DNA from: a virus | Strand: one strand, 5' to 3' | DNA length: 64,000 nt | Virus record (IMG/VR): IMGVR_UViG_3300016667_000188 | Location: 9,026-73,025 of that record | Shown here: piece after piece, positions 1 through 64,000 of the stretch | Position numbering within the stretch: the first letter of the stretch is position 1 | Layout: every line of letters begins with the position of its first letter | The notes under the pieces: model-generated | The model's input: the letters and a program-made list of their open reading frames with translations, nothing else | Databases searched by the model: none | What the model was told of the DNA's origin: nothing | Translations under genes and position numbers: made by a program

Positions 1-1302
1 ACTTCTAGTGGTTACGGTGGCGGATCAGCAGTCTACGCAACTAGAAACTTTATGTTCGATGTGATTAATCCATCTATTCAGATGCAGAATTTCTCTGACA
101 CAAAGTCTAGTTTCTACTTTATGGGAACTTCTGGTTCTTCTGCAGATGGTACACAGACTGCTTATGTTGCAGACACAGCAATGACACCATGCTTGATTAA
201 GCAGAATAACTACTTTATTGCTCCAAAGGTTGTTGCTTCTGAGATTAACGAAAACACATCAATGGGTGGTAACAAATCTGTTGTGTTCAGTGCGCTGATC
301 TCTACTACTAATGATGCAGTTTCTCCAGTTATCGACACTGCTCGTGCAAGTATGATCGCTGTTTCTAATAAGTTGAACTCCCCAACAGAGAATAACACAA
401 ACGTACCTGCTCTTGATATTAAGTTAATGTTCGCAGGTGCTGCAGGAACTATCACTGGTGTTCCAAATGCTGGCGTCTCTGTGAGCGTCGCAGGTGGCAC
501 TTACAACTATGCTATTACTGGTACATTGCTAACATTGAGTGGGTCTCAGTCGCTAAGTGCTGGAACCCAATACTACTATGCAAATAGACTATACCTATGT
601 ACTGTGGCAGGAACTGCAAGCACTAGTGCACCAACTCATACATATGGTACTGCAACTAACGGAACTGCTACCCTGCAATATGTAGGAAGTGCGTGTTCTA
701 TAACTTCTACAAACTCTACTGTTAGAGGTTTGATGGCTGGTCTCGGTATCGGAAGATACATTATAACTGGTGGATCAAGTAACACCGCTAATAATGGCAC
801 ATGGCTTGTTACTGGTTATAGTGATGACGGAACTACAGGAACTGTTTATGTAGATTCTACTGTTGGAAACGTATTCACAGTAGAAACTGTTACATCTTCA
901 TCGATCTACGTAGCGGTAAAAGAATTGTTCTCCGACGATATCAGCCCAGAAGGAAGTTCTACTCTAAGCAAGTATGTAACTAACCCAGTTAAGTTTGCAA
1001 ATCCATCGACTTACCTGCGTTTGAGTTTTGCGGCAAGTATTCCGTCTGAGGCAGATGTTCAGGTTTACTACAAGACTTGTATCGGCGATTCAAAGCAATT
1101 AGCTACAACTAAATATACGTTATTGAGCCCAGACTCAACTCTACCTAAGATTGCCGTTGGAAATCCAGTATTCTCAGATGTGACTTACACATTAACAAAT
1201 ATGGCAGCTTTTGATAGTATAGTTGTTAAAATTGTTATGAAATCTACAAATACTTCCGCTGTTCCTCTAATCAAAGATTTGAGAATTATTGCTTGCCCAT
1301 AA
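1..1302 (+). CDS. virion structural protein, 5'-partial (Ser/Thr/Gly-rich, baseplate/tail-fibre-like)
   Basis: Frame is open from nt 1 into ORF 52..1302, so the gene starts upstream of the window. Low-complexity S/T/G/N-rich composition typical of fibre or baseplate proteins. Position lies upstream of tail-fibre genes. Confidence 0.5.
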   Translation, partial: TSSGYGGGSAVYATRNFMFDVINPSIQMQNFSDTKSSFYFMGTSGSSADGTQTAYVADTAMTPCLIKQNNYFIAPKVVASEINENTSMGGNKSVVFSALISTTNDAVSPVIDTARASMIAVSNKLNSPTENNTNVPALDIKLMFAGAAGTITGVPNAGVSVSVAGGTYNYAITGTLLTLSGSQSLSAGTQYYYANRLYLCTVAGTASTSAPTHTYGTATNGTATLQYVGSACSITSTNSTVRGLMAGLGIGRYIITGGSSNTANNGTWLVTGYSDDGTTGTVYVDSTVGNVFTVETVTSSSIYVAVKELFSDDISPEGSSTLSKYVTNPVKFANPSTYLRLSFAASIPSEADVQVYYKTCIGDSKQLATTKYTLLSPDSTLPKIAVGNPVFSDVTYTLTNMAAFDSIVVKIVMKSTNTSAVPLIKDLRIIACP

Positions 1303-1303
1303 A

Positions 1304-1528
1304 ATGGATTATCTAAAAGTTCAAGGACATGAAGGTTTAGTTCGAGACGTCTCGACAGGAGCCATCATTAACACAGATAAAACAGAATACGACAGGTATT
1401 TGGAAACCCGCCGAAAGGCGGAACAGCGTGAAAACACAATATCTCAACATACTCTTGAGATAAATAATATAAAGAATGAGTTACAAGACATAAAAAACCT
1501 ACTTGTACAACTCGTTAATAAAAGTTGA
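1304..1528 (+). CDS. hypothetical small protein (coiled-coil C-terminus)
   Basis: ORF 1289..1528. The first ATG after the upstream stop is at 1304. Product is K/E-rich. Confidence 0.35.
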   Translation: MDYLKVQGHEGLVRDVSTGAIINTDKTEYDRYLETRRKAEQRENTISQHTLEINNIKNELQDIKNLLVQLVNKS

Positions 1529-1542
1529 CAAAAGGATCATAA

Positions 1543-2742
1543 ATGGCAAACATTTCAGCACCTTCAATTACGTTAAGAACTACCAAAGGTAGTCCCTTAA
1601 CTAACGCCGAAGTTGATGCTAACTTTAGTAATATTAGTACTGCATTACAGACTGGTTTAACTGCAGCTTCTTACACTGCAGCTGATGTTCTAGCTAAAAT
1701 TCTCACTGTTGACGGTGCTGGTTCTGGCTTAGACGCTGACGTACTAGATGGCTACAATCAAGATACAGCAAATACGGCAAACACAATCGTTCGTCGTGAT
1801 GCAAGCGGTAACTTCTCCGCTGGTACTATTACTGCTACCTTGGCTGGTAATGCTTCTACCGCTACTGCTCTTACAGCAACTTTAGCTGTTGGTTCTGGTG
1901 GTACTGGCTCTACTACTGCTGCAGGGGCGAGAACTAACTTAGGTCTAGAAATTGGTGTAAACGTCCAAGCGTATGACACTGAACTACAAGCTCTTGCTGG
2001 ACTTACATCAGCTGCAGATAAAGTTCCATATTTCACAGGTTCTGGTACAGCTAGCCTATACACTGCCAGTTCTTTTATGCGTGGTCATATGGCAGATGCC
2101 GATGCGATTACCGCTCGCTCAACTCTTGGCGTTCGAATTGGTACAGATGTCCAACCTTTCGATAATAAACTAACTTCTATCGCTGGTTTGGCTACAGTTG
2201 ACAGGGGCTTCATTACTAAGAATGGAGACTCTACAACTGTCGTTAGAGCAATCGCTGGAACTACTGGTAGAATCGTAATTACTAACGCTGATGGTGCCGC
2301 TGGTAATCCAACAATCAACTGCGGTAGCGATGTTCCTACTTTGGCTGGAAATAACACATTTGCTGGCACTACAAATACTTTCTCTGGTATAACTGCTGGC
2401 GCTATCACAGCTACATCATTAACTGCTAGTGGTGACATTACAGGCGCAACAGTTACTACTTCTTCAGACGCAAGACTTAAGCAAGACGTTAAAACGCTAA
2501 ATAATGCTGTAGAGCTCGTTAATTCCCTTCGTGGTGTTTCTTATATTAAGAACGGTAAGGCTGAGATTGGCGTTATCGCCCAAGAAATCGAAGAACATCT
2601 TCCTCAAGTAGTTAGCGAAGATCAAAATGGATTTAAGACTGTGGCTTATGGTAACATAGTTGGTTTGCTAATCGAAGCTATAAAAGGGCAACAAAGAACT
2701 ATAAATGAGCTAACTGCTCGATTAGAAAAACTGGAGAAATAA
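1543..2742 (+). CDS. tail fibre protein with C-terminal intramolecular-chaperone (peptidase S74-like) autoprocessing domain
   Basis: The C-terminus SDARLKQDVK...GVSYIKNG...IGVIAQEIEEHLPQVV...LEKLEK matches the endosialidase/tail-spike chaperone domain signature. The N-terminal part is G/T/A-rich fibre sequence. Shares the module RDASGNFSAGTITA..NASTAT with the 14248 gene. Confidence 0.7.
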   Translation: MANISAPSITLRTTKGSPLTNAEVDANFSNISTALQTGLTAASYTAADVLAKILTVDGAGSGLDADVLDGYNQDTANTANTIVRRDASGNFSAGTITATLAGNASTATALTATLAVGSGGTGSTTAAGARTNLGLEIGVNVQAYDTELQALAGLTSAADKVPYFTGSGTASLYTASSFMRGHMADADAITARSTLGVRIGTDVQPFDNKLTSIAGLATVDRGFITKNGDSTTVVRAIAGTTGRIVITNADGAAGNPTINCGSDVPTLAGNNTFAGTTNTFSGITAGAITATSLTASGDITGATVTTSSDARLKQDVKTLNNAVELVNSLRGVSYIKNGKAEIGVIAQEIEEHLPQVVSEDQNGFKTVAYGNIVGLLIEAIKGQQRTINELTARLEKLEK

Positions 2743-2743
2743 A

Positions 2744-3103
2744 ATGGGTATTGCTGCAACTGGATTTAAGATTTCCTCTGGCGCTGACTTAAATGGCGTT
2801 ATGTGGGGATATACTGGGGAAGTACGAAGAGATATTACTGAATCTGTTAACTGTACATTTAACTGCAATTGCCGTTGCGACGTTAACTGTAACTGTAACT
2901 GCGACCCTGCTGACTTGGCATTGAACGTATACTTGACCGATTATAGAATTGATGCGTTTAGAAACACCGCATATAACGACGGTATCCGTCCTGAAGTCCA
3001 AGACGGAACACCTTCTTTGGGTCTAACACGTTACTACAGAACAAACTGTAATTGTAACTGTAACTGTAACTGCCAGTGTCAGTGCAATTGCGCTTGTAAG
3101 TAA
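2744..3103 (+). CDS. Cys/Asn dipeptide-repeat protein (NCNCNC...; 27 Cys in 119 aa)
   Basis: Two blocks of CN/CQ/CR repeats (NCNCRCDVNCNCNCD and NCNCNCNCNCQCQCNCACK) flank a non-repetitive core. An RBS-like sequence lies upstream. The gene sits immediately downstream of a tail-fibre gene. Confidence 0.5.
   Translation: MGIAATGFKISSGADLNGVMWGYTGEVRRDITESVNCTFNCNCRCDVNCNCNCDPADLALNVYLTDYRIDAFRNTAYNDGIRPEVQDGTPSLGLTRYYRTNCNCNCNCNCQCQCNCACK
2849..2902 (+). repeat. tandem hexanucleotide repeat block 1, (AACTGY)-like x9, in-frame
   Basis: Nine consecutive 6-nt units of the form aactgt/aactgc/aattgc and similar, seen directly in the sequence. Confidence 0.8.
3044..3097 (+). repeat. tandem hexanucleotide repeat block 2, (AACTGY / CAGTGY) x9, in-frame
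   Basis: aactgt aattgt aactgt aactgt aactgc cagtgt cagtgc aattgc gcttgt. Confidence 0.8.
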
Positions 3104-3115
3104 TAGGAGACACAG

Positions 3116-3943
3116 ATGACAATGCTAAGAGTACAACCACTAGCCAATGTTAAGTACAAAGCTAAGTTTTATAAATTGGATGCAAATTCATTCAAAATTG
3201 ATCTGTCACTGGTAACTGGTGATGTTGACTGGGCTCCTATTGAGGGTGAAAAAGACCCAGAAGTTAAAACCCTAATTAGTACAGTGGTAGATAGCCGTGA
3301 GTATACAAAAACTGATTTTCCACTGCCAACCAGAGCACATCAGTTATACACTATTTTGCAAAAAGATGGTAAACTAACTGATATTATTGCTGTGTATGAT
3401 GTCACTCAAACAAGAAAAGAGAGTATCCCACAAAGAGAACACTCTGTTAGAAACGAGAATAATACTGTTGTTATGGGTATTTACAGCTGTGATCCAATTA
3501 ATGATGTTGATGTATTTAGCGATAATACTGTAATCGCTTTTTCAGACAGCATAGACGAGCCTTCTTTAGTTTCTGAATATGATGCTTCTTTATCTGAGGT
3601 GCTCGATACACCTATTATGAAGACTAGTGATGAGCAATACAGCCAATCCTTTATGGCTACTTATCCTAAAGTAACTATCACTTCTGCTGATACTGTTCAG
3701 GCTGGACAACCACTAGTTGTTACAGTTTCTATGGAAAAGGTTGTGAACAAATCCAATAAAATTGAAGTGTTTCTATACAATTCAATGGGTGTTTCGAATA
3801 AACAAAGAATATCTTTGGCAGATGGTGAATCTAGTGAGATCACTATTAACACTGAAGGATTGGTTGCTGGTGAAGAAATTATCTTCAAAGTCAATTTCTA
3901 TAACTACACAAGTTTTGCTAAGAAAACTATCGCCGTTGTATAA
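3116..3943 (+). CDS. hypothetical protein
   Basis: 275-aa ORF with an AGGAGA RBS immediately upstream. No motif recognised. Confidence 0.5.
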   Translation: MTMLRVQPLANVKYKAKFYKLDANSFKIDLSLVTGDVDWAPIEGEKDPEVKTLISTVVDSREYTKTDFPLPTRAHQLYTILQKDGKLTDIIAVYDVTQTRKESIPQREHSVRNENNTVVMGIYSCDPINDVDVFSDNTVIAFSDSIDEPSLVSEYDASLSEVLDTPIMKTSDEQYSQSFMATYPKVTITSADTVQAGQPLVVTVSMEKVVNKSNKIEVFLYNSMGVSNKQRISLADGESSEITINTEGLVAGEEIIFKVNFYNYTSFAKKTIAVV

Positions 3944-3963
3944 TTAACCAAACCTCCGCATAA

Positions 3964-3994
3964 ATACCTTAGTGGAAACGCTAAGGTATTTTTC
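3964..3994 (+). terminator. rho-independent terminator (9-bp stem ATACCTTAG/CTAAGGTAT plus U-run)
   Basis: Perfect inverted repeat 3964-3972 / 3981-3989 followed by ttttcatt. Overlaps an ATAAATA motif at 3960-3966. Confidence 0.6.
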
Positions 3995-4003
3995 ATTACA
4001 GTT

Positions 4004-4846
4004 ATGATTTTTCATCGTCTAGATAAGCAATACAAAGTTAACTATAGCATTAAACCTGCAAATAAAAGGCAGATTTATGAGTTTCAGATCAAACAAAATT
4101 TTAACCAAGACATTCTAAAGATATTATCTGAAAATTCACCACAAGGATTTAGAACAGCTGAAGGTGAGAATCGCTCATATAAATCGATCTCCCTTGTTTA
4201 TAATGATAAGATTGATGATGTAGATCCACTATACTCTACACTGGGTTCGAGTAAAATATCAAATTCAAAGCAATACTACGGTTCAAAAGAATTGTCAGAT
4301 TCATTGGGACTTAAAGAAAATTCTTATTATGACACATATGGATTCAATAAACGAACATCGGTAACTTATGTCGGCGAGTTTAAAGAATTCATCGATTCAT
4401 TTAAATGTTCTTTGATTCGATCAAGAATCTCCGTAATTCCTTCAAATGATATTAATGTAACCAAGTTCTCATATCTCTGGCATAGGGACGAAACTGTTTT
4501 TGAAAACCTTAGATTTAATATCCCAATTCAGACTGCAGATAATTATCTGTTCCAACTTGAAGATAAAATAATTCGACCATCACCGCAATCTCCAACTATG
4601 ATAACAAAGCATCTAGAGGTTGGTAAAGCATATTCTTGGGATACTAATAAACCCCATCGTGTGTTTGCGGATAAAGTTGGAATAATTGATCGGATTCATA
4701 TAGTTTTAGGTTTTAGTCCTTGGTTTGATTATCACCAAGAAACTGATTCTTGGACACCAAACGAATTTTTTAACAAAAAACACCCACATGATATGTTAAT
4801 TGATGGGGATGTAATTCCTTCTAAATACATAGAGTATCTTGGATAA
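4004..4846 (+). CDS. hypothetical protein, possibly Fe(II)/2OG-oxygenase-like (WHRDE ... HRVF)
   Basis: An HxD/E ... H arrangement (WHRDETVF, KPHRVFADK) is compatible with a cupin-type facial triad. Weak evidence. Confidence 0.35.
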   Translation: MIFHRLDKQYKVNYSIKPANKRQIYEFQIKQNFNQDILKILSENSPQGFRTAEGENRSYKSISLVYNDKIDDVDPLYSTLGSSKISNSKQYYGSKELSDSLGLKENSYYDTYGFNKRTSVTYVGEFKEFIDSFKCSLIRSRISVIPSNDINVTKFSYLWHRDETVFENLRFNIPIQTADNYLFQLEDKIIRPSPQSPTMITKHLEVGKAYSWDTNKPHRVFADKVGIIDRIHIVLGFSPWFDYHQETDSWTPNEFFNKKHPHDMLIDGDVIPSKYIEYLG

Positions 4847-4858
4847 CGGAGCCATATT

Positions 4859-5614
4859 ATGCGTATATCTCATAATCACGCAGTGAGATCTTTGCAGGTC
4901 TTAAATCACATTCTATTTGCCATCGGGTTGTGGTACGTATTCGCCACGGCATCATACTTTTTATTATTGGTGGCATTATTCACTTACTGGACTATTGGTA
5001 TTCTAGGAATTAATGTTGGATTACATCGCTTATTATCCCATAGATCATTTAAAACAAATCCAATAATCGAAAAGGTGTTATCTGTTATTGGAGTTTTAAC
5101 CACAGTGGGATCCCCATTAGCTTGGGTTGCTGTTCACCGACACCATCATCGTGCAGCTGATAGACCAAACGATGTACATTCACCATATCAATTAGGTTGG
5201 TGGCGTGCTTGGTTTGGCTTTTGGAATTATGATGGTATCGAGATGAAGCTCGTTAGAGATATGAGACGAGACGCATTTCAAAAAAATTGTCACAAGTATT
5301 ATTTCCACATAATCGCAGTATATTGTATAATTCTGGCACTAATTAACCCATGGTTGATTATATTTGCTTATTGTATTCCAGCTAGTTTATGTTTGCATTC
5401 TAGCTCTGCCATCATTGTTATTGCACATATCCATGGATATGTGAATCACGAGTTAAAACATGACCAAGCTAAAAACTCTTGGATTGCTAATTTAATAACA
5501 ATGGGTGAAGGATGGCATAACAATCACCATGCTAAACCCTATGCTTGGTCTAATTGGGAAAACTGGTGGGAGTGGGATATTCCTTCATTAGTCATTAGAG
5601 TTATTAAAACATGA
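4859..5614 (+). CDS. membrane fatty-acid desaturase (delta-9 acyl-lipid/acyl-CoA desaturase-like), copy 1
   Basis: Three histidine boxes HRLLSH, HRHHH and HNNHH in the canonical order, with hydrophobic TM stretches between them. Confidence 0.7.
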   Translation: MRISHNHAVRSLQVLNHILFAIGLWYVFATASYFLLLVALFTYWTIGILGINVGLHRLLSHRSFKTNPIIEKVLSVIGVLTTVGSPLAWVAVHRHHHRAADRPNDVHSPYQLGWWRAWFGFWNYDGIEMKLVRDMRRDAFQKNCHKYYFHIIAVYCIILALINPWLIIFAYCIPASLCLHSSSAIIVIAHIHGYVNHELKHDQAKNSWIANLITMGEGWHNNHHAKPYAWSNWENWWEWDIPSLVIRVIKT

Positions 5615-6369
5615 CATTCGGAAAAAACTTCTTTCTGGTTTTCTTACCATTACACATTCTTGGTATTGTTGGTCTTTACTTTGCTCCAAGCAATTTAATA
5701 ACTCTATTTGTTATTTGGTTTTTGATTGGGGTTATTGGTAATGGCGTGGCAGCGCATAGATATTTCGCCCATGGACAGTTCACTTGTTCAACACCAACCA
5801 AATGGGTATTAGGATTTCTTTCAACACTTGGTGGTATTGGTCCAATTAGCTATTGGATGATTCAACATAAAACACACCATATTAGAGCAGACAGCGAAAA
5901 TGATCCCCACTATACAGGTAAGGGGATTTGGTACACCATGTATTCTTGGACATTTCCGCAAGGAAATAATGAGAAACAATATATGAAAGAAAGATTCGCT
6001 AAAAGATTGGCAGTTCAAATCGCAAAAGATCCATTCTTATCTTTTTTTCACAAGTATCATTATTTTATCATATACAGTTTTTGTATAATTCTGGCTGTTA
6101 TTAACCCAGTATACTTGTTCCTATATGCACTAGCTTATTGCTTAGACTTTATGAGGCTAGGATTAGTTAATTACTTTTGCCATGGCACAGGCTATAGAAA
6201 CCATGAAACCCAAGACAAGTCAACAAATAACTTATTATTGGGTTTATTAGGAATGGGGTTTGGATGGCATAATAACCACCATGCATCTCCAGGGAAACTT
6301 ATATTAACTGAGAGATGGTGGGAAATTGATGTAGAAGGTTATCTTGGAAAACTGTTTAGTAAAATTTAA
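5611..6369 (+). CDS. membrane fatty-acid desaturase-like, copy 2 (tandem paralogue)
   Basis: His boxes HRYFAH, HKTHH and HNNHH. Paralogous to 4859..5614. Stop and start overlap (ATGA). Confidence 0.7.
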   Translation: MTFGKNFFLVFLPLHILGIVGLYFAPSNLITLFVIWFLIGVIGNGVAAHRYFAHGQFTCSTPTKWVLGFLSTLGGIGPISYWMIQHKTHHIRADSENDPHYTGKGIWYTMYSWTFPQGNNEKQYMKERFAKRLAVQIAKDPFLSFFHKYHYFIIYSFCIILAVINPVYLFLYALAYCLDFMRLGLVNYFCHGTGYRNHETQDKSTNNLLLGLLGMGFGWHNNHHASPGKLILTERWWEIDVEGYLGKLFSKI

Positions 6370-6986
6370 GAGTTTCCAACTTCCCATGTTTTAATTACTG
6401 TTTCCATATATTCATCACAATTTGGGTATTTGCGATACTCTTGTCTAAGTACCCAATTTACAATTACAATATCAGTTTTTGCTACTCTGTTATTAAATAT
6501 GTTTGATGAGAATAGATGATATTTCGATGATCTACCTTTTGGTACAATTTCTTCAATAAACAAATCATATCTTGATAGAATGTCACTTTTCATTCTATAT
6601 TTTGAGATTCTATAAGACAGCGGTCTGGCGTAATAAAATTGATGATATCCATTATCTTCCATATATTTTACTGAGTGTTCCATCAATTTAAATATACCAT
6701 TCTTATTCATCCAAAGAGATGATGGTCTTGAAGTAACATACGCCATATACCAAGAGTTTTGCCCCTGCAACTTAATGTTTAGGATTACGCTGTGTAATTT
6801 GTCTTCAATATAATAACCAAAGACGTTACCCTTATAATCAAATCTTAAACATTCAATAAAAGTCTCTAATAAATTTTCATTTAGAGATTCTTCTTTTATA
6901 ACTTTGGCTGATTTTTCTCTTAGATTAAGTATCTCTTCAATCTCTTTTTTATGTAAAAGGTTTAATTTTTTTATCTCCATAAACAC
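6366..6986 (-). CDS. hypothetical protein
   Basis: 206-aa minus-strand ORF. Start of an ORF string that opposes the flanking + genes. Confidence 0.45.
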   Translation of the reverse strand: MFMEIKKLNLLHKKEIEEILNLREKSAKVIKEESLNENLLETFIECLRFDYKGNVFGYYIEDKLHSVILNIKLQGQNSWYMAYVTSRPSSLWMNKNGIFKLMEHSVKYMEDNGYHQFYYARPLSYRISKYRMKSDILSRYDLFIEEIVPKGRSSKYHLFSSNIFNNRVAKTDIVIVNWVLRQEYRKYPNCDEYMETVIKTWEVGNS

Positions 6987-7756
6987 TCGTCCTTATATTT
7001 CTCAACACTGGATTCCAGCAATTTATATAAAGCGTCATTATTAAATTTTTTCCATCCTAAGAAAAAGATAATTCTATCACCAATTTCTTGATTGTGAGTT
7101 TCTACAGCATGAACTCCCCTGACGCTATTCAAAATGAATGGATATTTACCTGAGTTTCGTTTAACAATAAGTTTTTTACTAAAATCATATTGTTTTGATA
7201 AGTCAACCTTTTCTGTTTTTCCATCTGGTCTAACTTTCCAAGTTTGCACTCTTTCTTCTAGAGGTTCAAACGATGGGTGAAAATATAACTGAGCTCTTTC
7301 TTTTTTAGTTATGTAAAATCTAAACCCGAACCAATCTTCTGGGTCGCTATGTGGAAATACAGTCTTTTCTTGTTTTTGGGCTAATGCTTGCACTCCCCAT
7401 AAGTCATCTAAGTCTGCTGGGAATAATTTTATGTATTCTACAAGTTCTGGAAATCTTTTATCAAACCCATTCATCCAACCAATATTAACACCTGAATTGA
7501 CATATGGAAATGTTGTAATCCAAGGATATTCCTGCTGTTCAACTGATTTCACATTTCCAATAATTGGTAAACCTAGCTTATCAGCTGTACCTGTTTTAAT
7601 TAGAGTTTTGGTTGCGTTATTATCTGTTTCAATCATCCACTCAGTTAATCTTTTAATATCAACTTCTGGAGGTTCTGGTAAATCTAAAGGGCAGTAAATC
7701 AAATCTTTGAATTTACTCAAATGGTCCATGTCTAAAATTCTAATGTGTTTTTTCAT
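6971..7756 (-). CDS. hypothetical protein, HxD...H paralogue A (putative cupin/2OG-Fe(II) oxygenase-like)
   Basis: Paralogous to 7758..8441 (IYCPLDLPEPPEVDI vs IYTPLDLPTPPKVDI; FPHSDPEDWFGFRFY vs FPHSDHDKFFGLRYY). Conserved HSD ... GVHAV motif. Confidence 0.5.
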   Translation of the reverse strand: MKKHIRILDMDHLSKFKDLIYCPLDLPEPPEVDIKRLTEWMIETDNNATKTLIKTGTADKLGLPIIGNVKSVEQQEYPWITTFPYVNSGVNIGWMNGFDKRFPELVEYIKLFPADLDDLWGVQALAQKQEKTVFPHSDPEDWFGFRFYITKKERAQLYFHPSFEPLEERVQTWKVRPDGKTEKVDLSKQYDFSKKLIVKRNSGKYPFILNSVRGVHAVETHNQEIGDRIIFFLGWKKFNNDALYKLLESSVEKYKDECLWR

Positions 7757-7757
7757 A

Positions 7758-8441
7758 TTAATACCAAATTGCGTAGTCTTTGTATTTGTCAGTAGATCTT
7801 TTCAGTAGCGCAAGCATCTCATCCATCTTGTAACCTCCATTACTAGGTGAGGGTATCACTGAGATTCTATCGCCAAATGTGCCTGGTTTAGCATCTACTC
7901 CGTGTAGTGCTCTAATGTTATTTAAAAACCAAGCATGAGGGTAAGGTAGTTGTTTTGGATGGATTTTAACTTTGTCAGTAATCTCAATAAGTTTTTTACC
8001 TTCTTTAAATTTATCTGGAACATCTTCAAGGCGTTCTTTTGTTTTCATAAAATAAAGCCCAGTGTCTTGTTCAGAGAAGTTTAGATAGTATCTAAGTCCA
8101 AAAAATTTATCATGATCACTATGTGGGAATACTGTTTCAGTTGCATACTGCACAGTAAAGATATAAGATCCAGGGTTTACTGGAAAATTAAAGTAGTAGT
8201 CATATATCTCTGGAAATTCTTTTCGTAGGTTGTTCGTCAGATAGTTGTTTTTATCTGCCATATCAACGGTGACATTCAGCCATGGATATTTGATACCCAT
8301 CTTTGCCACTTGGATTTCGTTGGAATAAATAACTTTTTTGTTGTGTTTCATCCAGTCAACAAATGACGGGATGTCAACTTTTGGTGGCGTTGGTAAATCT
8401 AATGGAGTGTAGATTATATCTTTCGCAGAATCCATGTCCAT
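7758..8441 (-). CDS. hypothetical protein, HxD...H paralogue B
   Basis: See 6971..7756. Tandem duplication on the minus strand. Confidence 0.5.
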   Translation of the reverse strand: MDMDSAKDIIYTPLDLPTPPKVDIPSFVDWMKHNKKVIYSNEIQVAKMGIKYPWLNVTVDMADKNNYLTNNLRKEFPEIYDYYFNFPVNPGSYIFTVQYATETVFPHSDHDKFFGLRYYLNFSEQDTGLYFMKTKERLEDVPDKFKEGKKLIEITDKVKIHPKQLPYPHAWFLNNIRALHGVDAKPGTFGDRISVIPSPSNGGYKMDEMLALLKRSTDKYKDYAIWY

Positions 8442-8488
8442 GATAACTCCTAAATAGTTCAGTATGAATGTATTTATAAAGGTAAACT

Positions 8489-9916
8489 ATGAAATATAAA
8501 TTGATTTTACAAGGGTCTAATGATGTGAAACAAGTCATGATGTATGACCCAATGACTTCTGAAGTGTTTTGGGAAGAGACTGGCGAACGACCATCTCTAG
8601 AGCATATTGGCAAAGACGCTGTTTACAAGATTGAAGAGCAGAACTGGATTGCTGCTAAAGTCACTAATCCAAAAGACCCAGAGCTTCATGGGCGAAAAAG
8701 TAAAAAAGTTTCTACACTAAAGATCACGATGGGTCTTAAGTGTAACTTTGCTTGTTCTTATTGCAACCAAGCGCATCAACCACATGATCCAGTTGGTGGT
8801 CCTGAAGATGCTGAAGCGTTGATCCAAAGTATCAAAAAGAATCTAACAGTTGATCCTATAGATCCTATCAGAATCGAGTTCTGGGGTGGAGAGCCATTTG
8901 TTTATTGGAAAACTCTAAAGCCACTAGCTGAAAAGGTTAGACGAGCATATCCGATGGCAACATTCAACATTATCACTAATGGTTCTTTGCTAGATCGCCA
9001 TAAAGTTGATTGGTTGTATCGAATGAACTTTAATGTTGGTATCTCTCACGATGGACCACTACACGCCCAAAATCGTGGTCCAGATCCACTAGATGATTTA
9101 ACTATGAGAGATGGAATCATCTATGCACTTAAGAAATTGGGACCAAATAGAGTTGGGTTTAACTCAGTTCTCACGAAAGAAAATGTCTCATTGGTAGCTG
9201 TTAAGCAGTTTATTTCTAAGAAATTGAACGGCGCAATCCCAGACGATCATATTATCGTCAATACAGAAGAACTCTTACTACCATACGATGCCTCTGGATT
9301 AACTCACTCTATTTCAAACTCAGATGAGGCTAAAGAGGCTATCCATAGTGTTTTCTGGGAGACTATTACTGGCGCAAATTACTTTAGCAATACAGTAACG
9401 CAAAAGGTTAAAAACTTCTTTTCTTCTATTTCTGAACAGCGCCCAGCAAAAATTCTAGGACAGAAATGCGGTATGGATCGTGAGGATATCTTAGCGATCG
9501 ATATGAAGGGTAATGCAACAACTTGCCAAAATACATCTTCTTTAACGAAACACAATATCGGTAATATTGAAGATGTAGATGCTATCCGTCTGCATACATC
9601 ACATCACTGGAGCACACGTGAGGAATGTCCTAATTGCCCAGTACTGCAACTTTGTATGGGTTCTTGCTTGTTCTTAGAAGATGATCTCTGGAAAGCTGGA
9701 TGTGAAAATATGTTCACGTGGAACTTGGCATTGCTTGCCGCAGCTTTGTTTATTATGACAGACGGTCTAGTGCTCGTTGAAATACAGGGACAGAAGATCC
9801 GCTATGACGACGTAACCTCTGTCCCTGTAATTGACATTGAATTTGTCAAGAGCAACGGAACTAAAAAGTCCTGGAAGGTTAGAAAACCTGTAGGAATTCC
9901 TGTTGTAGCTGCTTAA
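8489..9916 (+). CDS. radical SAM enzyme with SPASM-type C-terminal Cys cluster (peptide/protein-modifying maturase-like)
   Basis: CNFACSYC (CxxxCxxC) at about residue 86. Distal cluster CQNTSS...CPNCPVLQLCMGSC. About 85-aa N-terminal and about 100-aa C-terminal extensions. Confidence 0.75.
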   Translation: MKYKLILQGSNDVKQVMMYDPMTSEVFWEETGERPSLEHIGKDAVYKIEEQNWIAAKVTNPKDPELHGRKSKKVSTLKITMGLKCNFACSYCNQAHQPHDPVGGPEDAEALIQSIKKNLTVDPIDPIRIEFWGGEPFVYWKTLKPLAEKVRRAYPMATFNIITNGSLLDRHKVDWLYRMNFNVGISHDGPLHAQNRGPDPLDDLTMRDGIIYALKKLGPNRVGFNSVLTKENVSLVAVKQFISKKLNGAIPDDHIIVNTEELLLPYDASGLTHSISNSDEAKEAIHSVFWETITGANYFSNTVTQKVKNFFSSISEQRPAKILGQKCGMDREDILAIDMKGNATTCQNTSSLTKHNIGNIEDVDAIRLHTSHHWSTREECPNCPVLQLCMGSCLFLEDDLWKAGCENMFTWNLALLAAALFIMTDGLVLVEIQGQKIRYDDVTSVPVIDIEFVKSNGTKKSWKVRKPVGIPVVAA

Positions 9917-10515
9917 TTAACGAACCCAACCAAGACGTTAAGTAAAACATAACTTCCTTGGTTGAGGTTTGTTTCGGTATATCTGACTAGATGTCCTGGA
10001 GTTGCCAAAACTTCATTTTCTTTGGCAGATAGACCGTAAGAGCAGTTTACTAAGTTTTGATTGGTCAATGTTCTTACTGCTTGGATTCCACCTCGTGGAT
10101 CAATAAAATAAGTGAACGGTGTTCTTTCTGGGTTCGCTAGAACGAAGGTTAGAACAGCGGGAGCGAACTCATAAGAGTGGGCTGGAATGTGTTCTAATTG
10201 TTGTTGAAATAAGGTTTGAGACTTAATGATTCGAGGAAAGGATTCTTCGAAACCGAACCCATTCAAATGGGAACAAATGCTGAATACTTCTTCTTTAAAC
10301 TCGTCAACTGCTGGGTCTTCATAGTCGAACAATTCGCCAGAATAACCTTCTTCAAACATTTTATTTATCAAAGCCAATAATTTTTCGTTTAGCTCAGACG
10401 GATTGCTTCGTTCTATAACAGCTAATTTAGTTGGAAAAAGGTCTTTCTCCAAGGTTACTTTGTGTGGTGTAAGATCTTTTTGATCTTGAGTTTCAGAATT
10501 TTGGTCGTTTGACAT
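9913..10515 (-). CDS. hypothetical protein (acidic)
   Basis: 200-aa minus-strand ORF convergent with the rSAM gene. Confidence 0.45.
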   Translation of the reverse strand: MSNDQNSETQDQKDLTPHKVTLEKDLFPTKLAVIERSNPSELNEKLLALINKMFEEGYSGELFDYEDPAVDEFKEEVFSICSHLNGFGFEESFPRIIKSQTLFQQQLEHIPAHSYEFAPAVLTFVLANPERTPFTYFIDPRGGIQAVRTLTNQNLVNCSYGLSAKENEVLATPGHLVRYTETNLNQGSYVLLNVLVGFVN

Positions 10516-10634
10516 ATTATCTCCATTAAAATTAAAAATCGCTTCGCAGCTAATAAGTATTTATACATCACCTATCCTACAAAATCCCTTCGTTTATAAA
10601 TAAGAAGTATAAAAATAGTTTTTCGGGGAATTGG

Positions 10635-10970
10635 ATGGCAACTGTTAGTAACCTTTTTGTTGACGCTGGTGCTAGTTATAGCAACATTATTTCAGTTGCA
10701 GCGACCAACGGTCAACCTCTAAATTTAACAGGGTATAGCGTGGCTTCTCAGATGAGAAAGTCATATCAGTCCAGCACAGCCTATAACTTTACTGCATCTG
10801 TGTTCAACGCAGAACAAGGTAAAGTTCGTCTACAACTAACTCCCCAACAATCAGAGGCTATCCCTGCTGGAAGATGGCTTTATGATGTAGAAATAACTTC
10901 ACCTTCTGGCTCTAAAACTAGAGTTGTTGAAGGTATCGTAACAGTAAATCCTCAGATTACCCAAATTTAA
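10635..10970 (+). CDS. hypothetical virion protein
   Basis: 111-aa ORF with RBS. Precedes the fibre genes. Confidence 0.45.
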   Translation: MATVSNLFVDAGASYSNIISVAATNGQPLNLTGYSVASQMRKSYQSSTAYNFTASVFNAEQGKVRLQLTPQQSEAIPAGRWLYDVEITSPSGSKTRVVEGIVTVNPQITQI

Positions 10971-10971
10971 A

Positions 10972-11223
10972 ATGTCTGATACAATTGCTATTGTACAATC
11001 CGATGAAGCTCTTCAGGTCGCAGTATCCGAAGGTGTTCTTACACTTGCGTCATCAACCGTGTCCAATCCAGCAGTAGTAGAATCTCTTGATAGCGTCGCA
11101 GACGTAGATACAACTACTAATGGTAAGATAGATGGGTCGATTTTAGTATACAGAACAGTAACAAATAGATGGACTTCCACAACTACGCTTGATGCGCAGA
11201 ATATGGAAGGCGGCGAATTTTAA
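10972..11223 (+). CDS. hypothetical protein
   Basis: 83-aa ORF tightly packed (TAAAATG) with its neighbours. Confidence 0.4.
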   Translation: MSDTIAIVQSDEALQVAVSEGVLTLASSTVSNPAVVESLDSVADVDTTTNGKIDGSILVYRTVTNRWTSTTTLDAQNMEGGEF

Positions 11224-11235
11224 CGGAGAACATAG

Positions 11236-13617
11236 ATGGCTTCTATTATTAGAATTAAACGTTCTAGCACATCTGGCAACCCAGCAACGCTGGGCGCTGG
11301 TGAGTTAGCGTACTCAGCATTAGCTGACAATGGATCAAACGGCGGTGATCGTTTATACATTGGTATGGGCACAGAGACTGCAGGTAATGCAGTCAACCAC
11401 GTTATCATCGGTGGTAAATACTACACTGGTTTAGTAGACGCTGGTGGATCTGGTGGTACACTTAATACTTCTGCTAAGTCTATTCCAGTTCTTTCTGCAA
11501 CTGGTTCTATCGACAAGTGGTTAGTTGGTAATTTACAACTAACTGGTAGCACTCTTTCTTCTACTAATACCAACGGTGATATTAACATCACTCCTAATGG
11601 TACTGGTAAGACTATCATCAGCAACCTATACACAGACGCAACTACTAGCCTGACTGAGTTCATCCAGGACGTTGCTGGCGGGGGTATCGTTGACTCTGAT
11701 GAGATTGACGCAACATACGATGACGAAGCTGGTACTACATCATTAGCACTTAAGACCACAGGTGTAACAGCAGGTTCTTACGGTTCCGCAACTGCTATCC
11801 CAACATTCACTGTTGATAGTAAAGGTCGTTTGACTGCAGCTGGATCTGTTTCTGTTGCAACAACACTGAACCTAACAGGTGACACTGGTTCTGATGGCAT
11901 TTCTCTGCTAACAGAAACTCTAGCTATCGTTGGTGGTGAGGGTATCGATACTGCTATTACAGCAAATACTCTAACAATCTCTGCAGAAGATGCAAGCACT
12001 ACTAACAAGGGTGTCGCTTCTTTTGACACAGCTAACTTTACTGTAACTGCTGGTGCTGTCTCTGCGAAGACAATCACTCTTGGTTCTTCTACCCTAGCCC
12101 TTGGTTCTACAACTACTGGTCTTGCTGGTCTTTCATCTCTTGGTGTAACTGGTAATGCTACTGTTGGTGGAACACTAAATGTCACTGGTGCGACTACTTT
12201 AAGCAGCACATTAGGTGTAACTGGTAATACAACCCTAGGTGGAACATTAGGCGTTACTGGTGCAACTACTCTAAGTTCTACACTTGGTGTTGCAGGTGAC
12301 TTTGCTGTTAATACTAACAAATTCACAGTTGCTGCTACTTCTGGTAACACTAGCGTTGGTGGTACATTAAGTGTTACTGGAAACAGCACTCTTGCTGGTA
12401 CACTAGCAGTAACAAATGATTTTAGCGTTAATACCAACAAGTTTAACGTCGCAGCTTCTACTGGTAATACATCTATCGCTGGCACTCTTGGTGTAACAGG
12501 AGCAGCTACTCTATCCAGCACATTAGATGTGACTGGTAACCTTTCTGTTAACAGTAACAAATTCACAGTTGCAGCTGGTTCTGGTAACACCGCTATTGCA
12601 GGAACATTGGCAGTAACTGGTGCTGCTACATTTAGCTCTGCCGTGAATATGAGTGGTCAGAAGATCACTAACTTGGCAGAACCAACTGCTGACTCAGATG
12701 CTGCTACAAAGTACTACGTTGACGCTGCTCGCTCTGGTCTTGATATCAAGAACTCTGTTAAAGCTGCTACAACTGGTAACATCACTCTTTCTGGCACACA
12801 GGTTATTGACGGTGTAACTCTGTCTGTTGGTGATCGTGTTCTTGTTAAAGATCAAAGCACTGCTTCTCAAAACGGTATTTACGTTGTTGCTGCTGGCGCA
12901 TGGTCTCGTTCTACTGATGCTGACGCTCCAGCAGAACTAAACCCAGGAACTTTCGTATTCGTTGAACAAGGTACTGTTAACGATAACACTGGTTTCGTTG
13001 TTGTTTCTGATAGCGTTGTTACTATCGGCACTGATGCGATTAACTGGACATTGTTCTCTGCTTCTGGCACTCTAATTGCTGGTGCTGGTCTTATCAAGAA
13101 CGGTTACACTCTAGAAGCACAAGTTGGTAACGGTGTTACAATTGCAAGTGATACAATTCAACTAGCTTCCACTGTTGCTGGCGCTGGTTTGACATTCACT
13201 TCTGGTGTCTTGGATATCGTTGGAACAGCTAACCGTATCACCGTAAACGCTGACAGTATCGATATCGCATCTACTTACGTGGGTCAGTCTTCTATCACTA
13301 CTCTAGGTACTATTACTACTGGTACTTGGAACGGTTCTGTCATCGCTGATGCCTACATCAACGATGCATTGACTATCTCTGGTGGTACTATCAATAACAC
13401 ACCAATTGGTGCTACTACTCGTTCTACTGGTGCGTTTACGACTCTTGCTGCTAACGGTGCTGCTACACTAACATCTACATTAGCAGTTTCTGGTGCAACT
13501 ACTCTTAGCTCTACTTTAGCGGTAACAGGAAACATTACTGCTTCTGCTAACTTGACAGGCGCTGGTGCTTCTACTTCTACTATCGATGGTTTCACTATCG
13601 ATGGTGGAACTTATTAA
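11236..13617 (+). CDS. tail fibre protein (793 aa) with 19-aa GTLGVTGATTLSSTLGVTG-type repeats
   Basis: Tandem degenerate repeats. Carries the SVGDRVLVKDQ...QNGIYVV module shared with the 14248 gene. G/T/A/S-rich. Confidence 0.7.
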   Translation: MASIIRIKRSSTSGNPATLGAGELAYSALADNGSNGGDRLYIGMGTETAGNAVNHVIIGGKYYTGLVDAGGSGGTLNTSAKSIPVLSATGSIDKWLVGNLQLTGSTLSSTNTNGDINITPNGTGKTIISNLYTDATTSLTEFIQDVAGGGIVDSDEIDATYDDEAGTTSLALKTTGVTAGSYGSATAIPTFTVDSKGRLTAAGSVSVATTLNLTGDTGSDGISLLTETLAIVGGEGIDTAITANTLTISAEDASTTNKGVASFDTANFTVTAGAVSAKTITLGSSTLALGSTTTGLAGLSSLGVTGNATVGGTLNVTGATTLSSTLGVTGNTTLGGTLGVTGATTLSSTLGVAGDFAVNTNKFTVAATSGNTSVGGTLSVTGNSTLAGTLAVTNDFSVNTNKFNVAASTGNTSIAGTLGVTGAATLSSTLDVTGNLSVNSNKFTVAAGSGNTAIAGTLAVTGAATFSSAVNMSGQKITNLAEPTADSDAATKYYVDAARSGLDIKNSVKAATTGNITLSGTQVIDGVTLSVGDRVLVKDQSTASQNGIYVVAAGAWSRSTDADAPAELNPGTFVFVEQGTVNDNTGFVVVSDSVVTIGTDAINWTLFSASGTLIAGAGLIKNGYTLEAQVGNGVTIASDTIQLASTVAGAGLTFTSGVLDIVGTANRITVNADSIDIASTYVGQSSITTLGTITTGTWNGSVIADAYINDALTISGGTINNTPIGATTRSTGAFTTLAANGAATLTSTLAVSGATTLSSTLAVTGNITASANLTGAGASTSTIDGFTIDGGTY

Positions 13618-13639
13618 TTATTGCTAAATAAGTGATAAT

Positions 13640-13660
13640 GGGTGGGTGAAATTCCCACCC
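13640..13660 (+). terminator. stem-loop GGGTGGG-tgaaatt-CCCACCC after the fibre gene
   Basis: 7-bp GC-rich inverted repeat. The U-run is weak. Confidence 0.4.
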
Positions 13661-13707
13661 AGTAGTTCTTACTACTAGGTTGTTGTTCTTTTTAGAATAA
13701 AGAAATA

Positions 13708-14238
13708 ATGTCAAATAAGATTATCCTTAAAAAATCGTCAGTAACGACAAAGAAACCCCTTGTCACTGACTTAGAATACGGCGAAGTTGCTCTTAACTAC
13801 GCTGACGGCTTTCTTTATTTTAAAAATTCTAACAACGAAATCGAAGCATTTGCTTCTCGTGGTTTTACACAACCCTCCTCTAATAGTGCGGTCACTTTCA
13901 CGACCGACGCCCAAAACAATACCATTCTTCAGTTCCAAGTAGGCGGTACTGTCATCGCTAGATTCGGTGGTGGTCAGATCACATTCGATGTGCCGCTGTC
14001 TATGAATGGTAATCTAATTACCGCTCTATCTGCTCCAATCGGAAATACTGACGCTGTCAATAAAGCGTATGCCGATGGCGCAGCGTCAGCCTCTGGTTAC
14101 CCAAAGGGTGACTACGGCGATATCGTTTCTGCCGCAGCATATGATGCGTTCGGCGTCCCTATTGTTGCGATTATCACGTATGATAATATGGAACCTGTTG
14201 GGGTATTTAATACTGTAGATTTTGGAGCACTTGCTTAA
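13708..14238 (+). CDS. hypothetical virion protein
   Basis: 176-aa ORF between the fibre genes. Confidence 0.45.
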   Translation: MSNKIILKKSSVTTKKPLVTDLEYGEVALNYADGFLYFKNSNNEIEAFASRGFTQPSSNSAVTFTTDAQNNTILQFQVGGTVIARFGGGQITFDVPLSMNGNLITALSAPIGNTDAVNKAYADGAASASGYPKGDYGDIVSAAAYDAFGVPIVAIITYDNMEPVGVFNTVDFGALA

Positions 14239-14247
14239 GGATAAGAA

Positions 14248-17200
14248 ATGCCAACACAAATTCAATTAAGACGTGGTACTTACGACCAACACAAAACATT
14301 CACTGGCGCTAACGCCGAGCCGACTTTTGATACGTCAAATAGAGTAATGAGACTTCACGATGGCACTACTCCAGGTGGTAGTGAAATCGTTATGGGTAAT
14401 ACTCTTTACAAGAGTTTACCTGTTAGAGTTATCTCTACTTCTAACATCACGCTGGCTGGCGTGCAGACTGTTGATGGTGTTTCTCTATCTGTTGGTGATC
14501 GTGTTCTAGTTGCTGGACAGACTGATCAGTCTAAGAACGGTATCTACACTGTTGTAGATCTACCAGGAACTTGGGTTCGTGCTTTCGATTTTGATAAGAT
14601 TTATAACATTCAAAAAGGAATGTTTGTTTATGTAGCAGAAGGTTCTACACATAATGAAACTGTTTGGAAGTTAACTTCACAACCAACAACTCTAGATTTA
14701 CACGCAATCACTTTTGAAAAATGGCTTGGTGTAGAAACACGTGGTCTAGCTCAAAACACTGTAGCAGGTATGGTGGTTCGCCAGTCTAAAGGCACATTTA
14801 CTAGCCGAGCAATTACCGTTTCTGGTCAAGGTATTACCGTCACTAACGGCGATGGTATTTCTGGCAACCCTCTACTGTCTCTTAACTCTACCCCAAACAA
14901 CACAGTTAACGCTATTATGGCTCGTGATGCCAATGGCGATTTTGCTGCAAATAATGCAACTCTGGCTGGAGATATCGCAGTTAATGGTGGTGATGTAACT
15001 ACTACATCAACAACTGCTACTCTATTCAATACCAATGCTACTACCCTGAACATTGGTAACGCAGCTACTACTGTTTCTATTGGTGCCGCTACTGGCACTA
15101 CTACGGTTCGTAATGACTTGGTTGTTAACGGAACGTTCACAGTCAACGGTACTACTGAAACGATCAATGCAGTTACGGTTACAGTAGACGACAAGAACAT
15201 TGAGTTGGGCTCAGTTGCATCACCAACTAATACTACAGCTGACGGTGGTGGTATCACTCTGAAAGGTACTACTGATAAGACTATCATTTGGCTGAACTCT
15301 AATAATTCTTGGAATTCTTCTGAAGACTTTAGTGTTGCTACTGGTAAAGTGTTTGAAGTTAACGGTGTTCCAGTATTGACTGCGAACTCTGTTCTAAATG
15401 ATGCGACTCAAACATCTATCACTGTTGGCGGTTCTGCGTCAACGATCACCATGGGTGCTTCGGGTGGTACTACAACTCTACGCTCTGGTACTCTGGTTGG
15501 TTCAGACGCAACTCAGAACGTATACAACACTGTTGCTACAACTGTTAATGCCTTCGGTGCAGCTACATCACTAAACATCGGTACTACATCTACTGGTGCA
15601 CAAACCACAAATATTGGAACTGGCGCAACTGCTAGCGCAACAACCAAGACTCTAAACTTGGCTACTGGCGGTTTGACTGGTTCTACAACTAACGTAAACG
15701 TTGGTTCTACTGCTGGCGGTTTGTTGACTATCAACAACCCTAACGTATCGTTTAACAACGGCATCGTATCGTTCACTAATACAACTGACGCAACAACATC
15801 AGCCGACGGTTCTGTTCGTTTTGCTGGTGGTATTAGCGTTGTTAAAAATATCGTATGTGATGGAACTTTCTCTATCTTCGGTGACATCTCTGTCAACGGT
15901 GGAGACATCTTAACTAACCAGACAAACGTAACTGTATTTAATACTACTGCTACAACAGCTAACTTGCTTGGTGCTGCTAGCACTATCGCTATGGGTGCTT
16001 CTGGTGGTACTACAACTCTACGTTCTGGTACTCTGGTTGGTAGCGATACTACTCAAAACCTATACAATACAGTTGCCACTACTCTAAACATTGGTGGAGC
16101 CGCAACAACTATCAACTTGGGTAACGCAACAGCGGCAACTCTGTTGACTCGTCCTGGTACTATCGTCGGTTCTAACACTACTCAATCTGTTTACGATACA
16201 GTTGCCACTACTGTTAACGCATTCGGTGCAGCAACAACTCTGACACTGGGTAATGCAACTCTTGCTACACTGACTCTGCGTCCTGGTACTATCGTCGGTG
16301 CAAATACTACTCAAAACCTTTTCAATACTGTTGCAACTACTGTTAACTTCGCTGGCGCTGCAACTGCTTTGAGTATTGGTGCTGCTACTGGTACTACTAC
16401 TGTCAACAATAACCTGTCTGTTGCTGGAACTTCTAGTCATACTGGCAACTCAACATTCTCTGGTACTGTTGGTATCACTGGTGCTACAACTCTTTCTAGC
16501 ACTCTGGGTGTTGCGGGTGACTTCTCTGTTGCAACTAACAAGTTTACTGTGGCTTCTGCCTCTGGTAACACTGCTATCGCTGGTACACTAGGTGTAACTG
16601 GTGCAGCTACTCTAAGTTCTACTCTTGCAGTAACTGGTGCCTCTACTTTCACTGGCGCTACTACCCACAACGGTGGTTTGACTGCTGCTTCTTCTAGCAT
16701 CACTGGCAACCAGACTGTTGGTGGTACTCTTGGTGTTACTGGCGCTACAACTCTTTCTAGCACTTTGGGTGTTACTGGTGCAACAACTATCGGCGGTAAC
16801 GTAGCGGTAAACGGTGGTAGCTTGACTACTACTCAGACTACGTTCAACCTAGTCAACGCAACTGCTACTACTCTAAACATTGGCGGTGCAGCTACTACAG
16901 TTTCTATTGGTGCAGCAACTGGTACTACTACTGTTAATAACAACTTGGTTGTTACTGGTAACCTAACAATCTCTGGTACTACTACAACAATCAACGCAAC
17001 TACTTTGGATGTTGCTGACCTTAACATTACTGTCGCTAAGAATGCTGCTACTGCAGCTGCTGCTAATGGCGCAGGTCTGACTGTTGCTGGCGCTAACGCC
17101 ACTATCCTTTACGCTTCTACTGGCGATCGTTGGGAACTGAACAAGCCGCTATATGTGGCAGGTACTGGCTCTATTACTGGCAACACTACTGTTGGTGGTA

Positions 17201-18564
17201 CTCTGGGTGTAACTGGTGCTACAACTCTTTCTAGTACTCTTGGAGTAACTGGCTCTGCTACTTTCGGTACTAACCTAGTTCTTAACGGTTCTACTAGCGG
17301 TTCAACTACTATTGTTTCTTCAGCTGCTGCTTCTGGTACTCTAACTCTACCAGCTGCAACTGATCAGTTGGTTGGTCGTGCTACAACTGACACTCTAACC
17401 AACAAGACAATGTCTGGTGCAAGCAACACGTTCACCAACATTCCAAACAGCGCTCTGTCTAACAACACAATCTCTGGTGTTGCTCTTGGTGGAACTCTAG
17501 CAACCTTGACATTGAACACATCTGGAACTGGTCTAAGTGGTTCTACTACTTACAACGGTTCTGGTGCTGCTACATTCACTGTAACAAGCAATGCAACAAG
17601 CGCAAACACTGCTTCTACTATCGTTGCTCGTGATGCTTCTGGCAACTTTAGCGCTGGTACTATCACTGCTGCATTGAGTGGCAACGCATCTACTGCGACT
17701 ACTCTGCAGACTGCTAGAAACTTCTTAACCAACCTGGCAAGCACTTCTTCTGCATCGTTCAACGGCTCTGCTGATAACACTCACGGTGTTACTGGCACTC
17801 TGCCTATCGCTAACGGTGGTACTGGAGCAACTACTGCAGTTACTGCTCGTACTAACTTATTACCTGCTCAGTCTGCTGGAATTAACGGTTACGTTCTGAC
17901 TACTAACGGTACTGATGCGTACTGGAATTATCTTGGTAATGCGATGGTTACTTCTTTCAACGGAAGAACTAACGTTGTTACTTTGACTTCTGGTGACGTA
18001 ACTGGTGCTCTTGGTTTCACGCCACTGAATAAAGCTGGCGATACTATGAACGGTAACCTATCTTTAGCTGCTGGTACTGCTCTTATCGGTAACGCTGGTA
18101 ACTGGATTGGTGAAAACAACAAACTACAGTGGCACTCTTCTCACCTATACTTTGGTTTGATTAACGGTGGTTCTTGGATCTTTAGAACTAACGGCGGTGA
18201 ACCTGCTTACATCACTAACGGTGGTGTTGTTTTTGGCTCTGGTCACCAAGTTACTTCTGACATTTCCCTAAAAGAAAATGTTGAAACTATTGGCAATGCA
18301 AGCCATTTGTTGAGTAACCTACGTGGTGTTACATTCGACTGGAAAAAGACTAAGAAACGTGCTTATGGTTTCATCGCTCAAGAAATCGAACAGACTGTTC
18401 CTGAACTGGTTGAAGAAATGCAAACTAATTCTATGGAACCAGAAAAAACAGTTAAAACTGTTGACTACGATAAGGTTGTAGCTATCCTAGTCGAAGGCTG
18501 GAAAGAACAACAAGCTAGAATCGAAGCACTTGAGGCTGAAGTAAAAGCACTGAAAGGCGAATAA
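14248..18564 (+). CDS. giant tail fibre protein (1438 aa) with C-terminal intramolecular-chaperone domain
   Basis: N-terminus MPTQIQLRRG. Many GTLGVTGATTLSSTLGVTG repeats. The C-terminus SDISLKENVE...GVTFDWKK...GFIAQEIEQTVPELV...EALEAEVKALKGE is a chaperone-domain signature. Confidence 0.75.
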   Translation: MPTQIQLRRGTYDQHKTFTGANAEPTFDTSNRVMRLHDGTTPGGSEIVMGNTLYKSLPVRVISTSNITLAGVQTVDGVSLSVGDRVLVAGQTDQSKNGIYTVVDLPGTWVRAFDFDKIYNIQKGMFVYVAEGSTHNETVWKLTSQPTTLDLHAITFEKWLGVETRGLAQNTVAGMVVRQSKGTFTSRAITVSGQGITVTNGDGISGNPLLSLNSTPNNTVNAIMARDANGDFAANNATLAGDIAVNGGDVTTTSTTATLFNTNATTLNIGNAATTVSIGAATGTTTVRNDLVVNGTFTVNGTTETINAVTVTVDDKNIELGSVASPTNTTADGGGITLKGTTDKTIIWLNSNNSWNSSEDFSVATGKVFEVNGVPVLTANSVLNDATQTSITVGGSASTITMGASGGTTTLRSGTLVGSDATQNVYNTVATTVNAFGAATSLNIGTTSTGAQTTNIGTGATASATTKTLNLATGGLTGSTTNVNVGSTAGGLLTINNPNVSFNNGIVSFTNTTDATTSADGSVRFAGGISVVKNIVCDGTFSIFGDISVNGGDILTNQTNVTVFNTTATTANLLGAASTIAMGASGGTTTLRSGTLVGSDTTQNLYNTVATTLNIGGAATTINLGNATAATLLTRPGTIVGSNTTQSVYDTVATTVNAFGAATTLTLGNATLATLTLRPGTIVGANTTQNLFNTVATTVNFAGAATALSIGAATGTTTVNNNLSVAGTSSHTGNSTFSGTVGITGATTLSSTLGVAGDFSVATNKFTVASASGNTAIAGTLGVTGAATLSSTLAVTGASTFTGATTHNGGLTAASSSITGNQTVGGTLGVTGATTLSSTLGVTGATTIGGNVAVNGGSLTTTQTTFNLVNATATTLNIGGAATTVSIGAATGTTTVNNNLVVTGNLTISGTTTTINATTLDVADLNITVAKNAATAAAANGAGLTVAGANATILYASTGDRWELNKPLYVAGTGSITGNTTVGGTLGVTGATTLSSTLGVTGSATFGTNLVLNGSTSGSTTIVSSAAASGTLTLPAATDQLVGRATTDTLTNKTMSGASNTFTNIPNSALSNNTISGVALGGTLATLTLNTSGTGLSGSTTYNGSGAATFTVTSNATSANTASTIVARDASGNFSAGTITAALSGNASTATTLQTARNFLTNLASTSSASFNGSADNTHGVTGTLPIANGGTGATTAVTARTNLLPAQSAGINGYVLTTNGTDAYWNYLGNAMVTSFNGRTNVVTLTSGDVTGALGFTPLNKAGDTMNGNLSLAAGTALIGNAGNWIGENNKLQWHSSHLYFGLINGGSWIFRTNGGEPAYITNGGVVFGSGHQVTSDISLKENVETIGNASHLLSNLRGVTFDWKKTKKRAYGFIAQEIEQTVPELVEEMQTNSMEPEKTVKTVDYDKVVAILVEGWKEQQARIEALEAEVKALKGE

Positions 18565-18566
18565 AA

Positions 18567-19526
18567 ATGGCAGTCAATTCAAGAGAAAGTCTTAAACAGT
18601 ATGCGCTGAGAGCACTTGGCGCTCCTGTGGTAGAAATTAACGTAGACGATGATCAACTGGAAGATCGTCTAGACGAAGCCATTGATTACTGGCGTCTATA
18701 CCACTACGATGGTATCGAAGAAATGTATATGAAGCAACAGATTCGTGCTTCAGAAATGACGCTAACAACAAATAACGCAGCAACCTTTAATCTTGGAGAG
18801 ATTGTCACTGGTCTATCTTCTGGCGCTAAAGCAACTGTCACAAAAGACCACAGAACTTCTAGTGGTAACCTTTTGTTGGTTAGAGATGTAAAAGGGACAT
18901 TCCAAGGCGGAGAAGTTTTAGCTGGCACAACCATCACAGCAACTTTAGACACTAACACACCAATCACATTGCGTGAGTACGATAACAAGTATATCAATAT
19001 TCCAGACCACGTATTCGGTGTAACAGAAGTTCTTTCTATCGGATCTGCATCTTCTTCTAGAAATATCTTTGATTTACAATATCAACTACGTTTGAACGAC
19101 TTGTATGATTTGACTTCTACGTCTATCATCTACTATCAAACTGTTATGAATCACCTGTCTCTATTAGACTTCACTCTAAACGGTAAGGACAGCTTTAGAT
19201 ACAACAGACTACAAGATCGCCTATATTTGGACATAAACTGGAAACAGAACGTAGTCTTGGGTGACTATATGATCATTAAAGGTTATCGTGCTATGGATCC
19301 AAATCAGTGGTCTAAAGTTTGGAACGACAACTGGTTGAAAGATTACACAATCGCCTTATTCAAACGTCAGTGGGCGATCAACATTAAAAAGTTTAAAGGT
19401 ATCCAGCTTCCAGGTGGTGTTACTCTTGACGGAGATTCTCTGTATCAAGAAGCCGTAGAAGAAATCTCTAAACTAAAAGAAGACCTAACTAATAAGTCTG
19501 CTCCACTAAACTTTATGATGGGCTAA
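18567..19526 (+). CDS. 13: neck protein (T4 gp13-like) by position
   Basis: First of three genes directly upstream of TerL in T4 order (13, 14, 15). Size is 319 aa vs 309 aa in T4. Confidence 0.55.
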   Translation: MAVNSRESLKQYALRALGAPVVEINVDDDQLEDRLDEAIDYWRLYHYDGIEEMYMKQQIRASEMTLTTNNAATFNLGEIVTGLSSGAKATVTKDHRTSSGNLLLVRDVKGTFQGGEVLAGTTITATLDTNTPITLREYDNKYINIPDHVFGVTEVLSIGSASSSRNIFDLQYQLRLNDLYDLTSTSIIYYQTVMNHLSLLDFTLNGKDSFRYNRLQDRLYLDINWKQNVVLGDYMIIKGYRAMDPNQWSKVWNDNWLKDYTIALFKRQWAINIKKFKGIQLPGGVTLDGDSLYQEAVEEISKLKEDLTNKSAPLNFMMG

Positions 19527-19527
19527 A

Positions 19528-20439
19528 ATGTCTACAACAAATGTATACTTCTCACAGGGAACTCGAAACGAGCAGTACCTAGTCGAAGACTTGATCATAG
19601 AATCATTGCGCATCTATGGTCAAGAGGTTATGTACATTCCAAGAACACTAGTTTCAAAAGATGAGATTCTAGGAGAAGATCGCCTAAGCCAGTTTAAGAG
19701 CGCATTCCCTATTGAAATGTATTTCGAGAATGTAGACTCATTCGGTGGACAAGGTGCATTTATTCAGAAGTTCGGTCTGATGATGGAGCAATCTGCGACT
19801 TTAGTCGTTGCTCGTCGTCGCTGGGAGCAGTTCGTTGGTCGTTATGGAGTTACAACTGTTCCTACCAGACCAAACGAAGGTGATTTAATTTATTTCCCAC
19901 TGTCTAAAGGTTTGTTCGAGATCAAATTCGTTCAACATCAAGACCCATTCTATCAACTGGGTAAATTGTATGTTTACAAGTTACAAGTTGAATTGTTTCA
20001 ATATGCATCTGAGCAGATCGACACTGGTATCGCTCAGGTTGATACATTTGAAACTCTTAAAACATTCAATACTAACACAACTAGAAACCAGACTGGCGGT
20101 CTTAAATCTATTACTATCACCGCCAATGGAAACGGATACACATCTGCGCCAGCAGTTAATTTAATTAGTTCTACTGGTAGTGGAGCAGCTGCTCAAGCCG
20201 TAGTTGTTAATGGTAAGGTAACTTCTGTCAACGTTATTAGTAGTGGAACAGGTTATCAAACACCACCAGTAGTAACCTTTGTTGGGGGTGGTGGTACTGG
20301 CGCACAGGCTGAGTCTCAAATTGAAATTAATATCGATAAAGCAGAATCTTTCGGCGACAACAATAAGTTTAAACAGCAGTCTTCAAGTGTTATTAACTTT
20401 GATGATTCTAACCCATTCGGGGAGATAAACAATGCTTAA
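19528..20439 (+). CDS. 14: neck protein (T4 gp14-like) with GNGYTSAP/GTGYQTPP repeat insertion
   Basis: Assigned by position. Contains the same YT(T/S)AP repeat motif that is inserted in the sheath. Confidence 0.5.
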   Translation: MSTTNVYFSQGTRNEQYLVEDLIIESLRIYGQEVMYIPRTLVSKDEILGEDRLSQFKSAFPIEMYFENVDSFGGQGAFIQKFGLMMEQSATLVVARRRWEQFVGRYGVTTVPTRPNEGDLIYFPLSKGLFEIKFVQHQDPFYQLGKLYVYKLQVELFQYASEQIDTGIAQVDTFETLKTFNTNTTRNQTGGLKSITITANGNGYTSAPAVNLISSTGSGAAAQAVVVNGKVTSVNVISSGTGYQTPPVVTFVGGGGTGAQAESQIEINIDKAESFGDNNKFKQQSSSVINFDDSNPFGEINNA

Positions 20440-21175
20440 TGGAAGCGTTTACTACCATGGCACTATCCGAAAGGGTATTGTAGCATTCGGGCGTTTGTTT
20501 AGTGACATCTACATTGACCGTAAACAAGGTGATTCTGTAAACGGAACAACGATGCAAAGATTGCAAGTTCCTTTGGCATACGCACCAAAAGAAAAATGGT
20601 TAGTTAGATTAGACTCAGACCCTAATCTAGAAAATAATACAATGATTTCTTTGCCAAGAATGTCATTTGAAATCACAGACTACTCGTACGACTCTTCTCG
20701 TAAAACAAATCGTATGCAGAAAATTAAGTCTGGTGACTCCAACGTCCAATCAACTGTGTATACTCCAGTCCCATATAACGTCGGAATCAATCTGTATATT
20801 CTAACAAAAACTCAAGAAGATGGTCTACAAATCCTTGAGCAGATTTTACCAACATTCACTCCCGAATATACGCTAACGATCAATACCATAGACTCACTAG
20901 GTATCAAGACAGATATTCCTATTGTTCTAAATACAGTATCAGTACAAGATGATTATGACGGTTCTTTCCAAGAAAGAAGATTTGTAACTCATACCTTGAA
21001 CTTCACTATGAAGATGAACCTGTTTGGTCCAGTTTCTGGTCAAAGTGTTATTACACAAGTTAATGCTTCTGTTGGAAACAACGAAGATTATTCTAACCCT
21101 AACAGAGCATATACCGCAACAGGCGACACGCAAACCGTAACCGTAACAAGTGAGAATTGGTTAGACACATTCTAA
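20432..21175 (+). CDS. 15: tail sheath stabiliser/completion protein (T4 gp15-like)
   Basis: N-terminus TIRKGIVAFGRLFSDIYIDRK matches T4 gp15 SFRRYATLMGDLFSNIQIKRQ. Confidence 0.65.
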   Translation: MLNGSVYYHGTIRKGIVAFGRLFSDIYIDRKQGDSVNGTTMQRLQVPLAYAPKEKWLVRLDSDPNLENNTMISLPRMSFEITDYSYDSSRKTNRMQKIKSGDSNVQSTVYTPVPYNVGINLYILTKTQEDGLQILEQILPTFTPEYTLTINTIDSLGIKTDIPIVLNTVSVQDDYDGSFQERRFVTHTLNFTMKMNLFGPVSGQSVITQVNASVGNNEDYSNPNRAYTATGDTQTVTVTSENWLDTF

Positions 21176-22750
21176 ATGGCTGAGTTTTATAATAATAATC
21201 CAAACCTGAAGGCAGCTGGTGTCCAGATAGCATTTACACCAGAGCAGATCCAAGAATACATTAAGTGTTCCCAGGATCCAGTTTACTTCATTGAAAATTA
21301 TTGCCATATCGTCTCTCTTGACCATGGTTTGATTAAGTTCAAGCTATATGATTGCCAGAAGAAAAAGATTGACGTCATCCATAACAACCGTAAGGTTATT
21401 CTTATGGAAGGTCGTCAGCAAGGAAAGACCACGACTTCCGCTGCATACATTCTTTGGTATACAGTATTCCAACCAAACAAAAACGTAGCCATTCTAGCCA
21501 ATAAGGCTACTGCTGCTCGTGAAGTTTTGGATCGTTACCAGATTATGTACGAAGCCCTACCAATGTGGCTACAGCAAGGTGTTACTACTTGGAACAAGGG
21601 TGACATCGAATTAGAGAACGGGTCTAAAGTTTTCACTGCAGCAACTGCTGCTTCTGGTATTCGTGGTAAGTCTGTTAACTTACTATACGTTGATGAAGCT
21701 GCGATCATTCCGAATACGGTTGCTGAACAGTTCTTCACTTCTGTTTACCCAACAATTTCTGCTGGTCAGACTACAAAGATTTTGCTGTCTTCAACACCGT
21801 TGGGTTACAATCACTTCTGGAAGTTCTGGAACGACGCTGAGAACGGGCGCAATGGTTTTGTGCCGCTGTTCATTCCTTACTGGGAGATTCCAGGTCGTGA
21901 TGAAAAGTGGGCTGAAGAACAAAAAGCGATGCTGGGCGAACTCAAATACAACCAAGAGGTTGCCTGTAAGTTCCTTGGATCTAGCCTAACCCTAATCAAT
22001 GCAGATATTATCTCACAGATGTCTATAGACCCAACAATCCATCAGAAAGATGGACTAGACGTTTATGTTAGACCTTCTGCTGGGCATACTTACTGTCTGA
22101 TTGCAGACGTAGCAAAGGGTGTTGGTGGAGACCACTCGGCTTTCCAAGTTATTGATATCACAGAAACCCCGTACAGAATCGTGGCTAAGTACCGCAACAA
22201 CGAGATTAGTCCACTTCTTTACCCGAACGTTATACACAAAGTTGCAAAAGAATATAACGAAGCATATGTGCTGATCGAAACTAACATCAGCGAACAAGTT
22301 GCATATATTTTACATGCCGAGCTAGAATACGAAAATATCCTAATGGTGAACAGTTCATCTACTGGACAATATGTAGGTGGCGGTTTCGGTGGAGGAAAAA
22401 CACGTTTAGGTGTGAATACAGACAAGCGTGTTAAACGAATCGGATGCCATAACTTTAAGTCTATGGTTGAAGAGAAAAAGATGATTATTAATGATGCGGA
22501 TACCATCTCCGAAATCTCTACTTTTATCGAAAAGAAGGGTTCTTACGAGGCAGACGAAGGGTATCACGATGACTTAGTTATGCCTCTTGTGCTATTCGGA
22601 TGGCTCACAACACAGCCATATTTCAAAGAACTAAATAATGTAGATCTTCGCAAGATTATGTACGAAAAGAAAATTCAAGCGATCGAAGACGAATTGACTC
22701 CATTTGGGTTTTATGACGATGGACAGGAAGCTGCGCCATTAAACTTCTAA
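21176..22750 (+). CDS. 17: terminase large subunit (T4 gp17-like)
   Basis: VYFIENYCHI..QQGKTT (Walker A) ..LLYVDEAAIIPN.., and C-terminal EGYHDDLVMPLVLFGWLTTQ, all align to T4 gp17. Confidence 0.9.
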   Translation: MAEFYNNNPNLKAAGVQIAFTPEQIQEYIKCSQDPVYFIENYCHIVSLDHGLIKFKLYDCQKKKIDVIHNNRKVILMEGRQQGKTTTSAAYILWYTVFQPNKNVAILANKATAAREVLDRYQIMYEALPMWLQQGVTTWNKGDIELENGSKVFTAATAASGIRGKSVNLLYVDEAAIIPNTVAEQFFTSVYPTISAGQTTKILLSSTPLGYNHFWKFWNDAENGRNGFVPLFIPYWEIPGRDEKWAEEQKAMLGELKYNQEVACKFLGSSLTLINADIISQMSIDPTIHQKDGLDVYVRPSAGHTYCLIADVAKGVGGDHSAFQVIDITETPYRIVAKYRNNEISPLLYPNVIHKVAKEYNEAYVLIETNISEQVAYILHAELEYENILMVNSSSTGQYVGGGFGGGKTRLGVNTDKRVKRIGCHNFKSMVEEKKMIINDADTISEISTFIEKKGSYEADEGYHDDLVMPLVLFGWLTTQPYFKELNNVDLRKIMYEKKIQAIEDELTPFGFYDDGQEAAPLNF

Positions 22751-22766
22751 TGAAAACTTGTAAATC

Positions 22767-22773
22767 ATAAATA
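22767..22773 (+). promoter_or_regulatory. T4-type late promoter motif (c)ATAAATA upstream of the sheath gene
   Basis: The motif lies about 58 nt upstream of the ATG. gp55 late sigma is encoded in this window. Confidence 0.45.
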
Positions 22774-22830
22774 AAATATGTAGACATAAAACCTGTCTAG
22801 AGTAAAACTTATTAAATAAGGAGAATTACA

Positions 22831-24999
22831 ATGCCTTTCCAACTATCTCCAGGCGTTGCAGTCGTTGAAAAAGATTTTTCAGCAATCGTTCCAGCAGTTT
22901 CTAGCTCTCGTGGCGCATTCGCTGGTGCTTTTGCATGGGGTCCAGTATTGGCTCCTACTAGCGTTTCTTCCGAAGGCGAATTAGTTCGCATTTTCGGTAA
23001 ACCTACTGATGCTAACGCTCAGGCATTCTTTACTGCTGCTAACTTCCTATCTTACACAAATAGCCTTTTAGTGTCTCGTACTGATTCTACAGCAGCACGT
23101 AACGCTGTTGCGGTTCAGTCTGGTAGCATCTCTACTATTACTATCAACCTCGCTGGCTCTGGTTACACTACTGCTCCAGCAGTTGCGTTTTCTGCTCCTC
23201 AAGATGCAGGTGGTATTCAAGCAACTGGTACAGCCACACTTTCTGGTGGCGGCGTTACTGCAGTACCTATCTCTAGTGGTGGTTCTGGCTATACTACTGC
23301 TAACGTAACATTCAGCGCCCCACAGGTTGCTGGTGGCGTTACTGCTACTGGTACAGTTACTGTTGCAGGTGGCGCAGTTACTGGTATCACAATCACTAAT
23401 GCAGGTTCTGGTTACACTACTGCTCCAACAGTAAGTATTACTGGTAACGGTACTGGCGCAGCTGCTGGTAGTGTTACTATTTCTGCTTCTAGTGTTGCTG
23501 GTATCACAATCACTAATGCAGGTTCTGGTTACACTACTGCTCCAACAGTTACTATCGCTGCTCCAGCATCTGGTACTACTGCTACTGCAACAGCTACTAT
23601 TGCTGTTTCTGGTGTTAAGATTAACAACTCTCAAGATTACCTAACAACATTTGCAAATGGTTCTGGCACTTTTGGTGAGTTTGCTGCTCGTTATCCAGGT
23701 ACTCTAGGAAACTCTATCCTAGTTTCTATGGCTGACTCTGCAACATTTGCAAACTGGACATACAAAGCTAACTTCGACGCTGCACCAAGCACTTCTACAT
23801 ACGCTGCTTCTATTGGTGGTTCTAATGATGAAGTTCACGTTGTGGTTATCGACGAAGATGGTCTATGGACTGGTACTCCAGGAACTGTTCTAGAAAAGTA
23901 TGCGTTTGTTTCTAAAGCAAGTGATGCTAAGAAAGCTGACGGTACTAACAACTATTACAAAGACGCTATTAACACAAGTTCTGATTACATCTACTGGATG
24001 GATCACCCAGCAGCTGTAGCTGCTAACTGGGGTACATCTGCTCAAGGTAAAGCATTCTCTAGCTTATCTGGTGCTGTTACTCGTTCTCTTGGTGGTGGTG
24101 TTGATAGCTTGACTGCTACTGACGGTGAAACAATGACTGCATTTGGTCTATTCGCTAATGACGTACAGTACGATATCTCCCTAATTCCACTAGGTAAGGC
24201 TTCTACTACTGTTGCTAACTACGTTATCGGAATCGCTGAATCTCGTCTAGACTGCGTTGTGTTTGCTTCTGCTCAAAACATCTCTAGTGGCGATCCAATC
24301 ATCGGAACTGGTTCTACTGCTACAGATGCTATCGTTGCTTACCGTAACGCTCTACCATCTAGTTCTTATGCTGTTCTGGATTCTGGTTACAAGTATCAAT
24401 ACGACCGTTACAACGATAAGTACCGTTGGGTTCCATTGAACGGTGACACTGCTGGTCTATGCGCACGTACTGATTACACTAACGACCCATGGTTCTCTCC
24501 AGGTGGTCTAAACCGTGGTCAGATCAAGAATGTTGTTAAGTTGGCGCATAACCCAACTAAGACAGACCGTGACGCTCTTTATAAAGCTGGTGTTAACCCT
24601 GTTGTTAGCTTCCCAGGAGAAGGTACTGTTCTGTTCGGCGACAAGACTCTATTGGCTAAGCCAAGTGCGTTCGATCGTATCAACGTGCGTCGTTTGTTCA
24701 TCGTTATGGAAAAAGCTATCGCTACTGCTGCTAAGTTCCAACTATTCGAATTCAACGATGGTTTCACTCGTGCTCAGTTTAAGAACTTGATCGAACCATT
24801 CCTACGTGACATTCAAGGTCGTCGTGGTATTACTGACTTTGCTGTTAAGTGTGATGAGACTAACAATACTGGTCAAGTTATTGACGCTAACCAGTTTGTT
24901 GCTGACATCTACGTCAAGCCAAATCGTTCTATCAACTTTATTACTCTGAACTTCGTAGCTGCTCGTTCTAGCATCAGCTTCACTGAGTTGGGTGCGTAA
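22831..24999 (+). CDS. 18: tail sheath protein (T4 gp18-like) with four inserted about 40-aa [10 protein letters not shown] repeats
   Basis: N-terminus [10 protein letters not shown] ... [20 protein letters not shown] aligns to T4 gp18. The repeats lie between residues about 100 and 260. Confidence 0.9.
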
Positions 25000-25006
25000 T
25001 TAGAGA

Positions 25007-25013
25007 ATAAATA
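25007..25013 (+). promoter_or_regulatory. late promoter motif ATAAATA upstream of the tube gene
   Basis: Motif at -28 relative to the ATG. Confidence 0.4.
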
Positions 25014-25034
25014 AGAAGAACAAAGGAGAATTAA

Positions 25035-25622
25035 ATGGCAAATATTGCTGATTTTAAGTCACAGATGATCGGGGGCGGTGCTCGCCCTAATCAGTTCCGT
25101 GTTGAACTGACATTCCCTTCATTCGTTACGCTAGGACCAGTAGCTGGACAACGTGCACAGTTCTTGTGTAAAGCTGCTCAGCTACCAGCATCTACAATCG
25201 AAACTATTCCAGTTTTGTTTAAGGGTCGTCCAGTTAACTTTGCTGGTGAGCGTTCTTTCGCTCCATGGACTGTTACAATTTACAACGATACCACTTTCGG
25301 TATTCGTAATGCTCTTGAGCAGTGGCAATCTGGTATCCAGAATTATGACACTACTCTAGGTAAAGTAAATCCTACTGAGTATCAAGTAGACCTACAGGTT
25401 CACCAACTAGACCGTTCTGGTTCTATCATCAAAACATACAAGTTTGTTGATGCGTTCCCGACTAGCATTTCTGCTATCGGTTTAGATTATGAACAACAGA
25501 ATGCTATTGAACAATTTGATGTAGAGTTTACATACAACTACTTCACATCAGGCACTGGAGCTTCTTCTGGATTCGGAGTTAATGTTTCTGTTGATACACC
25601 AGTTGGCTCTATTCCTCTATAA
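25035..25622 (+). CDS. 19: tail tube protein (T4 gp19-like)
   Basis: PNQFRVELTF...FLCKAAQLPASTIETIPV..FAPWTVTIYND aligns to T4 gp19. Confidence 0.9.
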   Translation: MANIADFKSQMIGGGARPNQFRVELTFPSFVTLGPVAGQRAQFLCKAAQLPASTIETIPVLFKGRPVNFAGERSFAPWTVTIYNDTTFGIRNALEQWQSGIQNYDTTLGKVNPTEYQVDLQVHQLDRSGSIIKTYKFVDAFPTSISAIGLDYEQQNAIEQFDVEFTYNYFTSGTGASSGFGVNVSVDTPVGSIPL

Positions 25623-25641
25623 TTAATAGAAGGACTATATA

Positions 25642-27225
25642 ATGCAATTTTTTGGGTTCGAGATCAAACGTAAGCAAGACAAGGAGTTGGGGAGCGTAGT
25701 AGCCCCACCTCCAGTCGACGGCAGTACCGTAATAAACACTGGTGTTAATGCTGGTGGATATTACGGTATGGTTATGGATGTGGAAGGTATCGTCAAAAAC
25801 GAGAATGACCTTATCCGCCGTTATCGTGAGGTTTCCCAATATTCAGATTGCGACTCAGCAATCGAGGACATCGTCAACGAGGCAATCGTTGTAGACGAGC
25901 AGGGTAAGTGCGTCAAAATAAATCTTGATGGATTAGATGTATCTCCAACAATCAAGAAAAAGATTAGCGAAGAATTTGATAATATTCTTAAAGTTCTAAA
26001 GTTTGAAGAACGTGCGCATGATATTTTCCGTTCTTGGTATATTGACGGGCGTCTTTATTATCAAATTCTTATCGACGAAAAGAATCTAAAGCAAGGTATT
26101 GTAGAACTACGATACATTGATCCACGTAAGATTCGTCGTATTAAAAATGTCGTTAAAGAAAGAAACCAACAAGGCGTTGAAGTTATCAAAGCTGTTGAAG
26201 AATTCTACCTATTCAACGACAAAGGTATTACTGAACAAACAACACAAGGTGTCAAACTATCCATTGACTCTGTTGTTTATGTTCCTTCTGGCTACCTAGA
26301 CCAGAACACTGGTATGATGATGTCATACCTACACAAAGCAATTAAAGCTGTTAATCAGCTAAAGATGATTGAAGATGCTTTAGTCATCTACCGTATTAGT
26401 CGTGCACCTGAACGTCGTATTTTCTACATCGACGTTGGTAACTTACCTAAGGTTAAGGCTGAGCAATATGTTACGGACATTATGAACAAGTTCCGCAACA
26501 AGATTGTTTATGATGCTACAACGGGTGAAGTGCGTGACGATCGTAAACATATGTCTATGATGGAAGACTTCTGGATGCCTCGCCGTGAAGGTGGTAAGGG
26601 TACAGAAATTACTACACTTCCAGGTGGACAAAATCTTGGTGATATCGAAGATATCCAATACTTCCAGAACAAGTTGTATCACGCATTGAACGTACCTGTT
26701 GGTCGTTTGCAAGAACAACAAGGGTTCTCTATTGGTCGTTCTGTTGAGATCTCCCGTGATGAGATTAAGTTTCATAAGTTTGTCAGCAGACTACGTAAGA
26801 AATTTGCAAACTTGTTTACCGATTCTCTGCGCATTCAGTTGGCTGCTAAAAACATTATGCGCCCAGAAGAGTGGGATGATATCAAACAAGATATCCGCTA
26901 TGACTTTGTGGAAGACAATCACTATTCTGAACTAAAAGATAACGAAGTTCTGATGGCTCGTCTTGCAACTATTCAACAAATGGAACCATATATCGGCAAG
27001 TTCTTTTCTGTTGATTGGGTTAAGCGTAATGTTCTTCAACAAACTGACGAAGACATTGAACAGATGCAAAAAGAAATGGATGCCGAAGAAGATTTCCATA
27101 TGGATATGGCATCACGTGATGGTGAGATAGCAGGTGCTACGCAAGCTGCTCAACAAAATTATTTACAAGCAAACGCTCCACAGGCAGTTGAAGCCCCAAC
27201 GAGCGACACACAAACAGGAGCATAA
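25642..27225 (+). CDS. 20: portal protein (T4 gp20-like)
   Basis: 527 aa. Position follows gene 19. Portal-like size and composition. Confidence 0.8.
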   Translation: MQFFGFEIKRKQDKELGSVVAPPPVDGSTVINTGVNAGGYYGMVMDVEGIVKNENDLIRRYREVSQYSDCDSAIEDIVNEAIVVDEQGKCVKINLDGLDVSPTIKKKISEEFDNILKVLKFEERAHDIFRSWYIDGRLYYQILIDEKNLKQGIVELRYIDPRKIRRIKNVVKERNQQGVEVIKAVEEFYLFNDKGITEQTTQGVKLSIDSVVYVPSGYLDQNTGMMMSYLHKAIKAVNQLKMIEDALVIYRISRAPERRIFYIDVGNLPKVKAEQYVTDIMNKFRNKIVYDATTGEVRDDRKHMSMMEDFWMPRREGGKGTEITTLPGGQNLGDIEDIQYFQNKLYHALNVPVGRLQEQQGFSIGRSVEISRDEIKFHKFVSRLRKKFANLFTDSLRIQLAAKNIMRPEEWDDIKQDIRYDFVEDNHYSELKDNEVLMARLATIQQMEPYIGKFFSVDWVKRNVLQQTDEDIEQMQKEMDAEEDFHMDMASRDGEIAGATQAAQQNYLQANAPQAVEAPTSDTQTGA

Positions 27226-27227
27226 TT

Positions 27228-27614
27228 ATGAATGAAAATGTACAAGAATTAGTAAAAGCAATGTTAGCTAAAGATGCAGCAGGAACAGAATCTGCATTCC
27301 AAGCTGCTATGGCAGAAAAGATCTCTGCTAAACTAGACGACATGCGCCAGAATATGGCACAAAGTATGTTTAAGACTCCTGTAGCGCAATCTGCTGATCC
27401 AGTAGTAGAAGAAGAATTAGATTTAGAAACTATCGATACACTAACTGAAGAACAGTTAGATGAAGTTTTGACTAAGAAAACACCAGCCAGCGAATACATT
27501 AGTGACTTTGTTAAGAGTGACAATCCTAAGTTTGCTGGCAAGTCTAAAAAAGAACGCATCAAGATGGCTCTTGGTGCATACTATGCCAAGCACCCAGAAA
27601 AGTCTAATAAGTAA
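27228..27614 (+). CDS. prohead core protein (gp67-like, by position)
   Basis: Small acidic protein between portal and protease, as in T4. Confidence 0.4.
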   Translation: MNENVQELVKAMLAKDAAGTESAFQAAMAEKISAKLDDMRQNMAQSMFKTPVAQSADPVVEEELDLETIDTLTEEQLDEVLTKKTPASEYISDFVKSDNPKFAGKSKKERIKMALGAYYAKHPEKSNK

Positions 27615-28159
27615 TGTACTATACACAGTTTACTAAGACTATCAAACCAGCGAATATTGTTGAGAGTGTTCGCTCTTATCGCCATCTTATTGAGATGACT
27701 GGTGAGGGAAAGGTATTGGTTGATGGCGACGAAACAAATTTCAAGAGTTTAGAAGAAGCCAAGCAATACGTTAAGCAAGAATATATTAGTGAAAAATTAG
27801 AACAGCAAGTATCAAAAGACTTATACGAAGAACTATCTGACAGTAAAGTAGCAAGTATTATTAAAGAATATTACGACATTAAAGTCACAGATACACTTAT
27901 AGAAAATTATATTAAATTGGCTTCTTCTAACATTTTTACAATTGACCCAGTTGTTCAGAGAATCAGACAACTCAATAGACTAGACCGAATCGTAGAAGGC
28001 AAGATCCACTACGTTCTTAATGATGAATCTATCATTGCCATCTCTGAAGAAACGCAAAAACAACTAAATAATTTATTGGCGAATCATACAGAGATTATCG
28101 AGTATATGAGAGAAAGCAGTAGCAATTTCCTTCATGTGCTTGAACAAATAGAGGAATAA
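27614..28159 (+). CDS. prohead core protein (gp68-like, by position)
   Basis: Position only. Confidence 0.35.
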   Translation: MYYTQFTKTIKPANIVESVRSYRHLIEMTGEGKVLVDGDETNFKSLEEAKQYVKQEYISEKLEQQVSKDLYEELSDSKVASIIKEYYDIKVTDTLIENYIKLASSNIFTIDPVVQRIRQLNRLDRIVEGKIHYVLNDESIIAISEETQKQLNNLLANHTEIIEYMRESSSNFLHVLEQIEE

Positions 28160-28162
28160 CAA

Positions 28163-28624
28163 ATGGCTGTCATTTTCACAACAACCAAAAACACAAACCA
28201 GGAGACTGTGATTCATTTCACATCTTCTGCTATAGAAACAGGCACTATTACTATCGCTGATCTAACTGCACCAACACAGCAAAGAAACTCTGACGCACCA
28301 AAAGTTGACATAGTTAAATTTGTATGCTCAGGTGAATTGGGTGCGCATGTTAGAGTTGATCGAAATAACAAACGTGTTATTTCTTGCTCCCCTGAGAATG
28401 ATATCAATATTGAATTCAATACAATGGGCATCCCTGTTAATAATGACAATACATCTGACATTGTCATTGATAACCACTCAGCAAAAGATGTTACTGGTTG
28501 GTTAGTTTTGCGTAAATTGGCTGGTTGGGACACTAAAGTCGAAACTGCTACTTACGGTTCTTACGATGATGTGACTCGTGTTGGCGCTTCTACTACTGCG
28601 TCAGGTTCACCAGATAAGGTCTAA
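28163..28624 (+). CDS. hypothetical head-module protein
   Basis: 153-aa ORF. Confidence 0.4.
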   Translation: MAVIFTTTKNTNQETVIHFTSSAIETGTITIADLTAPTQQRNSDAPKVDIVKFVCSGELGAHVRVDRNNKRVISCSPENDINIEFNTMGIPVNNDNTSDIVIDNHSAKDVTGWLVLRKLAGWDTKVETATYGSYDDVTRVGASTTASGSPDKV

Positions 28625-28625
28625 T

Positions 28626-29282
28626 ATGAAACTAATTAGAGAAGACATTCAAGAAGCAAAACTTATTGTTGAAGACAAAGGTTTAGGTAAGCCTAAACAA
28701 TACTTCATCGAAGGAGTTTTCCTTCAGTCTAACATTCAGAACCGTAACAAGCGTATGTATCCAGAGCACGTTATGGATCGTGAAGTTGCACGTTACCTAA
28801 AAGAACAAGTTGAAAACAACCGTGCGTATGGTGAACTAGGTCACCCAGACACTCCATCTATTAACTTAGATCGTGTCTCTCATTTGATCGTTGACCTTCG
28901 TAAAGAAGGTACTAATTATGTAGGTAAAGCAAAAATTTTAGAAACACCGATGGGCAATATTGCTCGTGGTCTCCTAGATGGAGGTGCCAATCTCGGCGTT
29001 TCTTCAAGAGCACTTGGCTCTCTCGTTCTTAATAAAGAGGGAGTTAATGTTGTTCAGGATGACTTTATGTTATCCACTGCTGCGGACATCGTAGCAGACC
29101 CTTCTGCCCCAGACGCTTTCGTTCGTGGCATTATGGAGAACAAAGAGTGGATTTATATTGATGGAAAGTTTGTGGAGCAACATATCGAAGCTGTTCAGGC
29201 TTCTATTAGAAAGGCTTCTACTCGACAATTAGAGGAAGCAAAATTGCACGCTTTCCAAAGTTTTCTGAGTAAAATCAGATAA
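28626..29282 (+). CDS. 21: prohead core protease (T4 gp21-like)
   Basis: YFIEGVFLQSNIQNRNKRMYP ... NRAYGELGHP..INLDRVSH ... ARGLLDGGANLGVSSRALG align to T4 gp21. The ATG at 28626 follows the upstream stop. Confidence 0.85.
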   Translation: MKLIREDIQEAKLIVEDKGLGKPKQYFIEGVFLQSNIQNRNKRMYPEHVMDREVARYLKEQVENNRAYGELGHPDTPSINLDRVSHLIVDLRKEGTNYVGKAKILETPMGNIARGLLDGGANLGVSSRALGSLVLNKEGVNVVQDDFMLSTAADIVADPSAPDAFVRGIMENKEWIYIDGKFVEQHIEAVQASIRKASTRQLEEAKLHAFQSFLSKIR

Positions 29283-29292
29283 ATAATAAATA
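29279..29292 (+). promoter_or_regulatory. two tandem ATAAATA late-promoter motifs upstream of the scaffold gene
   Basis: agATAAATAATAAATAAtt. Confidence 0.4.
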
Positions 29293-29328
29293 ATTTAATA
29301 GAACTAATCCAGTTACAGGAGATAACGA

Positions 29329-30342
29329 ATGTCTATCGAACAAAAAATTGCTCAGATTCTTGCTGAATCTAAAAAGCAAAAACTAGATGAAGCTAAATTA
29401 GCTGGCGCTGAAACAGGCGCAAAAGATGTTGCCGCTGGCGCATCTGGCGAAAAGGCTGTCATCCGTCAAGGTGACGCTGTACCAAATGGTGGCGAAACAC
29501 CTAATCCAGATGCTGCACGTAATAACGTGGATGATGAAAAGGATGCAGAAAAGGCACCAACAGGTTCTATGAACCCACACAATGGTGACCAGACTCCTGT
29601 TCGTCAAGGTAATGCTGTTAAAGGCATGAAAGAAGATATGGATGCGCTTTTCAATGGTGAAGAGCTAACAGAAGATTTTAAAACTAAAGCTGCAACGATT
29701 TATGAAGCTGCAGTTTTAGCACGTGTTAACGAAGAAGTTGCACGTATCGAAGCAGAATTCGAAGCGAAACTTGCTGAGCAAGTTGAGCAGAATACTCAAG
29801 GGATTGTTGAACAAGTTGATGGATATCTTGGCTATATTGCCGAGCAGTGGATTGCACAGAATGAATTAGCCCTAGAGCGTGGTATCAAGTCTGAGATTTT
29901 AGAAAGTTTCATCGAAGGCATGAAAGGTCTTTTCGAAGAGCACTATATTGACATTCCAGAAGAAAAGTACGATGTACTTGGCGAGATGGAAGAATCAATC
30001 GCTACTTTGGAAGCTAAGCTGAACGAACAAGTTGAAGCCAACGTACAGTTGACTAAGACTTTGGCAGAAGCAAAGCGCCAAGAGATCGTTAAGTCTATCA
30101 GTGAAGGATTGACTGACTCTGAAACTGAAAAGTTTATGAGCCTAGTTGAAGAACTTTCTTATGAAGACGAACAAACTTACGAGACTAAAGTAAAGACTAT
30201 CCGTGAAAATTATTTCTCTGGTAAGAAAACTGAAGTTCCATCTGTTGTTACTGACGCTCCAGTAGAAGTGTTGACTGAGGAAAAGAAAGTTACTTTCGAT
30301 CCAAAAATGTCTGCATATCTATCAGCACTCAACAAAATCTAA
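29329..30342 (+). CDS. 22: scaffold protein (gp22-like)
   Basis: Acidic coiled-coil protein between the protease and MCP genes. Confidence 0.65.
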   Translation: MSIEQKIAQILAESKKQKLDEAKLAGAETGAKDVAAGASGEKAVIRQGDAVPNGGETPNPDAARNNVDDEKDAEKAPTGSMNPHNGDQTPVRQGNAVKGMKEDMDALFNGEELTEDFKTKAATIYEAAVLARVNEEVARIEAEFEAKLAEQVEQNTQGIVEQVDGYLGYIAEQWIAQNELALERGIKSEILESFIEGMKGLFEEHYIDIPEEKYDVLGEMEESIATLEAKLNEQVEANVQLTKTLAEAKRQEIVKSISEGLTDSETEKFMSLVEELSYEDEQTYETKVKTIRENYFSGKKTEVPSVVTDAPVEVLTEEKKVTFDPKMSAYLSALNKI

Positions 30343-30358
30343 TTAAAGGAAAATAAAC

Positions 30359-31660
30359 ATGACAACTCGTCAAGCTCTAATGGAAAAATGGGCACCAGTG
30401 TTGAATCACGAAGGTGCACCAGCTTTCAAAGATAACTACCGCAAGGAAGTTACAGCCGTTCTTTTGGAAAACCAAGAACGTGAAATGCAAAAACAAGCCG
30501 AAGCCCTTTTCGAAGCTGTACCAACTAACAACGGTGGTACTGGTGTTTCTCTAGGTGGCGCAGGTACTAACGCACAAATGGCAGGTTTCGACCCAGTTCT
30601 AATCAGCTTGGTTCGTCGTGCTATGCCACAATTGATCGCTTATGATATCGCTGGTGTTCAGCCAATGACTCAGCCAACTGGCTTGATCTTCGCAATGAAG
30701 TCTCGCTACGCTGCTCAAAACGGTACTGAAGCGTTGTTCAACGAAGCAGATACTGACTTCTCTGGTACTGGCACTCACGCTGGTTCTTCTTGGGATCCAG
30801 CAAATAACACTACTGGTACTGCAATGGGTACAGCTGCTGCTGAAGCTCTAGGTTCTTCTGGTGGTGGTGCTTTCGGTGAGATGGCATTCTCTATCGAAAA
30901 GACTTCTGTAACTGCAAAGACTCGTGCTTTGAAGGCTGAATACTCTATCGAATTGGCACAAGACTTGAAATCTGTTCACGGTCTTGACGCTGAAGGCGAA
31001 TTGAGCAACATCCTTTCTACAGAAATCCTTTCTGAAATCAACCGTGAAGTTGTTCGTACTGTTTACACTGCTGCTAAAGCAGGTGCTGCAGTTGGTACTG
31101 CCACTGCTGGTACTTTCGACCTAGACGTTGACTCTAACGGTCGTTGGTCTGTTGAAAAGTTCAAGGGTCTAATGTTCCAAATCGAACGTGAAGCCAATGC
31201 TATCGGTCAACAAACTCGTCGTGGTCGTGGTAACATCATCATCACTTCTGCAGACGTTGCTTCTGCATTGGCGATGGCTGGTGTTCTAGATTATTCTTCT
31301 GCTCTAACTGGCAAGAATAACCTAACTGTTGACGACACTTCTACTACTTTCGCTGGTGTTCTAAACGGCAAGTACAAAGTTTATGTTGACCCATATACTG
31401 CAAACGTATCTGCTAACCAATTCTTCGTTGTTGGTTACAAGGGTACTTCTGCGTTCGACGCTGGTATGTTCTACTGCCCATACGTTCCTCTACAAATGGT
31501 TCGTGCAGTTGATCCAAACAGCTTCCAACCAAAGATTGGTTTCAAGACTCGTTACGGTCTAGTTGCTAACCCATTCACTACTATCGACGCTGGCGCTGAT
31601 GGTCTTGCTTCTGGTAACAACTACTACTACCGCAAAGTTAAGGTTACTAACCTAATGTGA
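30359..31660 (+). CDS. 23: major capsid protein (T4 gp23-like)
   Basis: QLIAYDIAGVQPMTQPTGLIFAMKSRY and KAEYSIELAQDLKSVHGLDAEGELSNILSTEILSEINREVV align to T4 gp23. Confidence 0.9.
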   Translation: MTTRQALMEKWAPVLNHEGAPAFKDNYRKEVTAVLLENQEREMQKQAEALFEAVPTNNGGTGVSLGGAGTNAQMAGFDPVLISLVRRAMPQLIAYDIAGVQPMTQPTGLIFAMKSRYAAQNGTEALFNEADTDFSGTGTHAGSSWDPANNTTGTAMGTAAAEALGSSGGGAFGEMAFSIEKTSVTAKTRALKAEYSIELAQDLKSVHGLDAEGELSNILSTEILSEINREVVRTVYTAAKAGAAVGTATAGTFDLDVDSNGRWSVEKFKGLMFQIEREANAIGQQTRRGRGNIIITSADVASALAMAGVLDYSSALTGKNNLTVDDTSTTFAGVLNGKYKVYVDPYTANVSANQFFVVGYKGTSAFDAGMFYCPYVPLQMVRAVDPNSFQPKIGFKTRYGLVANPFTTIDAGADGLASGNNYYYRKVKVTNLM

Positions 31661-31685
31661 TCGGTAGCCGACTAGTTCGGTACTC

Positions 31686-31716
31686 AATGGGGATCTTCGG
31701 ATCCCCATTTTTATTT
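31686..31716 (+). terminator. rho-independent terminator (10-bp stem, UUCG tetraloop, U-run)
   Basis: aatggggatc-ttcg-gatccccatt followed by tttatttcc. Confidence 0.85.
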
Positions 31717-31729
31717 CCTAAATAAAAGT

Positions 31730-32248
31730 ATGGCTACATCTATTCCTTCCCAGTTAAATCCGTTATCACCAAACGGCTTCCAGTTCTCTGTGCAGAAACT
31801 GCCTGACATCACATTCTTTTGTCAGTCTGCTAACTTGCCAGGAATTATGCTAGGTGAACCAGAGTTTTATACTCCATTCTCAAGACAACCAATTCCAGGT
31901 GACACTCTATCATACCAACCTTTAGAGTTGCAGTTTTTGGTAGATGAGAATATGCAGAATTATAAAACTTTGTATAATTGGATCGTTGCTCTGGGTTTCC
32001 CAGAAAGTTACGATCAATACATCACTCACAATAATAGTGATACTACTGCATACGGTGAGTTGGCTAAAAATTATTCTGATGCTACATTGCAAATCTTAGA
32101 TAGCAACAATCTAGCAGTTCAGACTATCCAATTTTATGATGTGTTCCCAACAAATATTAGTTCTTTGCAATTTGCATCCACCAATGAAGATGTACAATAC
32201 CTTGTAGGTAACGTAACGTTTAAATTTGGTTGGTATAAAATGTTATAA
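31730..32248 (+). CDS. 3: tail completion/sheath terminator protein (gp3-like; gp19-family fold)
   Basis: NGFQFSVQKLPDITFFCQSANLPGI resembles the gp19-family N-terminus. Position after gene 23 matches the cyanomyovirus order. Confidence 0.5.
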   Translation: MATSIPSQLNPLSPNGFQFSVQKLPDITFFCQSANLPGIMLGEPEFYTPFSRQPIPGDTLSYQPLELQFLVDENMQNYKTLYNWIVALGFPESYDQYITHNNSDTTAYGELAKNYSDATLQILDSNNLAVQTIQFYDVFPTNISSLQFASTNEDVQYLVGNVTFKFGWYKML

Positions 32249-32255
32249 ATCAAAT

Positions 32256-32284
32256 TTGATTTTTTTGCAACTCTACTGTATAAT
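32256..32284 (+). promoter_or_regulatory. sigma70-like early promoter TTGATT-N17-TATAAT with TTTTTTGCA spacer element
   Basis: Seen directly. Same spacer signature as the promoters at 48216 and 58035. Confidence 0.55.
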
Positions 32285-32308
32285 GGTAGAGTCAAATTGA
32301 GGTACATT

Positions 32309-32746
32309 ATGAATATTGAACAACTGCAAGAAATGTGGGACGCCGACTGTCAGATTGATGACAACTTCCTTGGCGAAAACTCCACAGCAACCCCCAAACT
32401 TCACGCCAAGTACGTTAAGCTACTTGTGAACGTCAAACTCAAACACACTAAGTTGAGTTCGGACTATAACATTCTGCGTAAGAATAAATTTCGTTACTAT
32501 CGTGGCGAATTGTCACGTGATGAACTGACAGAACTTGGTTGGTCTCAGTGGCAAGGCGTCAAGCCTCTTAAGAATGAGATGGACGAATTTCTCACGGGTG
32601 ATAGCGAACTAAATACAATGAAGGTCAAGATTGAGTATCTTGAAACAATGATTTATTATCTTGAATCCGTTCTTGGACAGATCAAAGCCAGAGACTGGCA
32701 GATTAAAAGTGCAATCCAGTGGAAAATGTTCCTAGCTGGTCATTGA
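32309..32746 (+). CDS. uvsY: recombination mediator UvsY-like
   Basis: IEQLQEMW ... KYVKLLVNVKLKHTKLSSDYNILRKNKFRYYRGE ... WQIKSAIQWKMFLAG aligns to T4 UvsY. Confidence 0.6.
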   Translation: MNIEQLQEMWDADCQIDDNFLGENSTATPKLHAKYVKLLVNVKLKHTKLSSDYNILRKNKFRYYRGELSRDELTELGWSQWQGVKPLKNEMDEFLTGDSELNTMKVKIEYLETMIYYLESVLGQIKARDWQIKSAIQWKMFLAGH

Positions 32747-32778
32747 CAAATAAAGACTGCGGTTTCCTAAATAAGAGT

Positions 32779-33399
32779 ATGAACAAGTACTGCTTATACT
32801 GGATTCACTATCCAGACCAAAAAGACCCAATGTTGGAAGGATATATTGGTATCACTAGCGATTTTGATACCCGTATCCAGACACACTCCAAGTATACCAA
32901 ATACGCACATATTAAAAACCGTATTGATTCTGGTGCTATCGCTACAATTCTCTATGAAAATTTAACTAAAGAACAAGCAGAGAATCTAGAGCTGGTTCAC
33001 CGCCCAGAAGAAAATATTGGATGGAACATAGCTAAAGGTGGTAATATTCCTCCATCAAGGAAAGGTAAAGTTTCACCGAAGTCTCTATTAAAAGGTGATG
33101 ATAGAACAGCCAAACAAAAAGCTGGCGCTAAATCAAGGTCAGAAAAACTTCTTGGTAAAATAACAAGTAATGCCATTCCAGTCGAATTGTTTGGTAAAAG
33201 ATATCTATCTATAAAACATGCTTTACTAGATCTTAAGTTATCCAAATCACACTACTATAAATACAAGGAGTTAGTTGCTTCTGGTATGTCGTTTGGAAAT
33301 CCAGAGGAACTTAAAGAATATACATATAAATTGAGGAATGATAAGATATCCAAAACTCGTAAGGAGAAAGGGTATCATTATAATCAGTATACTAAATGA
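32779..33399 (+). mobile_element. GIY-YIG homing endonuclease (seg-like)
   Basis: N-terminus KYCLYWIHYPDQKDPMLEGYIGIT is a GIY-YIG motif. Inserted between uvsY and uvsW. Confidence 0.6.
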
Positions 33400-34874
33400 C
33401 TAAAGTTGTTATAGAGAAGTTAGATGAAGTTTATGTGCGTGTCTTTTCAGACCCAAGTATCGAGCAAGAACTTTGCGACTTCTTTACGTATGAATATCCA
33501 GGTGCAAGATTTACACCACAGTACAGAGCAAGATTGTGGGACGGTAAGGTTCGCCTGTACGATCAACTAAGAAAAACTCTTTATGTTGGTCTTTACGATT
33601 ATGTAAAGCATTTCTGCGAACGAAATGAATATCAGCTAGTGCTGAAAGGGGACAGTATATTTCCCGAACCAAAATATACAACCGAAACTGTCGAAGGTTT
33701 CGTCAAGACTCTAAAGCTACCAGAAAAAATTGAGATTCGTGATTATCAGATTGATGCTATCACCAAGGGCATCAACGATGAGAGAGTTGTGCTGCTATCT
33801 CCAACTGGCTCTGGTAAGTCATTCATCATTTATTCCCTAATGCGATACCACATCAGCAGAGGCAATAAATGCATTCTAATAGTTCCAACAACTTCACTTG
33901 TTGAGCAGATGTACTCTGACTTCGAGGACTACTCCAGCGTAAATGGTTGGTCAGTTGGCGCACACTGTCAAAAGTTGTACAGTGGATTCTCTAAAGAGTT
34001 CACTAAAGGTGTATTGATCACAACTTGGCAGTCTATTTACTTACAACCAAAATCTTGGTTCAGGCAGTTCAATGTTATTTTTGGTGATGAGGCGCACAGC
34101 TTTAAAGCCAAGTCTTTGACCACTGTTATGGAAAAGATGGATACGATTCGTTATCGTATCGGTACAACTGGTACACTAGACAACAAAAAGGTGCACAAGC
34201 TAGTTCTTGAAGGTATCTTTGGTCCAGTTCATAAAGTTATCACGACAAAGAAACTTATGGATTCTGGAAGATTGTCTAGCCTAAATATAACTTGTATAGT
34301 GCTTAAATACTCTGAGTCGATTCGTAAAGAACGGAATAAAAACACGTACCAAGATGAGATGGACTTTCTTGTTGGGAACGAATCCCGCAATAAGTTTATT
34401 CGGAATCTGGCAGTAAATTCTAAAGGTAACACGCTGGTTCTTTTTCAATACGTTGAAAAGCACGGCAAAGTTCTCTACGATCTTATCAAGGATAAAGTAC
34501 ACGATAAGCGAAAAGTGTTTTTCGTTTACGGTGGTACTGACACTTCAGACAGAGAAGCCATAAGACATATTACAAAGGATGAAGATGATGCAATCATCAT
34601 CGCATCTTACGGTACGTTTTCAACAGGTATTAATATCCCTTCTATTGAGAACGTAATCTTTGCATCTCCAACAAAGTCAAAAATTCGTAACCTACAATCT
34701 ATTGGTAGAGGATTGCGAAAGAAAGACGGAAAGGAAGCGTGTAATTTGTATGACATAGCTGACGACTTGCACTGGAAGTCTTGGAAGAATCATACGCTGA
34801 ATCATGCGGCAGAACGTTACAAAACGTATGCCGAAGAAGAATTTGATATTAAAGTCGTTGAGGTAGATCTATAA
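33396..34874 (+). CDS. uvsW: UvsW SF2 DNA helicase
   Basis: LLSPTGSGKS Walker A and DEAH box. The N-terminal 140 aa align to T4 UvsW. Confidence 0.85.
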   Translation: MTKVVIEKLDEVYVRVFSDPSIEQELCDFFTYEYPGARFTPQYRARLWDGKVRLYDQLRKTLYVGLYDYVKHFCERNEYQLVLKGDSIFPEPKYTTETVEGFVKTLKLPEKIEIRDYQIDAITKGINDERVVLLSPTGSGKSFIIYSLMRYHISRGNKCILIVPTTSLVEQMYSDFEDYSSVNGWSVGAHCQKLYSGFSKEFTKGVLITTWQSIYLQPKSWFRQFNVIFGDEAHSFKAKSLTTVMEKMDTIRYRIGTTGTLDNKKVHKLVLEGIFGPVHKVITTKKLMDSGRLSSLNITCIVLKYSESIRKERNKNTYQDEMDFLVGNESRNKFIRNLAVNSKGNTLVLFQYVEKHGKVLYDLIKDKVHDKRKVFFVYGGTDTSDREAIRHITKDEDDAIIIASYGTFSTGINIPSIENVIFASPTKSKIRNLQSIGRGLRKKDGKEACNLYDIADDLHWKSWKNHTLNHAAERYKTYAEEEFDIKVVEVDL

Positions 34875-35338
34875 TGTTAACAGGTAACGAGTTGTACGTT
34901 GTAGTTAGATTAGTGTCTGGGGAGCAGATTATGTGTGCGCTCCAGCAAGAAGACGACGAATATATTCAACTGCTCCATCCAATGGTCGTGCGCACCATTC
35001 CCAATTTCGAAACAGGCAAAGAGCACATTACAGCTGCTCCGTTTTGCGCCTTCACTGAAGAAGAATCTTTTGTCTTAAATAAGAAAGATGTTCTTTTCAT
35101 CAAACCACTGCGACAGCAATTCGTTCCGCACTATCTAAATATCGTTAGAGAGAGTCAACACATATCTTTCACTCCACGTGGACAAGATCCACAGTCTGTT
35201 ATTGATAATGAAGAAATGGAACATCTTAAAAGTATTACAGATAAGATTTCTGCCATCAGACAACTAAGTTCTATTGCTGAAGAGACAGAAGAAGAGAAAC
35301 ACCGAGTGTTTATCGAAGGTAACGATACTAAACACTAA
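34874..35338 (+). CDS. hypothetical protein
   Basis: 154-aa ORF with ATGA overlap to uvsW. Confidence 0.45.
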   Translation: MLTGNELYVVVRLVSGEQIMCALQQEDDEYIQLLHPMVVRTIPNFETGKEHITAAPFCAFTEEESFVLNKKDVLFIKPLRQQFVPHYLNIVRESQHISFTPRGQDPQSVIDNEEMEHLKSITDKISAIRQLSSIAEETEEEKHRVFIEGNDTKH

Positions 35339-35419
35339 TGGGTTAACGATCATCCCTAACTCCGTTAGTTTACCCTCAAGTCAACAAAAAAGCAAGTTTA
35401 TTTTGTAATGAAATAAAAC

Positions 35420-35448
35420 TTGTCTTCCACAACAAGTTATTGTATACT
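35420..35448 (+). promoter_or_regulatory. possible promoter TTGTCT-N17-TATACT upstream of gene 55, adjacent to a 7-11-bp hairpin (35391-35419)
   Basis: Seen in the sequence. Weaker match than the other promoters. Confidence 0.3.
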
Positions 35449-35486
35449 TACGGTTAGCTTTGTGGAAACAAAGGAAAATATATGTT

Positions 35487-36080
35487 ATGGCACATTACGT
35501 AAACAACGCTGACTTTTTGCAAGCGATATCAGAATACAAACAACAAGTAAACGAAGCTAAAGAAAAGGGGTTACCAAAACCAATCGTTAGCAATTACATC
35601 GGTGAATGTATATTAAAAATCGCTAACCATCTTTCGTACAAACCAAACTTCATCAACTACTCGTATCGTGACGATATGATTCTTGATGGTATTGAGAACT
35701 GCATTCAGTATATCGATAACTTTGACCCTACGAAATCTAACAACCCGTTCGCATACTTCACACAAATCATTTACTATGCATTCTTGCGTAGGATTGCTAA
35801 GGAAAAGAAGCAATCTTATATTAAAGGTAAGCTAATTCAAGACATGCCTTTTGAGGCATTTGAACTGCAAGAGCAAGATGAGACTGGAGAGTTTCACAAT
35901 GCATATCTTGAGTTTATGCAAAATAATCACAACTTCGATGATTCGTTTATTGAACGCAAAAAAGAAAAAAAGAAAAAGAAGCAAGCTAGTTTAGATAATT
36001 TTATAGGTGAAGAAAATGGCGAATCCAATCCAACAATTGATACGGAATCTGACATCGGGGACTCCTCCAGCTATAGCTAG
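35487..36080 (+). CDS. 55: late-transcription sigma factor gp55
   Basis: YVNNADFLQAI...IGECILKIANHLSYKPNF..Y...MILDGIENCIQYIDNFD aligns to T4 gp55. An AAGGAAA RBS lies upstream. Confidence 0.85.
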   Translation: MAHYVNNADFLQAISEYKQQVNEAKEKGLPKPIVSNYIGECILKIANHLSYKPNFINYSYRDDMILDGIENCIQYIDNFDPTKSNNPFAYFTQIIYYAFLRRIAKEKKQSYIKGKLIQDMPFEAFELQEQDETGEFHNAYLEFMQNNHNFDDSFIERKKEKKKKKQASLDNFIGEENGESNPTIDTESDIGDSSSYS

Positions 36081-36183
36081 ATCGCCTATTCGTCGTGCAC
36101 GTAGATCTAGAAATCGTCGTAAAAAAATTCTAAGAAGATACGCATGGGATGCAACTGATAACATTTTAAACTTGAGTAAGATT

Positions 36184-37206
36184 ATGAACCAAAGTGAAAC
36201 AGAAAATAGAATCTTTTTGGGTACATCTGATTTCGATGACCTGATTAAATCTCAACTGCTAGAACGTCGTGTTACAGCAGGACAAAATACTCTCCATCGT
36301 CAAACAACTGTTCTGTGCAACCGTGCAAGTTGGGCTGAGTGGATGGAAAGTGTATTCAAGGATTACTTGATCGTCCAAGGTAATAGTTCTAATGGTTTTA
36401 TCATTGAGCAAGAAACCAACAACTACATCGATTACAATGTCAACAGCAACACAACTGATGTTCGTGCTTCTGGTGACCAAGAGTTTGTTGAGTCTATTGT
36501 TGGGCTAGTTGAATCTAAATTCTCTGTTGTTACCTCTTACATCGAATGGATCTATTCCAGCGATGGTAACTCTGTCAACGTGCCGCTTAATCGTGAGCGA
36601 CTACCAGTCGAAGAAATGTACCCATTCTTGAATGGTGAGTCTTTAGCTTCTTACTACAAGCGTTATATGGAATCCAATGCCAACATTCTGTTACTGATTG
36701 GTCCTCCAGGAACTGGTAAGACTACATTTATTCGTGGTCTGCTGGCGCAAACAGACTCTTCTGCTATCGTTTCTTATGATGCAAACATTCTTGACAAAGA
36801 TGGGTTCTTCGCTCGCTTTATCGAAGACGATGCCAGCATTATGGTTCTCGAAGATAGCGATGCGTTCTTGAAGAGCCGTTCTGATGGTAACACAATGATG
36901 CACCGATTCCTTAACGTCGGCGATGGTCTTGTTACAACCAAGGGTAAGAAGATGATCTTTTCTACCAACCTTCCAAGCATCCGTGATATCGACAGCGCAT
37001 TGGTTCGTCCAGGTCGTTGTTTTGATATTGTTACGTTTGATCTCTTGAGTGTACAAGAAGCGCAAGCATTGGCAACTCGTCTTAATGTTACGCTGCCTGT
37101 ACGCCCACGTGGTAAAGAAACTCAGAAATATTCTATTGCAGAAGTGTTCAATGAACAAATCAATGCACCTTCAGCACAGAGTAATCGTAAGGTAGGATTT
37201 ATTTGA
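36184..37206 (+). CDS. AAA+ ATPase (Walker A GPPGTGKTT, Walker B IMVLEDSDAF)
   Basis: Motifs seen. Not part of the canonical T4 55-47-46 order. The ORF is open back to 36007, giving an alternative Arg-rich N-terminus that overlaps gene 55. Confidence 0.55.
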   Translation: MNQSETENRIFLGTSDFDDLIKSQLLERRVTAGQNTLHRQTTVLCNRASWAEWMESVFKDYLIVQGNSSNGFIIEQETNNYIDYNVNSNTTDVRASGDQEFVESIVGLVESKFSVVTSYIEWIYSSDGNSVNVPLNRERLPVEEMYPFLNGESLASYYKRYMESNANILLLIGPPGTGKTTFIRGLLAQTDSSAIVSYDANILDKDGFFARFIEDDASIMVLEDSDAFLKSRSDGNTMMHRFLNVGDGLVTTKGKKMIFSTNLPSIRDIDSALVRPGRCFDIVTFDLLSVQEAQALATRLNVTLPVRPRGKETQKYSIAEVFNEQINAPSAQSNRKVGFI

Positions 37207-37367
37207 TGTATAAAGTTACTTACTATCTCACTGGCACATCACGTGTCATATTTAAACTGTGTGAAACTCTTGGCGAGGCTACTGAATTTTCTAACAGTCT
37301 CCCGATAAACAGCGTTATAGAGATTAAACTTTGTAAAGAATATCCCAAGAAAGAAGATCGTTCATGA
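37206..37367 (+). CDS. small ORF (53 aa) bridging the AAA gene and gene 47 by ATGA overlaps
   Basis: MYKVTYYLTGTSRV... Both ends overlap the neighbouring genes as ATGA. Confidence 0.25.
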   Translation: MYKVTYYLTGTSRVIFKLCETLGEATEFSNSLPINSVIEIKLCKEYPKKEDRS

Positions 37368-38416
37368 AGGTTGCTATTATAACTGATCAACATTTTGGCG
37401 CACGAAATGATAGTGTGGCATTTTTAGATTATTTTGAGAAGTTTTATGATACCATATTTTTTCCTACGTTGGATGAAGCCAATATTTCTACTGTTCTTAT
37501 TCTTGGCGATACATTTGATCGCCGTAAGTATGTAAACTTCTATGCTCTTGAGCGAGCAAAGAAAATGTTTTTCGACAAGCTAGCTGTTCGTAACATCAAA
37601 GTTTATATGCTTGTCGGTAACCACGACACATACTACAAAAACACTAACGAAGTTAATTCTCCTGATTTACTCTTACAAGAGTATACAAACATCCACGTAA
37701 TTGATCATCCAGCCACAATCTACGTTGATGATATTCCTATCTGTATGATGCCATGGATTTGTCCCGAGAACTATCAAGATTCTATTGATACGATCAAAGA
37801 CACCCAAGCAGAAATTTGTATGGGGCATTTTGAAATTGCTGGTTTCTCGATGTATAGAGGGATGGAAAGCCATGAAGGAATGGGTAAAGAAATATTCGAA
37901 AAATTTGATATGGTTTTCAGTGGGCACTATCACCACCGCAGTAATGATGGTCACATTTATTACTTGGGTAATCCCTATGAACTCACATGGCAAGATTATA
38001 ATGACCCCAGAGGATTTCACTTGTTCGATCTTGGTACAAGAAGACTCGACTTTATCCAAAATAGTTATCGTATGTTTGAGCGAATTGAATATAACGACAA
38101 GGAACGAGATCCCATTGACCTCGACACCCTCGATCTCAAAGGGATATATGTAAGGTTAGTCGTAGTCAACAAAACTGATTACTATAAATTTGACAAGTTC
38201 GTTCAGAAGTTGTATAATAAATCTTGCGCTGACATTAAGATCATCGAAGATTTATCTGAGTTTGGCGATGGTGAGATCGGCGAAGAAATTAGTTTAGAGG
38301 ATACTCTTTCTGTTTTAACCCACTATGTTGATAGTATTGAAACTGATGTTGACAAAGACCAGATCAAGAACTATATGCGTAGTCTCTACACAGAAGCAGT
38401 GAATGTTGAAGTATGA
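37364..38416 (+). CDS. 47: recombination endonuclease subunit gp47 (Mre11/SbcD-like phosphoesterase)
   Basis: DQHFG, GDTFDRR, GNHDT and GHFEI metallophosphoesterase motifs. Confidence 0.85.
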   Translation: MKVAIITDQHFGARNDSVAFLDYFEKFYDTIFFPTLDEANISTVLILGDTFDRRKYVNFYALERAKKMFFDKLAVRNIKVYMLVGNHDTYYKNTNEVNSPDLLLQEYTNIHVIDHPATIYVDDIPICMMPWICPENYQDSIDTIKDTQAEICMGHFEIAGFSMYRGMESHEGMGKEIFEKFDMVFSGHYHHRSNDGHIYYLGNPYELTWQDYNDPRGFHLFDLGTRRLDFIQNSYRMFERIEYNDKERDPIDLDTLDLKGIYVRLVVVNKTDYYKFDKFVQKLYNKSCADIKIIEDLSEFGDGEIGEEISLEDTLSVLTHYVDSIETDVDKDQIKNYMRSLYTEAVNVEV

Positions 38417-38754
38417 AACAGCTTGAAATTGAATTCTTTTGGCCACTTACACAGCAGGTGCCACTTGACTTAGACTTCACTCCTTGTGAAGAGTATGCTG
38501 CTGAGAAACAGCGCCAACTTTATAGTAACAGCACCGTACTTTCTATCGGTAATGGTGGAATTGGTTCTTGGAATGGAGTCGCTACAGTTTCTAACGACAT
38601 ATCTCTAAAGAATCTAGTTGAATTTAGACCTTCACCTAAGTCAGTCGGCTACTGGAAAGTTTCTCCAGAAGTGAATTATTATGTGTCTAAAGAACCAAAT
38701 TGGTTTGTTAAGAAAATGACCAAGCTATTACTTGGTTGGGAATGGGGTAAATAA
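38413..38754 (+). CDS. hypothetical protein
   Basis: 113-aa ORF between 47 and 46. Confidence 0.4.
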   Translation: MKQLEIEFFWPLTQQVPLDLDFTPCEEYAAEKQRQLYSNSTVLSIGNGGIGSWNGVATVSNDISLKNLVEFRPSPKSVGYWKVSPEVNYYVSKEPNWFVKKMTKLLLGWEWGK

Positions 38755-40473
38755 TTGATTGTTTTTAAAAGCGTAAGTTGGAAAAACTTTCTTTCTACAG
38801 GTAACTCGCCTAATACAGTATTACTAAACAAGTCTCCTACCACTCTTATCATCGGTAAGAATGGTGAAGGTAAAAGCACAATCTTAGATGCATTGTGCTT
38901 TTCGTTGTTTGGTAAACCATTTCGTAACATCAACAAGGGGCAGTTGGTAAACTCTATCAACGGCAAGGGTTGTGTTGTTACTATCGAGTTTTCTATTGGT
39001 CCACGTAACTATAAAATTGTTCGTGGAATCAAACCCAACATTTTTGAGATCTATCTAAACGATGAACTTATCAATCAAGATGCTGCATCTCGTGACTACC
39101 AAAAGATTCTAGAACAGCAGATTCTTAAGCTAAACTATAAGACATTTACTCAGGTGGTTATCTTGGGTTCTGCATCGTTCGTTCCATTTATGCAGTTACC
39201 ATCTGGTCAGCGTCGTGATGTTATTGAAGACATCCTTGACATTCGCATTTTCTCTACGATGAACCAGATTCTAAAAGAAAAGGCTCAGGAGACTAAAGAT
39301 GCCATTCAAAAGATTGAAAATGAGATTGCTGCTGCTAAGACTAAAGTCGAAGCACAAACTACAATTATTAAAACTATCTCGGAAGCGAAAGCAGATAGTA
39401 TTCGATCCATCCAAACGAAAATCTCTAACAGCACTGAAGAAATTGGGCGAACTCAGTCGGAAATTGATGTCATCATCGGAGAGATCACAACTCTTAAAAA
39501 TAAGATTAAAGACAAAGACAAGATCAAAGAAGATCTTACCAAAGCAGGACAACTGCAGCAGCGACTTCTACAAAAAGTCGAAACTTGCGAGCATCACATG
39601 GGATTCTTTGGAGAGCATGATGTTTGTCCAAGCTGCAATCAAGACATCTCAGAAGAATACAAAGAGAGTATTCTCAAAGACCTTAATGAAAAACTGTCAG
39701 AACAAAACGGTAAGGTTGATGAACTCAACCAAGTCCTTACCAAACTTCAAGAAAAACTTTCTGCAGTTAATGAAATTGTACAGCAGATCGCCGACAAGAA
39801 CATCGAACTCTCTACCAAGAATTCATCTATAACTCTATTGAATAGACAAATCTCTGAGGCAGAACTCGAGATCGAACGACTTAAAGCTGACACAACTAAT
39901 GTTGATGAAGAAAAAGCTAAGCTGAAACAACTGGCTCAAGATGCTGTTGCAAAGATCAACCAGAAGACCACTCTTCAAGAGCAACGAAACCTTGAGGAAG
40001 TCGCCAACATTCTCTTGAAAGATACTGGTATCAAGACAGCCATCATCCGTGAATACTTGCCGATTATGAACAAGCTGATCAACAAGTATCTGAATGCTAT
40101 GGATGCTTACATTCACTTCGAGTTGGATGAGTCGTTCAATGAAATCGTTAAGTCTCGCCACCGTGATGAGTTTACTTATGCAAGTTTCTCTGAAGGTGAG
40201 AAGATGCGTATCGACTTGGCTATTCTTTTCACATGGCGTCAGATCGCTAAGATGAAGAACAGTGTCAACACCAACCTTCTGTTGCTTGATGAGATCTTTG
40301 ACTCAAGTTTAGATACAGCTGGTACTGACTACTTCTTGAACTTGATGAACTCTTTTGGTGAAAATTCAAACATCTTTGTTATCTCCCACAAAGGCGATCA
40401 GCTGTTCGACAAGTTTCGTAGTGTTATTAAGTTTGAAAAACGCAACGACTTCTCTGTAATAGCTACAAACTAA
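38755..40473 (+). CDS. 46: recombination endonuclease subunit gp46 (Rad50/SbcC-like ATPase)
   Basis: LIIGKNGEGKSTILDA..FGKPFRNINKGQL, central coiled coil with a CPSC zinc hook, and C-terminal YASFSEGEKMRIDLAILFTW...LLLDEIFD all align to T4 gp46. Apparent TTG start. Confidence 0.85.
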   Translation: MIVFKSVSWKNFLSTGNSPNTVLLNKSPTTLIIGKNGEGKSTILDALCFSLFGKPFRNINKGQLVNSINGKGCVVTIEFSIGPRNYKIVRGIKPNIFEIYLNDELINQDAASRDYQKILEQQILKLNYKTFTQVVILGSASFVPFMQLPSGQRRDVIEDILDIRIFSTMNQILKEKAQETKDAIQKIENEIAAAKTKVEAQTTIIKTISEAKADSIRSIQTKISNSTEEIGRTQSEIDVIIGEITTLKNKIKDKDKIKEDLTKAGQLQQRLLQKVETCEHHMGFFGEHDVCPSCNQDISEEYKESILKDLNEKLSEQNGKVDELNQVLTKLQEKLSAVNEIVQQIADKNIELSTKNSSITLLNRQISEAELEIERLKADTTNVDEEKAKLKQLAQDAVAKINQKTTLQEQRNLEEVANILLKDTGIKTAIIREYLPIMNKLINKYLNAMDAYIHFELDESFNEIVKSRHRDEFTYASFSEGEKMRIDLAILFTWRQIAKMKNSVNTNLLLLDEIFDSSLDTAGTDYFLNLMNSFGENSNIFVISHKGDQLFDKFRSVIKFEKRNDFSVIATN

Positions 40474-40484
40474 AGTATTACTTT

Positions 40485-40505
40485 TACCCTACTGCAAGTA
40501 GGGTA
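40485..40505 (+). terminator. PeSL-like stem-loop TACCCTACT-gca-AGTAGGGTA abutting the -35 box
   Basis: 9-bp perfect stem preceded by cttt. Part of the AAAGTATTAC-leader cassette. Confidence 0.6.
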
Positions 40506-40533
40506 TTGACTTTTCGACAGATTGATGTATAAT
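40506..40533 (+). promoter_or_regulatory. early promoter TTGACT-N16-TATAAT
   Basis: ttgacttttcgacagattgatgtataat. Confidence 0.7.
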
Positions 40534-40559
40534 AAAGTCCTGTCGGAAAGGAGTTTGAA

Positions 40560-40763
40560 ATGGCTGAGATCAAAATGGGTACGGTCTACCGAGTAGACAT
40601 TATCGAATCTGAGCGTGGTTGGGGTCAGAAAATCGAAGATCAAAAGTTCTTCGATAACTATGATGAAGCTGCAAAGTATATCGAAAGATACAATGCAGAT
40701 CTTCCAGCTGGTCCTGCTCCCGACTGGTATATGATGGCTCGTGGTCCTTACAGAGTGAGTTGA
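40560..40763 (+). CDS. hypothetical protein
   Basis: 67-aa ORF with GGAG RBS. First gene of the early unit. Confidence 0.45.
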   Translation: MAEIKMGTVYRVDIIESERGWGQKIEDQKFFDNYDEAAKYIERYNADLPAGPAPDWYMMARGPYRVS

Positions 40764-40764
40764 T

Positions 40765-41070
40765 ATGAAAAAACTTTTTGTTATGATGTTGGTTATTGCA
40801 ATGTCTTCTGCTGTCTATGCTAAAGGTGGTGGCGGCGGTGGCGGTGGTCATGGAGGCGGTGGCGGACACGCTAGTTCTTCTGGTCACTCCAGTTCTTCTA
40901 GCCATGCTAGTTCTTCTGGTGGTGGTAAGGGCACATCGAGTGGTAAGAGTGCATCTGTTGCACCTGAGCCTAGTCGTTCCAATACTTCAAGTAGTTGGTT
41001 CCCTTGGTTTGGTGGAGGTGGATCTAAAGGATCTTCTGAAGAAAAGTGTAAGAAAGAAAAAACCTGTTAA
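40765..41070 (+). CDS. secreted Gly/Ser/His-rich small protein (signal peptide MKKLFVMMLVIAMSSAVYA)
   Basis: N-terminal signal peptide followed by G8HG5H...SSS low-complexity sequence and a C-terminal CKKEKTC. Confidence 0.5.
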   Translation: MKKLFVMMLVIAMSSAVYAKGGGGGGGGHGGGGGHASSSGHSSSSSHASSSGGGKGTSSGKSASVAPEPSRSNTSSSWFPWFGGGGSKGSSEEKCKKEKTC

Positions 41071-41130
41071 GGTTTTCCTATATAAAAAACAGGACAGGTA
41101 GTCTGTCCTACTGATTCTAAGGAGTTTAGA

Positions 41131-42105
41131 ATGAAAACTGGTATCTTCATTGGGCGTTTCCAGCCCGTACATCACGGTCACATCCATGCACTCGGAGTGG
41201 CTGCATCCCAAGTAAATAAACTTTACATCCTCGTAGGCTCGGCTAACGCATGCCGAAGTATTAAGAATCCTTGGACTTTTGATGAGCGTAAGCAGATGCT
41301 GGCTCTCAAACTGCATGCCGAGAGAATCACAAACTACGAAATTATTCCACTCAACGACTATCGTTACAGCGATACGCAATGGATGTCTGACGTCCGTGCC
41401 ACTATCGAACACTACAACATGGGCTCACCGATTCTGTTCGGTCACATCAAAGAAGGTAATGATTACCTGAAGTGGTTCCCTGAATTAAAATTTAAGAGCA
41501 TTGAGGCTCAATATAATATCGATGCAACTCACATTCGTGAGGAGATGTTTAAGAATGACGACCCTCTGATGCCAGAAACTGTCCGAGGCGACTATGCTTT
41601 CTACCAAAAAGAAAAACAACTCTTCAAAGATTATCCATTCCCCGAAACTCTCAACTTCAATTGCTCTGATGCGATCCTCGAATGCCAAGGACATGTGCTT
41701 CTCATCCAACGCAAGTTCAGTCCAGGTCGAGGTGCTTGGGCACTTCCAGGAGGTTTTCGCAACCAGCGTGAAACATTTCTTGACTGTGCCATCCGAGAGT
41801 TGATTGAAGAAACTAACGTGCGAGTCCCTGAGAAAGTTCTCCGTGGCTCTATCGTGAAAACCGAATTGTTCGACAGTCCTCGTCGTTCGTTCGGTATTCC
41901 CCGAAACACCATGGCTGTGTACATGCGTATTAGTCCGAATCCTGACTACTCGCTGCCTCGTGCTAATGGTGCTGACGATGCTGCTCTGTGCAAGTGGGTG
42001 CCACTTACTGACGCACTGAACAACATCGAGATGTATGATGACCACAAGGACATCATTTCTAAAGTAACAGGTGTTATGTCAATGCCTGCATTTGCAAAAC
42101 TGTAA
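41131..42105 (+). CDS. natV: bifunctional NMN adenylyltransferase / Nudix hydrolase (NadM-Nudix, KVP40 NatV-like)
   Basis: N-terminal GRFQPVHHGH nucleotidyltransferase motif. C-terminal Nudix box GGFRNQRETFLDCAIRELIEETNV. Confidence 0.8.
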   Translation: MKTGIFIGRFQPVHHGHIHALGVAASQVNKLYILVGSANACRSIKNPWTFDERKQMLALKLHAERITNYEIIPLNDYRYSDTQWMSDVRATIEHYNMGSPILFGHIKEGNDYLKWFPELKFKSIEAQYNIDATHIREEMFKNDDPLMPETVRGDYAFYQKEKQLFKDYPFPETLNFNCSDAILECQGHVLLIQRKFSPGRGAWALPGGFRNQRETFLDCAIRELIEETNVRVPEKVLRGSIVKTELFDSPRRSFGIPRNTMAVYMRISPNPDYSLPRANGADDAALCKWVPLTDALNNIEMYDDHKDIISKVTGVMSMPAFAKL

Positions 42106-42121
42106 ACGATTAGGATCGTGT

Positions 42122-42415
42122 ATGAACGAACGAATTCAAGAACTTGCTCGTCAGTCTGGTGCATATCATAAAGATGACGACGGTGAAGAAACTAAGATTG
42201 CTGTTCTAATAGGTAAGGAAGTAGAAAAGTTCGCCGAGTTGATTGTTCGGGAATGTATGGAACTTAATAGAAAACAATCCTGGGATCTTACTGGTGTGAT
42301 TATTGATGTTGAAGAAAGCACTGGTTTTGACGAAGTGTGTATGAATACTGTAAAACGAGTAAAGAATTATCTAGCAGGCGATGACTTGCTAAAACATTTT
42401 GGAGTTGAAGAATGA
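42122..42415 (+). CDS. small protein, MNERIxELA/EKFAELIVREC family member A
   Basis: Paralogous to 43003, 43203, 43540 and 43999. Ends in HFGVEE. Confidence 0.5.
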   Translation: MNERIQELARQSGAYHKDDDGEETKIAVLIGKEVEKFAELIVRECMELNRKQSWDLTGVIIDVEESTGFDEVCMNTVKRVKNYLAGDDLLKHFGVEE

Positions 42416-42609
42416 TTTTGAAGTATTTTAGAGAACAAATTGAAGGTGGTGCTACAGATAACTTTTTCTATGGCACTGAAATGAATGGTGAAGTTCGCAT
42501 TGAGCGTCATCGTGGTAGTCTTGACTCATTCCCCACTGATCTAAAATTTACGAGAATGGTAGGAAGTGTTCCGTTCTTTACTCAAGAACATTTCGGAGTT
42601 GAAGAATGA
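42412..42609 (+). CDS. small protein ending in EHFGVEE
   Basis: 65 aa. The body is unrelated to the family, but it shares the junction cassette. Confidence 0.4.
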   Translation: MILKYFREQIEGGATDNFFYGTEMNGEVRIERHRGSLDSFPTDLKFTRMVGSVPFFTQEHFGVEE

Positions 42610-42833
42610 ACGCTAAAAGAGGTCTACCCCTGGAAAGCATTGCGACAGACCCTGTAAGAATGCGAGCGAGATGTGAAGCATTGGTAATTGCTATGGTAGG
42701 CAAAGATATGGCTGAGAAATGGTGGAATGGCCCAAACAAGGCATTTTGTGATGACACACCAGAACAGATTTATAGTGTAGCACCCAGTGCGGTGTATGCT
42801 TATCTAATGCGATCAGCCGAAGGAGAATGGTAA
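42606..42833 (+). CDS. DUF2384-like (ParS/MbcA/Xre-type RES-toxin antitoxin C-terminal domain) orphan protein
   Basis: AEKWWNGPNKAFCDDTPEQIYSVAPSAVYAYLMRSAEGEW fits the A..WL..PN.AL.G.TP......G...V...L.R...G signature. Recognised from memory, with no search run. Confidence 0.45.
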   Translation: MNAKRGLPLESIATDPVRMRARCEALVIAMVGKDMAEKWWNGPNKAFCDDTPEQIYSVAPSAVYAYLMRSAEGEW

Positions 42834-43006
42834 TGAACCAACGTAAAGTTCACTACATTGATGTGAGCAAAATGTCCGAAAAAGAACTATGTGAAACATT
42901 GAACATTCCATATGTTCCGTGGTATTGTGATAGTATCTTTTGGGCATTGGCACTGGTTTTTACTGCGCCCAGTATCCTGATTATTACTTTGGAGATATTC
43001 AAATGA
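42833..43006 (+). CDS. small protein with hydrophobic C-terminus (57 aa)
   Basis: TAATG overlap upstream and ATGA overlap downstream. Confidence 0.35.
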   Translation: MNQRKVHYIDVSKMSEKELCETLNIPYVPWYCDSIFWALALVFTAPSILIITLEIFK

Positions 43007-43206
43007 ACAAACGAATTAAAGAACTGCAGTTTCAAGCTGCCGCACAAGTTAATCCGTTGTTGGAAGGTTCTGAGTGGCAACAAGTGTTTGTTGAGAATTT
43101 TGCCGAGTTGATTATCAAAGAAACACTACAGGTTGCTCGTGCTGGTATAGAGTTCGGCGACGGTATGGAAGATGCTGTTTACAAATATTTCGGAGTTGAA
43201 GAATGA
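43003..43206 (+). CDS. MNKRIKEL/FAELIIKE family member B (67 aa)
   Basis: Family motifs. Ends in YFGVEE. Confidence 0.45.
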   Translation: MNKRIKELQFQAAAQVNPLLEGSEWQQVFVENFAELIIKETLQVARAGIEFGDGMEDAVYKYFGVEE

Positions 43207-43448
43207 ACGAACGAATTAGAGAACTTGCTAGAGAGGCTGGGTTGCCTACATACAACCCCGAAGGTATTCCAACTAAATTAGAAAAGTTCGCCGAGTTGAT
43301 TGTTAGGGAATGTATTCGCATTGGCCAAGAAACCAGCAAAGATATTTTCAAAATGTCAAAGAAAGAAGGTGACATTTTTGAATATGAATCACACGGTGCA
43401 GAACAAGTAGTTGATAATATCAAAGAGCATTTTGGAGTTGAAAAATGA
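43203..43448 (+). CDS. MNERIRELA family member C (81 aa)
   Basis: MNERIRELAREAG..EKFAELIVRECI..EHFGVEK. Confidence 0.5.
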   Translation: MNERIRELAREAGLPTYNPEGIPTKLEKFAELIVRECIRIGQETSKDIFKMSKKEGDIFEYESHGAEQVVDNIKEHFGVEK

Positions 43449-43543
43449 GCATAAGCGAAACTATCGTCATACTTGCTATGATTTCACTGTTTGCCTTGGT
43501 TGCAGTGGGTGTATATAAGTTGATTGTAAAAGGTTTTCTATGA
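43445..43543 (+). CDS. 32-aa single-TM peptide (MSISETIVILAMISLFALVAVGVYKLIVKGFL)
   Basis: ATGA overlaps at both ends. Entirely hydrophobic. Confidence 0.35.
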   Translation: MSISETIVILAMISLFALVAVGVYKLIVKGFL

Positions 43544-43767
43544 ACGAACGAATTAAAGAACTTGCCCAACAGGCTGGATGCAGTATTGATGGAATGGGCT
43601 ATGGCGAAGGTAATGTAGAAAAGTTCGCCGAGTTGATTATTCGGGAATGTATTGGTTGTTGTGAACAAGTTATCAGTGATCCTGTTCCTGAATCCGTGGA
43701 TAGTTGGTTAAATGGTGGCGAACAATGTATCCAAGAGATTAAACAGCATTTTGGAGTTGAAAAATGA
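43540..43767 (+). CDS. MNERIKELA family member D (75 aa)
   Basis: MNERIKELAQQAG..EKFAELIIRECI..QHFGVEK. Confidence 0.5.
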   Translation: MNERIKELAQQAGCSIDGMGYGEGNVEKFAELIIRECIGCCEQVISDPVPESVDSWLNGGEQCIQEIKQHFGVEK

Positions 43768-44015
43768 AAGTTTCCAATCTACGCAAAATCACAGACCCAA
43801 CTACATTTGAACCAAGTGTAGTAGTAGATGTAGAAATCCCAAGAATGACCTTATACGAACTAACTCTAATGAAAGAGGACATTCGTAAAGACATTATCTA
43901 CACACTCGGAGCGGAGTTATTGGGACAGATTGTTGTTCAGATGGGTATGACTGATGAACAAAAGAAAGACCTAATCAAGGACTTGCTGGGAGTGAACAAT
44001 GACACCGAATCCTAA
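43764..44015 (+). CDS. hypothetical protein (83 aa)
   Basis: ORF coupled by ATGA. Confidence 0.4.
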   Translation: MKVSNLRKITDPTTFEPSVVVDVEIPRMTLYELTLMKEDIRKDIIYTLGAELLGQIVVQMGMTDEQKKDLIKDLLGVNNDTES

Positions 44016-44223
44016 AATCCGAGAACTCATTATGAGTATGGGCATTATTCCTGAAAGCGAACACTATGATATCGCTGAACGAGTTATTGAAGAATGTATG
44101 GCAATGTGTAAAACCGCTGTAGGCAACGCTGACTACAACACTGGCAGACTACATTGTTTAGAAAACATCAAAGAACACTTTGGAGTTAAACGATGGCACT
44201 TCGACAACTGCAAAGGTGCTTGA
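43999..44223 (+). CDS. family member E (IRELI..ERVIEECM..EHFGVKRWHFDNCKGA) with read-through of a degenerate junction
   Basis: The junction is mutated to GGAGTTAAACGATGG, so the usual stop is lost. Confidence 0.45.
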   Translation: MTPNPKIRELIMSMGIIPESEHYDIAERVIEECMAMCKTAVGNADYNTGRLHCLENIKEHFGVKRWHFDNCKGA

Positions 44224-44248
44224 CTTTTATTCAATAGTCAGGTATAAT
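44220..44248 (+). promoter_or_regulatory. early promoter TTGACT-N17-TATAAT upstream of the NAMPT gene
   Basis: ttgacttttattcaatagtcaggtataat. Confidence 0.65.
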
Positions 44249-44292
44249 TAACTTACTCCGAGACGGTCTTGGGGAATTTTTAGGAGCTAAAA

Positions 44293-45687
44293 ATGAGCAT
44301 TTCAAAATCAATCATTCTAAACACCGACAGCTATAAAGTTAGCATGTTCAAACAGTATCCTGCAGGTACGACTGGTGTTTATTCCTATATTGAATCACGT
44401 GGTGGACGCTATGATCGCACTGTGATGTTCGGTCTCCAAGCCTTCATTAAGGAGTATCTACTTGATCCAATTACCCAAGCCGACATTGATATTGCTGATG
44501 AGATACTCACTACTCACGGAGAACCCTTCAACCGAGAAGGATGGGAATATATCCTACGTGTCCACGATGGTTATCTCCCAGTCGTTATTCGTGCAGTTCC
44601 TGAGGGTACAGTGGTTCCTGTTAAAAATGTTTTGGCTACAATTGAAAACACGGATCCTGAATGCTATTGGTTGACTACTTATCTGGAAACTGCTCTTCTG
44701 CGTGCAGTCTGGTATCCAACCACTGTGGCTACTCAAAGCTACACCATTCGCAAAGTGATCATCGAATATCTGGAGAAAACTGGTGACCCTAGCCTTATTG
44801 ATTTCAAACTGCACGACTTCGGTGCTCGTGGCGTTTCTTCTATGGAAAGCGCAGGAATTGGCGGTGCTGCCCACTTGGTTAACTTCATGGGTACTGATAC
44901 CATCACTGGTCTTCTGTATGCTCGTGAGTATTACAATGCTGGTATTGCTGCTTTCTCTATCCCTGCCGCAGAACACAGTACCATCACCAGCTGGGGTCGT
45001 GACAACGAAGTAAAAGCCTATGACAACATGCTTACTCAGTTTGCTAAGCCTGGTAGTATCGTTGCAGTGGTCAGCGATAGCTATGATATCTTCAACGCTG
45101 CATCTAAACTCTGGGGTGAAGAACTCAAGCAGAAAGTTATTGATAGTGGCGCTACTATTGTCATCCGTCCAGACTCTGGCGATCCTGATACTGTTTGCCG
45201 TAAACTTGTAGAAATTCTCGGTCAAAAGTTCGGTTACACTACTAACGACAAAGGATACAAGGTTCTGAACAACGTCCGCATTATCCAAGGTGACGGTGTG
45301 AATGAACAAACTATCCGCACTATCCTTGGTGGCTTTGCTGCTTACGGTTGGTCTGCTGACAACATTGCTTTCGGTATGGGTGGTGCTCTACTGCAACAAG
45401 TCGATCGTGACACTCAGAAGTTCGCAATGAAGTGTTCTGCTGCTCTGATCAACGGTGAGTGGGTGGATGTGCAAAAAGATCCTGTCACTGACGCTGGTAA
45501 GAAGTCTAAAGCAGGTCGTGTGCAACTTTGGGAAAGTGGTGGTGAGTTTATCTCTTCTGTCACTCGTCCTAATACTTGGACTGATCGTGGCTTTGCATGG
45601 GCTCCAGCGTTGCAAGAAGTGTTCCGTGACGGTAAACTTGTAACCGAGTACACCTTCGAGCAAGTCCGAGCCAACGCCAAAAAGTAA
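44293..45687 (+). CDS. nadV: nicotinamide phosphoribosyltransferase (NAMPT, KVP40 NadV-like)
   Basis: 464 aa with a NAMPT-like length and composition (e.g. GTDTITGL, FGMGGALLQ segments). Paired with the NMNAT-Nudix gene. Confidence 0.75.
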   Translation: MSISKSIILNTDSYKVSMFKQYPAGTTGVYSYIESRGGRYDRTVMFGLQAFIKEYLLDPITQADIDIADEILTTHGEPFNREGWEYILRVHDGYLPVVIRAVPEGTVVPVKNVLATIENTDPECYWLTTYLETALLRAVWYPTTVATQSYTIRKVIIEYLEKTGDPSLIDFKLHDFGARGVSSMESAGIGGAAHLVNFMGTDTITGLLYAREYYNAGIAAFSIPAAEHSTITSWGRDNEVKAYDNMLTQFAKPGSIVAVVSDSYDIFNAASKLWGEELKQKVIDSGATIVIRPDSGDPDTVCRKLVEILGQKFGYTTNDKGYKVLNNVRIIQGDGVNEQTIRTILGGFAAYGWSADNIAFGMGGALLQQVDRDTQKFAMKCSAALINGEWVDVQKDPVTDAGKKSKAGRVQLWESGGEFISSVTRPNTWTDRGFAWAPALQEVFRDGKLVTEYTFEQVRANAKK

Positions 45688-45707
45688 TACCTTAGGCTTA
45701 CAAAAAG

Positions 45708-45733
45708 AAACCCCACCGAGTGTGGGGTTTTTC
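45708..45733 (+). terminator. rho-independent terminator AAACCCCAC-cgagt-GTGGGGTTT plus U-run
   Basis: Seen directly. Preceded by the AAAAGTAATACCTTAGG leader. Confidence 0.8.
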
Positions 45734-45743
45734 AACTTAGGGG

Positions 45744-45772
45744 TTGTCTTTTTACAAAACCTGATGTATAAT
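45744..45772 (+). promoter_or_regulatory. early promoter TTGTCT-N17-TATAAT (TGATGTATAATA core)
   Basis: Seen directly. Confidence 0.6.
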
Positions 45773-45795
45773 ACTTCTATTGAATCGGAGAATTT

Positions 45796-45963
45796 ATGTG
45801 GAGTGATTTTAGTGACTACGAACTAGCCGAACTGGCTGGTCGCTATGGGTTGGAAGACAACCTAGTTTTTGATTATGAACTCAGTCTTGCAAATCGTGAC
45901 GAGATTGAGAAACTGTTGACTGAATTTGAATGGGAGATTGCAAATGCAGAACGTAGCATCTGA
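45796..45963 (+). CDS. small acidic ORF (55 aa)
   Basis: GGAG RBS. Overlaps the VWA gene start by 20 nt. Confidence 0.3.
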   Translation: MWSDFSDYELAELAGRYGLEDNLVFDYELSLANRDEIEKLLTEFEWEIANAERSI

Positions 45964-48133
45964 TCTTAGCGCACGACTGTTGGCAACAGAAAATCTTTCT
46001 GTTGTTCGTGCCAAAGCGATTACTGCATCTTTCGATATCAAGTCACGTGTGTTGACTCTGCCACTGTGGAAAGATATGACTCCCGAGATCGAAGACATGC
46101 TCATCGGTCACGAAGTCGGTCACGCACTCTACACTGGCGTAGAGTATATGACTCCGATTATGGAAAATCCTAAGCTGAAGTCTTATATGAACGTGTTGGA
46201 AGACGTTCGTATCGAAAAGCTGATGAAGCGCAAGTATCCTGGAATTCGTAAGCGTATGAACGAAGGATACAAACAACTCAATGAGCGTGACTTTTTTGGC
46301 GTCAAAGCCATTCAAGACTTCAATGAATTGCTGCTGATTGACCGCATCAACCTGTACTTCAAAGTTGGTTTTGAATGTGGTGTTAAATTCACACCAGAGG
46401 AAAAGGCGTTTGTCAATCGTGCAGAACGCACTGAGACTATGGAAGAAATTATCCAGCTGGCTCAGGACATCTACGCCTACTCCAAAGAACAAGCTGAAGA
46501 ACGTCGTAAGCAACGTATGGAAGCTGGTGAAGATGTTGAAGAAGGCGATGACTTGGATGACCCAATCACTGGCGACTTTGACATTGATGACTTTGATGAT
46601 TTTGATGAAGACGAAGATGCTAGTGACGATAAGCTAAAATCTTCTAAGTCTGGCTCCAACAAAGAAAATGATGATGCTGCTTCTGACGACCAAGAGGAAG
46701 ACCTAGAGGCGAAGACTGATCGTGTTTTCCAGAAACGTCTGGAAGAATTGGCTGACGATTCTACAGAGTATCTGTACTGGAAGTTTGACACTAACTATTT
46801 CGAAGATCCTGTTGTTGGTTACAAAACCATCCTGAAAGAAACTAAGTCTGTGCATGAGTGGAATGCAGATCTGTATCAAGCGAACGACTACAAGACTCGC
46901 TATATGGACGAAGCGCAACGCAAGGAATTCTTTGGCACGTTCACTAAAGAATTCGATCAATTCAAAACCGATTCTATGCGCACGGTAAACTACCTTGTCA
47001 AAGAATTCGAGATGAAAAAGTCTGCACAACTTTACAAACGTGCTCAGGTTGCCAAAGTTGGCACTCTGGATATGCGTAAGGTTTGGGCTTACAAACTTCA
47101 GGAAGACTTGTTCAAGCGTGTGACTACCTTGCCGCAAGGTAAGAATCACGGTATGGTTATGCTGCTGGACTGGTCTGGTTCTATGGACAACGTGTTGCAG
47201 GACACTCTCAAGCAGGTGATCAACCTTGCTATGTTCTGCCAGCGTATCCAAGTGCCATATCGTGTCTATGCATTTACTACTGACTATAATAAAGATCTTT
47301 CTTATGAAGAACGTGTAGAACGTGATCGTAAGATTCGTGAGTACCGTGCAAAGTTTGGTGAGCAGAAAGATCTGCTGAGCAACACCCGAGGTTTCCATAT
47401 GCTGGAATTCTTCAACAACAAGATGTCTTCTGTGGAATTCAACGAGATGGCTCGTCGTCTGTTGGACTATCGTTTCCGTTGGAATGATGGTTACAGCACC
47501 AGTGGCACTCCGTTGAATGAGGCACTGGCATGGTGCTATCTCAATCTTGGTGACTTCATCAAGAAGCACAATCTGGAGAAGACTACATTCATCACTCTTA
47601 CTGATGGTGAAGGTGGTCAGTTGTCTGGTGATGGTCGTCGCCTAGATCCTGTCCGCAACGAATACGTTGATGGTAAGTATGTGCGCACCAAATTGCGCCA
47701 CTTTGTTCGTGACGATGTTACTAAGAAAACCTATGAGTTGGAAAATAACTCTGCGCAACAGACTGAAGCGATTCTGCGAATGATCAAAGATCGCCACGAT
47801 GTTCGCACTGTTGGTTTCTATATCTGCCGTAACCATCGTCGTGACCTTCAGTCTGTTATCGGTGCAAACCTTCCAGGTTATACTGGTAGTTCTGAAGTGC
47901 TGATTGAGAATTGGCGTAAACAATTCCGTGATCAAGACTTTGCTTCTGTGAAGAATACTGGTCGTGATGAATTGTTCCTGATCCCTCAATCTTCTACGAA
48001 GATCCAAGAGGGTGAACTTGAGGTCAAGTCTGATGCAAAAGCTGCTAGTATTGCTCGCAACTTTAGCAAATACTTGAATGTCAAGAAGACTTCTCGGGTG
48101 CTGCTGAATCGTTTTGTGGCTCTCGTAGCCTAA
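45944..48133 (+). CDS. von Willebrand factor A domain protein with N-terminal HExxH motif and acidic linker (CobT-like partner of the MoxR ATPase)
   Basis: HEVGH near residue 70. Asp-rich linker (DDLDDPITGDFDIDDFDDFDEDEDASDD). MIDAS motif VMLLDWSGSMD. Confidence 0.65.
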   Translation: MQNVASDLSARLLATENLSVVRAKAITASFDIKSRVLTLPLWKDMTPEIEDMLIGHEVGHALYTGVEYMTPIMENPKLKSYMNVLEDVRIEKLMKRKYPGIRKRMNEGYKQLNERDFFGVKAIQDFNELLLIDRINLYFKVGFECGVKFTPEEKAFVNRAERTETMEEIIQLAQDIYAYSKEQAEERRKQRMEAGEDVEEGDDLDDPITGDFDIDDFDDFDEDEDASDDKLKSSKSGSNKENDDAASDDQEEDLEAKTDRVFQKRLEELADDSTEYLYWKFDTNYFEDPVVGYKTILKETKSVHEWNADLYQANDYKTRYMDEAQRKEFFGTFTKEFDQFKTDSMRTVNYLVKEFEMKKSAQLYKRAQVAKVGTLDMRKVWAYKLQEDLFKRVTTLPQGKNHGMVMLLDWSGSMDNVLQDTLKQVINLAMFCQRIQVPYRVYAFTTDYNKDLSYEERVERDRKIREYRAKFGEQKDLLSNTRGFHMLEFFNNKMSSVEFNEMARRLLDYRFRWNDGYSTSGTPLNEALAWCYLNLGDFIKKHNLEKTTFITLTDGEGGQLSGDGRRLDPVRNEYVDGKYVRTKLRHFVRDDVTKKTYELENNSAQQTEAILRMIKDRHDVRTVGFYICRNHRRDLQSVIGANLPGYTGSSEVLIENWRKQFRDQDFASVKNTGRDELFLIPQSSTKIQEGELEVKSDAKAASIARNFSKYLNVKKTSRVLLNRFVALVA

Positions 48134-48177
48134 AACGAAAGTGTTACATTCTGTAAGTTGTTGATTTTACAGGGAAA

Positions 48178-48206
48178 ATAACCCTACTTTTTGTGGGGTT
48201 ATTTCC
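48178..48206 (+). terminator. stem-loop/terminator ATAACCCTAC-ttttt-GTGGGGTTAT
   Basis: 10-bp stem with one G-U pair. Confidence 0.6.
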
Positions 48207-48215
48207 AAAAAGTAG

Positions 48216-48243
48216 TTGACTTTTTTGCAGACTGATGTATAAT
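48216..48243 (+). promoter_or_regulatory. early promoter TTGACT-N16-TATAAT with TTTTTTGCAGACTGATG spacer
   Basis: Seen directly. Confidence 0.7.
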
Positions 48244-48265
48244 ATGTGTATGTTCTTGATTATGA

Positions 48266-49438
48266 ATGGAGTTTGTGATGAGTAAAGTTGACGCTGTGGT
48301 TCGTCGTGAGTTTGAGATCAAACTTGCTGAGATGTTTCCCGATACCCAAACATCTGGTCAGGTGACTCGCCCTCAACTGATTGAAGTTATGGGTGCGCTT
48401 AAGACCGAGAAATTCCCTCTGTGGCTTATGAAGAATAAAGTTGGTCGTGGTATTTACGCCATTGATGGTGGCAAGACTGCACCTGTTGTTGGCAATACTG
48501 CTCTGAAAGATGAACCTGTGGAATCTTACATCGTTGACTACACAAACGTAGAATCACTCATTCCTGTCAAAGACCCGAACTTTGTTCCCTTTGGAAACTT
48601 CACTGATCTTGAGAACATTATCAAGTCGGGTATCTTCTATCCCGCATACATCTCTGGTCCAACTGGTAACGGTAAGTCCACGATGGTCGAACAAATTTGT
48701 GCCAAGCACAAACGTCCTCTCATCCGTGTTAACCTTAACATGATGACTGATGAAGAACAACTTATCGGTTCCAAAACCCTACAGAATGGAAACGTAGAAG
48801 TTGTGGAAGGTCCAGTGCTGATTGCAATGCGTACTGGCACAACCTTGCTGCTTGACGAAATTGACGCTGGCTCTGCCAATACCTTGCTTTGCTTGCAACC
48901 GATTCTCGAAGGTAAACCCTACTATTTCAAACTCAAGAATGAGATGATCATTCCTGCCAAGGGTTTCAACATCTGTGCCACTGCCAACACTAAGGGTAAG
49001 GGTTCAGACGATGGTCGCTACATCGGTACTAACGTACTGAACGAAGCATTCTTGGAGCGTTTCGCTGTGACCTTCGAACAAGAGTATCCTTCAGCTAAGG
49101 TCGAAGTTAAAATTGTCCAGAATCTTATGGAATCTTACGGTTGTGCGGATGCCGAATTTGCAGAGACTCTCGTTAAGTGGGCTGATGCAATTCGTCGCAC
49201 ATTCGAAGATGGTGGTGTCGATGAGACGATTACGACTCGTCGTATGACTCACATCGTTCGTGCCTTTGCGATTTTCAAGAATCGTAACAAGGCTGTTGAA
49301 CTGTGTTGCAATCGTTTCGATTCTGCAACTAAGGATGCATTCCTGAAGTTGTACGATAACATTGCAAACCCTGCGCCTGAAGCACCACCTGTTGTAGAAG
49401 CGACTACTCCCTCTCCCTCGGAGGAAGTGCCCTTCTAA
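48266..49438 (+). CDS. cobS: MoxR-family AAA+ ATPase (phage CobS-like)
   Basis: Walker A GPTGNGKST and Walker B LLLDEIDA. Length and architecture are typical of phage 'cobS'. An alternative start lies at 48278. Confidence 0.75.
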   Translation: MEFVMSKVDAVVRREFEIKLAEMFPDTQTSGQVTRPQLIEVMGALKTEKFPLWLMKNKVGRGIYAIDGGKTAPVVGNTALKDEPVESYIVDYTNVESLIPVKDPNFVPFGNFTDLENIIKSGIFYPAYISGPTGNGKSTMVEQICAKHKRPLIRVNLNMMTDEEQLIGSKTLQNGNVEVVEGPVLIAMRTGTTLLLDEIDAGSANTLLCLQPILEGKPYYFKLKNEMIIPAKGFNICATANTKGKGSDDGRYIGTNVLNEAFLERFAVTFEQEYPSAKVEVKIVQNLMESYGCADAEFAETLVKWADAIRRTFEDGGVDETITTRRMTHIVRAFAIFKNRNKAVELCCNRFDSATKDAFLKLYDNIANPAPEAPPVVEATTPSPSEEVPF

Positions 49439-49452
49439 AAAGTAATACCTAA

Positions 49453-49481
49453 GTAATCCCCTCAAGTTTGTAGGGGATTAC
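49453..49481 (+). promoter_or_regulatory. PeSL-like 10-bp perfect hairpin GTAATCCCCT-caagtttgt-AGGGGATTAC with no U-run
   Basis: Seen directly. Preceded by the AAAAGTAATACCTAAG leader. Confidence 0.55.
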
Positions 49482-49490
49482 AAAAAGGTG

Positions 49491-49519
49491 TTGACTTTTG
49501 GTGCAAGTTGGTGTATAAT
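49491..49519 (+). promoter_or_regulatory. early promoter TTGACT-N17-TATAAT
   Basis: ttgacttttggtgcaagttggtgtataat. Confidence 0.7.
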
Positions 49520-49558
49520 AATCTCTGTTATCGTTGAAAACCCGAAAGGAAATTTACT

Positions 49559-50041
49559 ATGTTGAAGTTTGCTGATCTGTCGCTTTCTCAAAAGCGTTTT
49601 GTTGTTGCCCTGTTGGAAGCCCAACCCCACTTTAAGAAGGATCCTCAGATTACCCTGAAGGAATGCGCTGCATTCTATTACGAGATGCGTGATCAACGCA
49701 CTGGTGCTAAGGGTGAGAAGATCGGTTATCCGAACTGGCTGTTCAACAAGAACAAGGTTGAGCGTGGCGTGTACCAAGTACCTGTTCCCACTGCAACCGA
49801 ACTGTCTGCATTCACCAAGGAAGTTGCTGCTAAGTCTGCACCCAAAGCTACTGCAAAAGCAGCTAAGGTTGCTAAAGCCAAAGTGGTTAAGGTGAAGACT
49901 GCAAAGACCACTCCTACTCCTACTGTAGAGAAAACTCTGGAAGGTACTCGCCTCCAGAAAGTTATCGATGAATCCATCTCTATGGAAGATGAAGTCGAAG
50001 ACTTCAATCAGATCCTGCGTGAGAATGGCATCGAAGTCTAA
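49559..50041 (+). CDS. hypothetical protein with Lys/Ala-rich histone-H1-like segment
   Basis: AKSAPKATAKAAKVAKAKVVKVKTAKTTPTPT. Confidence 0.45.
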   Translation: MLKFADLSLSQKRFVVALLEAQPHFKKDPQITLKECAAFYYEMRDQRTGAKGEKIGYPNWLFNKNKVERGVYQVPVPTATELSAFTKEVAAKSAPKATAKAAKVAKAKVVKVKTAKTTPTPTVEKTLEGTRLQKVIDESISMEDEVEDFNQILRENGIEV

Positions 50042-50113
50042 TTAAGTTATTTCCTGTAAGCTGATGAGGGTTGCCATCCCCTCATCGGCTCTTTTTCGTT
50101 TGATGGTTTTATA

Positions 50114-50389
50114 ATGGAGAAATTTATGTCTCGACAAGCAAAGTTGCTTTCATACCTACAGACTGGTGCTGCAGTTACTGCTCGCCAGATCCACGGTTCT
50201 TTTGGTTTGAAGAATCCCCACGATGCTATTCATCAATTGCGTAGCAAGGGTCATTGTATCTACTCTAACCGTTCTAAACTTGCTGATGGTACTACCACTA
50301 TCAAGTACAAGATTGGTGCACCTAGCAAGCGTATGGTCCAAATCGCTAATGCGGTTCTTGGCGCCGATGCGTTTATGGCTCGTCGTTAA
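50114..50389 (+). CDS. small putative winged-helix DNA-binding protein
   Basis: 91 aa. HTH-like segment VTARQIHGSFGLKNPHDAIHQLRSKG. Weak evidence. Confidence 0.35.
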   Translation: MEKFMSRQAKLLSYLQTGAAVTARQIHGSFGLKNPHDAIHQLRSKGHCIYSNRSKLADGTTTIKYKIGAPSKRMVQIANAVLGADAFMARR

Positions 50390-50441
50390 ACAGCCAGTGG
50401 GCATTCTCTGAGTGCCTATTACCAGTTTAATGGAGAGAAAG

Positions 50442-50774
50442 ATGGCAACATTAGAAGAAGTTAAAGCATCCCAAAAAGCCACCACTGGTGGTCGAAAGTT
50501 TGATGGTGGTAAGCTGCAATATGGTTTGCTCCCACCCCTAGCATTGGCAGAGACCGTAAAGGTTCTGACCTTTGGCGCAGAGAAATATGAACCAGACAAT
50601 TGGAAACAAGTGCCCGATTCCAAGCGTCGTTATTTCGATGCACTACAACGACACCTGTGGGCATACAAAGCAGGTGAAGAATTGGATCCCGAATCTGGTA
50701 TCCACCATCTGGCGCATGCAATGTGCTGCCTGATGTTTCTTTATGAGCATGATGTGAAGTATTCAAAGGAATAA
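50442..50774 (+). CDS. MazZ-like (dATP/dGTP diphosphohydrolase N-terminal-domain-like) protein
   Basis: FDGGKLQYGLLPPLALAETVKVLTFGAEKYEPDNWKQV resembles that family's N-terminus. Recalled from memory, with no search run. Confidence 0.35.
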   Translation: MATLEEVKASQKATTGGRKFDGGKLQYGLLPPLALAETVKVLTFGAEKYEPDNWKQVPDSKRRYFDALQRHLWAYKAGEELDPESGIHHLAHAMCCLMFLYEHDVKYSKE

Positions 50775-50775
50775 G

Positions 50776-51156
50776 ATGTTTTTCTCAAAACAAAAAACCG
50801 AAGATGGTATCGTCGGCAACTACGCTGATGCACTAAAGCGCATCAAAGAACTTGAAGCTGAGGTCGAGCGACTGCAATATGCAAACAAGGCATATCAGAC
50901 TCGCCTCGTGGATGAGTATTCTAAGGCTAGTTACTCTGTTGATTTTGCCAAGATGAATGCGTTCTCGATTGAACGCCACTGGGATAATGGTACACAGAAA
51001 ACTATTATCGGATATATCCTTCAAGAGCCATTCTCAACTACTGAAGGAGAATACTCGACCAAAGATGTAGTTCGTGAATGGAATCTACTTTGCTCTCACG
51101 AAGAACATGAGCGACTGGTAAAACAATTTAATGATTATGTGAAAGGTGGTAAGTAA
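50776..51156 (+). CDS. hypothetical protein
   Basis: 126 aa. Confidence 0.4.
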   Translation: MFFSKQKTEDGIVGNYADALKRIKELEAEVERLQYANKAYQTRLVDEYSKASYSVDFAKMNAFSIERHWDNGTQKTIIGYILQEPFSTTEGEYSTKDVVREWNLLCSHEEHERLVKQFNDYVKGGK

Positions 51157-52028
51157 TGTTTATTTTTGGCGTAACTCTTATCTTGGCACTCCTTGCCGCA
51201 GGTGCTGCATTCTTTGTTAGCGAAAGTGTTCGTGGAGAAACTGTGCATCCTTTCCGCAGGTTCACTGTGCTCCCTCTTATTATCCCCGCTGTAGTTCTGG
51301 CATTTGAATGCTTCACGATTGTCCCTGCTGGTCACGTTGGCGTTCAAGTCACTATGGGTACTGTCAACCCAGTTGCTCTGCAAGCTGGTGTTAATTTTGT
51401 CAACCCAATTTCTAGCGTTCGTGATGTTGAGGTTCGTGTCAAACGAGCAGACCTGAAGGAAGCGCAAGCTGGTACTAAAGACCTACAATCGGTTCACACT
51501 GATATCGTTATCCAGTATCGTATGAGTCCCGATAAGGTTCCTACCATCTATAAAGAATTCGGTCTGAACGTAGATGACAAGATTCTTGGTCCAGGTGTTA
51601 ACGAGGCATTCAAAGCAGTGACTGCCCACTACAACTCTGAAGAACTGATCACCAAGCGTGACCAAGTTAGCACAGAGATTCTTAACCACGTTCGTGCTAA
51701 AGTTGCACCGTTCGATATCGAGATCCAAGGTATCAGTCTAGTGAACTTTGGTTTCTCTGCAGAATACCAGAAAGCTATCGAGCAGAAGGTCATCGCTACT
51801 CAACAAAAGCAGAAAGCCGAACAAGATCTGGAGCGTATCAAAGTTGAAGCACAACAGGCTATCGCTACTGCTGAAGGTCGTGCCAAAGCAATCCAGATTG
51901 AAACTCAGGCTATCAATAGTCAAGGTGGTGCAGCTTATGTCCAACTTGAAGCCATCAAGAAGTGGGATGGTAAACTGCCCCAATTCAACGGTAGCAATGC
52001 CGTACCTTTCATTAACGTAGGAAAATAA
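51156..52028 (+). CDS. SPFH/band-7 (prohibitin-like) membrane protein
   Basis: N-terminal TM helix followed by an SPFH domain (VPAGHVGVQV..., QKAEQDLERIKVEAQQAIATAEGRAKA). Confidence 0.75.
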   Translation: MFIFGVTLILALLAAGAAFFVSESVRGETVHPFRRFTVLPLIIPAVVLAFECFTIVPAGHVGVQVTMGTVNPVALQAGVNFVNPISSVRDVEVRVKRADLKEAQAGTKDLQSVHTDIVIQYRMSPDKVPTIYKEFGLNVDDKILGPGVNEAFKAVTAHYNSEELITKRDQVSTEILNHVRAKVAPFDIEIQGISLVNFGFSAEYQKAIEQKVIATQQKQKAEQDLERIKVEAQQAIATAEGRAKAIQIETQAINSQGGAAYVQLEAIKKWDGKLPQFNGSNAVPFINVGK

Positions 52029-52029
52029 T

Positions 52030-52278
52030 ATGACTCTATCATCTGACGCAGATAAAAAGAAACTCCACGCTGCAATCGTGGAAATTAGTAACTCAATGAC
52101 TCGTGTAGAAGCTGAGCGAGACTTGATCAAAGACATCGTCAAAACTGCTTCTGATAACTTTCAAATTCCGAAGAAGACTATCAGTAAGATCGCTAAGACT
52201 TATCACAAGCAGAATTTCTCTCAAGCTGTAGCTGAGAATGAAGAATTTGAAGAGTTGTACGAGAAGATTACAAAATAA
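52030..52278 (+). CDS. hypothetical protein
   Basis: 82 aa. Confidence 0.4.
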   Translation: MTLSSDADKKKLHAAIVEISNSMTRVEAERDLIKDIVKTASDNFQIPKKTISKIAKTYHKQNFSQAVAENEEFEELYEKITK

Positions 52279-52280
52279 AT

Positions 52281-52309
52281 TTGTTAAAAGTACCTTTTCA
52301 CGGTATAAT
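52281..52309 (+). promoter_or_regulatory. promoter TTGTTA-N17-TATAAT upstream of gene 45
   Basis: Seen directly. Confidence 0.5.
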
Positions 52310-52348
52310 TATTATACATAGTAATGTGTTCATTTGAATGGAGAAAAT

Positions 52349-53005
52349 ATGAAACTTAGTAAAGAAACAGTCGGTCTTTTTAAGAACTTTGCTGGCATCA
52401 ACAGCAACCTTCTTTTGAAGAGCGGCAACAAGCTGGCTACAATCAGCGCACAGAAAAACGTGATGGCTGACGCCACTGTTACCGAGTCATTCCCTGACTT
52501 TGGAATTTATGATCTGAATGAGTTCTTAGGCGCAATGTCCTTGTTCGATGACCCCGAGCTAGAATTCAGCGACAAGTATGTGACAATTAAACAAGGTAAC
52601 AGTTCTATTAAATACTTTGCTGCTGATGCAACTGTCTTGACTGCCCCTCAAAAGAGCATCACATTCCCCAACGCAGAAATTGAGTTTACCTTGAGTGCTG
52701 CTATGTTGAATATGATTCATCGCACTGCATCCGTCTTGCGTGCAACTGACTTGCAGATCGTTGGTGATGGTAGCACAATCACTGCAGTGGTCGGTGACAA
52801 GAAGAATGCTACTGGTAACTCTTTCAGTGAACCTGTTGGCGCAACTGACAAATCGTTCAAAGTTAACTTGAAAGTAGAAAACTTGAAGATGCTTCCAGGT
52901 GATTATACTGTTAGCATTTCTAGCAAGAAGATCTCTCGTTTCAAGGGTGCTGGTGATCTAGTTTATTATGTAGCAGTCGAAGCAGATTCCACCTTTGACT
53001 TTTGA
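52349..53005 (+). CDS. 45: sliding clamp gp45
   Basis: MKLSKETVGLFKNFAGINSNLLLKSG...IYDLNEFLGAMSL...YYVAVEADSTFDF aligns to T4 gp45 end to end. Confidence 0.9.
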   Translation: MKLSKETVGLFKNFAGINSNLLLKSGNKLATISAQKNVMADATVTESFPDFGIYDLNEFLGAMSLFDDPELEFSDKYVTIKQGNSSIKYFAADATVLTAPQKSITFPNAEIEFTLSAAMLNMIHRTASVLRATDLQIVGDGSTITAVVGDKKNATGNSFSEPVGATDKSFKVNLKVENLKMLPGDYTVSISSKKISRFKGAGDLVYYVAVEADSTFDF

Positions 53006-53052
53006 TTTTAGAGGGAGTATAATAACTCCCTCTCTTTTGTTATGAGTTTGTT

Positions 53053-53388
53053 ATGAAAACAAGTATACGAGATAGAAAAACTCCACATGCAGTGACTGCA
53101 AATTTGTACGGTGGTAAATCTACTGATATGGTATGGGCTTGGTGTTTCAAAGATGGCGATGAAGACGGTAAAACTGTTAAGAAACATATCCCTATGACCA
53201 ATGTGTATGTCAACGAGAATACCCAAGACATACCAGATGACAAATTTCGCAAAGCAGATCTTAGAAAATTCCACGTTGATGTATGGAATCAGAAGGCTAA
53301 GAATCTTGAGAAGCATGGTAAGTTTATGACTAATTATGAGTTAAAAGACTATTTTAGTCGTGCAGATCTTGATAAATTTATGGAGTGA
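53053..53388 (+). CDS. hypothetical protein
   Basis: 111 aa. Confidence 0.4.
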   Translation: MKTSIRDRKTPHAVTANLYGGKSTDMVWAWCFKDGDEDGKTVKKHIPMTNVYVNENTQDIPDDKFRKADLRKFHVDVWNQKAKNLEKHGKFMTNYELKDYFSRADLDKFME

Positions 53389-54341
53389 TTATGGATATTC
53401 GTGATGAACAGTTCTTGTGGGTAGAGAAGTATCGCCCGCAGACTATTGATGATTGTGTTTTACCCGAAAGTCTGAAAAAGACTTTCAAACAGTTTGTAGC
53501 GCAAGGCGAGTTGCCTTCTTTCCTATTCACAGGTACGGCTGGTGTAGGTAAGACGACTGTAGCGAAGGCATTATGTAATGAAGTTGGTGCCGATTATATT
53601 ATGATCAACGGATCTGACGAAGGTCGATCTATTGATGTACTACGCACCACTATTAAAAATTTCGCATCAACTGTATCCCTAACCGATGCGAAAAAGGTTA
53701 TTATTATCGATGAAGCAGACTATATGAATGCGTCGTCTATCCAACCTGCCTTGCGCTCTTTTATTGAAGAGTTTTCTGCTAACTGCAGATTCATCTTTAC
53801 CTGTAACTACAAAAACCGTATCATCGAACCACTTTGGTCTCGTTGTGCGGTTATTGAGTTTAAAGTGCCGAATGAAGAAAAAGCTAAGATTGCAGCTGCA
53901 TTCTATCGCCGTATTGTAGACATTCTTGCAAACGAGCAGGTTGAGTTTGATTCCAAGGTAGTCGCAGAGCTAGTGACAAAACACTTTCCTGACTACCGTC
54001 GTATTCTAAACGAACTGCAGCGGTACTCTGCCTCTGGTAAGATTGACACAGGTATCCTCATCAATCTTAGCGAAGATTCTTACAATGACTTGATCAATTC
54101 TATGAAGACTCGTGATTATGCATCAGTGCGTAAGTGGGTTGGTAAGAACACCGATGTAGATTCTGTTGAGTTGTTCCGTGAGTTGTACGATACTGCCAGC
54201 GAGAAGATTGAACCATCTACCATCCCTAACCTTGTATTGATCCTTGCAGACTACCAGTACAAGGCTGCGTTTGTTTCAGATCACGAGCTAAATACTATGG
54301 CTGCGATGACTGAGATTATGATGCAGTGTAAATTCAAGTGA
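53385..54341 (+). CDS. 44: clamp loader large subunit gp44
   Basis: EKYRPQTIDDCVLP...GTAGVGKTTVAKALC...IIDEAD...SRC aligns to T4 gp44. Confidence 0.9.
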   Translation: MIMDIRDEQFLWVEKYRPQTIDDCVLPESLKKTFKQFVAQGELPSFLFTGTAGVGKTTVAKALCNEVGADYIMINGSDEGRSIDVLRTTIKNFASTVSLTDAKKVIIIDEADYMNASSIQPALRSFIEEFSANCRFIFTCNYKNRIIEPLWSRCAVIEFKVPNEEKAKIAAAFYRRIVDILANEQVEFDSKVVAELVTKHFPDYRRILNELQRYSASGKIDTGILINLSEDSYNDLINSMKTRDYASVRKWVGKNTDVDSVELFRELYDTASEKIEPSTIPNLVLILADYQYKAAFVSDHELNTMAAMTEIMMQCKFK

Positions 54342-54348
54342 GGGATTT

Positions 54349-54675
54349 ATGGAAGCTGTTTTTATATTATTTGGTGTCTTGTGTTTTGGAATTATAGTTG
54401 GTTGGGAACTGCGAGAACGATCTGCAAAGCGTTTTGTAGATAAGTTTGTAGAGGAAAACCTTGACCAACTTCAACGACACGTTGAAGAACATTCCGTAAA
54501 TATCGTTATCGAAAAGCATGGTGATATGTTTTACGTGTTCCAGAAAGAAGATAGTTCTTTTATGGCGCAAGGTAAAGACATTAAACAGTTGGAGAGTGCT
54601 CTTGCCAAGAGTTATCCAGGCAAGCGTTTCTTTGCCTCTTCTGAAAACTTGAAAGAAATGGGGTTCAAGTCATGA
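54349..54675 (+). CDS. hypothetical membrane-anchored protein
   Basis: N-terminal TM helix. Confidence 0.4.
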   Translation: MEAVFILFGVLCFGIIVGWELRERSAKRFVDKFVEENLDQLQRHVEEHSVNIVIEKHGDMFYVFQKEDSSFMAQGKDIKQLESALAKSYPGKRFFASSENLKEMGFKS

Positions 54676-54860
54676 TGAAAATTGTAAGTGAGTATCAGCA
54701 GGGTACACGTAACTCCAGAGTTTACAAAACTGCAAATGGTGACTATGGTGTGCTAACTTATGACGCACAAGATGATTTCAATGGCTTTGAAAGTTTTGAT
54801 CACATCGAACTGGCAGAGAACTACGCAGAAGATTGGGTGACCAGAAATGTCGCCATTTGA
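54672..54860 (+). CDS. hypothetical protein
   Basis: 62 aa. Confidence 0.35.
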   Translation: MMKIVSEYQQGTRNSRVYKTANGDYGVLTYDAQDDFNGFESFDHIELAENYAEDWVTRNVAI

Positions 54861-55233
54861 TTTTGTAAAGGCTATCAATCTAACTAAAAAGGATTTGATC
54901 GCTGAAGACCCACAATGCGCAAAGGAGTATGTCAAAGGTCGGTTTTTAATAAACCGAGCACTAAGTTATTTCCCAGACACTGTTATGCCAGCCAATGCTA
55001 TGAACGAGCGTTGGAGCATTCCACCTAAGTGGCAGTTTCAGTTTTTCCTAAATACAGTTACAAAACAGAATCGTTTTAGCAAGTGGGTTGAGAAGGAACC
55101 CACTTCTAAATCTCTGGAACTTGTAAAAGAATATTTTGGTTATTCAAGTGAAAGAGCGAAGGAGGCTCTTAGTATCCTCTCCGCAGACGACTTGAAATTG
55201 ATTGAAGAAAAACTATATAAAGGTGGAAAATAA
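54847..55233 (+). CDS. 62: clamp loader small subunit gp62
   Basis: ALSYFPDTVMPANAMN and KQNRFSKWVEKEP match T4 gp62. Confidence 0.65.
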   Translation: MSPFDFVKAINLTKKDLIAEDPQCAKEYVKGRFLINRALSYFPDTVMPANAMNERWSIPPKWQFQFFLNTVTKQNRFSKWVEKEPTSKSLELVKEYFGYSSERAKEALSILSADDLKLIEEKLYKGGK

Positions 55234-55652
55234 TGTCTGTAGAGATGATTTACTACGACTGGACACCCGAGTCCATGCTTGAAGTGACCCTGCCAGAACC
55301 TGACAACTTTTTAAAGGTTCGAGAGACTCTTACTCGCATCGGCATCGCATCCAGAAAAGAAAACAAATTGTACCAATCCTGCCACATCTTACACAAGCAG
55401 GGTAGGTATTTTATCGTTCATTTCAAAGAACTATTTGCTTTGGACGGTAAGGAATCGAATATCACTAGCGGTGATATCGAGAGACGAAATGCTGTTGCTA
55501 GTCTGTTGGCAGACTGGGATCTGCTAAAGATCCTAAATACCCAGCAGGCAGAGCAGAAAGCATCTCTGTCTCAGATTAAGGTGGTCTCTTATAAAGAGAA
55601 AGACCAATGGGAACTTGTACCGAAATATAATATTGGGAAAAAGACAAAATGA
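55233..55652 (+). CDS. regA: translational repressor RegA
   Basis: PEPDNFLKVRETLTRIGIASRKENKLYQSCHILHKQGRYFIVHFKELF aligns to T4 RegA. Confidence 0.85.
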   Translation: MSVEMIYYDWTPESMLEVTLPEPDNFLKVRETLTRIGIASRKENKLYQSCHILHKQGRYFIVHFKELFALDGKESNITSGDIERRNAVASLLADWDLLKILNTQQAEQKASLSQIKVVSYKEKDQWELVPKYNIGKKTK

Positions 55653-55834
55653 TTAAACTTGATTTGACAATTGAAGAAGTAAATACTATTCTACGTTCTT
55701 TGGGTAAGCACCCATTCGATGAGATCGCAAACCTTATCGTAAAGATTAAGCAACAAGGTGAGCCACAAGTCGCCGAGTTGCAAAAACAATTAGAAGCTGC
55801 AAATTCTGCTAATGCAGACGCACCAGCGAACTAA
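55649..55834 (+). CDS. hypothetical protein
   Basis: 61 aa. Confidence 0.35.
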   Translation: MIKLDLTIEEVNTILRSLGKHPFDEIANLIVKIKQQGEPQVAELQKQLEAANSANADAPAN

Positions 55835-55995
55835 ATAGATTATCCCTCGGGATGGGAACGTAAAGACTCTACTACCTTAGGAGCGTCTTAAGGCTGGCAC
55901 TACGATAAGGTGTCCCTGTACTACAGTAAGCAGGATTGACTACGCCAAATGGGTAGTCTAATTTTATTTTTAACTCGCTTAATAGGAGAAACAAT

Positions 55996-56478
55996 ATGAA
56001 GCAATTCATTCCTGCATTCTTTTCTCAAGATGCATTCAAAGACATCGATAAACTTTTCTTGGGTTTCGATGATCAATTCAAGCGTATGCAAGAACTGCAC
56101 GACGACTTGACTAAAAACATTCCAAACTACCCTCCGTTTAATGTTCGTAAGAACGGTAACACTTACACAATCGAGATTGCTGTTGCTGGTTTCGCACAAA
56201 ACGAAATCGACATCACTATCGATGGCGGTAAGCTAATCGTTAAGGGTAACTCTGAATCTGTAGAATCAGAAGATAACTTCCTGTTCAAAGGTATTGCTAA
56301 TCGTGCGTTTACTCGTGCTTGGGCTATCGGCGACTCATATGAAGTTAAAGATGCAGAGTTGTTTAACGGTATCCTTAAGATCGCACTTGACAAGCTAGTT
56401 CCAGAAGAGCAAAAGGCTAAGAAGGTTCCAGTCAAAGCAGGTAAAGGAAAGCAGTACCTAACTGAGGAAGATCTATGA
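55996..56478 (+). CDS. hsp20: small heat-shock protein (Hsp20/alpha-crystallin)
   Basis: Alpha-crystallin domain FNVRKNGNTYTIEIAVAGF..EIDITIDGGKLIVKG. Confidence 0.75.
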   Translation: MKQFIPAFFSQDAFKDIDKLFLGFDDQFKRMQELHDDLTKNIPNYPPFNVRKNGNTYTIEIAVAGFAQNEIDITIDGGKLIVKGNSESVESEDNFLFKGIANRAFTRAWAIGDSYEVKDAELFNGILKIALDKLVPEEQKAKKVPVKAGKGKQYLTEEDL

Positions 56479-56815
56479 TTAAATCCTTTAAGGGATTTGT
56501 CATGGCACTACTTGAAGGATTAGTTGAAGCAAGAAAAGCAAGAGCAGAATCTATCACTAGGGGGATCGGAAGATGACCTTTCTAGACTCGATAAAAAGAT
56601 TCTTTTCACTACCAAGTGAACAATCTCTTCTTGACGAATTTATTACTAGCAAGAATCCAAAGAGTGAGTCAGATGTAGAACACTGGACTCGATATTTTTA
56701 CGATAACAGAGCGAGGTTCCTATGACTCAGTGGATTCCAATGACTGACGACGACTGGGATTGGGTGAATGGAAAGGTTCCTCCAAACCCAAACGATAAAA
56801 CAAAGTGAGAACTAT

Positions 56816-57265
56816 ATGTCTTTAACACTACAAAACCTTGAGAGTGCATTGGCTGGTGAGTCAATGGCACACATTAAATATCGCTATTTCGCTAAGATTG
56901 CACGTGAAGAAGGTTTCGAAGAAGTTGCTCAGCATTTTGAGCACACAGCTGACCAAGAAATCAAACACGCATGGGGACACCTAGAATTGTTGATCGGTAA
57001 ACCTTCTACAAAGGAATGCCTTGAGAAAGCAATCGCTGGTGAGACTTATGAGTATACAGAAATGTATCCTAAGTTTGAGAACATGGCTAAAGCTGAACAC
57101 AACATCGAAGCTGTTAAAGAATTTAATGAACAGGGTCGTGAATCAAACGAACACGCTCAGCAATTTAAGGCAGTGCTAGAAAAGGCACAAAAGCGTTTTG
57201 CTGCACTGAAGAAAGTTGAAGAGCGCCATGCGCATGCCTATAAAAAAGTATTAGGAGATCTATGA
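56816..57265 (+). CDS. rubrerythrin-like ferritin-fold protein
   Basis: Paired E...ExxH di-iron motifs (AGESMAHIKYRYFA; EHTADQEIKHAWGH; AGETYEYTEMYP). The ORF is open from 56768. Confidence 0.65.
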   Translation: MSLTLQNLESALAGESMAHIKYRYFAKIAREEGFEEVAQHFEHTADQEIKHAWGHLELLIGKPSTKECLEKAIAGETYEYTEMYPKFENMAKAEHNIEAVKEFNEQGRESNEHAQQFKAVLEKAQKRFAALKKVEERHAHAYKKVLGDL

Positions 57266-57393
57266 TGGAACATGTATGTGTAGTTTGTGGTCACATTCAC
57301 GATGAGGAAACTGAGGGTAAGTGGGAAGATCTTCCAGCTGACTTTCTTTGCCCAGAGTGTGGTGTAGGTAAAGACGAATACGAAACTATTTGA
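57265..57393 (+). CDS. rubredoxin (42 aa)
   Basis: CVVCGH ... CPECG. ATGA overlap with the rubrerythrin gene. Below the ORF-track size cutoff. Confidence 0.65.
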   Translation: MEHVCVVCGHIHDEETEGKWEDLPADFLCPECGVGKDEYETI

Positions 57394-57405
57394 TCGTCAT
57401 ACAAT

Positions 57406-57429
57406 TTTAGGGGTCTTCGGATCCCTAAA
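57406..57429 (+). terminator. stem-loop terminator with UUCG tetraloop (TTTAGGGGTC-ttcg-GATCCCTAAA)
   Basis: 10-bp stem with one G-U pair. Same core as the MCP terminator. Confidence 0.6.
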
Positions 57430-57437
57430 TAATTTGT

Positions 57438-57641
57438 ATGATGAGAGCAAAACTTTCCCCTAACTTAATTTCATTCGTGTTAGTGCGAAGAGGGGATTGG
57501 CTTCTCAAAGTTTCTGTTTACAAAAACAAAACGATTTTAGTGTGCGCCCAACACATCATTGATCTTGACCTAGTAGTTGTCAGGTTCTTTGAAGACCAAA
57601 ATGTTGCTGCTGACTTTATCGAAAAATTAGTTGAGGAATAG
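57438..57641 (+). CDS. hypothetical protein
   Basis: 67 aa. Confidence 0.3.
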   Translation: MMRAKLSPNLISFVLVRRGDWLLKVSVYKNKTILVCAQHIIDLDLVVVRFFEDQNVAADFIEKLVEE

Positions 57642-57933
57642 TATGATTAAAGTGTTTAAATTGATCAATGGTGAAGAAGTCATCAGTGAAGTTACATCTG
57701 GTTCTGATGGTGGTTACTATCTAGAATCTCCCGCATCAATTCAGTTGCAACAAACAGCGCAAGGTGTTGGTGTTGGAATCGCTCCATATATGCCATACGC
57801 CAAAGACAAGGTTTATCTTTTCAAGCATGCGATCGCAAGCGAAGCAAACCCAGATGAAAAGATGGAAAACGAATACCGCAGGATTTTCGGCTCAGGTATT
57901 CAAGTAGTCTCTGCTGGCTCTATCAAACTGTAA
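57631..57933 (+). CDS. hypothetical protein
   Basis: 100 aa. Confidence 0.4.
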   Translation: MRNSMIKVFKLINGEEVISEVTSGSDGGYYLESPASIQLQQTAQGVGVGIAPYMPYAKDKVYLFKHAIASEANPDEKMENEYRRIFGSGIQVVSAGSIKL

Positions 57934-57952
57934 TCCTAAAGTATTACTTTTT

Positions 57953-57978
57953 AACCCTCCACTTGGAGGGTTTTTTGC
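57953..57978 (+). terminator. rho-independent terminator AACCCTCC-actt-GGAGGGTT plus U6
   Basis: Seen directly. Preceded by the TAAAGTATTACTTTTT leader. Confidence 0.8.
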
Positions 57979-58034
57979 TTGTAGAATCAACAACTTACAA
58001 TCCCCCAACCCTGTAGGGTTACTCCAGATACCTG

Positions 58035-58062
58035 TTGACTTTTTTGCAGATTAGGGTATAAT
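58035..58062 (+). promoter_or_regulatory. early promoter TTGACT-N16-TATAAT with TTTTTTGCAGA spacer
   Basis: Seen directly. Confidence 0.7.
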
Positions 58063-58093
58063 ATATCTTATGATGAGTCGAAAAGGAGTTGCT

Positions 58094-58267
58094 ATGGATC
58101 TCGATCTAGTCAACGCTGAGTTGCAAGTCTTGTCTGAGCAAGAAATTCAGGATAAGATTGATGCTCAATACGAAGACTTTTTGGAAGAAATGTATCAGTT
58201 GTGGGCTATTGAACAATACGCCGACGACTGCTATGATCTCGATGCTGAATTTTATGGAGTGTGGTGA
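58094..58267 (+). CDS. hypothetical acidic protein
   Basis: AAGGAG RBS. 57 aa. Confidence 0.4.
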   Translation: MDLDLVNAELQVLSEQEIQDKIDAQYEDFLEEMYQLWAIEQYADDCYDLDAEFYGVW

Positions 58268-58491
58268 TGACTGAATTCCAAGGTAAACAATACGACGATC
58301 GCCATGGCGGTGCGTTCGATCGTGGTTCAGCTGACTCTTATTATGGTCGTCCGATTCGCCCACATTTTTTCACTGATGCTACCTATCGTAGCGAAGAAAT
58401 CGAAGAGCGTTTTATGACCAAGACTCAGGTCGCTGAGTATATGGCTGGTTATGAGTGGAATGAACAATTTGGTGAAAAGAAGGAGTATTGA
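58261..58491 (+). CDS. hypothetical protein
   Basis: 76 aa. Confidence 0.4.
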   Translation: MVMTEFQGKQYDDRHGGAFDRGSADSYYGRPIRPHFFTDATYRSEEIEERFMTKTQVAEYMAGYEWNEQFGEKKEY

Positions 58492-58961
58492 TCATGGGTT
58501 TGGATATGTACCTGTCGGCTAAGCGTTATATGAGTAAGTATTTCGACAAGGCTGACATTGAGCGAATTGAAAAGGTCAATGACATCTTTGGTGTCACTGG
58601 CATCGAGGATGGTGACTATGGTGCTCAGGAAGTCAAATTCCGAGTCGCCTACTGGCGCAAGGCTAACGCAATCCACGATTGGTTTGTGCAGAATGTTCAA
58701 GAGGGTGTTGACGAATGTCAAGAAGCGTGGGTGTCTCGTGAACAGTTGCAAGAACTGGTTGACATCTGCAAACAGGTTCTGGAAAACCCGAAGAAAGCCA
58801 AAGATCTTCTGCCTACTCGAAGTGGCTTCTTCTTTGGTTCTACTGAATACGACGAGTGGTACAAGCAAGACCTGACATACACTGTTGAGCGACTGGAGAA
58901 AATCCTCGCCGACCCTGCATTCGATAAGGGTGTTGACTTCTACTATCAATCGAGTTGGTAA
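58488..58961 (+). CDS. hypothetical protein
   Basis: 157 aa. Confidence 0.45.
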   Translation: MIMGLDMYLSAKRYMSKYFDKADIERIEKVNDIFGVTGIEDGDYGAQEVKFRVAYWRKANAIHDWFVQNVQEGVDECQEAWVSREQLQELVDICKQVLENPKKAKDLLPTRSGFFFGSTEYDEWYKQDLTYTVERLEKILADPAFDKGVDFYYQSSW

Positions 58962-59149
58962 TGAAAGCGTTCCAAGAAACGACTAAAGACTGGAGTAGTG
59001 ATGTGAGCAATCACATCTACTACCTGTCTGACGACAAGCGTAAGATGTACGCATTTTATAATGTTGATACTGGTATCGTGAAGAAGTTCAAGAAGCCAAT
59101 CGGTTTCGATCCACGATATCGTACATTCAAAGAATTGAAACACAAATGA
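58955..59149 (+). CDS. hypothetical protein
   Basis: 64 aa. Confidence 0.35.
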   Translation: MVMKAFQETTKDWSSDVSNHIYYLSDDKRKMYAFYNVDTGIVKKFKKPIGFDPRYRTFKELKHK

Positions 59150-60444
59150 ATCTGAACAAGTTTTTCGAGAGTCTTGCTGCCAACTCGTCTCGTAATTTCA
59201 AAATCGAGCAATTGAGCTCTAACAGCGATAACGAAACCCTGCGTGAAGTTGTGCGCTTGGCTCTCGATCCATTCACTCAGTTTTACATTCGCAAAATTCC
59301 TGCTTACTCTCGTGGCACTGATACTGCGAATCTGAGGTGGGCGCTGGATAAACTGTATGATCTTTCTTCTCGTACCGTAACTGGCAATGCTGCCATCGCT
59401 CATCTGACTTCTATTCTAGAATCACTACAGCCTGATGACGCTAAGGTTATCGAACGTATCATTGAAAAGGATCTAAAATGTGGAGTAGCAATCTCGACCG
59501 CAAACGCAGTGTGGACTGGCTTGGTTCACGAATATCCAGTAATGCTGTGCAGCCAGTTCGAGGAAAAACTGGTAAACAAGATCAAGTTCCCAGCCTACGT
59601 TCAGTTAAAGATGGACGGGATGCGGTTCAACGCAATCGTAAAGGATGGTGGCTGTGAGTTCCGCAGCCGAAACGGTAAAGAGATTCAACTGCTGGGTAAT
59701 CTAGAGCAGGAATTCATCCAGCTTGCTAACGGTAAGAATGTTGTATTTGATGGAGAACTCCTTGTGAACGACAAGGGTGTTGTTCTCGATCGTCAAACTG
59801 GTAACGGTATCCTCAACAAAGCCAACAAGGGCACGATCAAAGAAGATGAAGCACGCAAGGTACACGCCACTGTTTGGGATGTGATTCCTTACAACGATTT
59901 TACTAATGGACGAAGCGAACACGAGTACCATACTCGATTCTCTGTGCTTGAGTCTTTGTCACTCCCTAAGAAGATTCATCTGGTTGAGTCTACTATTGTG
60001 GCTTCCCTTGAAGAAGCCCAAAAGGTTTTCGAGCGTTATCTAGCAGATGGGCAAGAAGGTATTATTCTCAAAGATATGTCTGGTGTCTGGGAGGATAAAC
60101 GTGCAAAGCACCAGATCAAATTCAAAGGGGAGCTAGAGTGTGATCTCGAAATTCTTGCAGTTGAAGAAGGTACTGGCAAATATGCTGGAAGACTTGGTGC
60201 TGTTGTATGCGCAAGCAGACCCGAAGACGGGAAGCGTATTACCGTCAGTGTTGGTAGTGGCTTTAATGACGATCATCGAACTAACCTGTGGGATATTCGT
60301 GATAGTCTCATTGGTAAAATTGTTGCTGTGAAATACAACATGCGAATCCAAAACAAACAAGGTGAAGAGTCATTGTTCTTGCCTATCTTTGTAGAGGTTC
60401 GTGACGACAAAACTATCGCAGATAGTATTGGAGATATTAAATGA
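59146..60444 (+). CDS. 30: ATP-dependent DNA ligase (T4 gp30-like)
   Basis: Motif I KMDGMR, motif IV EGIILKD, and KFKGE. 432 aa. Confidence 0.75.
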   Translation: MNLNKFFESLAANSSRNFKIEQLSSNSDNETLREVVRLALDPFTQFYIRKIPAYSRGTDTANLRWALDKLYDLSSRTVTGNAAIAHLTSILESLQPDDAKVIERIIEKDLKCGVAISTANAVWTGLVHEYPVMLCSQFEEKLVNKIKFPAYVQLKMDGMRFNAIVKDGGCEFRSRNGKEIQLLGNLEQEFIQLANGKNVVFDGELLVNDKGVVLDRQTGNGILNKANKGTIKEDEARKVHATVWDVIPYNDFTNGRSEHEYHTRFSVLESLSLPKKIHLVESTIVASLEEAQKVFERYLADGQEGIILKDMSGVWEDKRAKHQIKFKGELECDLEILAVEEGTGKYAGRLGAVVCASRPEDGKRITVSVGSGFNDDHRTNLWDIRDSLIGKIVAVKYNMRIQNKQGEESLFLPIFVEVRDDKTIADSIGDIK

Positions 60445-60665
60445 TCTTAGAAACTTTAGTCAGACAGAAACGATATTTCGATGCATCTAAAAAGATCGAT
60501 ATTGAATCTGCTAGGAAATTTTTTAGCAATCATAGTTGGGATCATGACAAAGGTTGTCCATTCATTCTCGAATATCCTTATGTATCTGTACCTGATATGC
60601 TTAAAGATAAGTTGATACATAAAGTTTTGGGAATTACATTTGACCGAGAACATCACTGGCGATAG
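60441..60665 (+). CDS. hypothetical protein
   Basis: 74 aa. Confidence 0.35.
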   Translation: MILETLVRQKRYFDASKKIDIESARKFFSNHSWDHDKGCPFILEYPYVSVPDMLKDKLIHKVLGITFDREHHWR

Positions 60666-60686
60666 AATTAGTGTTTTGGAGATATT

Positions 60687-61232
60687 ATGGATTACGAAGA
60701 ATTTCAAAAGCGCATGGCTGAAAAGTACCCTCGTTATTTTGGCGAGGGTAAACGCTATGGTGGGTTTGCTATTGGTGAAGGATGGTATCCTATCATTGAA
60801 GCACTAGTGGGTCAAATTGACCACTACACTAAGTGGAAGCGCAGCACTCGTGCGTATCAGCTGCGTTTAGATCGTGCACGTGACAAAGGTCGTGATGCGG
60901 TTCTGAAGTTTATCTGCAAAGGTAGAGAGCCGAAGTACTTCGATGAAGAACGTGCCGATGATATTATGGCGACACCGCATGAGATTATTCCTGCTGTTCC
61001 TTGGATCACTGTTCAGCAAATCAAAGAAAAATTCGGTGGTTTGCGTTTTTACTATGATGGTGGTGATGAACACATCTCTGGTATGGTCACTATGGCAGAG
61101 TCTTGGGCACATCGCACGTGTGAAGTCTGCGGTAACAAAGGCAAACAACGTGAAGGTGGGTGGATTCGTACTCTTTGTGATGAACACGAAGCTGAACGCC
61201 AAGCAAAGATGAAGGAGAGATTCGATGAGTAA
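60687..61232 (+). CDS. hypothetical protein with C-terminal Cys/His cluster (CEVCGN...LCDEHE)
   Basis: 181 aa. Possible zinc ribbon. Confidence 0.45.
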   Translation: MDYEEFQKRMAEKYPRYFGEGKRYGGFAIGEGWYPIIEALVGQIDHYTKWKRSTRAYQLRLDRARDKGRDAVLKFICKGREPKYFDEERADDIMATPHEIIPAVPWITVQQIKEKFGGLRFYYDGGDEHISGMVTMAESWAHRTCEVCGNKGKQREGGWIRTLCDEHEAERQAKMKERFDE

Positions 61233-61554
61233 ATTTGTATTAGTGGAAACTCTTTCTCAATATCGTATGCGTTATGTTATTGAGGTTCCAGATGATCACA
61301 ATGATCGTGAAATTCCTTGCAGCGCTAAAACATGGGCAGAAGATACTGTAACAATGGAAGAGATGAAAGAGTTTTCTCAAAAGTGGTTGGGTGAAACTAT
61401 CATTGATTCCAGAGAAGTTTCTAAGGAAGAAATTTTGCAGATGGTCAACGAAGACAATGACTATTGTAATGGAAAATATGGTGAACCTTGGAGTGATGAA
61501 AAGAAACTCCAGGTGTTTGTTACTGAGATTGGTTATAAGCCGAAGGATTATTAA
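61225..61554 (+). CDS. hypothetical protein
   Basis: 109 aa. Confidence 0.4.
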   Translation: MSKFVLVETLSQYRMRYVIEVPDDHNDREIPCSAKTWAEDTVTMEEMKEFSQKWLGETIIDSREVSKEEILQMVNEDNDYCNGKYGEPWSDEKKLQVFVTEIGYKPKDY

Positions 61555-62129
61555 TGTTTATTTTTGACATCGAGAGTTTGGGAGTTGAGTCAAATGCTGT
61601 AGTTCTTTCTGCAGCTTTGATTCATTTTGATCCAGAGAAACGTCCAACCTATCAAGACCTACTTGATAGTGCGTGTTTCGTTAAGTTTAAAGCCAAAGAT
61701 CAGGTCACTCGACTTGGTCGTACTGTTTCTCAATCTACTCTTGAGTGGTGGCAGAACCAACACGAATATGTAAGACAAGTATCGCTGGATCCTTCTAGCA
61801 CTGATGTGACTGCAGAAGATGGCTTGGCTATTCTACATAACTATATGAATAAGTTTCCGAATGCTAGGAAACAAACTATGTGGGCACGTGGCTCACTCGA
61901 CCAACTTGTAATCGACTCCCTTGCAGTTAAGATTGGAGCACTAGAGATTACAGATTACGCACAATGGCGTGATGTGCGCACTGCAGTAGATATTATGTAC
62001 GGTTCAACTAACGGTTATTGCGAAGTTGACCATCCACTCTTTTTAAGGCATAATGTTATTAAGCACCACCCTGTTCACGATTGTGCATTGGATGCTATGA
62101 TGCTTATGTACGGAAAACAAAATGCTTGA
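61554..62129 (+). CDS. dexA: exonuclease A (DexA-like, DnaQ-fold 3'-5' exonuclease)
   Basis: MFIFDIESLG ... STLEWWQNQ ... HHPVHDCALDAMML aligns to T4 DexA. Confidence 0.75.
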   Translation: MFIFDIESLGVESNAVVLSAALIHFDPEKRPTYQDLLDSACFVKFKAKDQVTRLGRTVSQSTLEWWQNQHEYVRQVSLDPSSTDVTAEDGLAILHNYMNKFPNARKQTMWARGSLDQLVIDSLAVKIGALEITDYAQWRDVRTAVDIMYGSTNGYCEVDHPLFLRHNVIKHHPVHDCALDAMMLMYGKQNA

Positions 62130-62382
62130 GCGTTCGCCACTCGTTGAGTATTACAATAAAGGTATTTTCTTAAACTACCGTAGGAAATACGAAGAGTATT
62201 ACAACGAGTACACAAAAAGTCGTAATGCATACGAAGGTATCGACTTCATTTCAATCCAACTTGACAACAAGTTGTTTGAGTGGGAGAATTCGTATTACGA
62301 TGGTCACACTATTAAGCGACTAACAATTCTAGGGGTTGCCTTCGCTAAAGGTTACTCTTATCAATGGGAAGATTTAGATTAA
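62122..62382 (+). CDS. hypothetical protein
   Basis: 86 aa. Confidence 0.4.
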   Translation: MLERSPLVEYYNKGIFLNYRRKYEEYYNEYTKSRNAYEGIDFISIQLDNKLFEWENSYYDGHTIKRLTILGVAFAKGYSYQWEDLD

Positions 62383-64000
62383 TGGAATTTTACACTAGTG
62401 TTCATCCTATGGGCGACAAGATGCTCGTCCGTGGGTATGATAAAGGTCGAGCATATCAGCGTAAGGTGGACTTCTACCCTACGCTGTATGTCACTTCTAA
62501 GAAGCAAAGTAAATGGCAGACTCTCGAGGGAACTTACGTCGATGAAGTTAAGCCAGGAACAATCAAAGAAACTCGAGACTTTGTCAAGCGTTATGATGGT
62601 GTAGAGGGTTTTGCTGTCTATGGCAACACCAACTACTCATATCAGTACATCAGTGATATGTATCCCGACGATATCAAATGGGATATGGAACTGTTCAAAG
62701 TATTTACTATCGACATTGAGACTTCTACTGAGAATGGCTTTCCTGATATCCGTTCTGCGAATGAAGAGATTCTGCTGATTACTGTGAAGGATCTACAGTC
62801 CAAGCGTATCATCACGTTTGGTTCTCGAGCATTCGTGCACAATCGTGAAGACCTGATTTATGTCCACGCAAGCAATGAGCACGATCTGCTGCGTCAGTTT
62901 TTGGCATTCTGGGAAAAGAGTTATCCAGACGCTATCACTGGTTGGAACACGGACTTTTTCGACGTACCATATTTGATCAAGCGTATCACACGTGAACTTG
63001 GAGACAAAGAGGCTGAGCGTATCAGCCCATGGCGTTATATCAACGAGCGCAATACTTATATCAAGGGTAACGAAGAAATTCACTACGATATTCTTGGTAT
63101 CAGCCAGCTTGATTACTTGGAACTATACAAAAAGTATACTTACACCAAGCAAGAGTCTTACAAACTAGATTACATTGCTCAGGAAGAACTGGGCGAACGT
63201 AAGAAAGAAAACCCTGGAGTTGACTTCAAGGATTTCTACACCAACTACTGGCAGCACTTTGTTGAATACAACATCCACGACGTAGAGTTGGTCGATAAAC
63301 TCGAAGACAAGATGCGACTAATCGAACTGCATCTGACTATGGCGTACAACGCCAAGATCAATCCTGAAGATGTCTACTCACAGGTTCGTATGTGGGACAC
63401 TATCATCTATAACCACTTGCGTAAAAAGGGAATCGTCATTCCTCAAAAGACTGTTAGCGGTAAAGATGCTCAGTTTGAAGGTGCGTTTGTTAAGGATCCG
63501 ATCATCGGCGGTCACAAGTGGGTTGCTTCGTTTGACTTGAACAGTCTGTATCCTCACTTGATTATGCAGTACAATATTTCTCCAGAGACTCTAACTTCAG
63601 AGAAACTGAGTGTCACTGTTGATAAGCTACTCAACAAAGAAGTTGATACTTCTTACTGTCACAAACGTGACCTTGCTGTTACTGCTAACGGTTGGTGCTA
63701 CAGAAAAGACATCAAAGGTTTTATGCCTGAGTTGATGGAAACTATGTACATGAATCGTTCTAAGTTTAAGAAACAGATGCTGAAGGTTCAGCAGGAATAT
63801 GAAAAGGACAAGTCTCAAAAGCACCTGCTGAAAGAGATAAGCCGATTGAACAACCTGCAGATGGCAATGAAGATTGCCCTAAACTCTGCTTACGGTGCGA
63901 TGGGTAATCAATACTTCCGTTACTTTGATATCCGTATGGCTGAAGGTATTACCACTAGTGGGCAGCTGTCGATTCGTTGGATGGCTAACAAACTGAATGC
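62382..64000 (+). CDS. 43: DNA polymerase (family B, T4 gp43-like), 3'-partial
   Basis: MEFYTSVHPMGDKMLVRGYD...FTIDIETS (Exo I) ... DLNSLYPHLIMQYNISPETL ... KIALNSAYGAMG. Open to the window end. Not present in the ORF track because there is no stop codon. Confidence 0.85.
   Translation, partial: MEFYTSVHPMGDKMLVRGYDKGRAYQRKVDFYPTLYVTSKKQSKWQTLEGTYVDEVKPGTIKETRDFVKRYDGVEGFAVYGNTNYSYQYISDMYPDDIKWDMELFKVFTIDIETSTENGFPDIRSANEEILLITVKDLQSKRIITFGSRAFVHNREDLIYVHASNEHDLLRQFLAFWEKSYPDAITGWNTDFFDVPYLIKRITRELGDKEAERISPWRYINERNTYIKGNEEIHYDILGISQLDYLELYKKYTYTKQESYKLDYIAQEELGERKKENPGVDFKDFYTNYWQHFVEYNIHDVELVDKLEDKMRLIELHLTMAYNAKINPEDVYSQVRMWDTIIYNHLRKKGIVIPQKTVSGKDAQFEGAFVKDPIIGGHKWVASFDLNSLYPHLIMQYNISPETLTSEKLSVTVDKLLNKEVDTSYCHKRDLAVTANGWCYRKDIKGFMPELMETMYMNRSKFKKQMLKVQQEYEKDKSQKHLLKEISRLNNLQMAMKIALNSAYGAMGNQYFRYFDIRMAEGITTSGQLSIRWMANKLN

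Follow-up and report, generated by a model that had tools for sequence, protein, structure and literature searches.

The 64,000-nucleotide stretch of viral DNA analysed here (the window) encodes, directly behind a tail-fibre gene, a 119-residue Cys-Asn repeat protein (CN119) that ends in a tail of alternating Cys residues. Across unrelated phage backbones this C-terminal motif is coupled, in both search directions, to a gene for one family of radical-SAM/SPASM enzymes (rSAM). From this comparison it is probable that the tail element of CN119 serves as substrate of the co-encoded enzyme, most likely receiving multiple thioether cross-links. The pairing of tail and enzyme suggests a hitherto undescribed chemical modification of phage fibre tips. 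The features of the module are compiled in Table 1.

Table 1. Features of the CN119 locus; coordinates refer to the window
Feature	Position	Strand	Basis or remark
Tail-fibre gene, 399 aa, with C-terminal Peptidase_S74 intramolecular-chaperone domain	1543-2742	+	PF13884, E 3.8e-13; PHROG tail-fibre families
CN119 (Cys-Asn repeat protein, 119 aa)	2744-3103	+	ATG to TAA
Cys cluster 1 NCTFNCNCRCDVNCNCNC	2849-2902	+	CN119 family alignment; position-specific consensus of the stretch preceding 112 tails
C-terminal tail NCNCNCNCNCQCQCNCAC, nine X-Cys units, then Lys and stop	3044-3097	+	Proposed modification site
p275 family protein, 275 aa	3116-3943	+	BLAST cluster of 64 members; locus architectures
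p280, putative Fe(II)/2-oxoglutarate oxygenase	4004-4846	+	Invariant H160-x-D162...H218...R230 (alignment)
Two tandem fatty-acid-desaturase-family genes	4859-5614, 5611-6369	+	PF00487, E 1.7e-15 and 1.3e-14
p206	6366-6986	-	Homologues in other loci; no Pfam or NCBIfam match
Two paralogues with 'PHSD...H' motif	6971-7756, 7758-8441	-	Motif read from sequence
Radical-SAM/SPASM enzyme, 475 aa, proposed maturase of the (N-C)n tail	8489-9916	+	PF04055, PF13353

The open reading frame of CN119 and its translation agree exactly with those given by the first-pass annotation, and both blocks of nine hexamers that it had described are present. Its reading of these blocks as (AACTGT)n tracts holds for the number of hexamers, but not for perfect repetition of the DNA, as TRF detected imperfect copies: 3.0 perfect copies are found at 2884-2901 and 4.8 copies (91%) at 3044-3072. 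The first block encodes the dipeptides NC, TF, NC, NC, RC, DV, NC, NC and NC, i.e. X-Cys in seven of nine hexamers, and the second NC, NC, NC, NC, NC, QC, QC, NC and AC, i.e. X-Cys in all nine. About 45 residues lie between Cys cluster 1 and the tail, and the cluster fits the pre-motif NCNCG-x-x-NC that is conserved directly before the tail in other carriers. Altogether the protein contains 16 Cys in 119 aa (13%) and many F, Y and W residues, and it is the sole match in the window when stop-free segments of at least 40 aa are scanned in six frames for (C-x)≥3-C.

CN119 is a real gene, since 18 distinct homologues with 50-90% identity keep its length, its frame and all Cys positions in the alignment. 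A spurious open reading frame is rejected in view of this conservation and because many contigs carry identical copies; the same protein (P0019) is recorded on 12 of them. An assembly-collapse artefact, which had been named as a possible refutation, is unlikely, because the six near-identical variants in the 90% cluster of the window, from 25 contigs in total, all have 119 aa. The family is small, with only 10 clusters among 5.8 billion proteins. No relative was detected in Pfam, PHROG, NCBIfam or PDB sequences, tblastn against 50,697 phage records gave no match, and positions 1-9000 of the window have no nucleotide match in the same records. AlphaFold2, run on a 10-sequence alignment, yielded no usable model (pLDDT 34). 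When searched against all open reading frames of the fetched loci, an HMM of the CN119 body matches the CN119 family only, and the protein is therefore not a detached piece of other carriers. CN119 thus presents itself as a lineage-specific carrier of the C-terminal (N-C)n tail.

The proposed neighbourhood to tail-fibre genes is borne out, as the upstream gene codes for a Peptidase_S74 tail fibre and ends one base before CN119. The junction reads AAA-TAA-A-ATG, with the TAA of the fibre gene, a single base and the ATG of CN119 in the +1 frame. It is tight at every locus, with 1 nt in most cases and 2 nt in two loci (L011 and L014). Judging from this arrangement, CN119 is translationally coupled to the tail-fibre gene of a T4-like phage. 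A programmed +1 frameshift that would fuse the fibre to CN119 was considered and rejected, because a GGAG located 7 nt before the ATG has the normal Shine-Dalgarno spacing, in line with translational coupling, and because CN119 would follow the S74 domain, which gets cleaved off. With 4 occurrences vs. 3.2 expected, the window shows no enrichment of the T4-type late-promoter motif TATAAATA.

The functional element of CN119 would comprise the tail, T-N-(C-N)3-(C-X)n, and the Cys cluster that precedes it. The tail is a portable module, which in other phages and prophages occupies the extreme C-terminus of fibres or stands directly before a Hint domain. We collected 112 distinct tails from viral contigs as well as from bacterial genomes, and in 98 of them NCNCNC(XC)n lies no more than 8 residues from the stop codon. 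The other 14 tails are internal, and all 14 are directly followed by a Hint-type motif with the consensus C|FPAGTxVxMADG. In gp028 of Achromobacter phage JWF, the Pfam domain Hom_end_hint (PF05203; score 47.5, cut-off 32.1) begins at residue 308, which is the last tail Cys; throughout these 14 relatives the first Cys of the Hint domain is either the last tail Cys or only a few residues away. A Hint domain in this position implies release of a mature C-terminus, as self-cleavage would expose the tail as the new end of the protein.

The proteins that carry the tail measure 84-726 aa and are non-homologous; many can be recognised as tail fibres. They comprise the CN119 family, T7-tail-N plus collagen fibres, T4 gp36-like fibres and proteins of 130-200 aa; the body of CN119 has no homology to the other carriers. 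At most loci the tail ends bona fide fibres of 350-726 aa. The backbones that harbour the module include a T4-like myovirus, the Ackermannviridae phage RSP15 and the siphovirus-type phage JWF, and the module is widespread in prophages of freshwater Alpha- and Betaproteobacteria as well as in T4-like, Ackermannviridae and siphovirus-type phages. Among 60 distinct tails, the first two X positions are Asn in every case and the third in 55; the later ones are occupied by N, A, D, Q, T or S. The counts of the X residues are 286 for N, 92 for A, 38 for D and 5 for Q, and across the family a tail contains 4 to 11 Cys.

Nearly all carriers are encoded 0-5 kb upstream of an rSAM gene of the one family, on the same strand. 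Starting from the enzyme, we examined viral contigs that had been retrieved with an rSAM alignment and that offer at least 3 kb of upstream sequence. At almost all of these loci, an open reading frame located 0.7-5.4 kb upstream on the same strand terminates in CNCNC(XC)n. Of the four loci that seemed to be exceptions, three possess short tails (NCQCGN, NCNCNCSNC and NCNCACCGG, each followed by the stop); at the fourth locus (L057) no tail was detected. In an independent contig set from bacterial genomes the tail is present at 54 of 60 loci and was not detected at the other six, and a six-frame search of these contigs (1.03 Mb) gave only two other tail matches. Starting from the tail, viral contigs were searched with an enzyme-blind DNA pattern for NCNCNCNC. 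Counting C-terminal tails in open reading frames of 90 aa or more that have 3.5 kb or more of downstream sequence, a gene of this rSAM family lies within 6 kb on the same strand at 35 of 35 loci, compared with 1 of 33 controls, i.e. other matches to the pattern. At some loci the rSAM gene starts less than 20 nt after the stop codon of the carrier; in the window, and this counts against the substrate model, 5.4 kb and eight genes lie between them. The coupling survives module shuffling and a decrease of rSAM identity to about 25-40%. Hence, of the three functions suggested by the first-pass annotation (variable virion decoration, metal chelator, rSAM substrate), it is the rSAM substrate that gains strong comparative-genomic support from both directions. 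With its Cys-rich core (16 Cys) and its two-way co-occurrence with a maturase gene, CN119 also resembles a sacti- or ranthipeptide (RiPP) precursor.

The enzyme has the features of a complete RS-SPASM protein. Its radical-SAM core scores 33.6 bits with PF04055 (cut-off 29.5), and its SPASM domain 35.6 bits with TIGR04085 (cut-off 27). The cysteines of the CxxxCxxC motif (C85, C89, C92) are invariant, as are the seven SPASM cysteines (C327, C346, C380, C383, C389, C393, C405), and the pattern CX9-15GX4C ... CX2CX5CX3C ... C can be read directly in the sequence. The best sub-threshold NCBIfam matches are PapB, nif11-rSAM, AnSME, CcpM and QhpD, and the PDB matches are 8vpo, AnSME (4k36-39) and CteB (5wgg). 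The best of the family scores, 74.9 bits with the PapB family NF047865, compares with a cut-off of 340, so that the enzyme is a non-member, and the same applies to the AnSME family TIGR03942 (61 vs. 349.45). Since no score attains a curated equivalog cut-off, the chemistry is not readable from homology. Among solved structures, the one nearest in sequence (8vpo) is that of a cyclopropyl synthase and not of a thioether synthase. The nearest curated families PapB, CcpM, QhpD and SCIFF are maturases for Cys-rich peptides or proteins; AnSME comes in addition.

At most loci p275 is encoded immediately after the tail carrier and hence between carrier and enzyme; therefore, p275 could itself be the true target of the rSAM or an obligatory partner. 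The family is very divergent (mean column identity 16%), without a conserved Cys or any other obvious rSAM target. In an AlphaFold2 model (pLDDT 43.6) only residues from about 185 to 275 are moderately confident, forming a C-terminal Ig-like beta-sandwich, for which Foldseek returned generic Ig-like matches only. A fibre-tip partner, an adhesin or an assembly factor are possible functions. The p280 gene recurs between p275 and rSAM in distant loci, including ORF046 of Ralstonia phage RSP15. Its assignment as a putative oxygenase derives from the motif; the only PDB match is weak ('Beta-hydroxylase' 7v4f, E 0.53). Desaturase genes likewise occur between p275 and rSAM in two other loci (L072 and, with 24-29% identity, L087). 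In L019, the 5' end of which is cut off, the order is desaturase, p206, oxygenase and rSAM. The three minus-strand genes have no match in Pfam or NCBIfam; their homologues in L019, L072 and L087 share 26-45% identity with them. They are optional parts of the module and possibly further oxygenases.

On this basis we propose that CN119 is a small protein co-expressed with the tail fibre and that the rSAM would act on its tail. The most likely chemistry would be the formation of several thioethers, in which the sulfur of a Cys is bonded to the beta- or alpha-carbon of an adjacent Asn, Asp or Ala. Thereby, a flexible Cys-rich tail would become, at the distal tip of the fibre, a rigid ladder that is unaffected by redox state and proteases. 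Where Fe(II)/2OG-type oxygenases are co-encoded, as in some lineages, they may add further decorations to this ladder. We count in favour of thioethers that the X residues of the tail (N, A, D, Q) are the acceptor set of the beta-thioether enzyme NxxcB, for which Asn is native and Ala, Gln and Asp are tolerated (PMC9389541). PapB also couples Cys to a carboxylate residue located at the C-terminus of its peptide (PMC12373016), which is a precedent for a C-terminal requirement. The frequent Ala at X and the conservation of all Cys would equally fit a metal-binding or disulfide role. The comparison establishes the gene, the motif with its C-terminal position and the two-way linkage to the enzyme on unrelated backbones; that the enzyme acts on the tail, which kind of bond it forms and where in the virion the product is located are inferred. 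Going one step further, one may speculate, with more doubt than confidence, that the fibres carry a RiPP-like warhead. In that case the rSAM, sometimes assisted by oxygenases, would act on the (Asn-Cys)n tail and create, at the distal tip, a structure of polycyclic thioether or metal-binding type. This structure would itself contact the receptor and may mimic a metallophore, or a peptide that an outer-membrane transporter of the host takes as its ligand.

It is unlikely that the tail remains unmodified, three C-x-C strands binding metal ions or Fe-S clusters or forming disulfide ladders in a trimeric tip, in analogy to the His-x-His iron sites of the T4 gp37 needle, with the rSAM linked in some other way and acting, e.g., on p275 or a host molecule. 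C-x-C is a classic thiolate metal-binding motif, the Cys residues are all invariant and X varies, collagen-repeat and T7-type trimeric fibres are among the carriers, and the lack of a monomer fold in AlphaFold2 fits a structure that depends on an oligomer or a cofactor. However, the co-occurrence with one enzyme family on unrelated backbones at 35 of 35 and 54 of 60 loci would stay unexplained, as would those loci where the rSAM gene follows the carrier directly, without p275 between them, and the restriction of X to the N/A/D/Q set. Moreover, p275 offers no obvious target, as noted above. We consider it rather improbable that AnSME-like chemistry converts the tail Cys to formylglycine or introduces another non-cross-linking change, giving a reactive or hydrated poly-aldehyde tip. 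AnSME does rank among the best full-length matches of the enzyme (TIGR03942, 1e-16; PDB 4k36-39, about 1e-10, residues 74-398), and the JWF homologue was annotated as AnSME by its depositors. AnSME substrates are folded proteins rather than leader peptides, and the large carriers match this preference. Yet the score falls far under the family cut-off and the tails lack the sulfatase motif C/S-x-P/A-x-R. Their nine adjacent targets are likewise unlike AnSME substrates; we know of none with such an array.

The small size of CN119 and of the 130-aa carriers, the adjacent RS-SPASM enzyme and the extra tailoring oxygenases would suit a free RiPP-like precursor that leaves the cell at lysis, e.g. 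as a toxin, a signal or a metallophore, rather than a virion component. We regard this as very improbable, because the same tail ends bona fide fibres at most loci and CN119 is coupled to the fibre gene. Furthermore, the carriers (84-726 aa) are not short RRE-recognised peptides with leader/core organisation, neither a protease nor an exporter could be recognised among the genes of the module, and the Pfam scan reported no PqqD (RRE-type) domain at E ≤ 0.01. Hexanucleotide slippage, which the first-pass annotation had put forward, could make the gene a contingency locus whose main significance lies in fibre decorations of variable length, as a means to diversify the host range or to escape defence. 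In favour of length variation, the tails differ in their number of units between lineages, and two sister pairs (L014 and P0031, L074 and P0046) have near-identical bodies, perfect 18-nt tandem repeats as tails and a difference of exactly one 18-nt NCNCAC unit. Identical hexamers are also slightly in excess, with 65 of 210 adjacent identical dipeptides in the 60 distinct tails vs. 54 expected. Nevertheless, the synonymous codons are chosen almost at random, perfect runs usually reach 1-2 hexamers at most in these tails and 2-3 at most in the window, i.e. without the long perfect DNA repeats of a contingency locus, and the window's own cluster shows no length polymorphism. Hence, the suggested variability is only partly borne out, with single-unit differences between sister lineages and a fixed 119 aa in the six variants of the window's own cluster; from codon choice and the fixed length, the repeat is kept at the protein level and is no microsatellite here. 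Every observed change is in-frame, so that there is no on/off switching. A contingency locus is therefore the explanation to which we give the least credence.

Radical-SAM/SPASM enzymes are known from the maturation of RiPPs, which are small peptides, and of a few enzymes of the cell. Maturation of Cys-rich substrates by such enzymes is known, and its application to virion fibre tips would be new; in the published literature searched we found no description of the tail/rSAM system. The nearest parallels are PapB/PapA (freyrasin), NxxcB/NxxcA and CteB/SCIFF, in which an RS-SPASM gene likewise lies by the gene of a Cys-rich short-repeat substrate; PapB is the best NCBIfam match of the phage enzyme, and CteB is among the best PDB matches. 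Ranthipeptide and sactipeptide substrates, however, are leader-bearing peptides of 40-60 aa, whereas here the tails belong to structural proteins of phages that reach 726 aa. In addition, X and Cys alternate strictly in the phage motif, its position is strictly C-terminal, no family cut-off is reached, and the thioether is a predicted one. QhpD belongs to the RS-SPASM enzymes and introduces several Cys-to-Asp/Glu thioethers in a protein subunit (QhpC, the gamma-subunit of quinohemoprotein amine dehydrogenase) and not in a secreted peptide. Its family model TIGR03906 matches residues 20-196 of the phage enzyme (E 1.5e-15), albeit with a score of 56.8 against a cut-off of 453, and QhpC has no X-Cys repeat and is neither viral nor a fibre protein. 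AnSME resembles the phage enzyme as a SPASM enzyme that acts on Cys in full-length proteins and aligns over nearly the full length, but the phage module contains no sulfatase and no C-x-P/A-x-R motif.

Iron is bound in the fibre tip of the T4 gp37 needle by His-x-His sites, and metallothioneins have C-x-C motifs. The likeness, a lead only, lies in alternating, beta-strand-compatible ligands at the distal tip of a trimeric fibre. Unlike gp37, the phage tail offers Cys instead of His as ligand and is accompanied by a dedicated radical enzyme. CN119 shares C-x-C motifs with metallothioneins but differs from them in Cys content and in its richness in aromatic residues and Asn, and its Pfam scan gave no metallothionein match. 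Self-cleaving fibre modules (Peptidase_S74, Hint/BIL) are a further parallel, as the window fibre ends in S74 and the tails of the 14 relatives precede Hint; coupling of a Hint domain to an rSAM-associated Cys repeat was not found in the searchable literature.

If the proposal is correct, a dedicated rSAM acting on receptor-binding fibre tips would constitute a new class of virion modification, with a bearing on fibre-tip stability or receptor specificity. Should the tip also act as a warhead, a structural protein of a virion would for the first time be seen to be modified post-translationally by a radical-SAM enzyme, and receptor recognition would have gained a new route. The alternating Cys ladder and its Hint variant may interest peptide engineers as a means of enzymatic, redox-stable stapling. 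As Achromobacter phage JWF and Ralstonia phage RSP15 are cultured and carry the module, the hypothesis is directly testable. For genome mining, the combination of a C-terminal NCNCNC(XC)n tail with a gene of this rSAM family would provide a ready rule, which recovers 573 loci in IMG/VR and 169 across GTDB species genomes.

The open reading frame singled out in the first-pass annotation translates exactly as described there, and the resulting 119-aa Cys-Asn repeat protein (CN119) is the product of a real gene. When the whole window is translated in six frames, its ORF is the sole (C-x)>=3-C match among stop-free segments of 40 aa or more. Length, frame and every Cys are kept in 18 distinct CN119 sequences at 50-90% identity; homologues form ten clusters among 5.8 billion proteins, IMG/VR holds eleven additional loci, and a protein identical to that of the window is recorded on 12 contigs. 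Block 1 (2849-2902) comprises nine hexamers, with X-Cys in 7/9; all nine units of block 2 (3044-3097) are X-Cys, and Lys and the stop codon come next. The DNA repeats are imperfect: in the first tract (2884-2901) TRF finds 3.0 perfect copies, in the second (3044-3072) 4.8 copies at 91%.

It had been supposed that these tracts may vary in length by slippage. In the window's 90% cluster, however, all six variants have 119 aa and differ solely by point substitutions. Synonymous codons in the tails are near random (65 of 210 adjacent hexamers identical, 54 expected), and together with the fixed length this indicates that the repeat is maintained at the protein level. The idea does apply to sister lineages, where we found real repeat-unit polymorphism: proteins with near-identical bodies are exactly one 18-nt NCNCAC unit apart (L014 vs P0031, L074 vs P0046), which results in 9 or 6 Cys, and the tails at L014 9989-10375 and L074 6412-6798 are perfect 18-nt tandem repeats, (AACTGT AACTGC GCATGT)x2.7. 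Unit gain and loss thus occurs within the family.

The window stems from a T4-like myovirus encoding a large terminase, sheath, portal and a gp23-type capsid protein that is ~63% identical to its counterparts in cyanophage P-TIM40, OM43 phage Melnitz and Pelagibacter phage Mosig. A single base separates the stop codon of the S74 fibre gene from the CN119 ATG, which is preceded by GGAG at 7 nt, and the junction is just as tight in all related loci. All CN119-family loci with enough sequence share one gene order: a big structural protein, p79, the S74 fibre, the CN protein, a p275-like gene and a radical-SAM/SPASM enzyme (rSAM); they are devoid of the 4.5-kb oxygenase and desaturase insert of the window.

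Genes of the CN119-rSAM module in the window
Feature	Position	Strand	Remark
S74 tail fibre	1543-2742		ends in Peptidase_S74 self-cleaving chaperone; upstream of CN119
CN119	2744-3103	+	119 aa
p275	3116-3943		downstream of CN119
p280	4004-4846		invariant HxD...H...R motif
Two fatty-acid-desaturase-family genes	4859-5614, 5611-6369		PF00487
Three minus-strand genes		-	between desaturases and rSAM
Two of these: paralogues with 'PHSD...H'	6971-7756, 7758-8441	-	
rSAM	8489-9916	+	complete SPASM domain

The C-terminal (Asn-Cys)n block of CN119, here called the tail, recurs in other proteins (carriers) encoded near related enzymes. Starting from the enzyme, we found 573 relatives and retrieved 79 viral loci by rSAM alignment. 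Nearly all loci with 3 kb or more of upstream sequence have a same-strand ORF with a CNCNC(XC)n end 0.7-5.4 kb upstream of rSAM; of four apparent exceptions, three carry a short form of the tail. Bacterial genome contigs, most of them from freshwater Alpha- and Betaproteobacteria, replicated this result, with a tail at 54/60 rSAM loci and just two other matches in 1.03 Mb of six-frame translation. For the reverse direction, viral contigs were screened with a DNA pattern that encodes NCNCNCNC and takes no account of the enzyme. A member of this rSAM family lies on the same strand, no more than 6 kb away, for 35/35 C-terminal tails (ORF length >=90 aa; >=3.5 kb of downstream sequence), but for only 1/33 of the other pattern matches, the majority of which are short AT-rich ORFs and giant-virus noise. 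In some loci rSAM starts less than 20 nt past the carrier stop. Since the coupling persists across non-homologous carriers, different backbones and rSAM identities down to ~25-40%, it speaks for a functional connection and against inherited synteny. The bacterial copies, which presumably sit in prophages, are common among freshwater Alpha- and Betaproteobacteria, both in genomes and in MAGs (L096-L175; Limnohabitans, Ferrovibrio, Rhodospirillales, Polynucleobacter, Comamonadaceae).

The carriers comprise trimeric fibres with T7-tail-N and collagen repeats, gp36-like fibres, 130-200-aa proteins and the CN119 family. CN119 holds both halves of the tail motif with ~45 conserved residues in between; homology of its body to other carriers is not detectable. 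The tail consensus is NCNCG-x-F-NC-[RY]-[TS]-N-(CN)3-(CX)n, with 4-11 Cys per tail. Asn occupies the first two X positions in 60/60 distinct tails and the third in 55/60, and later X residues are drawn from the overall set (N 286, A 92, D 38, Q 5, T 4, S 3). In 98/112 distinct tails the stop codon follows within 8 residues, and the 14 internal tails each run directly into a Hint-type N-terminal motif with the consensus C|FPAGTxVxMADG. Therefore, the tail either forms the C-terminus as translated or stands ahead of a Hint-type motif, which would expose it as a C-terminus. In Achromobacter phage JWF, gp028 is a T4 gp36-like fibre containing ...RQNCNCDCNCNCSC with a Hint domain immediately after, and Pfam places Hom_end_hint at residue 308, the last tail Cys. 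The side fibre of Ralstonia phage RSP15 ends in ...NTNCQCGN*. Two genes with a tail are present in some loci: L202 has a Hint-coupled carrier (761-1585, '...CQCECACQCDC...C|FLAGSLVLMSDG') and, after it, an 80-aa protein with an NCHCNCNCQC end (1595-1837), and in L265 two small carriers (107 and 93 aa) lie upstream of one rSAM.

The rSAM is a complete RS-SPASM enzyme, with TIGR04085 above cut-off and an invariant CxxxCxxC motif and seven SPASM cysteines. Homologues 38-40% identical directly follow tail-fibre genes in the unrelated phages JWF and RSP15. Its nearest curated families are PapB, CcpM, QhpD and SCIFF, which are peptide or protein maturases with Cys-rich substrates, and AnSME, all far below their cut-offs; the nearest solved relatives are 8vpo (a cyclopropyl-synthase RiPP maturase), then AnSME and CteB. 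In L031, L036, L042, L062 and L069 the main gene is directly preceded by a second, shorter rSAM-like ORF (~335 aa), which suggests that two radical enzymes act in some module versions.

We propose that the enzyme acts on the tail. Conversion of the tail Cys to formylglycine is a live candidate, and so is a tail that stays unmodified and binds metal or forms disulfides. By analogy, the most likely chemistry is the installation of multiple thioether cross-links, because the substrate is Cys-rich and because its X residues, N ahead of A, D and Q, match the acceptor set reported for the beta-thioether enzyme NxxcB (PMC9389541). In the alternating tail each X lies three residues ahead of a Cys, i.e. 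in the N-x-x-C register. PapB can also link Cys to a carboxylate residue at the C-terminus (PMC12373016), which would give a rationale for the strict C-terminal rule and likewise favours thioethers. The cross-linked product would be a rigid, redox-insensitive ladder at the distal fibre tip.

Further genes accompany the pair. A p275-family gene directly follows the carrier in most loci; its 64-member cluster is very divergent (16% mean identity), and in p275 just the C-terminal ~90 residues have a predicted fold of moderate confidence, an Ig-like sandwich. Across loci, the stretch from p275 to rSAM repeatedly harbours Fe(II)/2OG oxygenases; 18/20 members of oxygenase family c3 match PF13759. 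The p280 family, homologous to RSP15 ORF046, is putatively of this type by its motif (invariant H160, D162, H218, R230). Neither p280 nor the two 'PHSD...H' paralogues has a Pfam or NCBIfam match; all three are probably Fe(II)/2OG oxygenases that have escaped recognition and are tied to the module. The window's p280, oxygenase-like gene, desaturase and p206 are present in L087 at 24-43% identity, next to an rSAM 39% identical, so that the association is old and not a recent insertion. The two tandem desaturase genes of the window overlap by 4 nt; such a pair also lies between p275 and rSAM in L072 and, at only 24-29% identity, in L087, and L019, its 5' end cut off, shows desaturase, p206, oxygenase-like gene and then rSAM. 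The desaturases could modify host lipids or belong to the tail-modification pathway.

No model in NCBIfam (June 2026), Pfam or PHROGs covers the tail carriers, none of the curated rSAM families claims the window enzyme, and literature searches returned no description of the system. Pairing an RS-SPASM enzyme with a Cys-rich substrate follows a known logic; what appears to be new is the alternating tail at the C-terminus, its Hint-coupled form and the proposed application to virion fibre tips. The module is directly testable in the cultured phages JWF and RSP15.

The T4 late-promoter consensus TATAAATA is not enriched overall in the window (4 vs 3.2 expected). Three intergenic sites lie at 8471-8478 (-), just upstream of the minus-strand oxygenase-like operon start, and at 10558-10565 (-) and 10595-10602 (+), just upstream of the p200 and p111 starts. 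Long in-frame tandem repeats occur inside the large fibre genes p793 (12139-12290, 72-nt units) and p1438 (16015-16364, 129-nt units), the latter ending in an S74-like region that resembles the fibre upstream of CN119. The gene at 44293-45687 matches PHROG 448 (E 7e-168) as a nicotinamide phosphoribosyl transferase homologue and is an auxiliary NAD-salvage gene.

What the first reader, a model, noticed from the sequence alone, without database searches (positions are those of the whole stretch)
8489..9916. Phage radical-SAM/SPASM enzyme with long N- and C-terminal extensions, a candidate peptide maturase
The CxxxCxxC box sits unusually far in, at about residue 86, behind an 85-aa N-terminal domain that could be an RRE-like recognition domain. 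A SPASM-like cluster (CPNCPVLQLCMGSC) follows, and then another 100 aa or so. SPASM enzymes typically install thioether or C-C crosslinks or Cys modifications on Cys-rich peptides or proteins. A striking Cys-rich candidate substrate (2744..3103) lies 5 kb upstream in the same island. No substrate link can be proven from sequence.
Basis: inference. Interest (0 to 1): 0.75.

Follow-up and report, generated by a model that had tools for sequence, protein, structure and literature searches.

The report
Radical-SAM maturase for phage tail-fibre tips
This phage gene encodes an iron-sulfur "radical SAM" enzyme that, across hundreds of phages and prophages, is always paired with a tail-fibre tip protein ending in an alternating Asn-Cys tract (…NCNCNCNC), so phages probably chemically cross-link the tip of the fibre they use to recognise hosts, which has not been described before.

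Summary
ORF 8489..9916 (+) encodes a 475-aa radical SAM/SPASM enzyme with C85x3C89x2C92 and a complete 7-Cys SPASM motif. It has exactly 10 Cys, and all 10 are conserved.

- Of 118 homologous loci with at least 4 kb upstream, 93 carry a strict (C-x)≥4-C tract on the same strand, 0.8–5.3 kb upstream. Another 22 carry shorter NCxCNC versions.
- Only 2 unrelated hits occur in 2.1 Mb × 6 frames.
- A tract-first DNA search recovers the enzyme family.
- Among 80 loci fetched through the neighbouring fibre gene, 28 have both tract and enzyme, 43 have neither, and none has the enzyme alone.

The tract (consensus F-N-C-[YR]-[TS]-N-C-N-C-N-C-[NAD]-C…) sits at the extreme C-terminus of several differently built tail-fibre tips, or directly before a self-cleaving Hint domain.

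The predicted fold (pLDDT 91) is closest to CteB, ChlB, TigE and anSME. The N-terminal domain is not a canonical RRE.

The best reading is a RiPP-like maturase that acts on a virion protein, probably installing Cys-to-Asn/Ala/Asp thioethers as NxxcB, PapB and QhpD do. The chemistry is inferred, not shown. I found no prior description. It is a new variant of a known kind, and interest is high.

The parts
8489..9916 (+). Radical SAM/SPASM enzyme, 475 aa, the proposed maturase. Residues 1-76 form a family-specific beta-rich N-terminal domain. The radical SAM box is C85/C89/C92. The SPASM Cys are C327, C346, C380, C383, C389, C393 and C405. The conserved C-terminal strands are 428-446.
   Evidence: phrog_1802, E 1e-62; pLDDT 91
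2744..3103 (+). 119-aa Cys/Asn-rich tail-fibre tip protein, the proposed substrate. It is homologous to the C-terminal tip domain that is fused to fibre shafts in other phages.
   Evidence: (48% identity to L003_8467_8835)
3044..3097 (+). C-terminal alternating Asn-Cys tract NCNCNCNCNCQCQCNCAC (residues 101-118), the proposed site of modification.
2861..2902 (+). Internal NCNCRC / NCNCNC segments of the tip protein. The Cys positions are conserved in the clade.
3116..3943 (+). 'Partner A', 275 aa. Its C-terminus GLVAGEEIIFKVNFYNYTS matches the GLxxGDxxxVKAGF motif of the family found directly after the tract-bearing gene in most loci (clusters c2/c25/c83). Its role is unknown; it could be a fibre chaperone or an adhesin.
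   Evidence: (c2~c25 93%, c2~c83 98.8%)
4004..4846 (+). 280-aa protein of cluster c12 with invariant H160, D162, H218 and R230, a putative Fe(II)/2OG oxygenase. It is homologous to RSP15 ORF046, which lies directly upstream of the rSAM there.
   Evidence: No Pfam or PDB hit.
4859..6369 (+). Two paralogous fatty-acid-desaturase-like membrane di-iron proteins (4859..5614 and 5611..6369). They travel with the cassette in L067 and L082.
   Evidence: (PF00487, 57.9 and 55.1 bits against a gathering score of 29.7)
6366..6986 (-). 206-aa protein of unknown function that travels with the extended cassette (L011 and L067 at 34% identity, L082 weakly).
6971..8441 (-). Two paralogs of cluster c59 (6971..7756 and 7758..8441) with invariant H107, D109, H180 and R192, putative Fe(II)/2OG oxygenases. 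They also occur in L011, L067 and L082.
   Evidence: No Pfam or PDB hit.
9913..10515 (-). 200-aa protein of cluster c26, related by profile to the 2OG-FeII_Oxy_5-like clusters c4 and c11. These are the commonest accessory genes beside the rSAM in other loci.
   Evidence: (c4~c26 96.9%, c4~c11 99.2%)
1543..2742 (+). Tail fibre, 399 aa, with a C-terminal S74-type self-cleaving chaperone. It lies immediately upstream of the tip protein. In relatives its first ~270 residues are joined directly to an NCxCNC terminus instead.
   Evidence: (Peptidase_S74 in the L003 ortholog)
10635..10970 (+). 111-aa tail-fibre-assembly-like protein (phrog_1084 / phrog_3304). A homolog lies directly downstream of the rSAM in the Ralstonia prophage L007.

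Best explanation
The ORF encodes a radical SAM/SPASM maturase whose substrate is a virion protein. That substrate is the alternating Asn-Cys tract (F-N-C-[YR]-[TS]-N-C-N-C-N-C-[N/A/D]-C…) at the C-terminal tip of a tail fibre. In this phage the tract is carried on a separate 119-aa tip protein (2744..3103).

Proposed mechanism:
1. The tip protein is made late in infection.
2. The enzyme docks on it, possibly through its family-specific beta-sheet N-terminal domain.
3. A tract Cys thiolate binds the one iron of the SPASM clusters that has no protein Cys ligand. The enzyme has 7 auxiliary Cys for 8 positions, like CteB.
4. The 5'-deoxyadenosyl radical removes an H atom from the beta (or alpha) carbon of a nearby Asn, Ala or Asp. 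'NCNC' embeds the N-x-x-C register used by NxxcB.
5. A C-S thioether forms, and the step repeats along the tract to give a ladder of 3-10 cross-links.

The result would be a rigid tip without free thiols, resistant to oxidation and proteases, for the receptor-binding end of the fibre. The neighbouring putative oxygenases may add further modifications.

Shown here: the enzyme class, the tract, their near-obligate genomic coupling, and the tail-fibre context. Inferred: that the tract is the substrate (I put this at about 0.85), and that the chemistry is thioether formation (about 0.55 given the first).
For: Enzyme class:
- The radical SAM and SPASM models score above their cutoffs.
- The 7-Cys SPASM motif is invariant in 63 homologs, and the protein has no other Cys.
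- The best HMM hit is the PapB ranthipeptide maturase model.

Coupling to the tract:
- A strict tract is present on the same strand, 761-5335 nt upstream (median 1518), in 93 of 118 loci with at least 4 kb upstream. Only 2 unrelated hits occur in 2.11 Mb × 6 frames.
- 22 of the other 25 loci carry shorter NCxCNC termini.
- Tract-first search: 43 loci found only through (AAYTGY)5 carry the enzyme family 19-3701 nt downstream, including relatives of only 28-41% identity.
- Presence/absence among 80 loci fetched through the fibre gene: both 28, neither 43, enzyme only 0. Of 9 tract-only loci, 8 are contigs ending 78-1041 nt after the tract. Fisher p = 4e-14.

The tract as a portable tag:
- It ends several differently built fibre tips.
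- It lies within 5 aa of the C-terminus in 81 of 102 proteins. In 13 it is followed directly by a Hint self-cleavage domain.
- Some loci have several tract-ending proteins, like multi-precursor RiPP clusters.

Tail-fibre identity of the substrate:
- Phage_T7_tail plus collagen repeats, Shufflon_N, the JWF and RSP15 annotations, and the PHROG fibre hits flanking the island.

Chemistry:
- NxxcB makes a Cys-to-Asn beta-thioether and tolerates Ala, Gln and Asp as acceptors (PMC9389541). N, A, D and Q make up 96% of the x positions in the tract.
- CteB's SPASM domain has one cluster with an open site that binds a substrate Cys. QhpD makes Cys-Asp/Glu thioethers in a protein (PMC8326336).
Against: - No biochemical data exist. 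Co-occurrence shows functional linkage, not which residue is modified.
- The closest solved relatives catalyse different reactions: thioether (CteB), cyclopropane (TigE) and formylglycine (anSME). Homology does not fix the chemistry.
- All scores against characterised maturase families are far below their cutoffs, for example PapB at 75 against 340.
- In this window the enzyme is 5 kb from the tip gene, separated by genes on the opposite strand, so the two are not co-transcribed here.
- Three loci (L050, L115, L121) have the enzyme but no recognisable tract. Two of them lie beside an ABC exporter rather than tail genes.
- RSP15 has only a minimal terminus (…NTNCQCGN).
- Many accessory genes look like O2-dependent oxygenases, which is an unusual pairing with an O2-sensitive enzyme.
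- The tip protein could not be modelled (pLDDT 38).
Confidence: 0.55

Rival explanations
1. The substrate is the same Asn-Cys tract on the fibre tip, but the chemistry is different. Options include epimerisation of alternate residues to D-amino acids (giving a beta-helix-like rod), oxidation of Cys to formylglycine or a dehydro residue, C-C cross-links, and inter-chain links that staple the fibre trimer.
Against: Cys-rich substrates of SPASM enzymes characterised so far mostly receive thioethers (PMC8326336). The acceptor-like residues N/A/D/Q match NxxcB's tolerance. Having 7 rather than 8 auxiliary Cys argues for direct thiolate binding as in CteB, and against an anSME-type fully ligated site. 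The anSME target motif C/S-x-P/A-x-R is absent from the tract.
Confidence: 0.28
2. The tract is not the substrate. It is a metal- or Fe-S-binding or disulfide-forming fibre tip, analogous to the HxH iron sites of the T4 gp37 needle. The enzyme modifies something else that happens to be linked to such fibres, such as partner A, another fibre residue, or a host envelope molecule.
For: Alternating Cys could line a trimeric metal-binding core (analogy recalled from memory, not tested here). Partner A is also widely conserved next to the tract gene, in 61-76% of loci as a lower bound. In this window the enzyme is not co-transcribed with the tip gene.
Against: The tract is the only feature shared by fibre tips that otherwise look unrelated and that accompany the enzyme. 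In several lineages the enzyme gene starts 19-211 nt after a small tract-ending protein with no partner A at all. Wherever assessable, enzyme and tract are gained and lost together.
Confidence: 0.08
3. The 119-aa protein is the precursor of a free, secreted RiPP (a phage-encoded bacteriocin or toxin) rather than a virion component. The enzyme would then be an ordinary RiPP maturase carried as a moron.
For: In the window's clade the tract protein is small and separate (119-133 aa). Two bacterial homologs (L115, L121) sit beside an ABC transporter and an HlyD-like protein, the usual RiPP export partners. Some loci have several small tract-ending proteins.
Against: No protease or exporter gene is present in the window's island. 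In most lineages the same domain and tract are fused to fibre shafts 300-730 aa long, with T7-tail-fibre N-termini and collagen repeats. The small protein is homologous to those tip domains and directly follows a fibre gene. The cassette sits inside tail modules in myo-, sipho- and Ackermann-like genomes.
Confidence: 0.06
4. The enzyme is an auxiliary metabolic gene unrelated to the virion, for example an anaerobic sulfatase maturase as some records annotate it, or a nucleotide-modifying or antiviral-type rSAM.
Against: The anSME equivalog scores 61 bits against a cutoff of 349. No sulfatase is nearby. There are 7 rather than 8 auxiliary Cys. QueE, viperin and activases match only the core. 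The gene is fixed in tail-fibre modules and coupled to the tract.
Confidence: 0.03

Closest known systems
Ranthipeptide and sactipeptide synthases (CteB, PapB, NxxcB; RS-SPASM RiPP maturases)
   Different: Identity to CteB is only 14-17%, and scores are far below the family cutoffs. There is no winged-helix RRE. The target is the C-terminal end of a large structural virion protein, not a leader-core peptide. No leader protease or exporter is present. The tract is a continuous alternating repeat, which would give overlapping rings not seen in known ranthipeptides.
QhpD (thioether-forming rSAM/SPASM acting on the gamma subunit of quinohemoprotein amine dehydrogenase)
   Same: It is a SPASM enzyme that cross-links Cys to Asp/Glu side-chain carbons within a protein rather than a RiPP (PMC8326336). 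The QhpD model matches the query from residue 20, so part of the N-terminal region is included.
   Different: The score is 56.8 bits against a cutoff of 453. The substrate, setting (periplasmic enzyme subunit versus phage fibre) and tract architecture are all different.
anSME (anaerobic sulfatase maturating enzyme)
   Different: anSME has 8 auxiliary Cys with fully ligated clusters and targets C/S-x-P/A-x-R. Here there are 7 Cys, no such motif, no sulfatase nearby, and a score of 61 against 349 bits.
TigE (cyclopropylglycine synthase acting on repeated TIGSVS motifs)
   Same: It is the closest PDB relative by sequence profile (E 4.7e-18) and a top fold match. It acts repeatedly along a repeat-motif substrate.
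   Different: TigE forms C-C bonds on Val methyl groups. The phage tract has no Val and is Cys-rich.
Self-processing and metal-stabilised fibre tips (S74 intramolecular chaperone, Hint autocleavage, T4 gp37 HxH iron needle) and autocatalytic HK97 capsid cross-links
   Same: These are devices that stabilise or mature virion proteins. S74 and Hint domains occur in the same fibres here.
   Different: They are autocatalytic or use metal coordination (recalled from general knowledge). The present system uses a dedicated, separately encoded radical enzyme that is not part of the virion.

Membership tests
Radical SAM superfamily | CxxxCxxC box that binds the SAM-cleaving [4Fe-4S] cluster, and a partial TIM-barrel core | tested here: met
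   C85x3C89x2C92 is invariant. Pfam PF04055 scores 33.6 bits against a gathering score of 29.5. The AF2 core superposes on many rSAM structures.
SPASM subfamily | C-terminal 7-Cys motif (C…Gx4C…Cx2Cx5Cx3C…C) for two auxiliary [4Fe-4S] clusters | tested here: met
   C327, G341x4C346, C380x2C383x5C389x3C393 and C405 are all invariant. TIGR04085 scores 35.6 bits against a cutoff of 27.
RiPP maturases with an RRE | N-terminal PqqD-like winged-helix recognition element (three strands plus three helices) | tested here: not met
   No PqqD/RRE hit in Pfam or NCBIfam. The AF2 N-terminus (pLDDT 89-97) has strands 3-8, 14-20 and 25-28, then coil to residue 76, with no helices.
PapB-type ranthipeptide maturases (NF047865) | Score at or above the equivalog cutoff; Cx3D/E-type precursor; S-C(beta/gamma) thioether product | tested here: not met
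   74.9 bits against a cutoff of 340. The precursor motif differs. The product cannot be tested with these tools.
Anaerobic sulfatase maturase (TIGR03942) | Score at or above the cutoff; 8 auxiliary Cys; C/S-x-P/A-x-R target on a sulfatase | tested here: not met
   61 bits against 349.45. Only 7 auxiliary Cys. No sulfatase or target motif in 160 neighbourhoods.
QhpD (TIGR03906) | Score at or above the cutoff; linkage to the qhpA/B/C genes | tested here: not met
   56.8 bits against 453. No qhp genes nearby.
RiPP system (in the broad sense) | A ribosomal precursor genetically linked to its modifying enzyme | tested here: met
   Linkage between tract and enzyme holds in both search directions and in the presence/absence test.
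RiPP system (in the broad sense) | Leader/core organisation with proteolytic release of a small product | tested here: inconclusive
   There is no protease or exporter in the window. The core-like tract stays on a fibre protein. Hint or S74 self-cleavage occurs next to it in some lineages.
Thioether-cross-linked product (sactionine or ranthionine) | A covalent Cys S-C(alpha/beta/gamma) bond, seen as -2 Da per link and loss of a free thiol | not testable with these tools
   This needs mass spectrometry or NMR of the co-expressed or virion-derived protein.

The most novel reading that the evidence does not exclude
Many phages of freshwater and soil Proteobacteria carry a 'virion RiPP'. A dedicated radical SAM/SPASM enzyme, often with a second rSAM and Fe(II)/2OG-type oxygenases, converts a portable C-terminal (Asn-Cys)n tag on the receptor-binding fibre tip into a ladder of overlapping thioether rings. 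This cross-link topology is not known from any RiPP, and it would be the first enzyme-installed covalent cross-linking of a phage tail fibre. In some lineages a Hint domain then cleaves itself off to expose the modified end.
Probability: 0.4. Interest if true: 0.9.

Novelty: new variant of a known kind. Interest (0 to 1): 0.8.

Why it matters
- **Phage biology.** Tail-fibre tips decide which hosts a phage can infect. They are thought to mature by folding, chaperones, self-cleavage or metal binding. A separately encoded radical enzyme that chemically modifies the tip would be a new layer of virion maturation. It would matter for host-range engineering and for producing such phages or their fibres in heterologous hosts, which would need the enzyme and Fe-S support.
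- **RiPP and radical SAM enzymology.** It offers a large, untouched family: more than 579 IMG/VR stretches and 172 GTDB species genomes. The substrate motif is very simple and repetitive, the substrate is a protein rather than a peptide, and there is no canonical RRE.
- **Testability.** The system is present in cultured phages (Achromobacter phage JWF and 2-1, Ralstonia phage RSP15) and in prophages of cultured strains (Burkholderia paludis MSh1, Ralstonia pickettii, Limnohabitans spp.).

Tried and rejected
- **Near-identity DNA search of the region against GenBank phages.** No match, so the source phage is uncultured.
- **Word-indexed protein searches.** The tip protein gave 4 hits and partner A gave 2, too few for profiles. 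I used the 160+ fetched loci instead.
- **AlphaFold of the tip protein with 5 sequences.** pLDDT was 37.7, so the model is unusable and no fold search was run on it.
- **phmmer of the 76-aa N-terminal domain against 1.84 billion representatives.** It found only 4 hits from the same clade, so it says nothing about other contexts.
- **Profile searches of the putative oxygenase families c12, c59 and c26 against PDB sequences.** Nothing significant. Their assignment rests only on invariant HxD…H…R residues, and for c26 on hhalign links to families like 2OG-FeII_Oxy_5.
- **NCBIfam and Pfam on tip proteins, partner A, c12, c17 and c59.** No family hits.
- **Promoter and terminator scan of 1..11500.** Counts equal those of shuffled sequence.
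- **Greedy gene calling in high-GC loci.** It often picked antisense ORFs, so the cluster frequencies are lower bounds. Cluster c0 merged the main and the second rSAM, so I recounted the second one by tblastn.
- **Search for a small precursor in the two non-phage loci L115 and L121.** No convincing candidate.
- **Literature.** Nine full-text searches found nothing on an rSAM/SPASM enzyme linked to tail fibres or on (NC)n tracts. The papers that matched the terms were unrelated.
- **Rejected idea: the tract is an N-glycosylation sequon (N-x-C).** The register does not fit an alternating N-C pattern.
Full report
**1. The observation**

- It carries the radical SAM box C85-x3-C89-x2-C92 and the SPASM box C380-x2-C383-x5-C389-x3-C393.
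- Pfam Radical_SAM and the NCBIfam SPASM domain model both score above their curated cutoffs.
- The protein belongs to PHROG 1802, 'radical SAM domain-containing protein', at E 1e-62.
- It has exactly ten cysteines: three for the SAM cluster and seven in the canonical SPASM arrangement (C327, G341x4C346, C380, C383, C389, C393, C405). All ten are invariant in an alignment of 63 homologs.
- The N-terminal ~76 residues and a C-terminal stretch of ~50 residues beyond the SPASM domain are conserved across the family.

The Cys-rich ORF at 2744..3103 is also real. It encodes 119 aa with 16 Cys and 16 Asn, and ends in NCNCNCNCNCQCQCNCAC-K.

**2. The source genome**

The 64-kb window comes from an uncultured large myovirus. 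It encodes a tail sheath, portal, major head protein and large terminase, and has no near match in GenBank phages. The island between 2.7 and 10.5 kb lies among tail-fibre genes:
- 52..1302 is the end of a giant DUF4815-type structural protein.
- 1543..2742 is a fibre with an S74-type self-cleaving chaperone.
- 11236..13617 and 14248..18564 are further fibres.

**3. The enzyme family lives in tail modules**

The closest cultured relatives are Achromobacter phage JWF gp030 (40% identity) and Ralstonia phage RSP15 ORF045 (38%). Both lie inside tail-fibre modules.

The large protein database holds many full-length homologs from phage contigs and prophages. Their contexts are again tail modules. 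Examples are a position between the tape-measure and tip proteins in a siphovirus-like contig, and a position after a fibre gene in a Ralstonia pickettii prophage.

I fetched 80 loci from IMG/VR, where at least 579 matching stretches exist, and 80 from GTDB genomes, where 172 exist. The GTDB hits are mostly prophages of freshwater and soil Alpha- and Betaproteobacteria.

**4. The key result: an Asn-Cys tract always accompanies the enzyme**

Reading the neighbours showed the same odd motif at the C-terminus of fibre-like proteins in very distant loci. I tested the association in three ways.

*Starting from the enzyme.* A strict motif, (C-x) at least four times then C, lies on the same strand 761-5335 nt upstream of the enzyme (median 1518 nt).
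- It is present in 93 of 118 loci with at least 4 kb upstream, and in 18 of 19 loci with 2-4 kb upstream.
- Elsewhere in 2.11 Mb read in six frames there are six hits. Four are the antisense reading of the same repeat, which leaves two unrelated hits.
- Of the 25 loci without a strict hit, 22 carry shorter versions such as …NCRTNCNCNCACCGCC, …YNCNCNCDCC, …FNCNCNCK and, in RSP15, …SNTNCQCGN.
- That gives about 97% overall.

*Starting from the tract.* I scanned IMG/VR for DNA encoding NCNCNCNCNC.
- The scan returned 106 new loci. In 43 of them a member of the enzyme family lies 19-3701 nt downstream on the same strand.
- These include relatives of only 28-41% identity that start 19-211 nt after small tract-ending proteins.
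- The hits without an enzyme fall into two groups. Some are tiny AT-rich frames of 26-104 aa, many in giant-virus bins, which are plain microsatellites. The others are contigs that stop too close to the tract to be assessed.

*Presence and absence.* I fetched 80 loci through homology to the neighbouring fibre (1543..2742), independently of both the enzyme and the tract.
- 28 loci have both, 43 have neither, and none has the enzyme alone.
- Nine have the tract alone. Eight of these are contigs that end 78-1041 nt after the tract gene, and one is a spurious antisense ORF.
- Fisher's exact p is 4e-14 even when all nine are counted as discordant.

**5. Anatomy of the tract and its carriers**

Across 111 distinct tracts the consensus is F-N-C-[YR]-[TS]-N-C-N-C-N-C-[N/A/D]-C-…, with 4 to 11 Cys (median 7). 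The first two x positions are Asn in 95% of tracts. Overall the x positions are N 58%, A 22%, D 14% and Q 2%, which is 96% N/A/D/Q. Synonymous codons are mixed, and perfect hexamer runs are rare (2 of 106), so selection acts on the protein.

The carriers are genuine tail fibres:
- One has a T7-tail-fibre N-terminus, collagen repeats and a CBM.
- Others carry Shufflon_N-type fibre segments.

The tract ends several differently built tip domains, so it behaves as a portable C-terminal tag.
- It lies within 5 residues of the stop codon in 81 of 102 carriers.
- In 13 carriers it is followed directly by C-[FV]-P-[AE]-G-T-x-V-x-M-A-D-G…, the start of a Hint self-cleaving domain.
- In JWF gp028 Pfam places Hom_end_hint (47.5 bits against a gathering score of 32.1) from residue 308, exactly where the tract (297-308) ends. 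After self-cleavage the tract would again be the mature C-terminus.

In the window's clade the tip domain is a separate 119-133 aa protein encoded right after an S74 fibre. In relatives, the first ~270 residues of that fibre are joined directly to an NCxCNC end instead. Some loci encode two or three consecutive small tract-ending proteins, like RiPP clusters with several precursors.

**6. Other cassette members**

- **Partner A.** A ~250-370 aa protein usually follows the tract gene. Its C-terminus carries GLxxGDxxxVKAGF. The window's copy is 3116..3943 (clusters c2, c25 and c83, linked by hhalign). Unrelated proteins (c17, c70) replace it in some lineages. It is absent from the minimal systems, so it is not essential for the pairing.
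- **Accessory genes between partner A and the enzyme.** These vary from locus to locus. They include proteins like 2OG-FeII_Oxy_5 and 2OG-FeII_Oxy_3 (c4, c11, c49; the window's 9913..10515 is the related c26). A second, smaller rSAM/SPASM gene is present in at least 21 of 146 loci.
- **The c12 family.** The window's copy is 4004..4846, and RSP15 ORF046 is a homolog. It has invariant H160, D162, H218 and R230.
- **The window's extended set.** It comprises c12, two desaturase-like membrane proteins (4859..6369), a 206-aa unknown (6366..6986), and two c59 paralogs (6971..8441; invariant H107, D109, H180, R192). The same set recurs in L067, and also in the distant L082, whose enzyme is only 39% identical and whose fibre differs. 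The set therefore travels with the cassette. The functions of these genes are inferred from motifs only. No Pfam or PDB match was found for c12 or c59.

**7. The enzyme's structure**

AlphaFold2 with 63 sequences gives pLDDT 91 and pTM 0.91.
- Foldseek ranks CteB first (E 1.5e-12), then TigE, anSME, ChlB and SuiB.
- Viperin (13.8), QueE (10.5) and PFL activase (10.2) match only the shared core.
- By sequence profile the closest solved chains are TigE, anSME and CteB.

The N-terminal domain consists of three strands (3-8, 14-20, 25-28) followed by well-ordered coil, with no helices. It is therefore not the winged-helix RRE of CteB or SkfB. It could still bind a substrate strand by sheet extension, which is an inference. 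The second, smaller rSAM lacks this domain.

**8. How it most likely works**

*Shown:* the enzyme class, the tract, their coupling, and the fibre-tip location.

*Inferred:* the tract is the substrate (about 0.85), and the reaction is thioether formation (about 0.55 given the first). The reasons for thioethers are:
[quoted passage not shown] 'NCNC' is the shortest N-x-x-C, and N/A/D/Q are the residues found at the x positions.
- CteB, the best structural match, has one SPASM cluster with an open iron that binds a substrate Cys (PMC8326336). The phage enzyme has seven rather than eight auxiliary Cys, and no spare Cys.
- QhpD shows that such enzymes can cross-link Cys to Asp/Glu inside a protein.
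- PapB is the best HMM hit.

A ladder of irreversible thioethers would remove free thiols from an extracellular particle that lives in oxic water, and would stiffen the receptor-binding end.

The main rival keeps the same substrate but proposes other chemistry: epimerisation of alternate residues, formylglycine, C-C links or inter-chain links. The nearest solved relatives do different reactions. TigE, for instance, makes cyclopropylglycine on a repeat motif. A second rSAM is also often present.

**9. Exceptions and limits**

- Three loci have the enzyme without a recognisable tract. Two of them (L115 Sulfuritalea and L121 Sulfuricella) place it beside an ABC transporter and an HlyD-like protein. 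That looks like a classical bacterial RiPP export cluster, and I could not find its precursor.
- In the window itself the enzyme is 5 kb from the tip gene, with three genes on the opposite strand in between.
- The tip protein could not be modelled.
- All homology to characterised maturases is far below the family cutoffs.
- Nothing here measures a mass or a bond.

**10. Novelty and score**

No curated family (NCBIfam, Pfam, PHROG name) describes this pairing, and none of nine full-text literature searches found it.

The enzyme kind is known. The substrate class (a portable (Asn-Cys)n tag on tail-fibre tips), the setting (virion maturation), the missing RRE and the possible overlapping-ring topology are new. 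I rate it a new variant of a known kind, with interest 0.8.

The most novel reading not excluded is a 'virion RiPP' with a thioether ladder on the receptor-binding tip. I put its probability at 0.4 and its interest if true at 0.9.

Noticed in passing
L001 (Achromobacter phage JWF) 5715..7166; also L024, L032, L035, L085, L117, L120, L122, L124, L127, L128, L141, L157: In 13 fibre proteins the Asn-Cys tract is followed directly by a Hint (intein-like) domain starting C-[FV]-P-[AE]-G-T-x-V-x-M-A-D-G. In JWF gp028, Pfam Hom_end_hint begins at residue 308, right after the tract. Self-cleavage would expose the tract as the mature C-terminus, possibly through a thioester.
   Followed up: partly
window 4004..8441 and 9913..10515: The island holds three proteins with an invariant HxD…H…R pattern (4004..4846, 6971..7756, 7758..8441), two fatty-acid-desaturase-like membrane proteins (4859..5614, 5611..6369), a 206-aa unknown (6366..6986) and a 2OG-FeII_Oxy_5-like protein (9913..10515). 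The same set recurs in L067 and in the distant L082, so it travels with the cassette. What the desaturase-like proteins do in a fibre-maturation cassette is unexplained.
   Followed up: partly
L007 9009..10016, L022 6977..7984, and 19 further loci: A second, smaller rSAM/SPASM gene (335-343 aa) lies directly upstream of the main enzyme in at least 21 of 146 loci. It has no N-terminal domain and its best HMM hit is also PapB. This suggests two radical steps in those lineages.
   Followed up: partly
L115 (Sulfuritalea MAG) 3584..9344; L121 (Sulfuricella MAG) 5774..9362: Two bacterial homologs of the enzyme (42% identity) sit next to an ABC transporter and, in L115, an HlyD-like protein rather than tail genes. 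This looks like a RiPP export cluster. No Asn-Cys precursor was found.
   Followed up: partly
L198 2048..2972; L204 2093..3172: Some loci encode two or three consecutive small proteins (80-107 aa) that each end in an NC tract (…NNCNCNCNCNC, …SPNCNCNCNC, …CYNCNCACNC) ahead of one rSAM gene, like RiPP clusters with multiple precursors.
   Followed up: no
L003 11473..13890 (and orthologs in L010, L012-L018, L084): In the window's closest relatives the enzyme is followed by a 104-aa protein, a DctP-like solute-binding protein (Pfam PF03480) and a 359-aa protein with an SGGIDST motif typical of PP-loop ATPases. These genes are absent from the window. Their roles are unknown.
   Followed up: no
window 11236..13617 and 14248..18564: The two large downstream fibre genes share repeated segments with each other (53% identity over 170 aa) and with the S74 fibre 1543..2742. 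This indicates a mosaic fibre gene set.
   Followed up: no
L169, L188, L189, L197, L199, L222, L226, L232, L238, L244 (giant-virus bins in IMG/VR): The hexamer (AAYTGY)n also occurs as a plain AT-rich microsatellite in giant-virus contigs. It falls in tiny open frames with no rSAM nearby and is unrelated to the phage system.
   Followed up: partly
L043 9332..10531 and cluster c30 (11 or more loci, e.g. L061, L066, L148): A 344-400 aa protein family with no Pfam hit lies just before or after the enzyme in the Ferrovibrio-type and some other loci. It is another uncharacterised accessory gene of the cassette.
   Followed up: no

Follow-up and report, generated by a model that had tools for sequence, protein, structure and literature searches.

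PeSL-like stem-loop and promoter cassettes at early gene junctions of an uncultured T4-like phage

Promoter-early stem-loops (PeSLs) were described in the coliphages phi1 and RB49 (Arbiol et al. 2010, PMC2839356), with conservation over about 100 bp between copies, five subclasses distinguished by the position of the stem-loop, and integron gene cassettes as an analogy. Their definition and a homology requirement of <50 bp have been set out (PMC2839356, PMC4122927), and PeSL and PmSL elements have also been reported in the Vibrio phages nt-1/KVP40 and in PST/T4 (Comeau et al. 2014, PMC4122927).

The window analysed here, 64 kb long in a genome of some 170 kb, comes from an uncultured T4-like (Kyanoviridae-like) phage. 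It encodes gp21/22/23, UvsY, UvsW, gp55, gp47, gp46, gp45, gp44, gp62, RegA and ligase, in the gene order of the Kyanoviridae phage Melnitz. Domain calls among its island genes are based on Pfam, and Rfam covariance models gave no match at the gathering score in the whole window. Relatives were drawn from IMG/VR and metagenomes and are referred to by locus labels (L003, L004, etc.). We propose, with a probability of about 0.7, that a set of intergenic cassettes in the window are PeSL-type composite regulatory elements. What is new, as read from the sequence, is their presence in a new phage clade and the extra conserved modules they carry.

Cassette layout and predicted function

Five intergenic regions, at 40471, 45680, 48134, 49438 and 57937, follow one plan: the stop codon of the upstream gene, a leader (M1), a GC-rich hairpin, a TTGACT-N16/17-TATAAT promoter, a Shine-Dalgarno (SD) sequence and an ATG. 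All lie on the gene strand, far more than chance predicts. Their parts are as follows.

40472-40484, + strand: cassette 1, M1 leader palindrome AAAGTATTACTTT, overlapping the gp46 stop codon (40471-40473)
40485-40505, + strand: cassette 1, hairpin TACCCTAC-tgcaa-GTAGGGTA, -11.4 kcal/mol
40506-40533, + strand: cassette 1, promoter TTGACT-N16-TATAAT, then SD at 40549 and, opening the first island gene, ATG at 40560
45681-45693, + strand: cassette 2, M1 leader AAAGTAATACCTT, with the NAMPT stop codon TAA inside
45708-45730, + strand: cassette 2, hairpin AAACCCCAC-cgagt-GTGGGGTTT, -12.8 kcal/mol, preceded by an A-tract and followed by a U-tail
45744-45772, + strand: cassette 2, promoter TTGTCT-N17-TATAAT, then ATG at 45796
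48138-48150, + strand: cassette 3, M1 variant AAAGTGTTACATT, two mismatches
48152-48171, + strand: cassette 3, M2 module TGTAAGTTGTTGATTTTACA, whose reverse complement has AATCAACAACTTA and fits the IHF consensus WATCAANNNNTTR
48177-48203, + strand: cassette 3, hairpin, -14.2 kcal/mol
48216-48243, + strand: cassette 3, promoter TTGACTTTTTTGCAGACTGATGTATAAT, then ATG at 48278 of a CobS-like AAA_5 gene
49439-49451, + strand: cassette 4, M1 leader AAAGTAATACCTA, directly 3' of the stop codon at 49436-49438
49453-49481, + strand: cassette 4, hairpin, -15.5 kcal/mol, tail AAAAAGG, without a U-tail
49491-49519, + strand: cassette 4, promoter TTGACT-N17-TATAAT, then ATG at 49559
57938-57950, + strand: cassette 5, M1 leader AAAGTATTACTTT (leader motif match)
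57953-57972, + strand: cassette 5, hairpin AACCCTCC-actt-GGAGGGTT plus TTTT, -12.9 kcal/mol
57980-57999, - strand: cassette 5, inverted M2 copy, TGTAAGTTGTTGATTCTACA on the - strand (M2 match)
58035-58062, + strand: cassette 5, promoter TTGACTTTTTTGCAGATTAGGGTATAAT, then ATG at 58094

The M1 leader is a 13-bp near-palindrome, AAAGTAWTACTTT, with the upstream stop codon 0-5 nt before it or within it. The hairpins, of -11 to -15.5 kcal/mol, each lie between leader and promoter, 0-62 nt upstream of the -35 box, and a GGAG-type SD stands 5-9 nt ahead of the ATG in all five cassettes. The AAAGTAWTAC leader motif occurs seven times in the window against 0.6 expected; allowing up to two mismatches to the 13-mer gives six sites, five of which are the cassettes. 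TTGACT-N16-18-TATAAT occurs six times, always on the + strand (40506, 44220, 48216, 49491, 52995 and 58035), where 0.03 would be expected, and 10 of the 12 promoter positions are matched at 45744, 32256 and 52281. A perfect TTGACA-N17-TATAAT lies at 38190, within gp47. Four promoters of the same family are without M1, one of them with a further stem-loop behind it:

32256-32284, + strand: promoter TTGATTTTTTTGCAACTCTACTGTATAAT, without leader or hairpin, upstream of uvsY
44220-44248, + strand: promoter TTGACT-N17-TATAAT (exact motif match), predicted to drive NAMPT
44256-44274, + strand: stem-loop downstream of the -10 box of the 44220 promoter, -8.2 kcal/mol
52281-52309, + strand: promoter TTGTTA-N17-TATAAT, upstream of gp45
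52995-53033, + strand: promoter TTGACT-N17-TATAAT, its -10 box in the loop of a hairpin at 53010-53033, -14.5 kcal/mol

The cassettes range over 32-58 kb, the early and replication half of the window; the structural genes (1-31.6 kb of the window) contain none, and no versions with a Mot box (middle promoter) were seen.

An earlier, sequence-only reading had five early units bounded by the same composite element, which the shared layout and the counts bear out; after each leader, where it placed a GC-rich hairpin, a stable one does stand. Its details need some correction. The leader strings are found where it put them, but the one at 49438 ends in ...CCTAAGT, not AGG, and the two-mismatch leader at 48138 was overlooked. 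The TTGACT box holds at 40506, 48216, 49491 and 58035, while that at 45744 is TTGTCT; the spacer TTTTTTGCAGAYTGATG is exact at 48216 only, the other spacers being 62-79% similar over 42 nt. To the related promoters it listed (32256, 44220 and 52281), those at 52995 and 38190 must be added.

Between paralogous cassettes of the window, the 42-nt promoter block is 62-79% identical, exact runs reach about 16 nt and the hairpins are unlike. What the copies have in common is modular and short, comprising the M1 leader together with the M2 box, as well as a spacer of the TTTCATTTAG type and a promoter block of 28-42 nt. Between genomes, whole cassettes can be aligned over about 90-100 bp at non-orthologous junctions, namely window cassette 2 and cassette 5 of L083/L105, with further examples in L182, L191 and L203.

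In the proposed mechanism, the cassette hairpin would end one early unit as a terminator or attenuator, and the near-consensus promoter, read by the host sigma70 RNA polymerase, would start the next together with its SD. With a terminator and a promoter of its own in each cassette, each gene block would be transcriptionally self-contained. Early activity of these promoters is predicted, as is termination at the hairpins. The arrangement of an intrinsic terminator, in which a U-tract comes straight after a GC-rich stem, is seen in cassettes 2 and 5. The U-tract is partial in cassette 1, where the U-rich tail is formed by the -35 box plus a T-run (TTGACTTTT; the tail UUGACUUUU overlaps the -35), and in cassette 3, where the tail is UCC behind the ...GGGGUUAUU arm. 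With its A-rich tail, the cassette 4 hairpin does not by itself make a canonical intrinsic terminator.

Cassette 4 also lends itself to a different reading, in which the leader acts in RNA. M1 would pair with the transcribed -35 region, enlarging the hairpin to a terminator or antiterminator with the U-tract TTTT after TTGAC, or M1 would be an RNase E-type processing site before a protective hairpin. In the predicted minimum-energy fold of cassette 4, AAGUAAUACCU and AGGUGUUGACUU do pair so as to enclose the hairpin (z = -5.5), matched changes in this pairing are seen in three lineages (ACCU:AGGU, ACUU:AAGU and ACUUU:AAAGU), and an inner hairpin lacking its own U-tail would fit such an arrangement. 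However, the M1/-35 pairing is absent from the predicted folds of cassettes 1, 3 and 5 and weak in cassette 2, and it is unsupported in L154, L047 and L105, all of which have M1 at the cassette 4 junction. Variation inside M1 is not accompanied by compensating changes, and its palindromic core, GTAWTAC, points to recognition of double-stranded DNA. We consider an RNA role for the leader very improbable.

Gene-content breakpoints and module exchange among relatives

Cassettes 1 and 2 enclose an accessory island:

40560-45687, + strand: NAD-salvage island of 5.2 kb, bounded by cassettes 1 and 2 (Pfam)

It contains two small ORFs, then an NMNAT-Nudix gene (41131-42105), further small ORFs that form a tandem family (42122-44223), and finally NAMPT (44293-45687); NAD-salvage genes are carried by KVP40-type phages too. 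Among the first 162 loci fetched, each island gene turns up in just 2-5, against 104 for gp46. The position after gp46 is occupied by one cassette and no island in about 55 loci, and by the island in four; L005 is without 40452-45768. The single cassette of L022 is chimeric, with a match to window cassette 1 on the left and to cassette 2 on the right, and the promoter and 5'UTR of cassette 2 are orthologous to the lone post-gp46 cassette of L022, L017 and L021. Within the island, the 44220 element forms the right end of an indel (42105-44280/44320).

Other cassettes also coincide with breakpoints. L003 has an additional 3.2 kb at 45701-45959, with one cassette on either side, and L084 and L083 have 2.0-2.4 kb of additional DNA at the 52281 promoter. 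The variable gene 53053-53388, whose left boundary is the 52995 promoter/hairpin, is lost directly after that cassette. The segment 58105-58480 is likewise lost next to cassette 5, directly after it, and here the crossover falls within the SD/ATG region; in L083, cassette 5 would directly drive a homologue of the gene at 58494. Genes that neighbour cassettes 1, 2 and 5, or the 52281 and 52995 promoters, are rare, being found in no more than 1-9 of the first 162 loci fetched. Of the 12 indels mapped, 10 reach into a regulatory intergenic region, compared with 42% expected (p ~0.004), a weak statistic because most non-coding DNA belongs to such regions and any gene-preserving indel would tend to end in them. 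The coincidence with indel breakpoints that the sequence-only reading had put forward as a check largely holds, the exceptions being cassettes 3 and 4 and two clean cassette-free indels, of a GIY-YIG homing endonuclease gene (32740-33412) and an SPFH gene (51158-52030).

A rival account is that the cassettes are ordinary, vertically inherited boundaries of transcription units, alike through a common early-promoter consensus and the need for a GC hairpin, and that indels fall there because non-coding DNA is available. The gene order flanking cassettes 3 and 4 (48134 and 49438) is kept in 66 relatives, of 46 distinct orthologous sequences for the cassette 4 junction, nearly all have a promoter there, and extended-consensus promoters (cTTGaCtTTtATT...gGTATAAT) occur at orthologous junctions in nearly all relatives; with synteny and promoters kept in this way, cassettes 3 and 4 are explicable by ordinary inherited regulation. 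The low identity of paralogous cassettes agrees with this account, as does the use by some cassette-free indels of microhomology at SD, stop and start overlaps. Against it stand the single cassette of relatives, which joins parts of window cassettes 1 and 2, the presence of cassettes at both ends of the L003 insertion, and the way M1 and M2 come, go and switch places among non-orthologous cassettes of close relatives. So does the siting of a cargo module in different plastic regions depending on the genome: the NAMPT/NMNAT module is placed in another plastic region in L174, L227, L234 and L231, and in other contigs hairpin-embedded promoters usually come after it. Vertical inheritance as a full explanation is, in our judgement, rather unlikely.

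The exchange of modules is mosaic. The M1 of cassette 3 lies in a 23-bp segment missing from L003 and L083, L105 and L154 have M1 plus M2 at the cassette 4 position, the centre of cassette 5, with its inverted M2, is swapped between genomes and missing from the L083 and L105 versions, and cassette 1 of L003 has no hairpin. The hairpins themselves are conserved among relatives through compensating changes in the stem, including that of cassette 4. T4-type recombination acts on short homologies; sharing short modules, the cassettes could therefore double as predicted recombination joints, where blocks of genes would be inserted, deleted or moved with genes and regulation unbroken.

The M1 and M2 modules

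M1 is kept at orthologous junctions of distant relatives, which on present comparisons is a new observation: that of cassette 1 is identical in L004, L038 and L003, relatives have the full palindrome AAAGTAATACTTT at cassette 2, and cassette 5 retains M1 at the same junction in L083, L084, L094, L095 and L105. A second module, M2 (TAAGTTGTTGAT), is likewise new as a predicted IHF-consensus match at many sites. Among the fetched loci, 82-89 distinct M2 sites were found, compared with about 4 expected, in both orientations, the GGG/AAAATAA side always towards a hairpin and some sites paired, either in tandem or as inverted copies. The two copies in the window have the sequence AATCAACAACTTA. The IHF consensus is WATCAANNNNTTR, and over about 80 M2 sites the conserved positions are those of the consensus (YAANNNNTTGATW), while its N positions vary. 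The cultured relative Melnitz has neither M1 nor M2.

In another reading, M1, M2 and the hairpins would be mosaic intergenic repeats like REP/BIME, structural or regulatory DNA bound by proteins and spreading and rearranging alone, with the promoters as separate neighbours. M2 sites far above expectation in both orientations and facing hairpins, their IHF-like conservation, the near-palindromic M1 without compensating changes, and the differing presence of both modules between close relatives would all fit. Yet a sigma70-like promoter lies within 170 nt on the gene strand at 79% of M2 sites, compared with 17% of controls, so M2 is tied to promoters and not independent. Neither target-site duplications nor terminal repeats came to light, the putative IHF site is a consensus match, and Melnitz does without both motifs. 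We regard independent repeats as quite unlikely.

M2 is probably a site bound by IHF, and M1 probably a site for a dimeric phage or host protein. A more speculative proposal, which we hold to be unlikely, is that M1, M2 and the variable hairpins form an undescribed, mosaic, REP/BIME-like family of protein-binding modules in a large uncultured T4-like clade, acting both as early regulators and as preferred recombination joints. If this were so, the candidate binder of M2 would be host IHF, and that of M1 a dimeric phage protein, for example the conserved 87-amino-acid winged-helix protein encoded at 50126-50389.

Comparison with known systems

In bacterial REP/BIME elements of the RIP/RIB type, which lie at operon 3' ends, an IHF site is flanked by REP palindromes. 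They share with the phage cassettes a mosaic, intergenic nature, GC-rich palindromes with an IHF-consensus box, a position after stop codons in either orientation, and variable module content. The elements described here differ in lying in a lytic phage genome, in their tight linkage to promoters and in having a putative IHF site; the cassettes are not known to have sequence similarity to REP. Integron gene cassettes are, like the phage cassettes, promoter-associated, self-contained gene modules swapped at short conserved joints, but the phage cassettes are without an integrase or attC-type site and their exchange would rely on general homologous recombination.

With the PeSL and PmSL elements of nt-1/KVP40 and PST/T4 (PMC4122927), the cassettes share a lineage-specific character, each lineage having its own stem-loop and promoter consensus, as well as degraded 'half' cassettes and clustering by indels and replacements. 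The promoter here is nearer the canonical consensus (TTGACT/TATAAT), the Mot-box versions have no counterpart, and the leader palindrome is new.

There is also a close match to the PeSLs of phi1 and RB49 (PMC2839356), although there are differences. The phage belongs to a Kyanoviridae-like uncultured clade, the hairpin lies mostly upstream of the -35 box instead of between or over the boxes, short modules and not about 100 bp are common to the copies, and the M1 palindrome and IHF-like M2 box fall outside the PeSL description. Promoter and terminator activity and the formation of mini-circles by recombination between cassettes, which belong to the experimental picture of a PeSL, would be predictions here. 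The parts come in one order in both, the upstream stop codon being followed by the stem-loop, then by a near-consensus sigma70 promoter and finally by SD and ATG. Also shared are many copies limited to plastic early regions; accessory genes flanked by cassettes, with insert-free genomes having one chimeric cassette; crossovers close to the -10/SD/ATG; and three stem-loop positions (before the -35, over the -10 at 52995 and after the -10 at 44256) that are among the five PeSL subclasses. The resemblance to mobile cassettes of T4-type phages proposed from the sequence is thus upheld, every structural feature that defines a PeSL being present, in copies less similar to each other than those of phi1 and RB49.

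Architecture and setting of the cassettes

The window belongs to the genome of a T4-like myovirus, with almost every gene on the + strand. Recognised genes are those for the gp21 prohead protease, gp22 scaffold, gp23 major capsid protein, UvsY, UvsW, the gp55 late sigma factor, gp47, gp46, the gp45 sliding clamp, the gp44/gp62 clamp loader, RegA, Hsp20, DNA ligase and an exonuclease, and their order agrees with that in the Kyanoviridae phage Melnitz. The best protein identities are to cyano-, pelagi- and methylophages (64% for the capsid protein, 50% for gp46), and megablast of 10 kb of the window against 50,697 phage records gave no match; as judged from these sequence comparisons, the clade has no close cultured relative. 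Hundreds of relatives are present in IMG/VR and metagenomes (fetched loci carry L-numbers here), among them two 170-kb contigs of 82-90% DNA identity (L004/L002/L084 and L038/L001), as well as L003, L083 and L005. The analysis covered about 50 kb of each complete 170-kb relative (IMGVR_UViG_3300016476_000468 and IMGVR_UViG_3300047392_000113). Rfam (gathering score, whole window) and tRNA searches gave no matches.

Five intergenic regions, all with promoters on the + strand, form the cassette family:

40471, +, cassette 1
45680, +, cassette 2
48134, +, cassette 3
49438, +, cassette 4
57937, +, cassette 5

All five share one order of elements: upstream stop codon, leader module M1, GC-rich hairpin (−11.4 to −15.5 kcal/mol), −35 box, −10 box, GGAG-type Shine-Dalgarno (SD) sequence and ATG, the stop codon lying inside M1 or 0-5 nt 5' of it. 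The leader AAAGTAWTAC, noticed in the sequence-only reading, occurs seven times against 0.6 expected. The full M1 is a 13-bp near-palindrome, AAAGTA-W-TACTTT; at two mismatches or fewer, 64 kb contain six copies, five of which are the five cassettes, including a two-mismatch copy at 48138 in cassette 3, for which no leader had been given. The strings quoted in that reading are present at their positions, save that the one at 49438 ends in AGT and not AGG. Its promoter, as TTGACT-N16-18-TATAAT, is found six times, always on the + strand (0.03 expected), the −35 box at 45744 being TTGTCT instead, while the spacer it called conserved is exact at 48216 only and 62-79% similar over 42 nt in the other cassettes. 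A further consensus promoter at 52995, with its −10 box inside a hairpin loop, had been missed. The observation as such is confirmed, and the likeness to the promoter-early stem-loop (PeSL) cassettes of T4-type phages is supported: the parts that define a PeSL are all present, and the comparative feature largely so. PeSL-type cassettes are the best-supported interpretation of these sequences.

No cassette lies in the structural half (1-31.6 kb); all are located from uvsY to the ligase region. The gp46-gp45 interval contains cassettes 1-4 and the promoters at 44220 and 52281, and cassette 5 belongs to a second variable stretch, from Hsp20 to ligase.

In close relatives, the hairpin stems carry compensating substitutions. 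The hairpin after gp23 changes from GGGGATC/GATCCCC to GGGTCTC/GAGACCC, and the cassette 4 stem from CCCCT/AGGGG to CCCTT/AGGGG, which gives a G-U wobble. Cassettes 2 and 5 resemble canonical intrinsic terminators and cassette 3 does so in part; in cassette 1 the −35 box and its T-run double as the U-rich tail of the hairpin, and in cassette 4 the tail is A-rich. Because the tails differ in this way, termination at the cassette hairpins is plausible but would not be uniform.

Several other candidate regulatory elements were noted outside the cassettes:

31686-31725 and 57406-57432, two similar UUCG-loop hairpins, GGATCTTCGGATCCC and GGGTCTTCGGATCCC (0.01 expected)
35420-35448, TTGTCT-N17-TATACT, 5' of the gp55 late sigma factor gene (35460-36080), conserved in relatives, with neither leader nor hairpin
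38190-38218, +, perfect TTGACA-N17-TATAAT within the gp47 coding sequence, missed by the sequence-only reading
41086-41108, hairpin ACAGGACAG...CTGTCCT in the 60-nt spacer 5' of the NMNAT-Nudix gene
55835-55995, 161-nt intergenic region between the RegA-side genes and Hsp20, without a consensus promoter

The match at 38190-38218 is kept in six relatives, down to ~73% DNA identity, and may serve gp46 as an internal promoter or simply reflect codon constraint. The hairpin at 41086-41108 resembles a terminator on the − strand only, since an A-run precedes it; L003 lacks the preceding ORF and has a promoter and a different hairpin at this site. The 161-nt region is conserved in L084 and L105 and longer in L083; its 3' end is a hairpin, GACTAC...GTAGTC, followed by a T-run, with a fold z-score of only −0.6 and no Rfam match. 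Each UUCG-loop hairpin is followed or overlapped by the 8-mer CTAAATAA, which occurs seven times in the window, always on the + strand and often directly 5' of genes. This pair of elements could be the late-promoter counterpart of the early cassettes. M1 and M2 (a second module, described below) were rejected as late promoters, as the candidate late motif CTAAATAA differs from them and is located elsewhere.

Modules within the cassettes

Judged by comparison among relatives, each cassette is a mosaic of short modules. M1 is kept directly 3' of the stop codon at orthologous junctions of relatives in which hairpins and promoters have diverged:

after gp46, in L026 and L027
after gene 48278-49438, in L047, L105 and L154
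after gene 57643-57933, in L083, L084, L094, L095 and L105

Its core GTAWTAC is almost invariant and the changes in its arms are non-compensatory, which speaks for a sequence-specific double-stranded DNA site and against an RNA hairpin; as a self-folding hairpin, M1 would have only a weak 5-bp A/U stem. A minor rival, in which M1 acts at the RNA level by pairing with the −35 region, suffers from the restriction of such pairing to cassette 4 and its closest relatives. Nor is the core an avoided restriction site, GTAWTAC not being depleted (19 sites against 7.9 expected). Our best guess for M1, as a DNA site, is that it is bound by a dimeric phage or host protein.

M2, TAAGTTGTTGATTTTACAGGG, has window copies at 48152 (+) and 57980 (−). 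The pattern TAAGTNNTTGAT has 82-89 distinct sites in the fetched loci, in both orientations, against ~4 expected. A sigma70-like promoter on the gene strand lies within 170 nt of 79% of the sites (17% of controls), and a strong hairpin stands beside 41% (14% of controls). The occurrence of M2 in both orientations, often 5' of the promoter, argues against a RegA operator or an RNA hairpin and fits a DNA-level role better. Its conserved positions coincide with those of the IHF consensus, WATCAANNNNTTR, and its variable positions with the Ns of that consensus. An IHF site, or a similar bending site modulating the adjoining promoter, is our best guess for M2. M1 and M2 are both absent from the cultured relative Melnitz, and a literature search for the motif strings found no relevant paper.

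A third module, TTTCATTTAG-N-TG, often joins the hairpin to the −35 box. Module content varies between close relatives. Cassette 3 carries a 23-bp piece with M1 in the window and in L004 and L038, but not in L003 or L083; M2 is inserted into cassette 2 of L038, the cassette 4 junction of L105 and L154 has both M1 and M2, and the hairpin of cassette 1 has been lost in L003. Cassette 5 keeps M1 and the promoter in L083 and L105, where one different hairpin takes the place of its central part, made up of a hairpin, an inverted M2 and a second hairpin.

An unusual leader at 50059-50125 (hairpin 50059-50090), outside the cassette family, precedes the gene for an 87-residue winged-helix protein (50126-50389), which matches Pfam HTH_39 at 22.8 bits (cut-off 21.3). 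Across 40 relatives its 10-13-bp stem is almost wholly different in sequence yet paired, with 26 distinct versions and 2-6 pair types per position. CCATC invariably forms the 3' end of the loop (50074-50078 in the window), and the complementary GATGG (50102-50106) lies 7-12 nt 3' of the stem, just 5' of the TATGGAG SD sequence. The motif has a single copy in the window; among all fetched sequences, a downstream GATGG accompanies 47 of 53 CCATC-loop hairpins on the + strand and 0 of 7 on the − strand. The hairpin matches nothing in Rfam. With RNAalifold, a MAFFT alignment yielded no structure, the stems having been misaligned; the pairing figures come from a loop-anchored analysis used in its place. 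The leader may be a pseudoknot, or an operator, possibly autoregulatory, controlling the DNA-binding winged-helix protein.

Gene-content variation and the NAD-salvage island

Window proteins were searched against the 162 loci fetched first. The gp46 gene is present in 104 and genes 45944-50774 in 70-93 of these loci, whereas each of the 13 genes of the island between cassettes 1 and 2 (40560-45687: NMNAT-Nudix, a family of small ORFs and NAMPT) occurs in just 2-5. Other poorly shared blocks (50776-52278, 53053-53388, 56573-57393 and 58094-58961) are each bounded on one side by a cassette, promoter or hairpin. Counts of kept and broken synteny per junction in these distant loci did not separate cassette junctions from others, since lineage-specific small genes break almost every junction; breakpoints were instead mapped at base resolution against close relatives:

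40452-45768, missing in L005, where the gp46 stop is followed by one cassette and the homologue of 45796
42105-44280/44320, missing in L038 and L003, the right end being the 44220 promoter
45701-45959, replaced in L003 by 3.2 kb (two genes) with a cassette at either side
52281, 2.0-2.4 kb extra in L084 and L083, exactly at the promoter
53053-53388, gene replaced (L084) or deleted (L083), directly 3' of the 52995 cassette
56471-57393, replaced as far as the 57406 hairpin in L084 and L083
58105-58480, missing in L083, where cassette 5 directly drives the homologue of 58494
32740-33412, segment with a GIY-YIG homing-endonuclease gene, without cassette
51158-52030, segment with the SPFH/Band-7 gene 51156-52028, precisely missing in L002/L084 and L083, without cassette

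The left cassette of the L003 insertion consists of M1, M2, a hairpin and a TTGTCTTTTTTGCAGATTGGTGTATAAT promoter. The L083 deletion 3' of cassette 5 has its crossover in the SD/ATG region, as also reported for PeSL mini-circles (PMC2839356). The expected coincidence of cassettes with indel breakpoints is largely found: ten of 12 distinct events end, on one side or both, in a regulatory intergenic region (42% expected at random gene junctions, p ~0.004), a weak test because such regions make up most of the non-coding DNA, while the GIY-YIG and SPFH indels have no cassette. The SPFH excision joint is a stop/SD/start overlap. A cassette is not necessarily a breakpoint, as cassettes 3 and 4 lie at junctions conserved in 66 relatives.

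The GIY-YIG homing-endonuclease-like ORF (32719-33399) lies between uvsY and uvsW, with a CTAAATAA motif noted just upstream, at 32767. The segment is missing from every relative examined (L004, L038, L003 and L005), and the protein has zero homologues in the 162 loci.

The junction 3' of gp46 has a single cassette in 55 loci, with the homologue of 45796 or 45944 next to it; the island is present in only four. The single cassette of L022 scores 15 against window cassette 1 and 10 against cassette 2 over its left 30 nt, and 14 and 36, respectively, over its right 62 nt; by this measure it is a chimera of the two. This pattern of one versus two cassettes, the same as that of ORF192 in RB49 versus phi1, appears to us the strongest evidence in the case.

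Among 80 metagenome contigs with a NAMPT gene, the NMNAT-NAMPT pair almost never adjoins gp46. In L174, L227, L234 and L231 it lies 3' of homologues of 56768-57393 or 57438-57641, the second plastic region, home of cassette 5 in the window. Most NAMPT contigs have, 3' of NAMPT, a promoter with its −35 box inside or beside a GGGG...CCCC hairpin, the commonest PeSL form of phi1/RB49; L182, L191 and L203 have the M1-hairpin-promoter form instead.

Two further observations concern this cargo. NAMPT, usually with NMNAT-Nudix, occurs widely among related phage contigs from the environment (L166-L245), in varied gene contexts, the NAMPT-side promoter commonly being followed by a conserved gene starting MTYFLK. 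The small paralogous ORFs (~57-97 residues) form a tandem family at 42122-44223 and have in common their starts ATGAACGAACGAATTAAAGAACTTGC, an internal block and ends carrying the SD sequence of the next gene, CATTTYGGAGTTGAAGAATGA; the array is wholly missing in L038 and L003, and members recur near NAMPT in other contigs.

Proposed roles and comparison with known PeSLs

The cassettes would have a regulatory role first, each ending one early unit and starting the next from a strong host-type promoter. Second, they would offer short shared sequences at gene-safe positions, at which T4-type recombination could add, remove or move self-expressing gene blocks. We infer the regulatory role from consensus and conservation and the recombination role from comparative patterns. 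The homology required for recombination in T4-type phages is cited as <50 bp (PMC2839356, PMC4122927).

On this interpretation, one lineage offers a concrete case, a NAD-salvage auxiliary metabolic module (NAMPT and NMNAT-Nudix) between two cassettes that is missing from most relatives and sits in another plastic region in others. The hundreds of metagenomic relatives make natural-variation tests of the shuffling model possible, and the cassette pattern can help to annotate uncultured T4-like genomes, both for early transcription units and for probable hot spots of insertion. M1 and M2 could be handles toward the proteins, if any, that act on the cassettes, a question left by the original PeSL authors.

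PeSLs have so far come from three branches of T4-type phages with enterobacteria and vibrios as hosts, and a role for them in cyanophage S-PM2 was judged unlikely because their density is low (PMC4503421). The cassettes described here would extend the design to an abundant clade of uncultured phages that are related to cyano-, pelagi- and methylophages. They differ from the described PeSLs in belonging to a new phage lineage, in having the hairpin mostly 5' of the −35 box, in the shorter paralogous homology between them, and in two extra conserved modules, M1 and M2.
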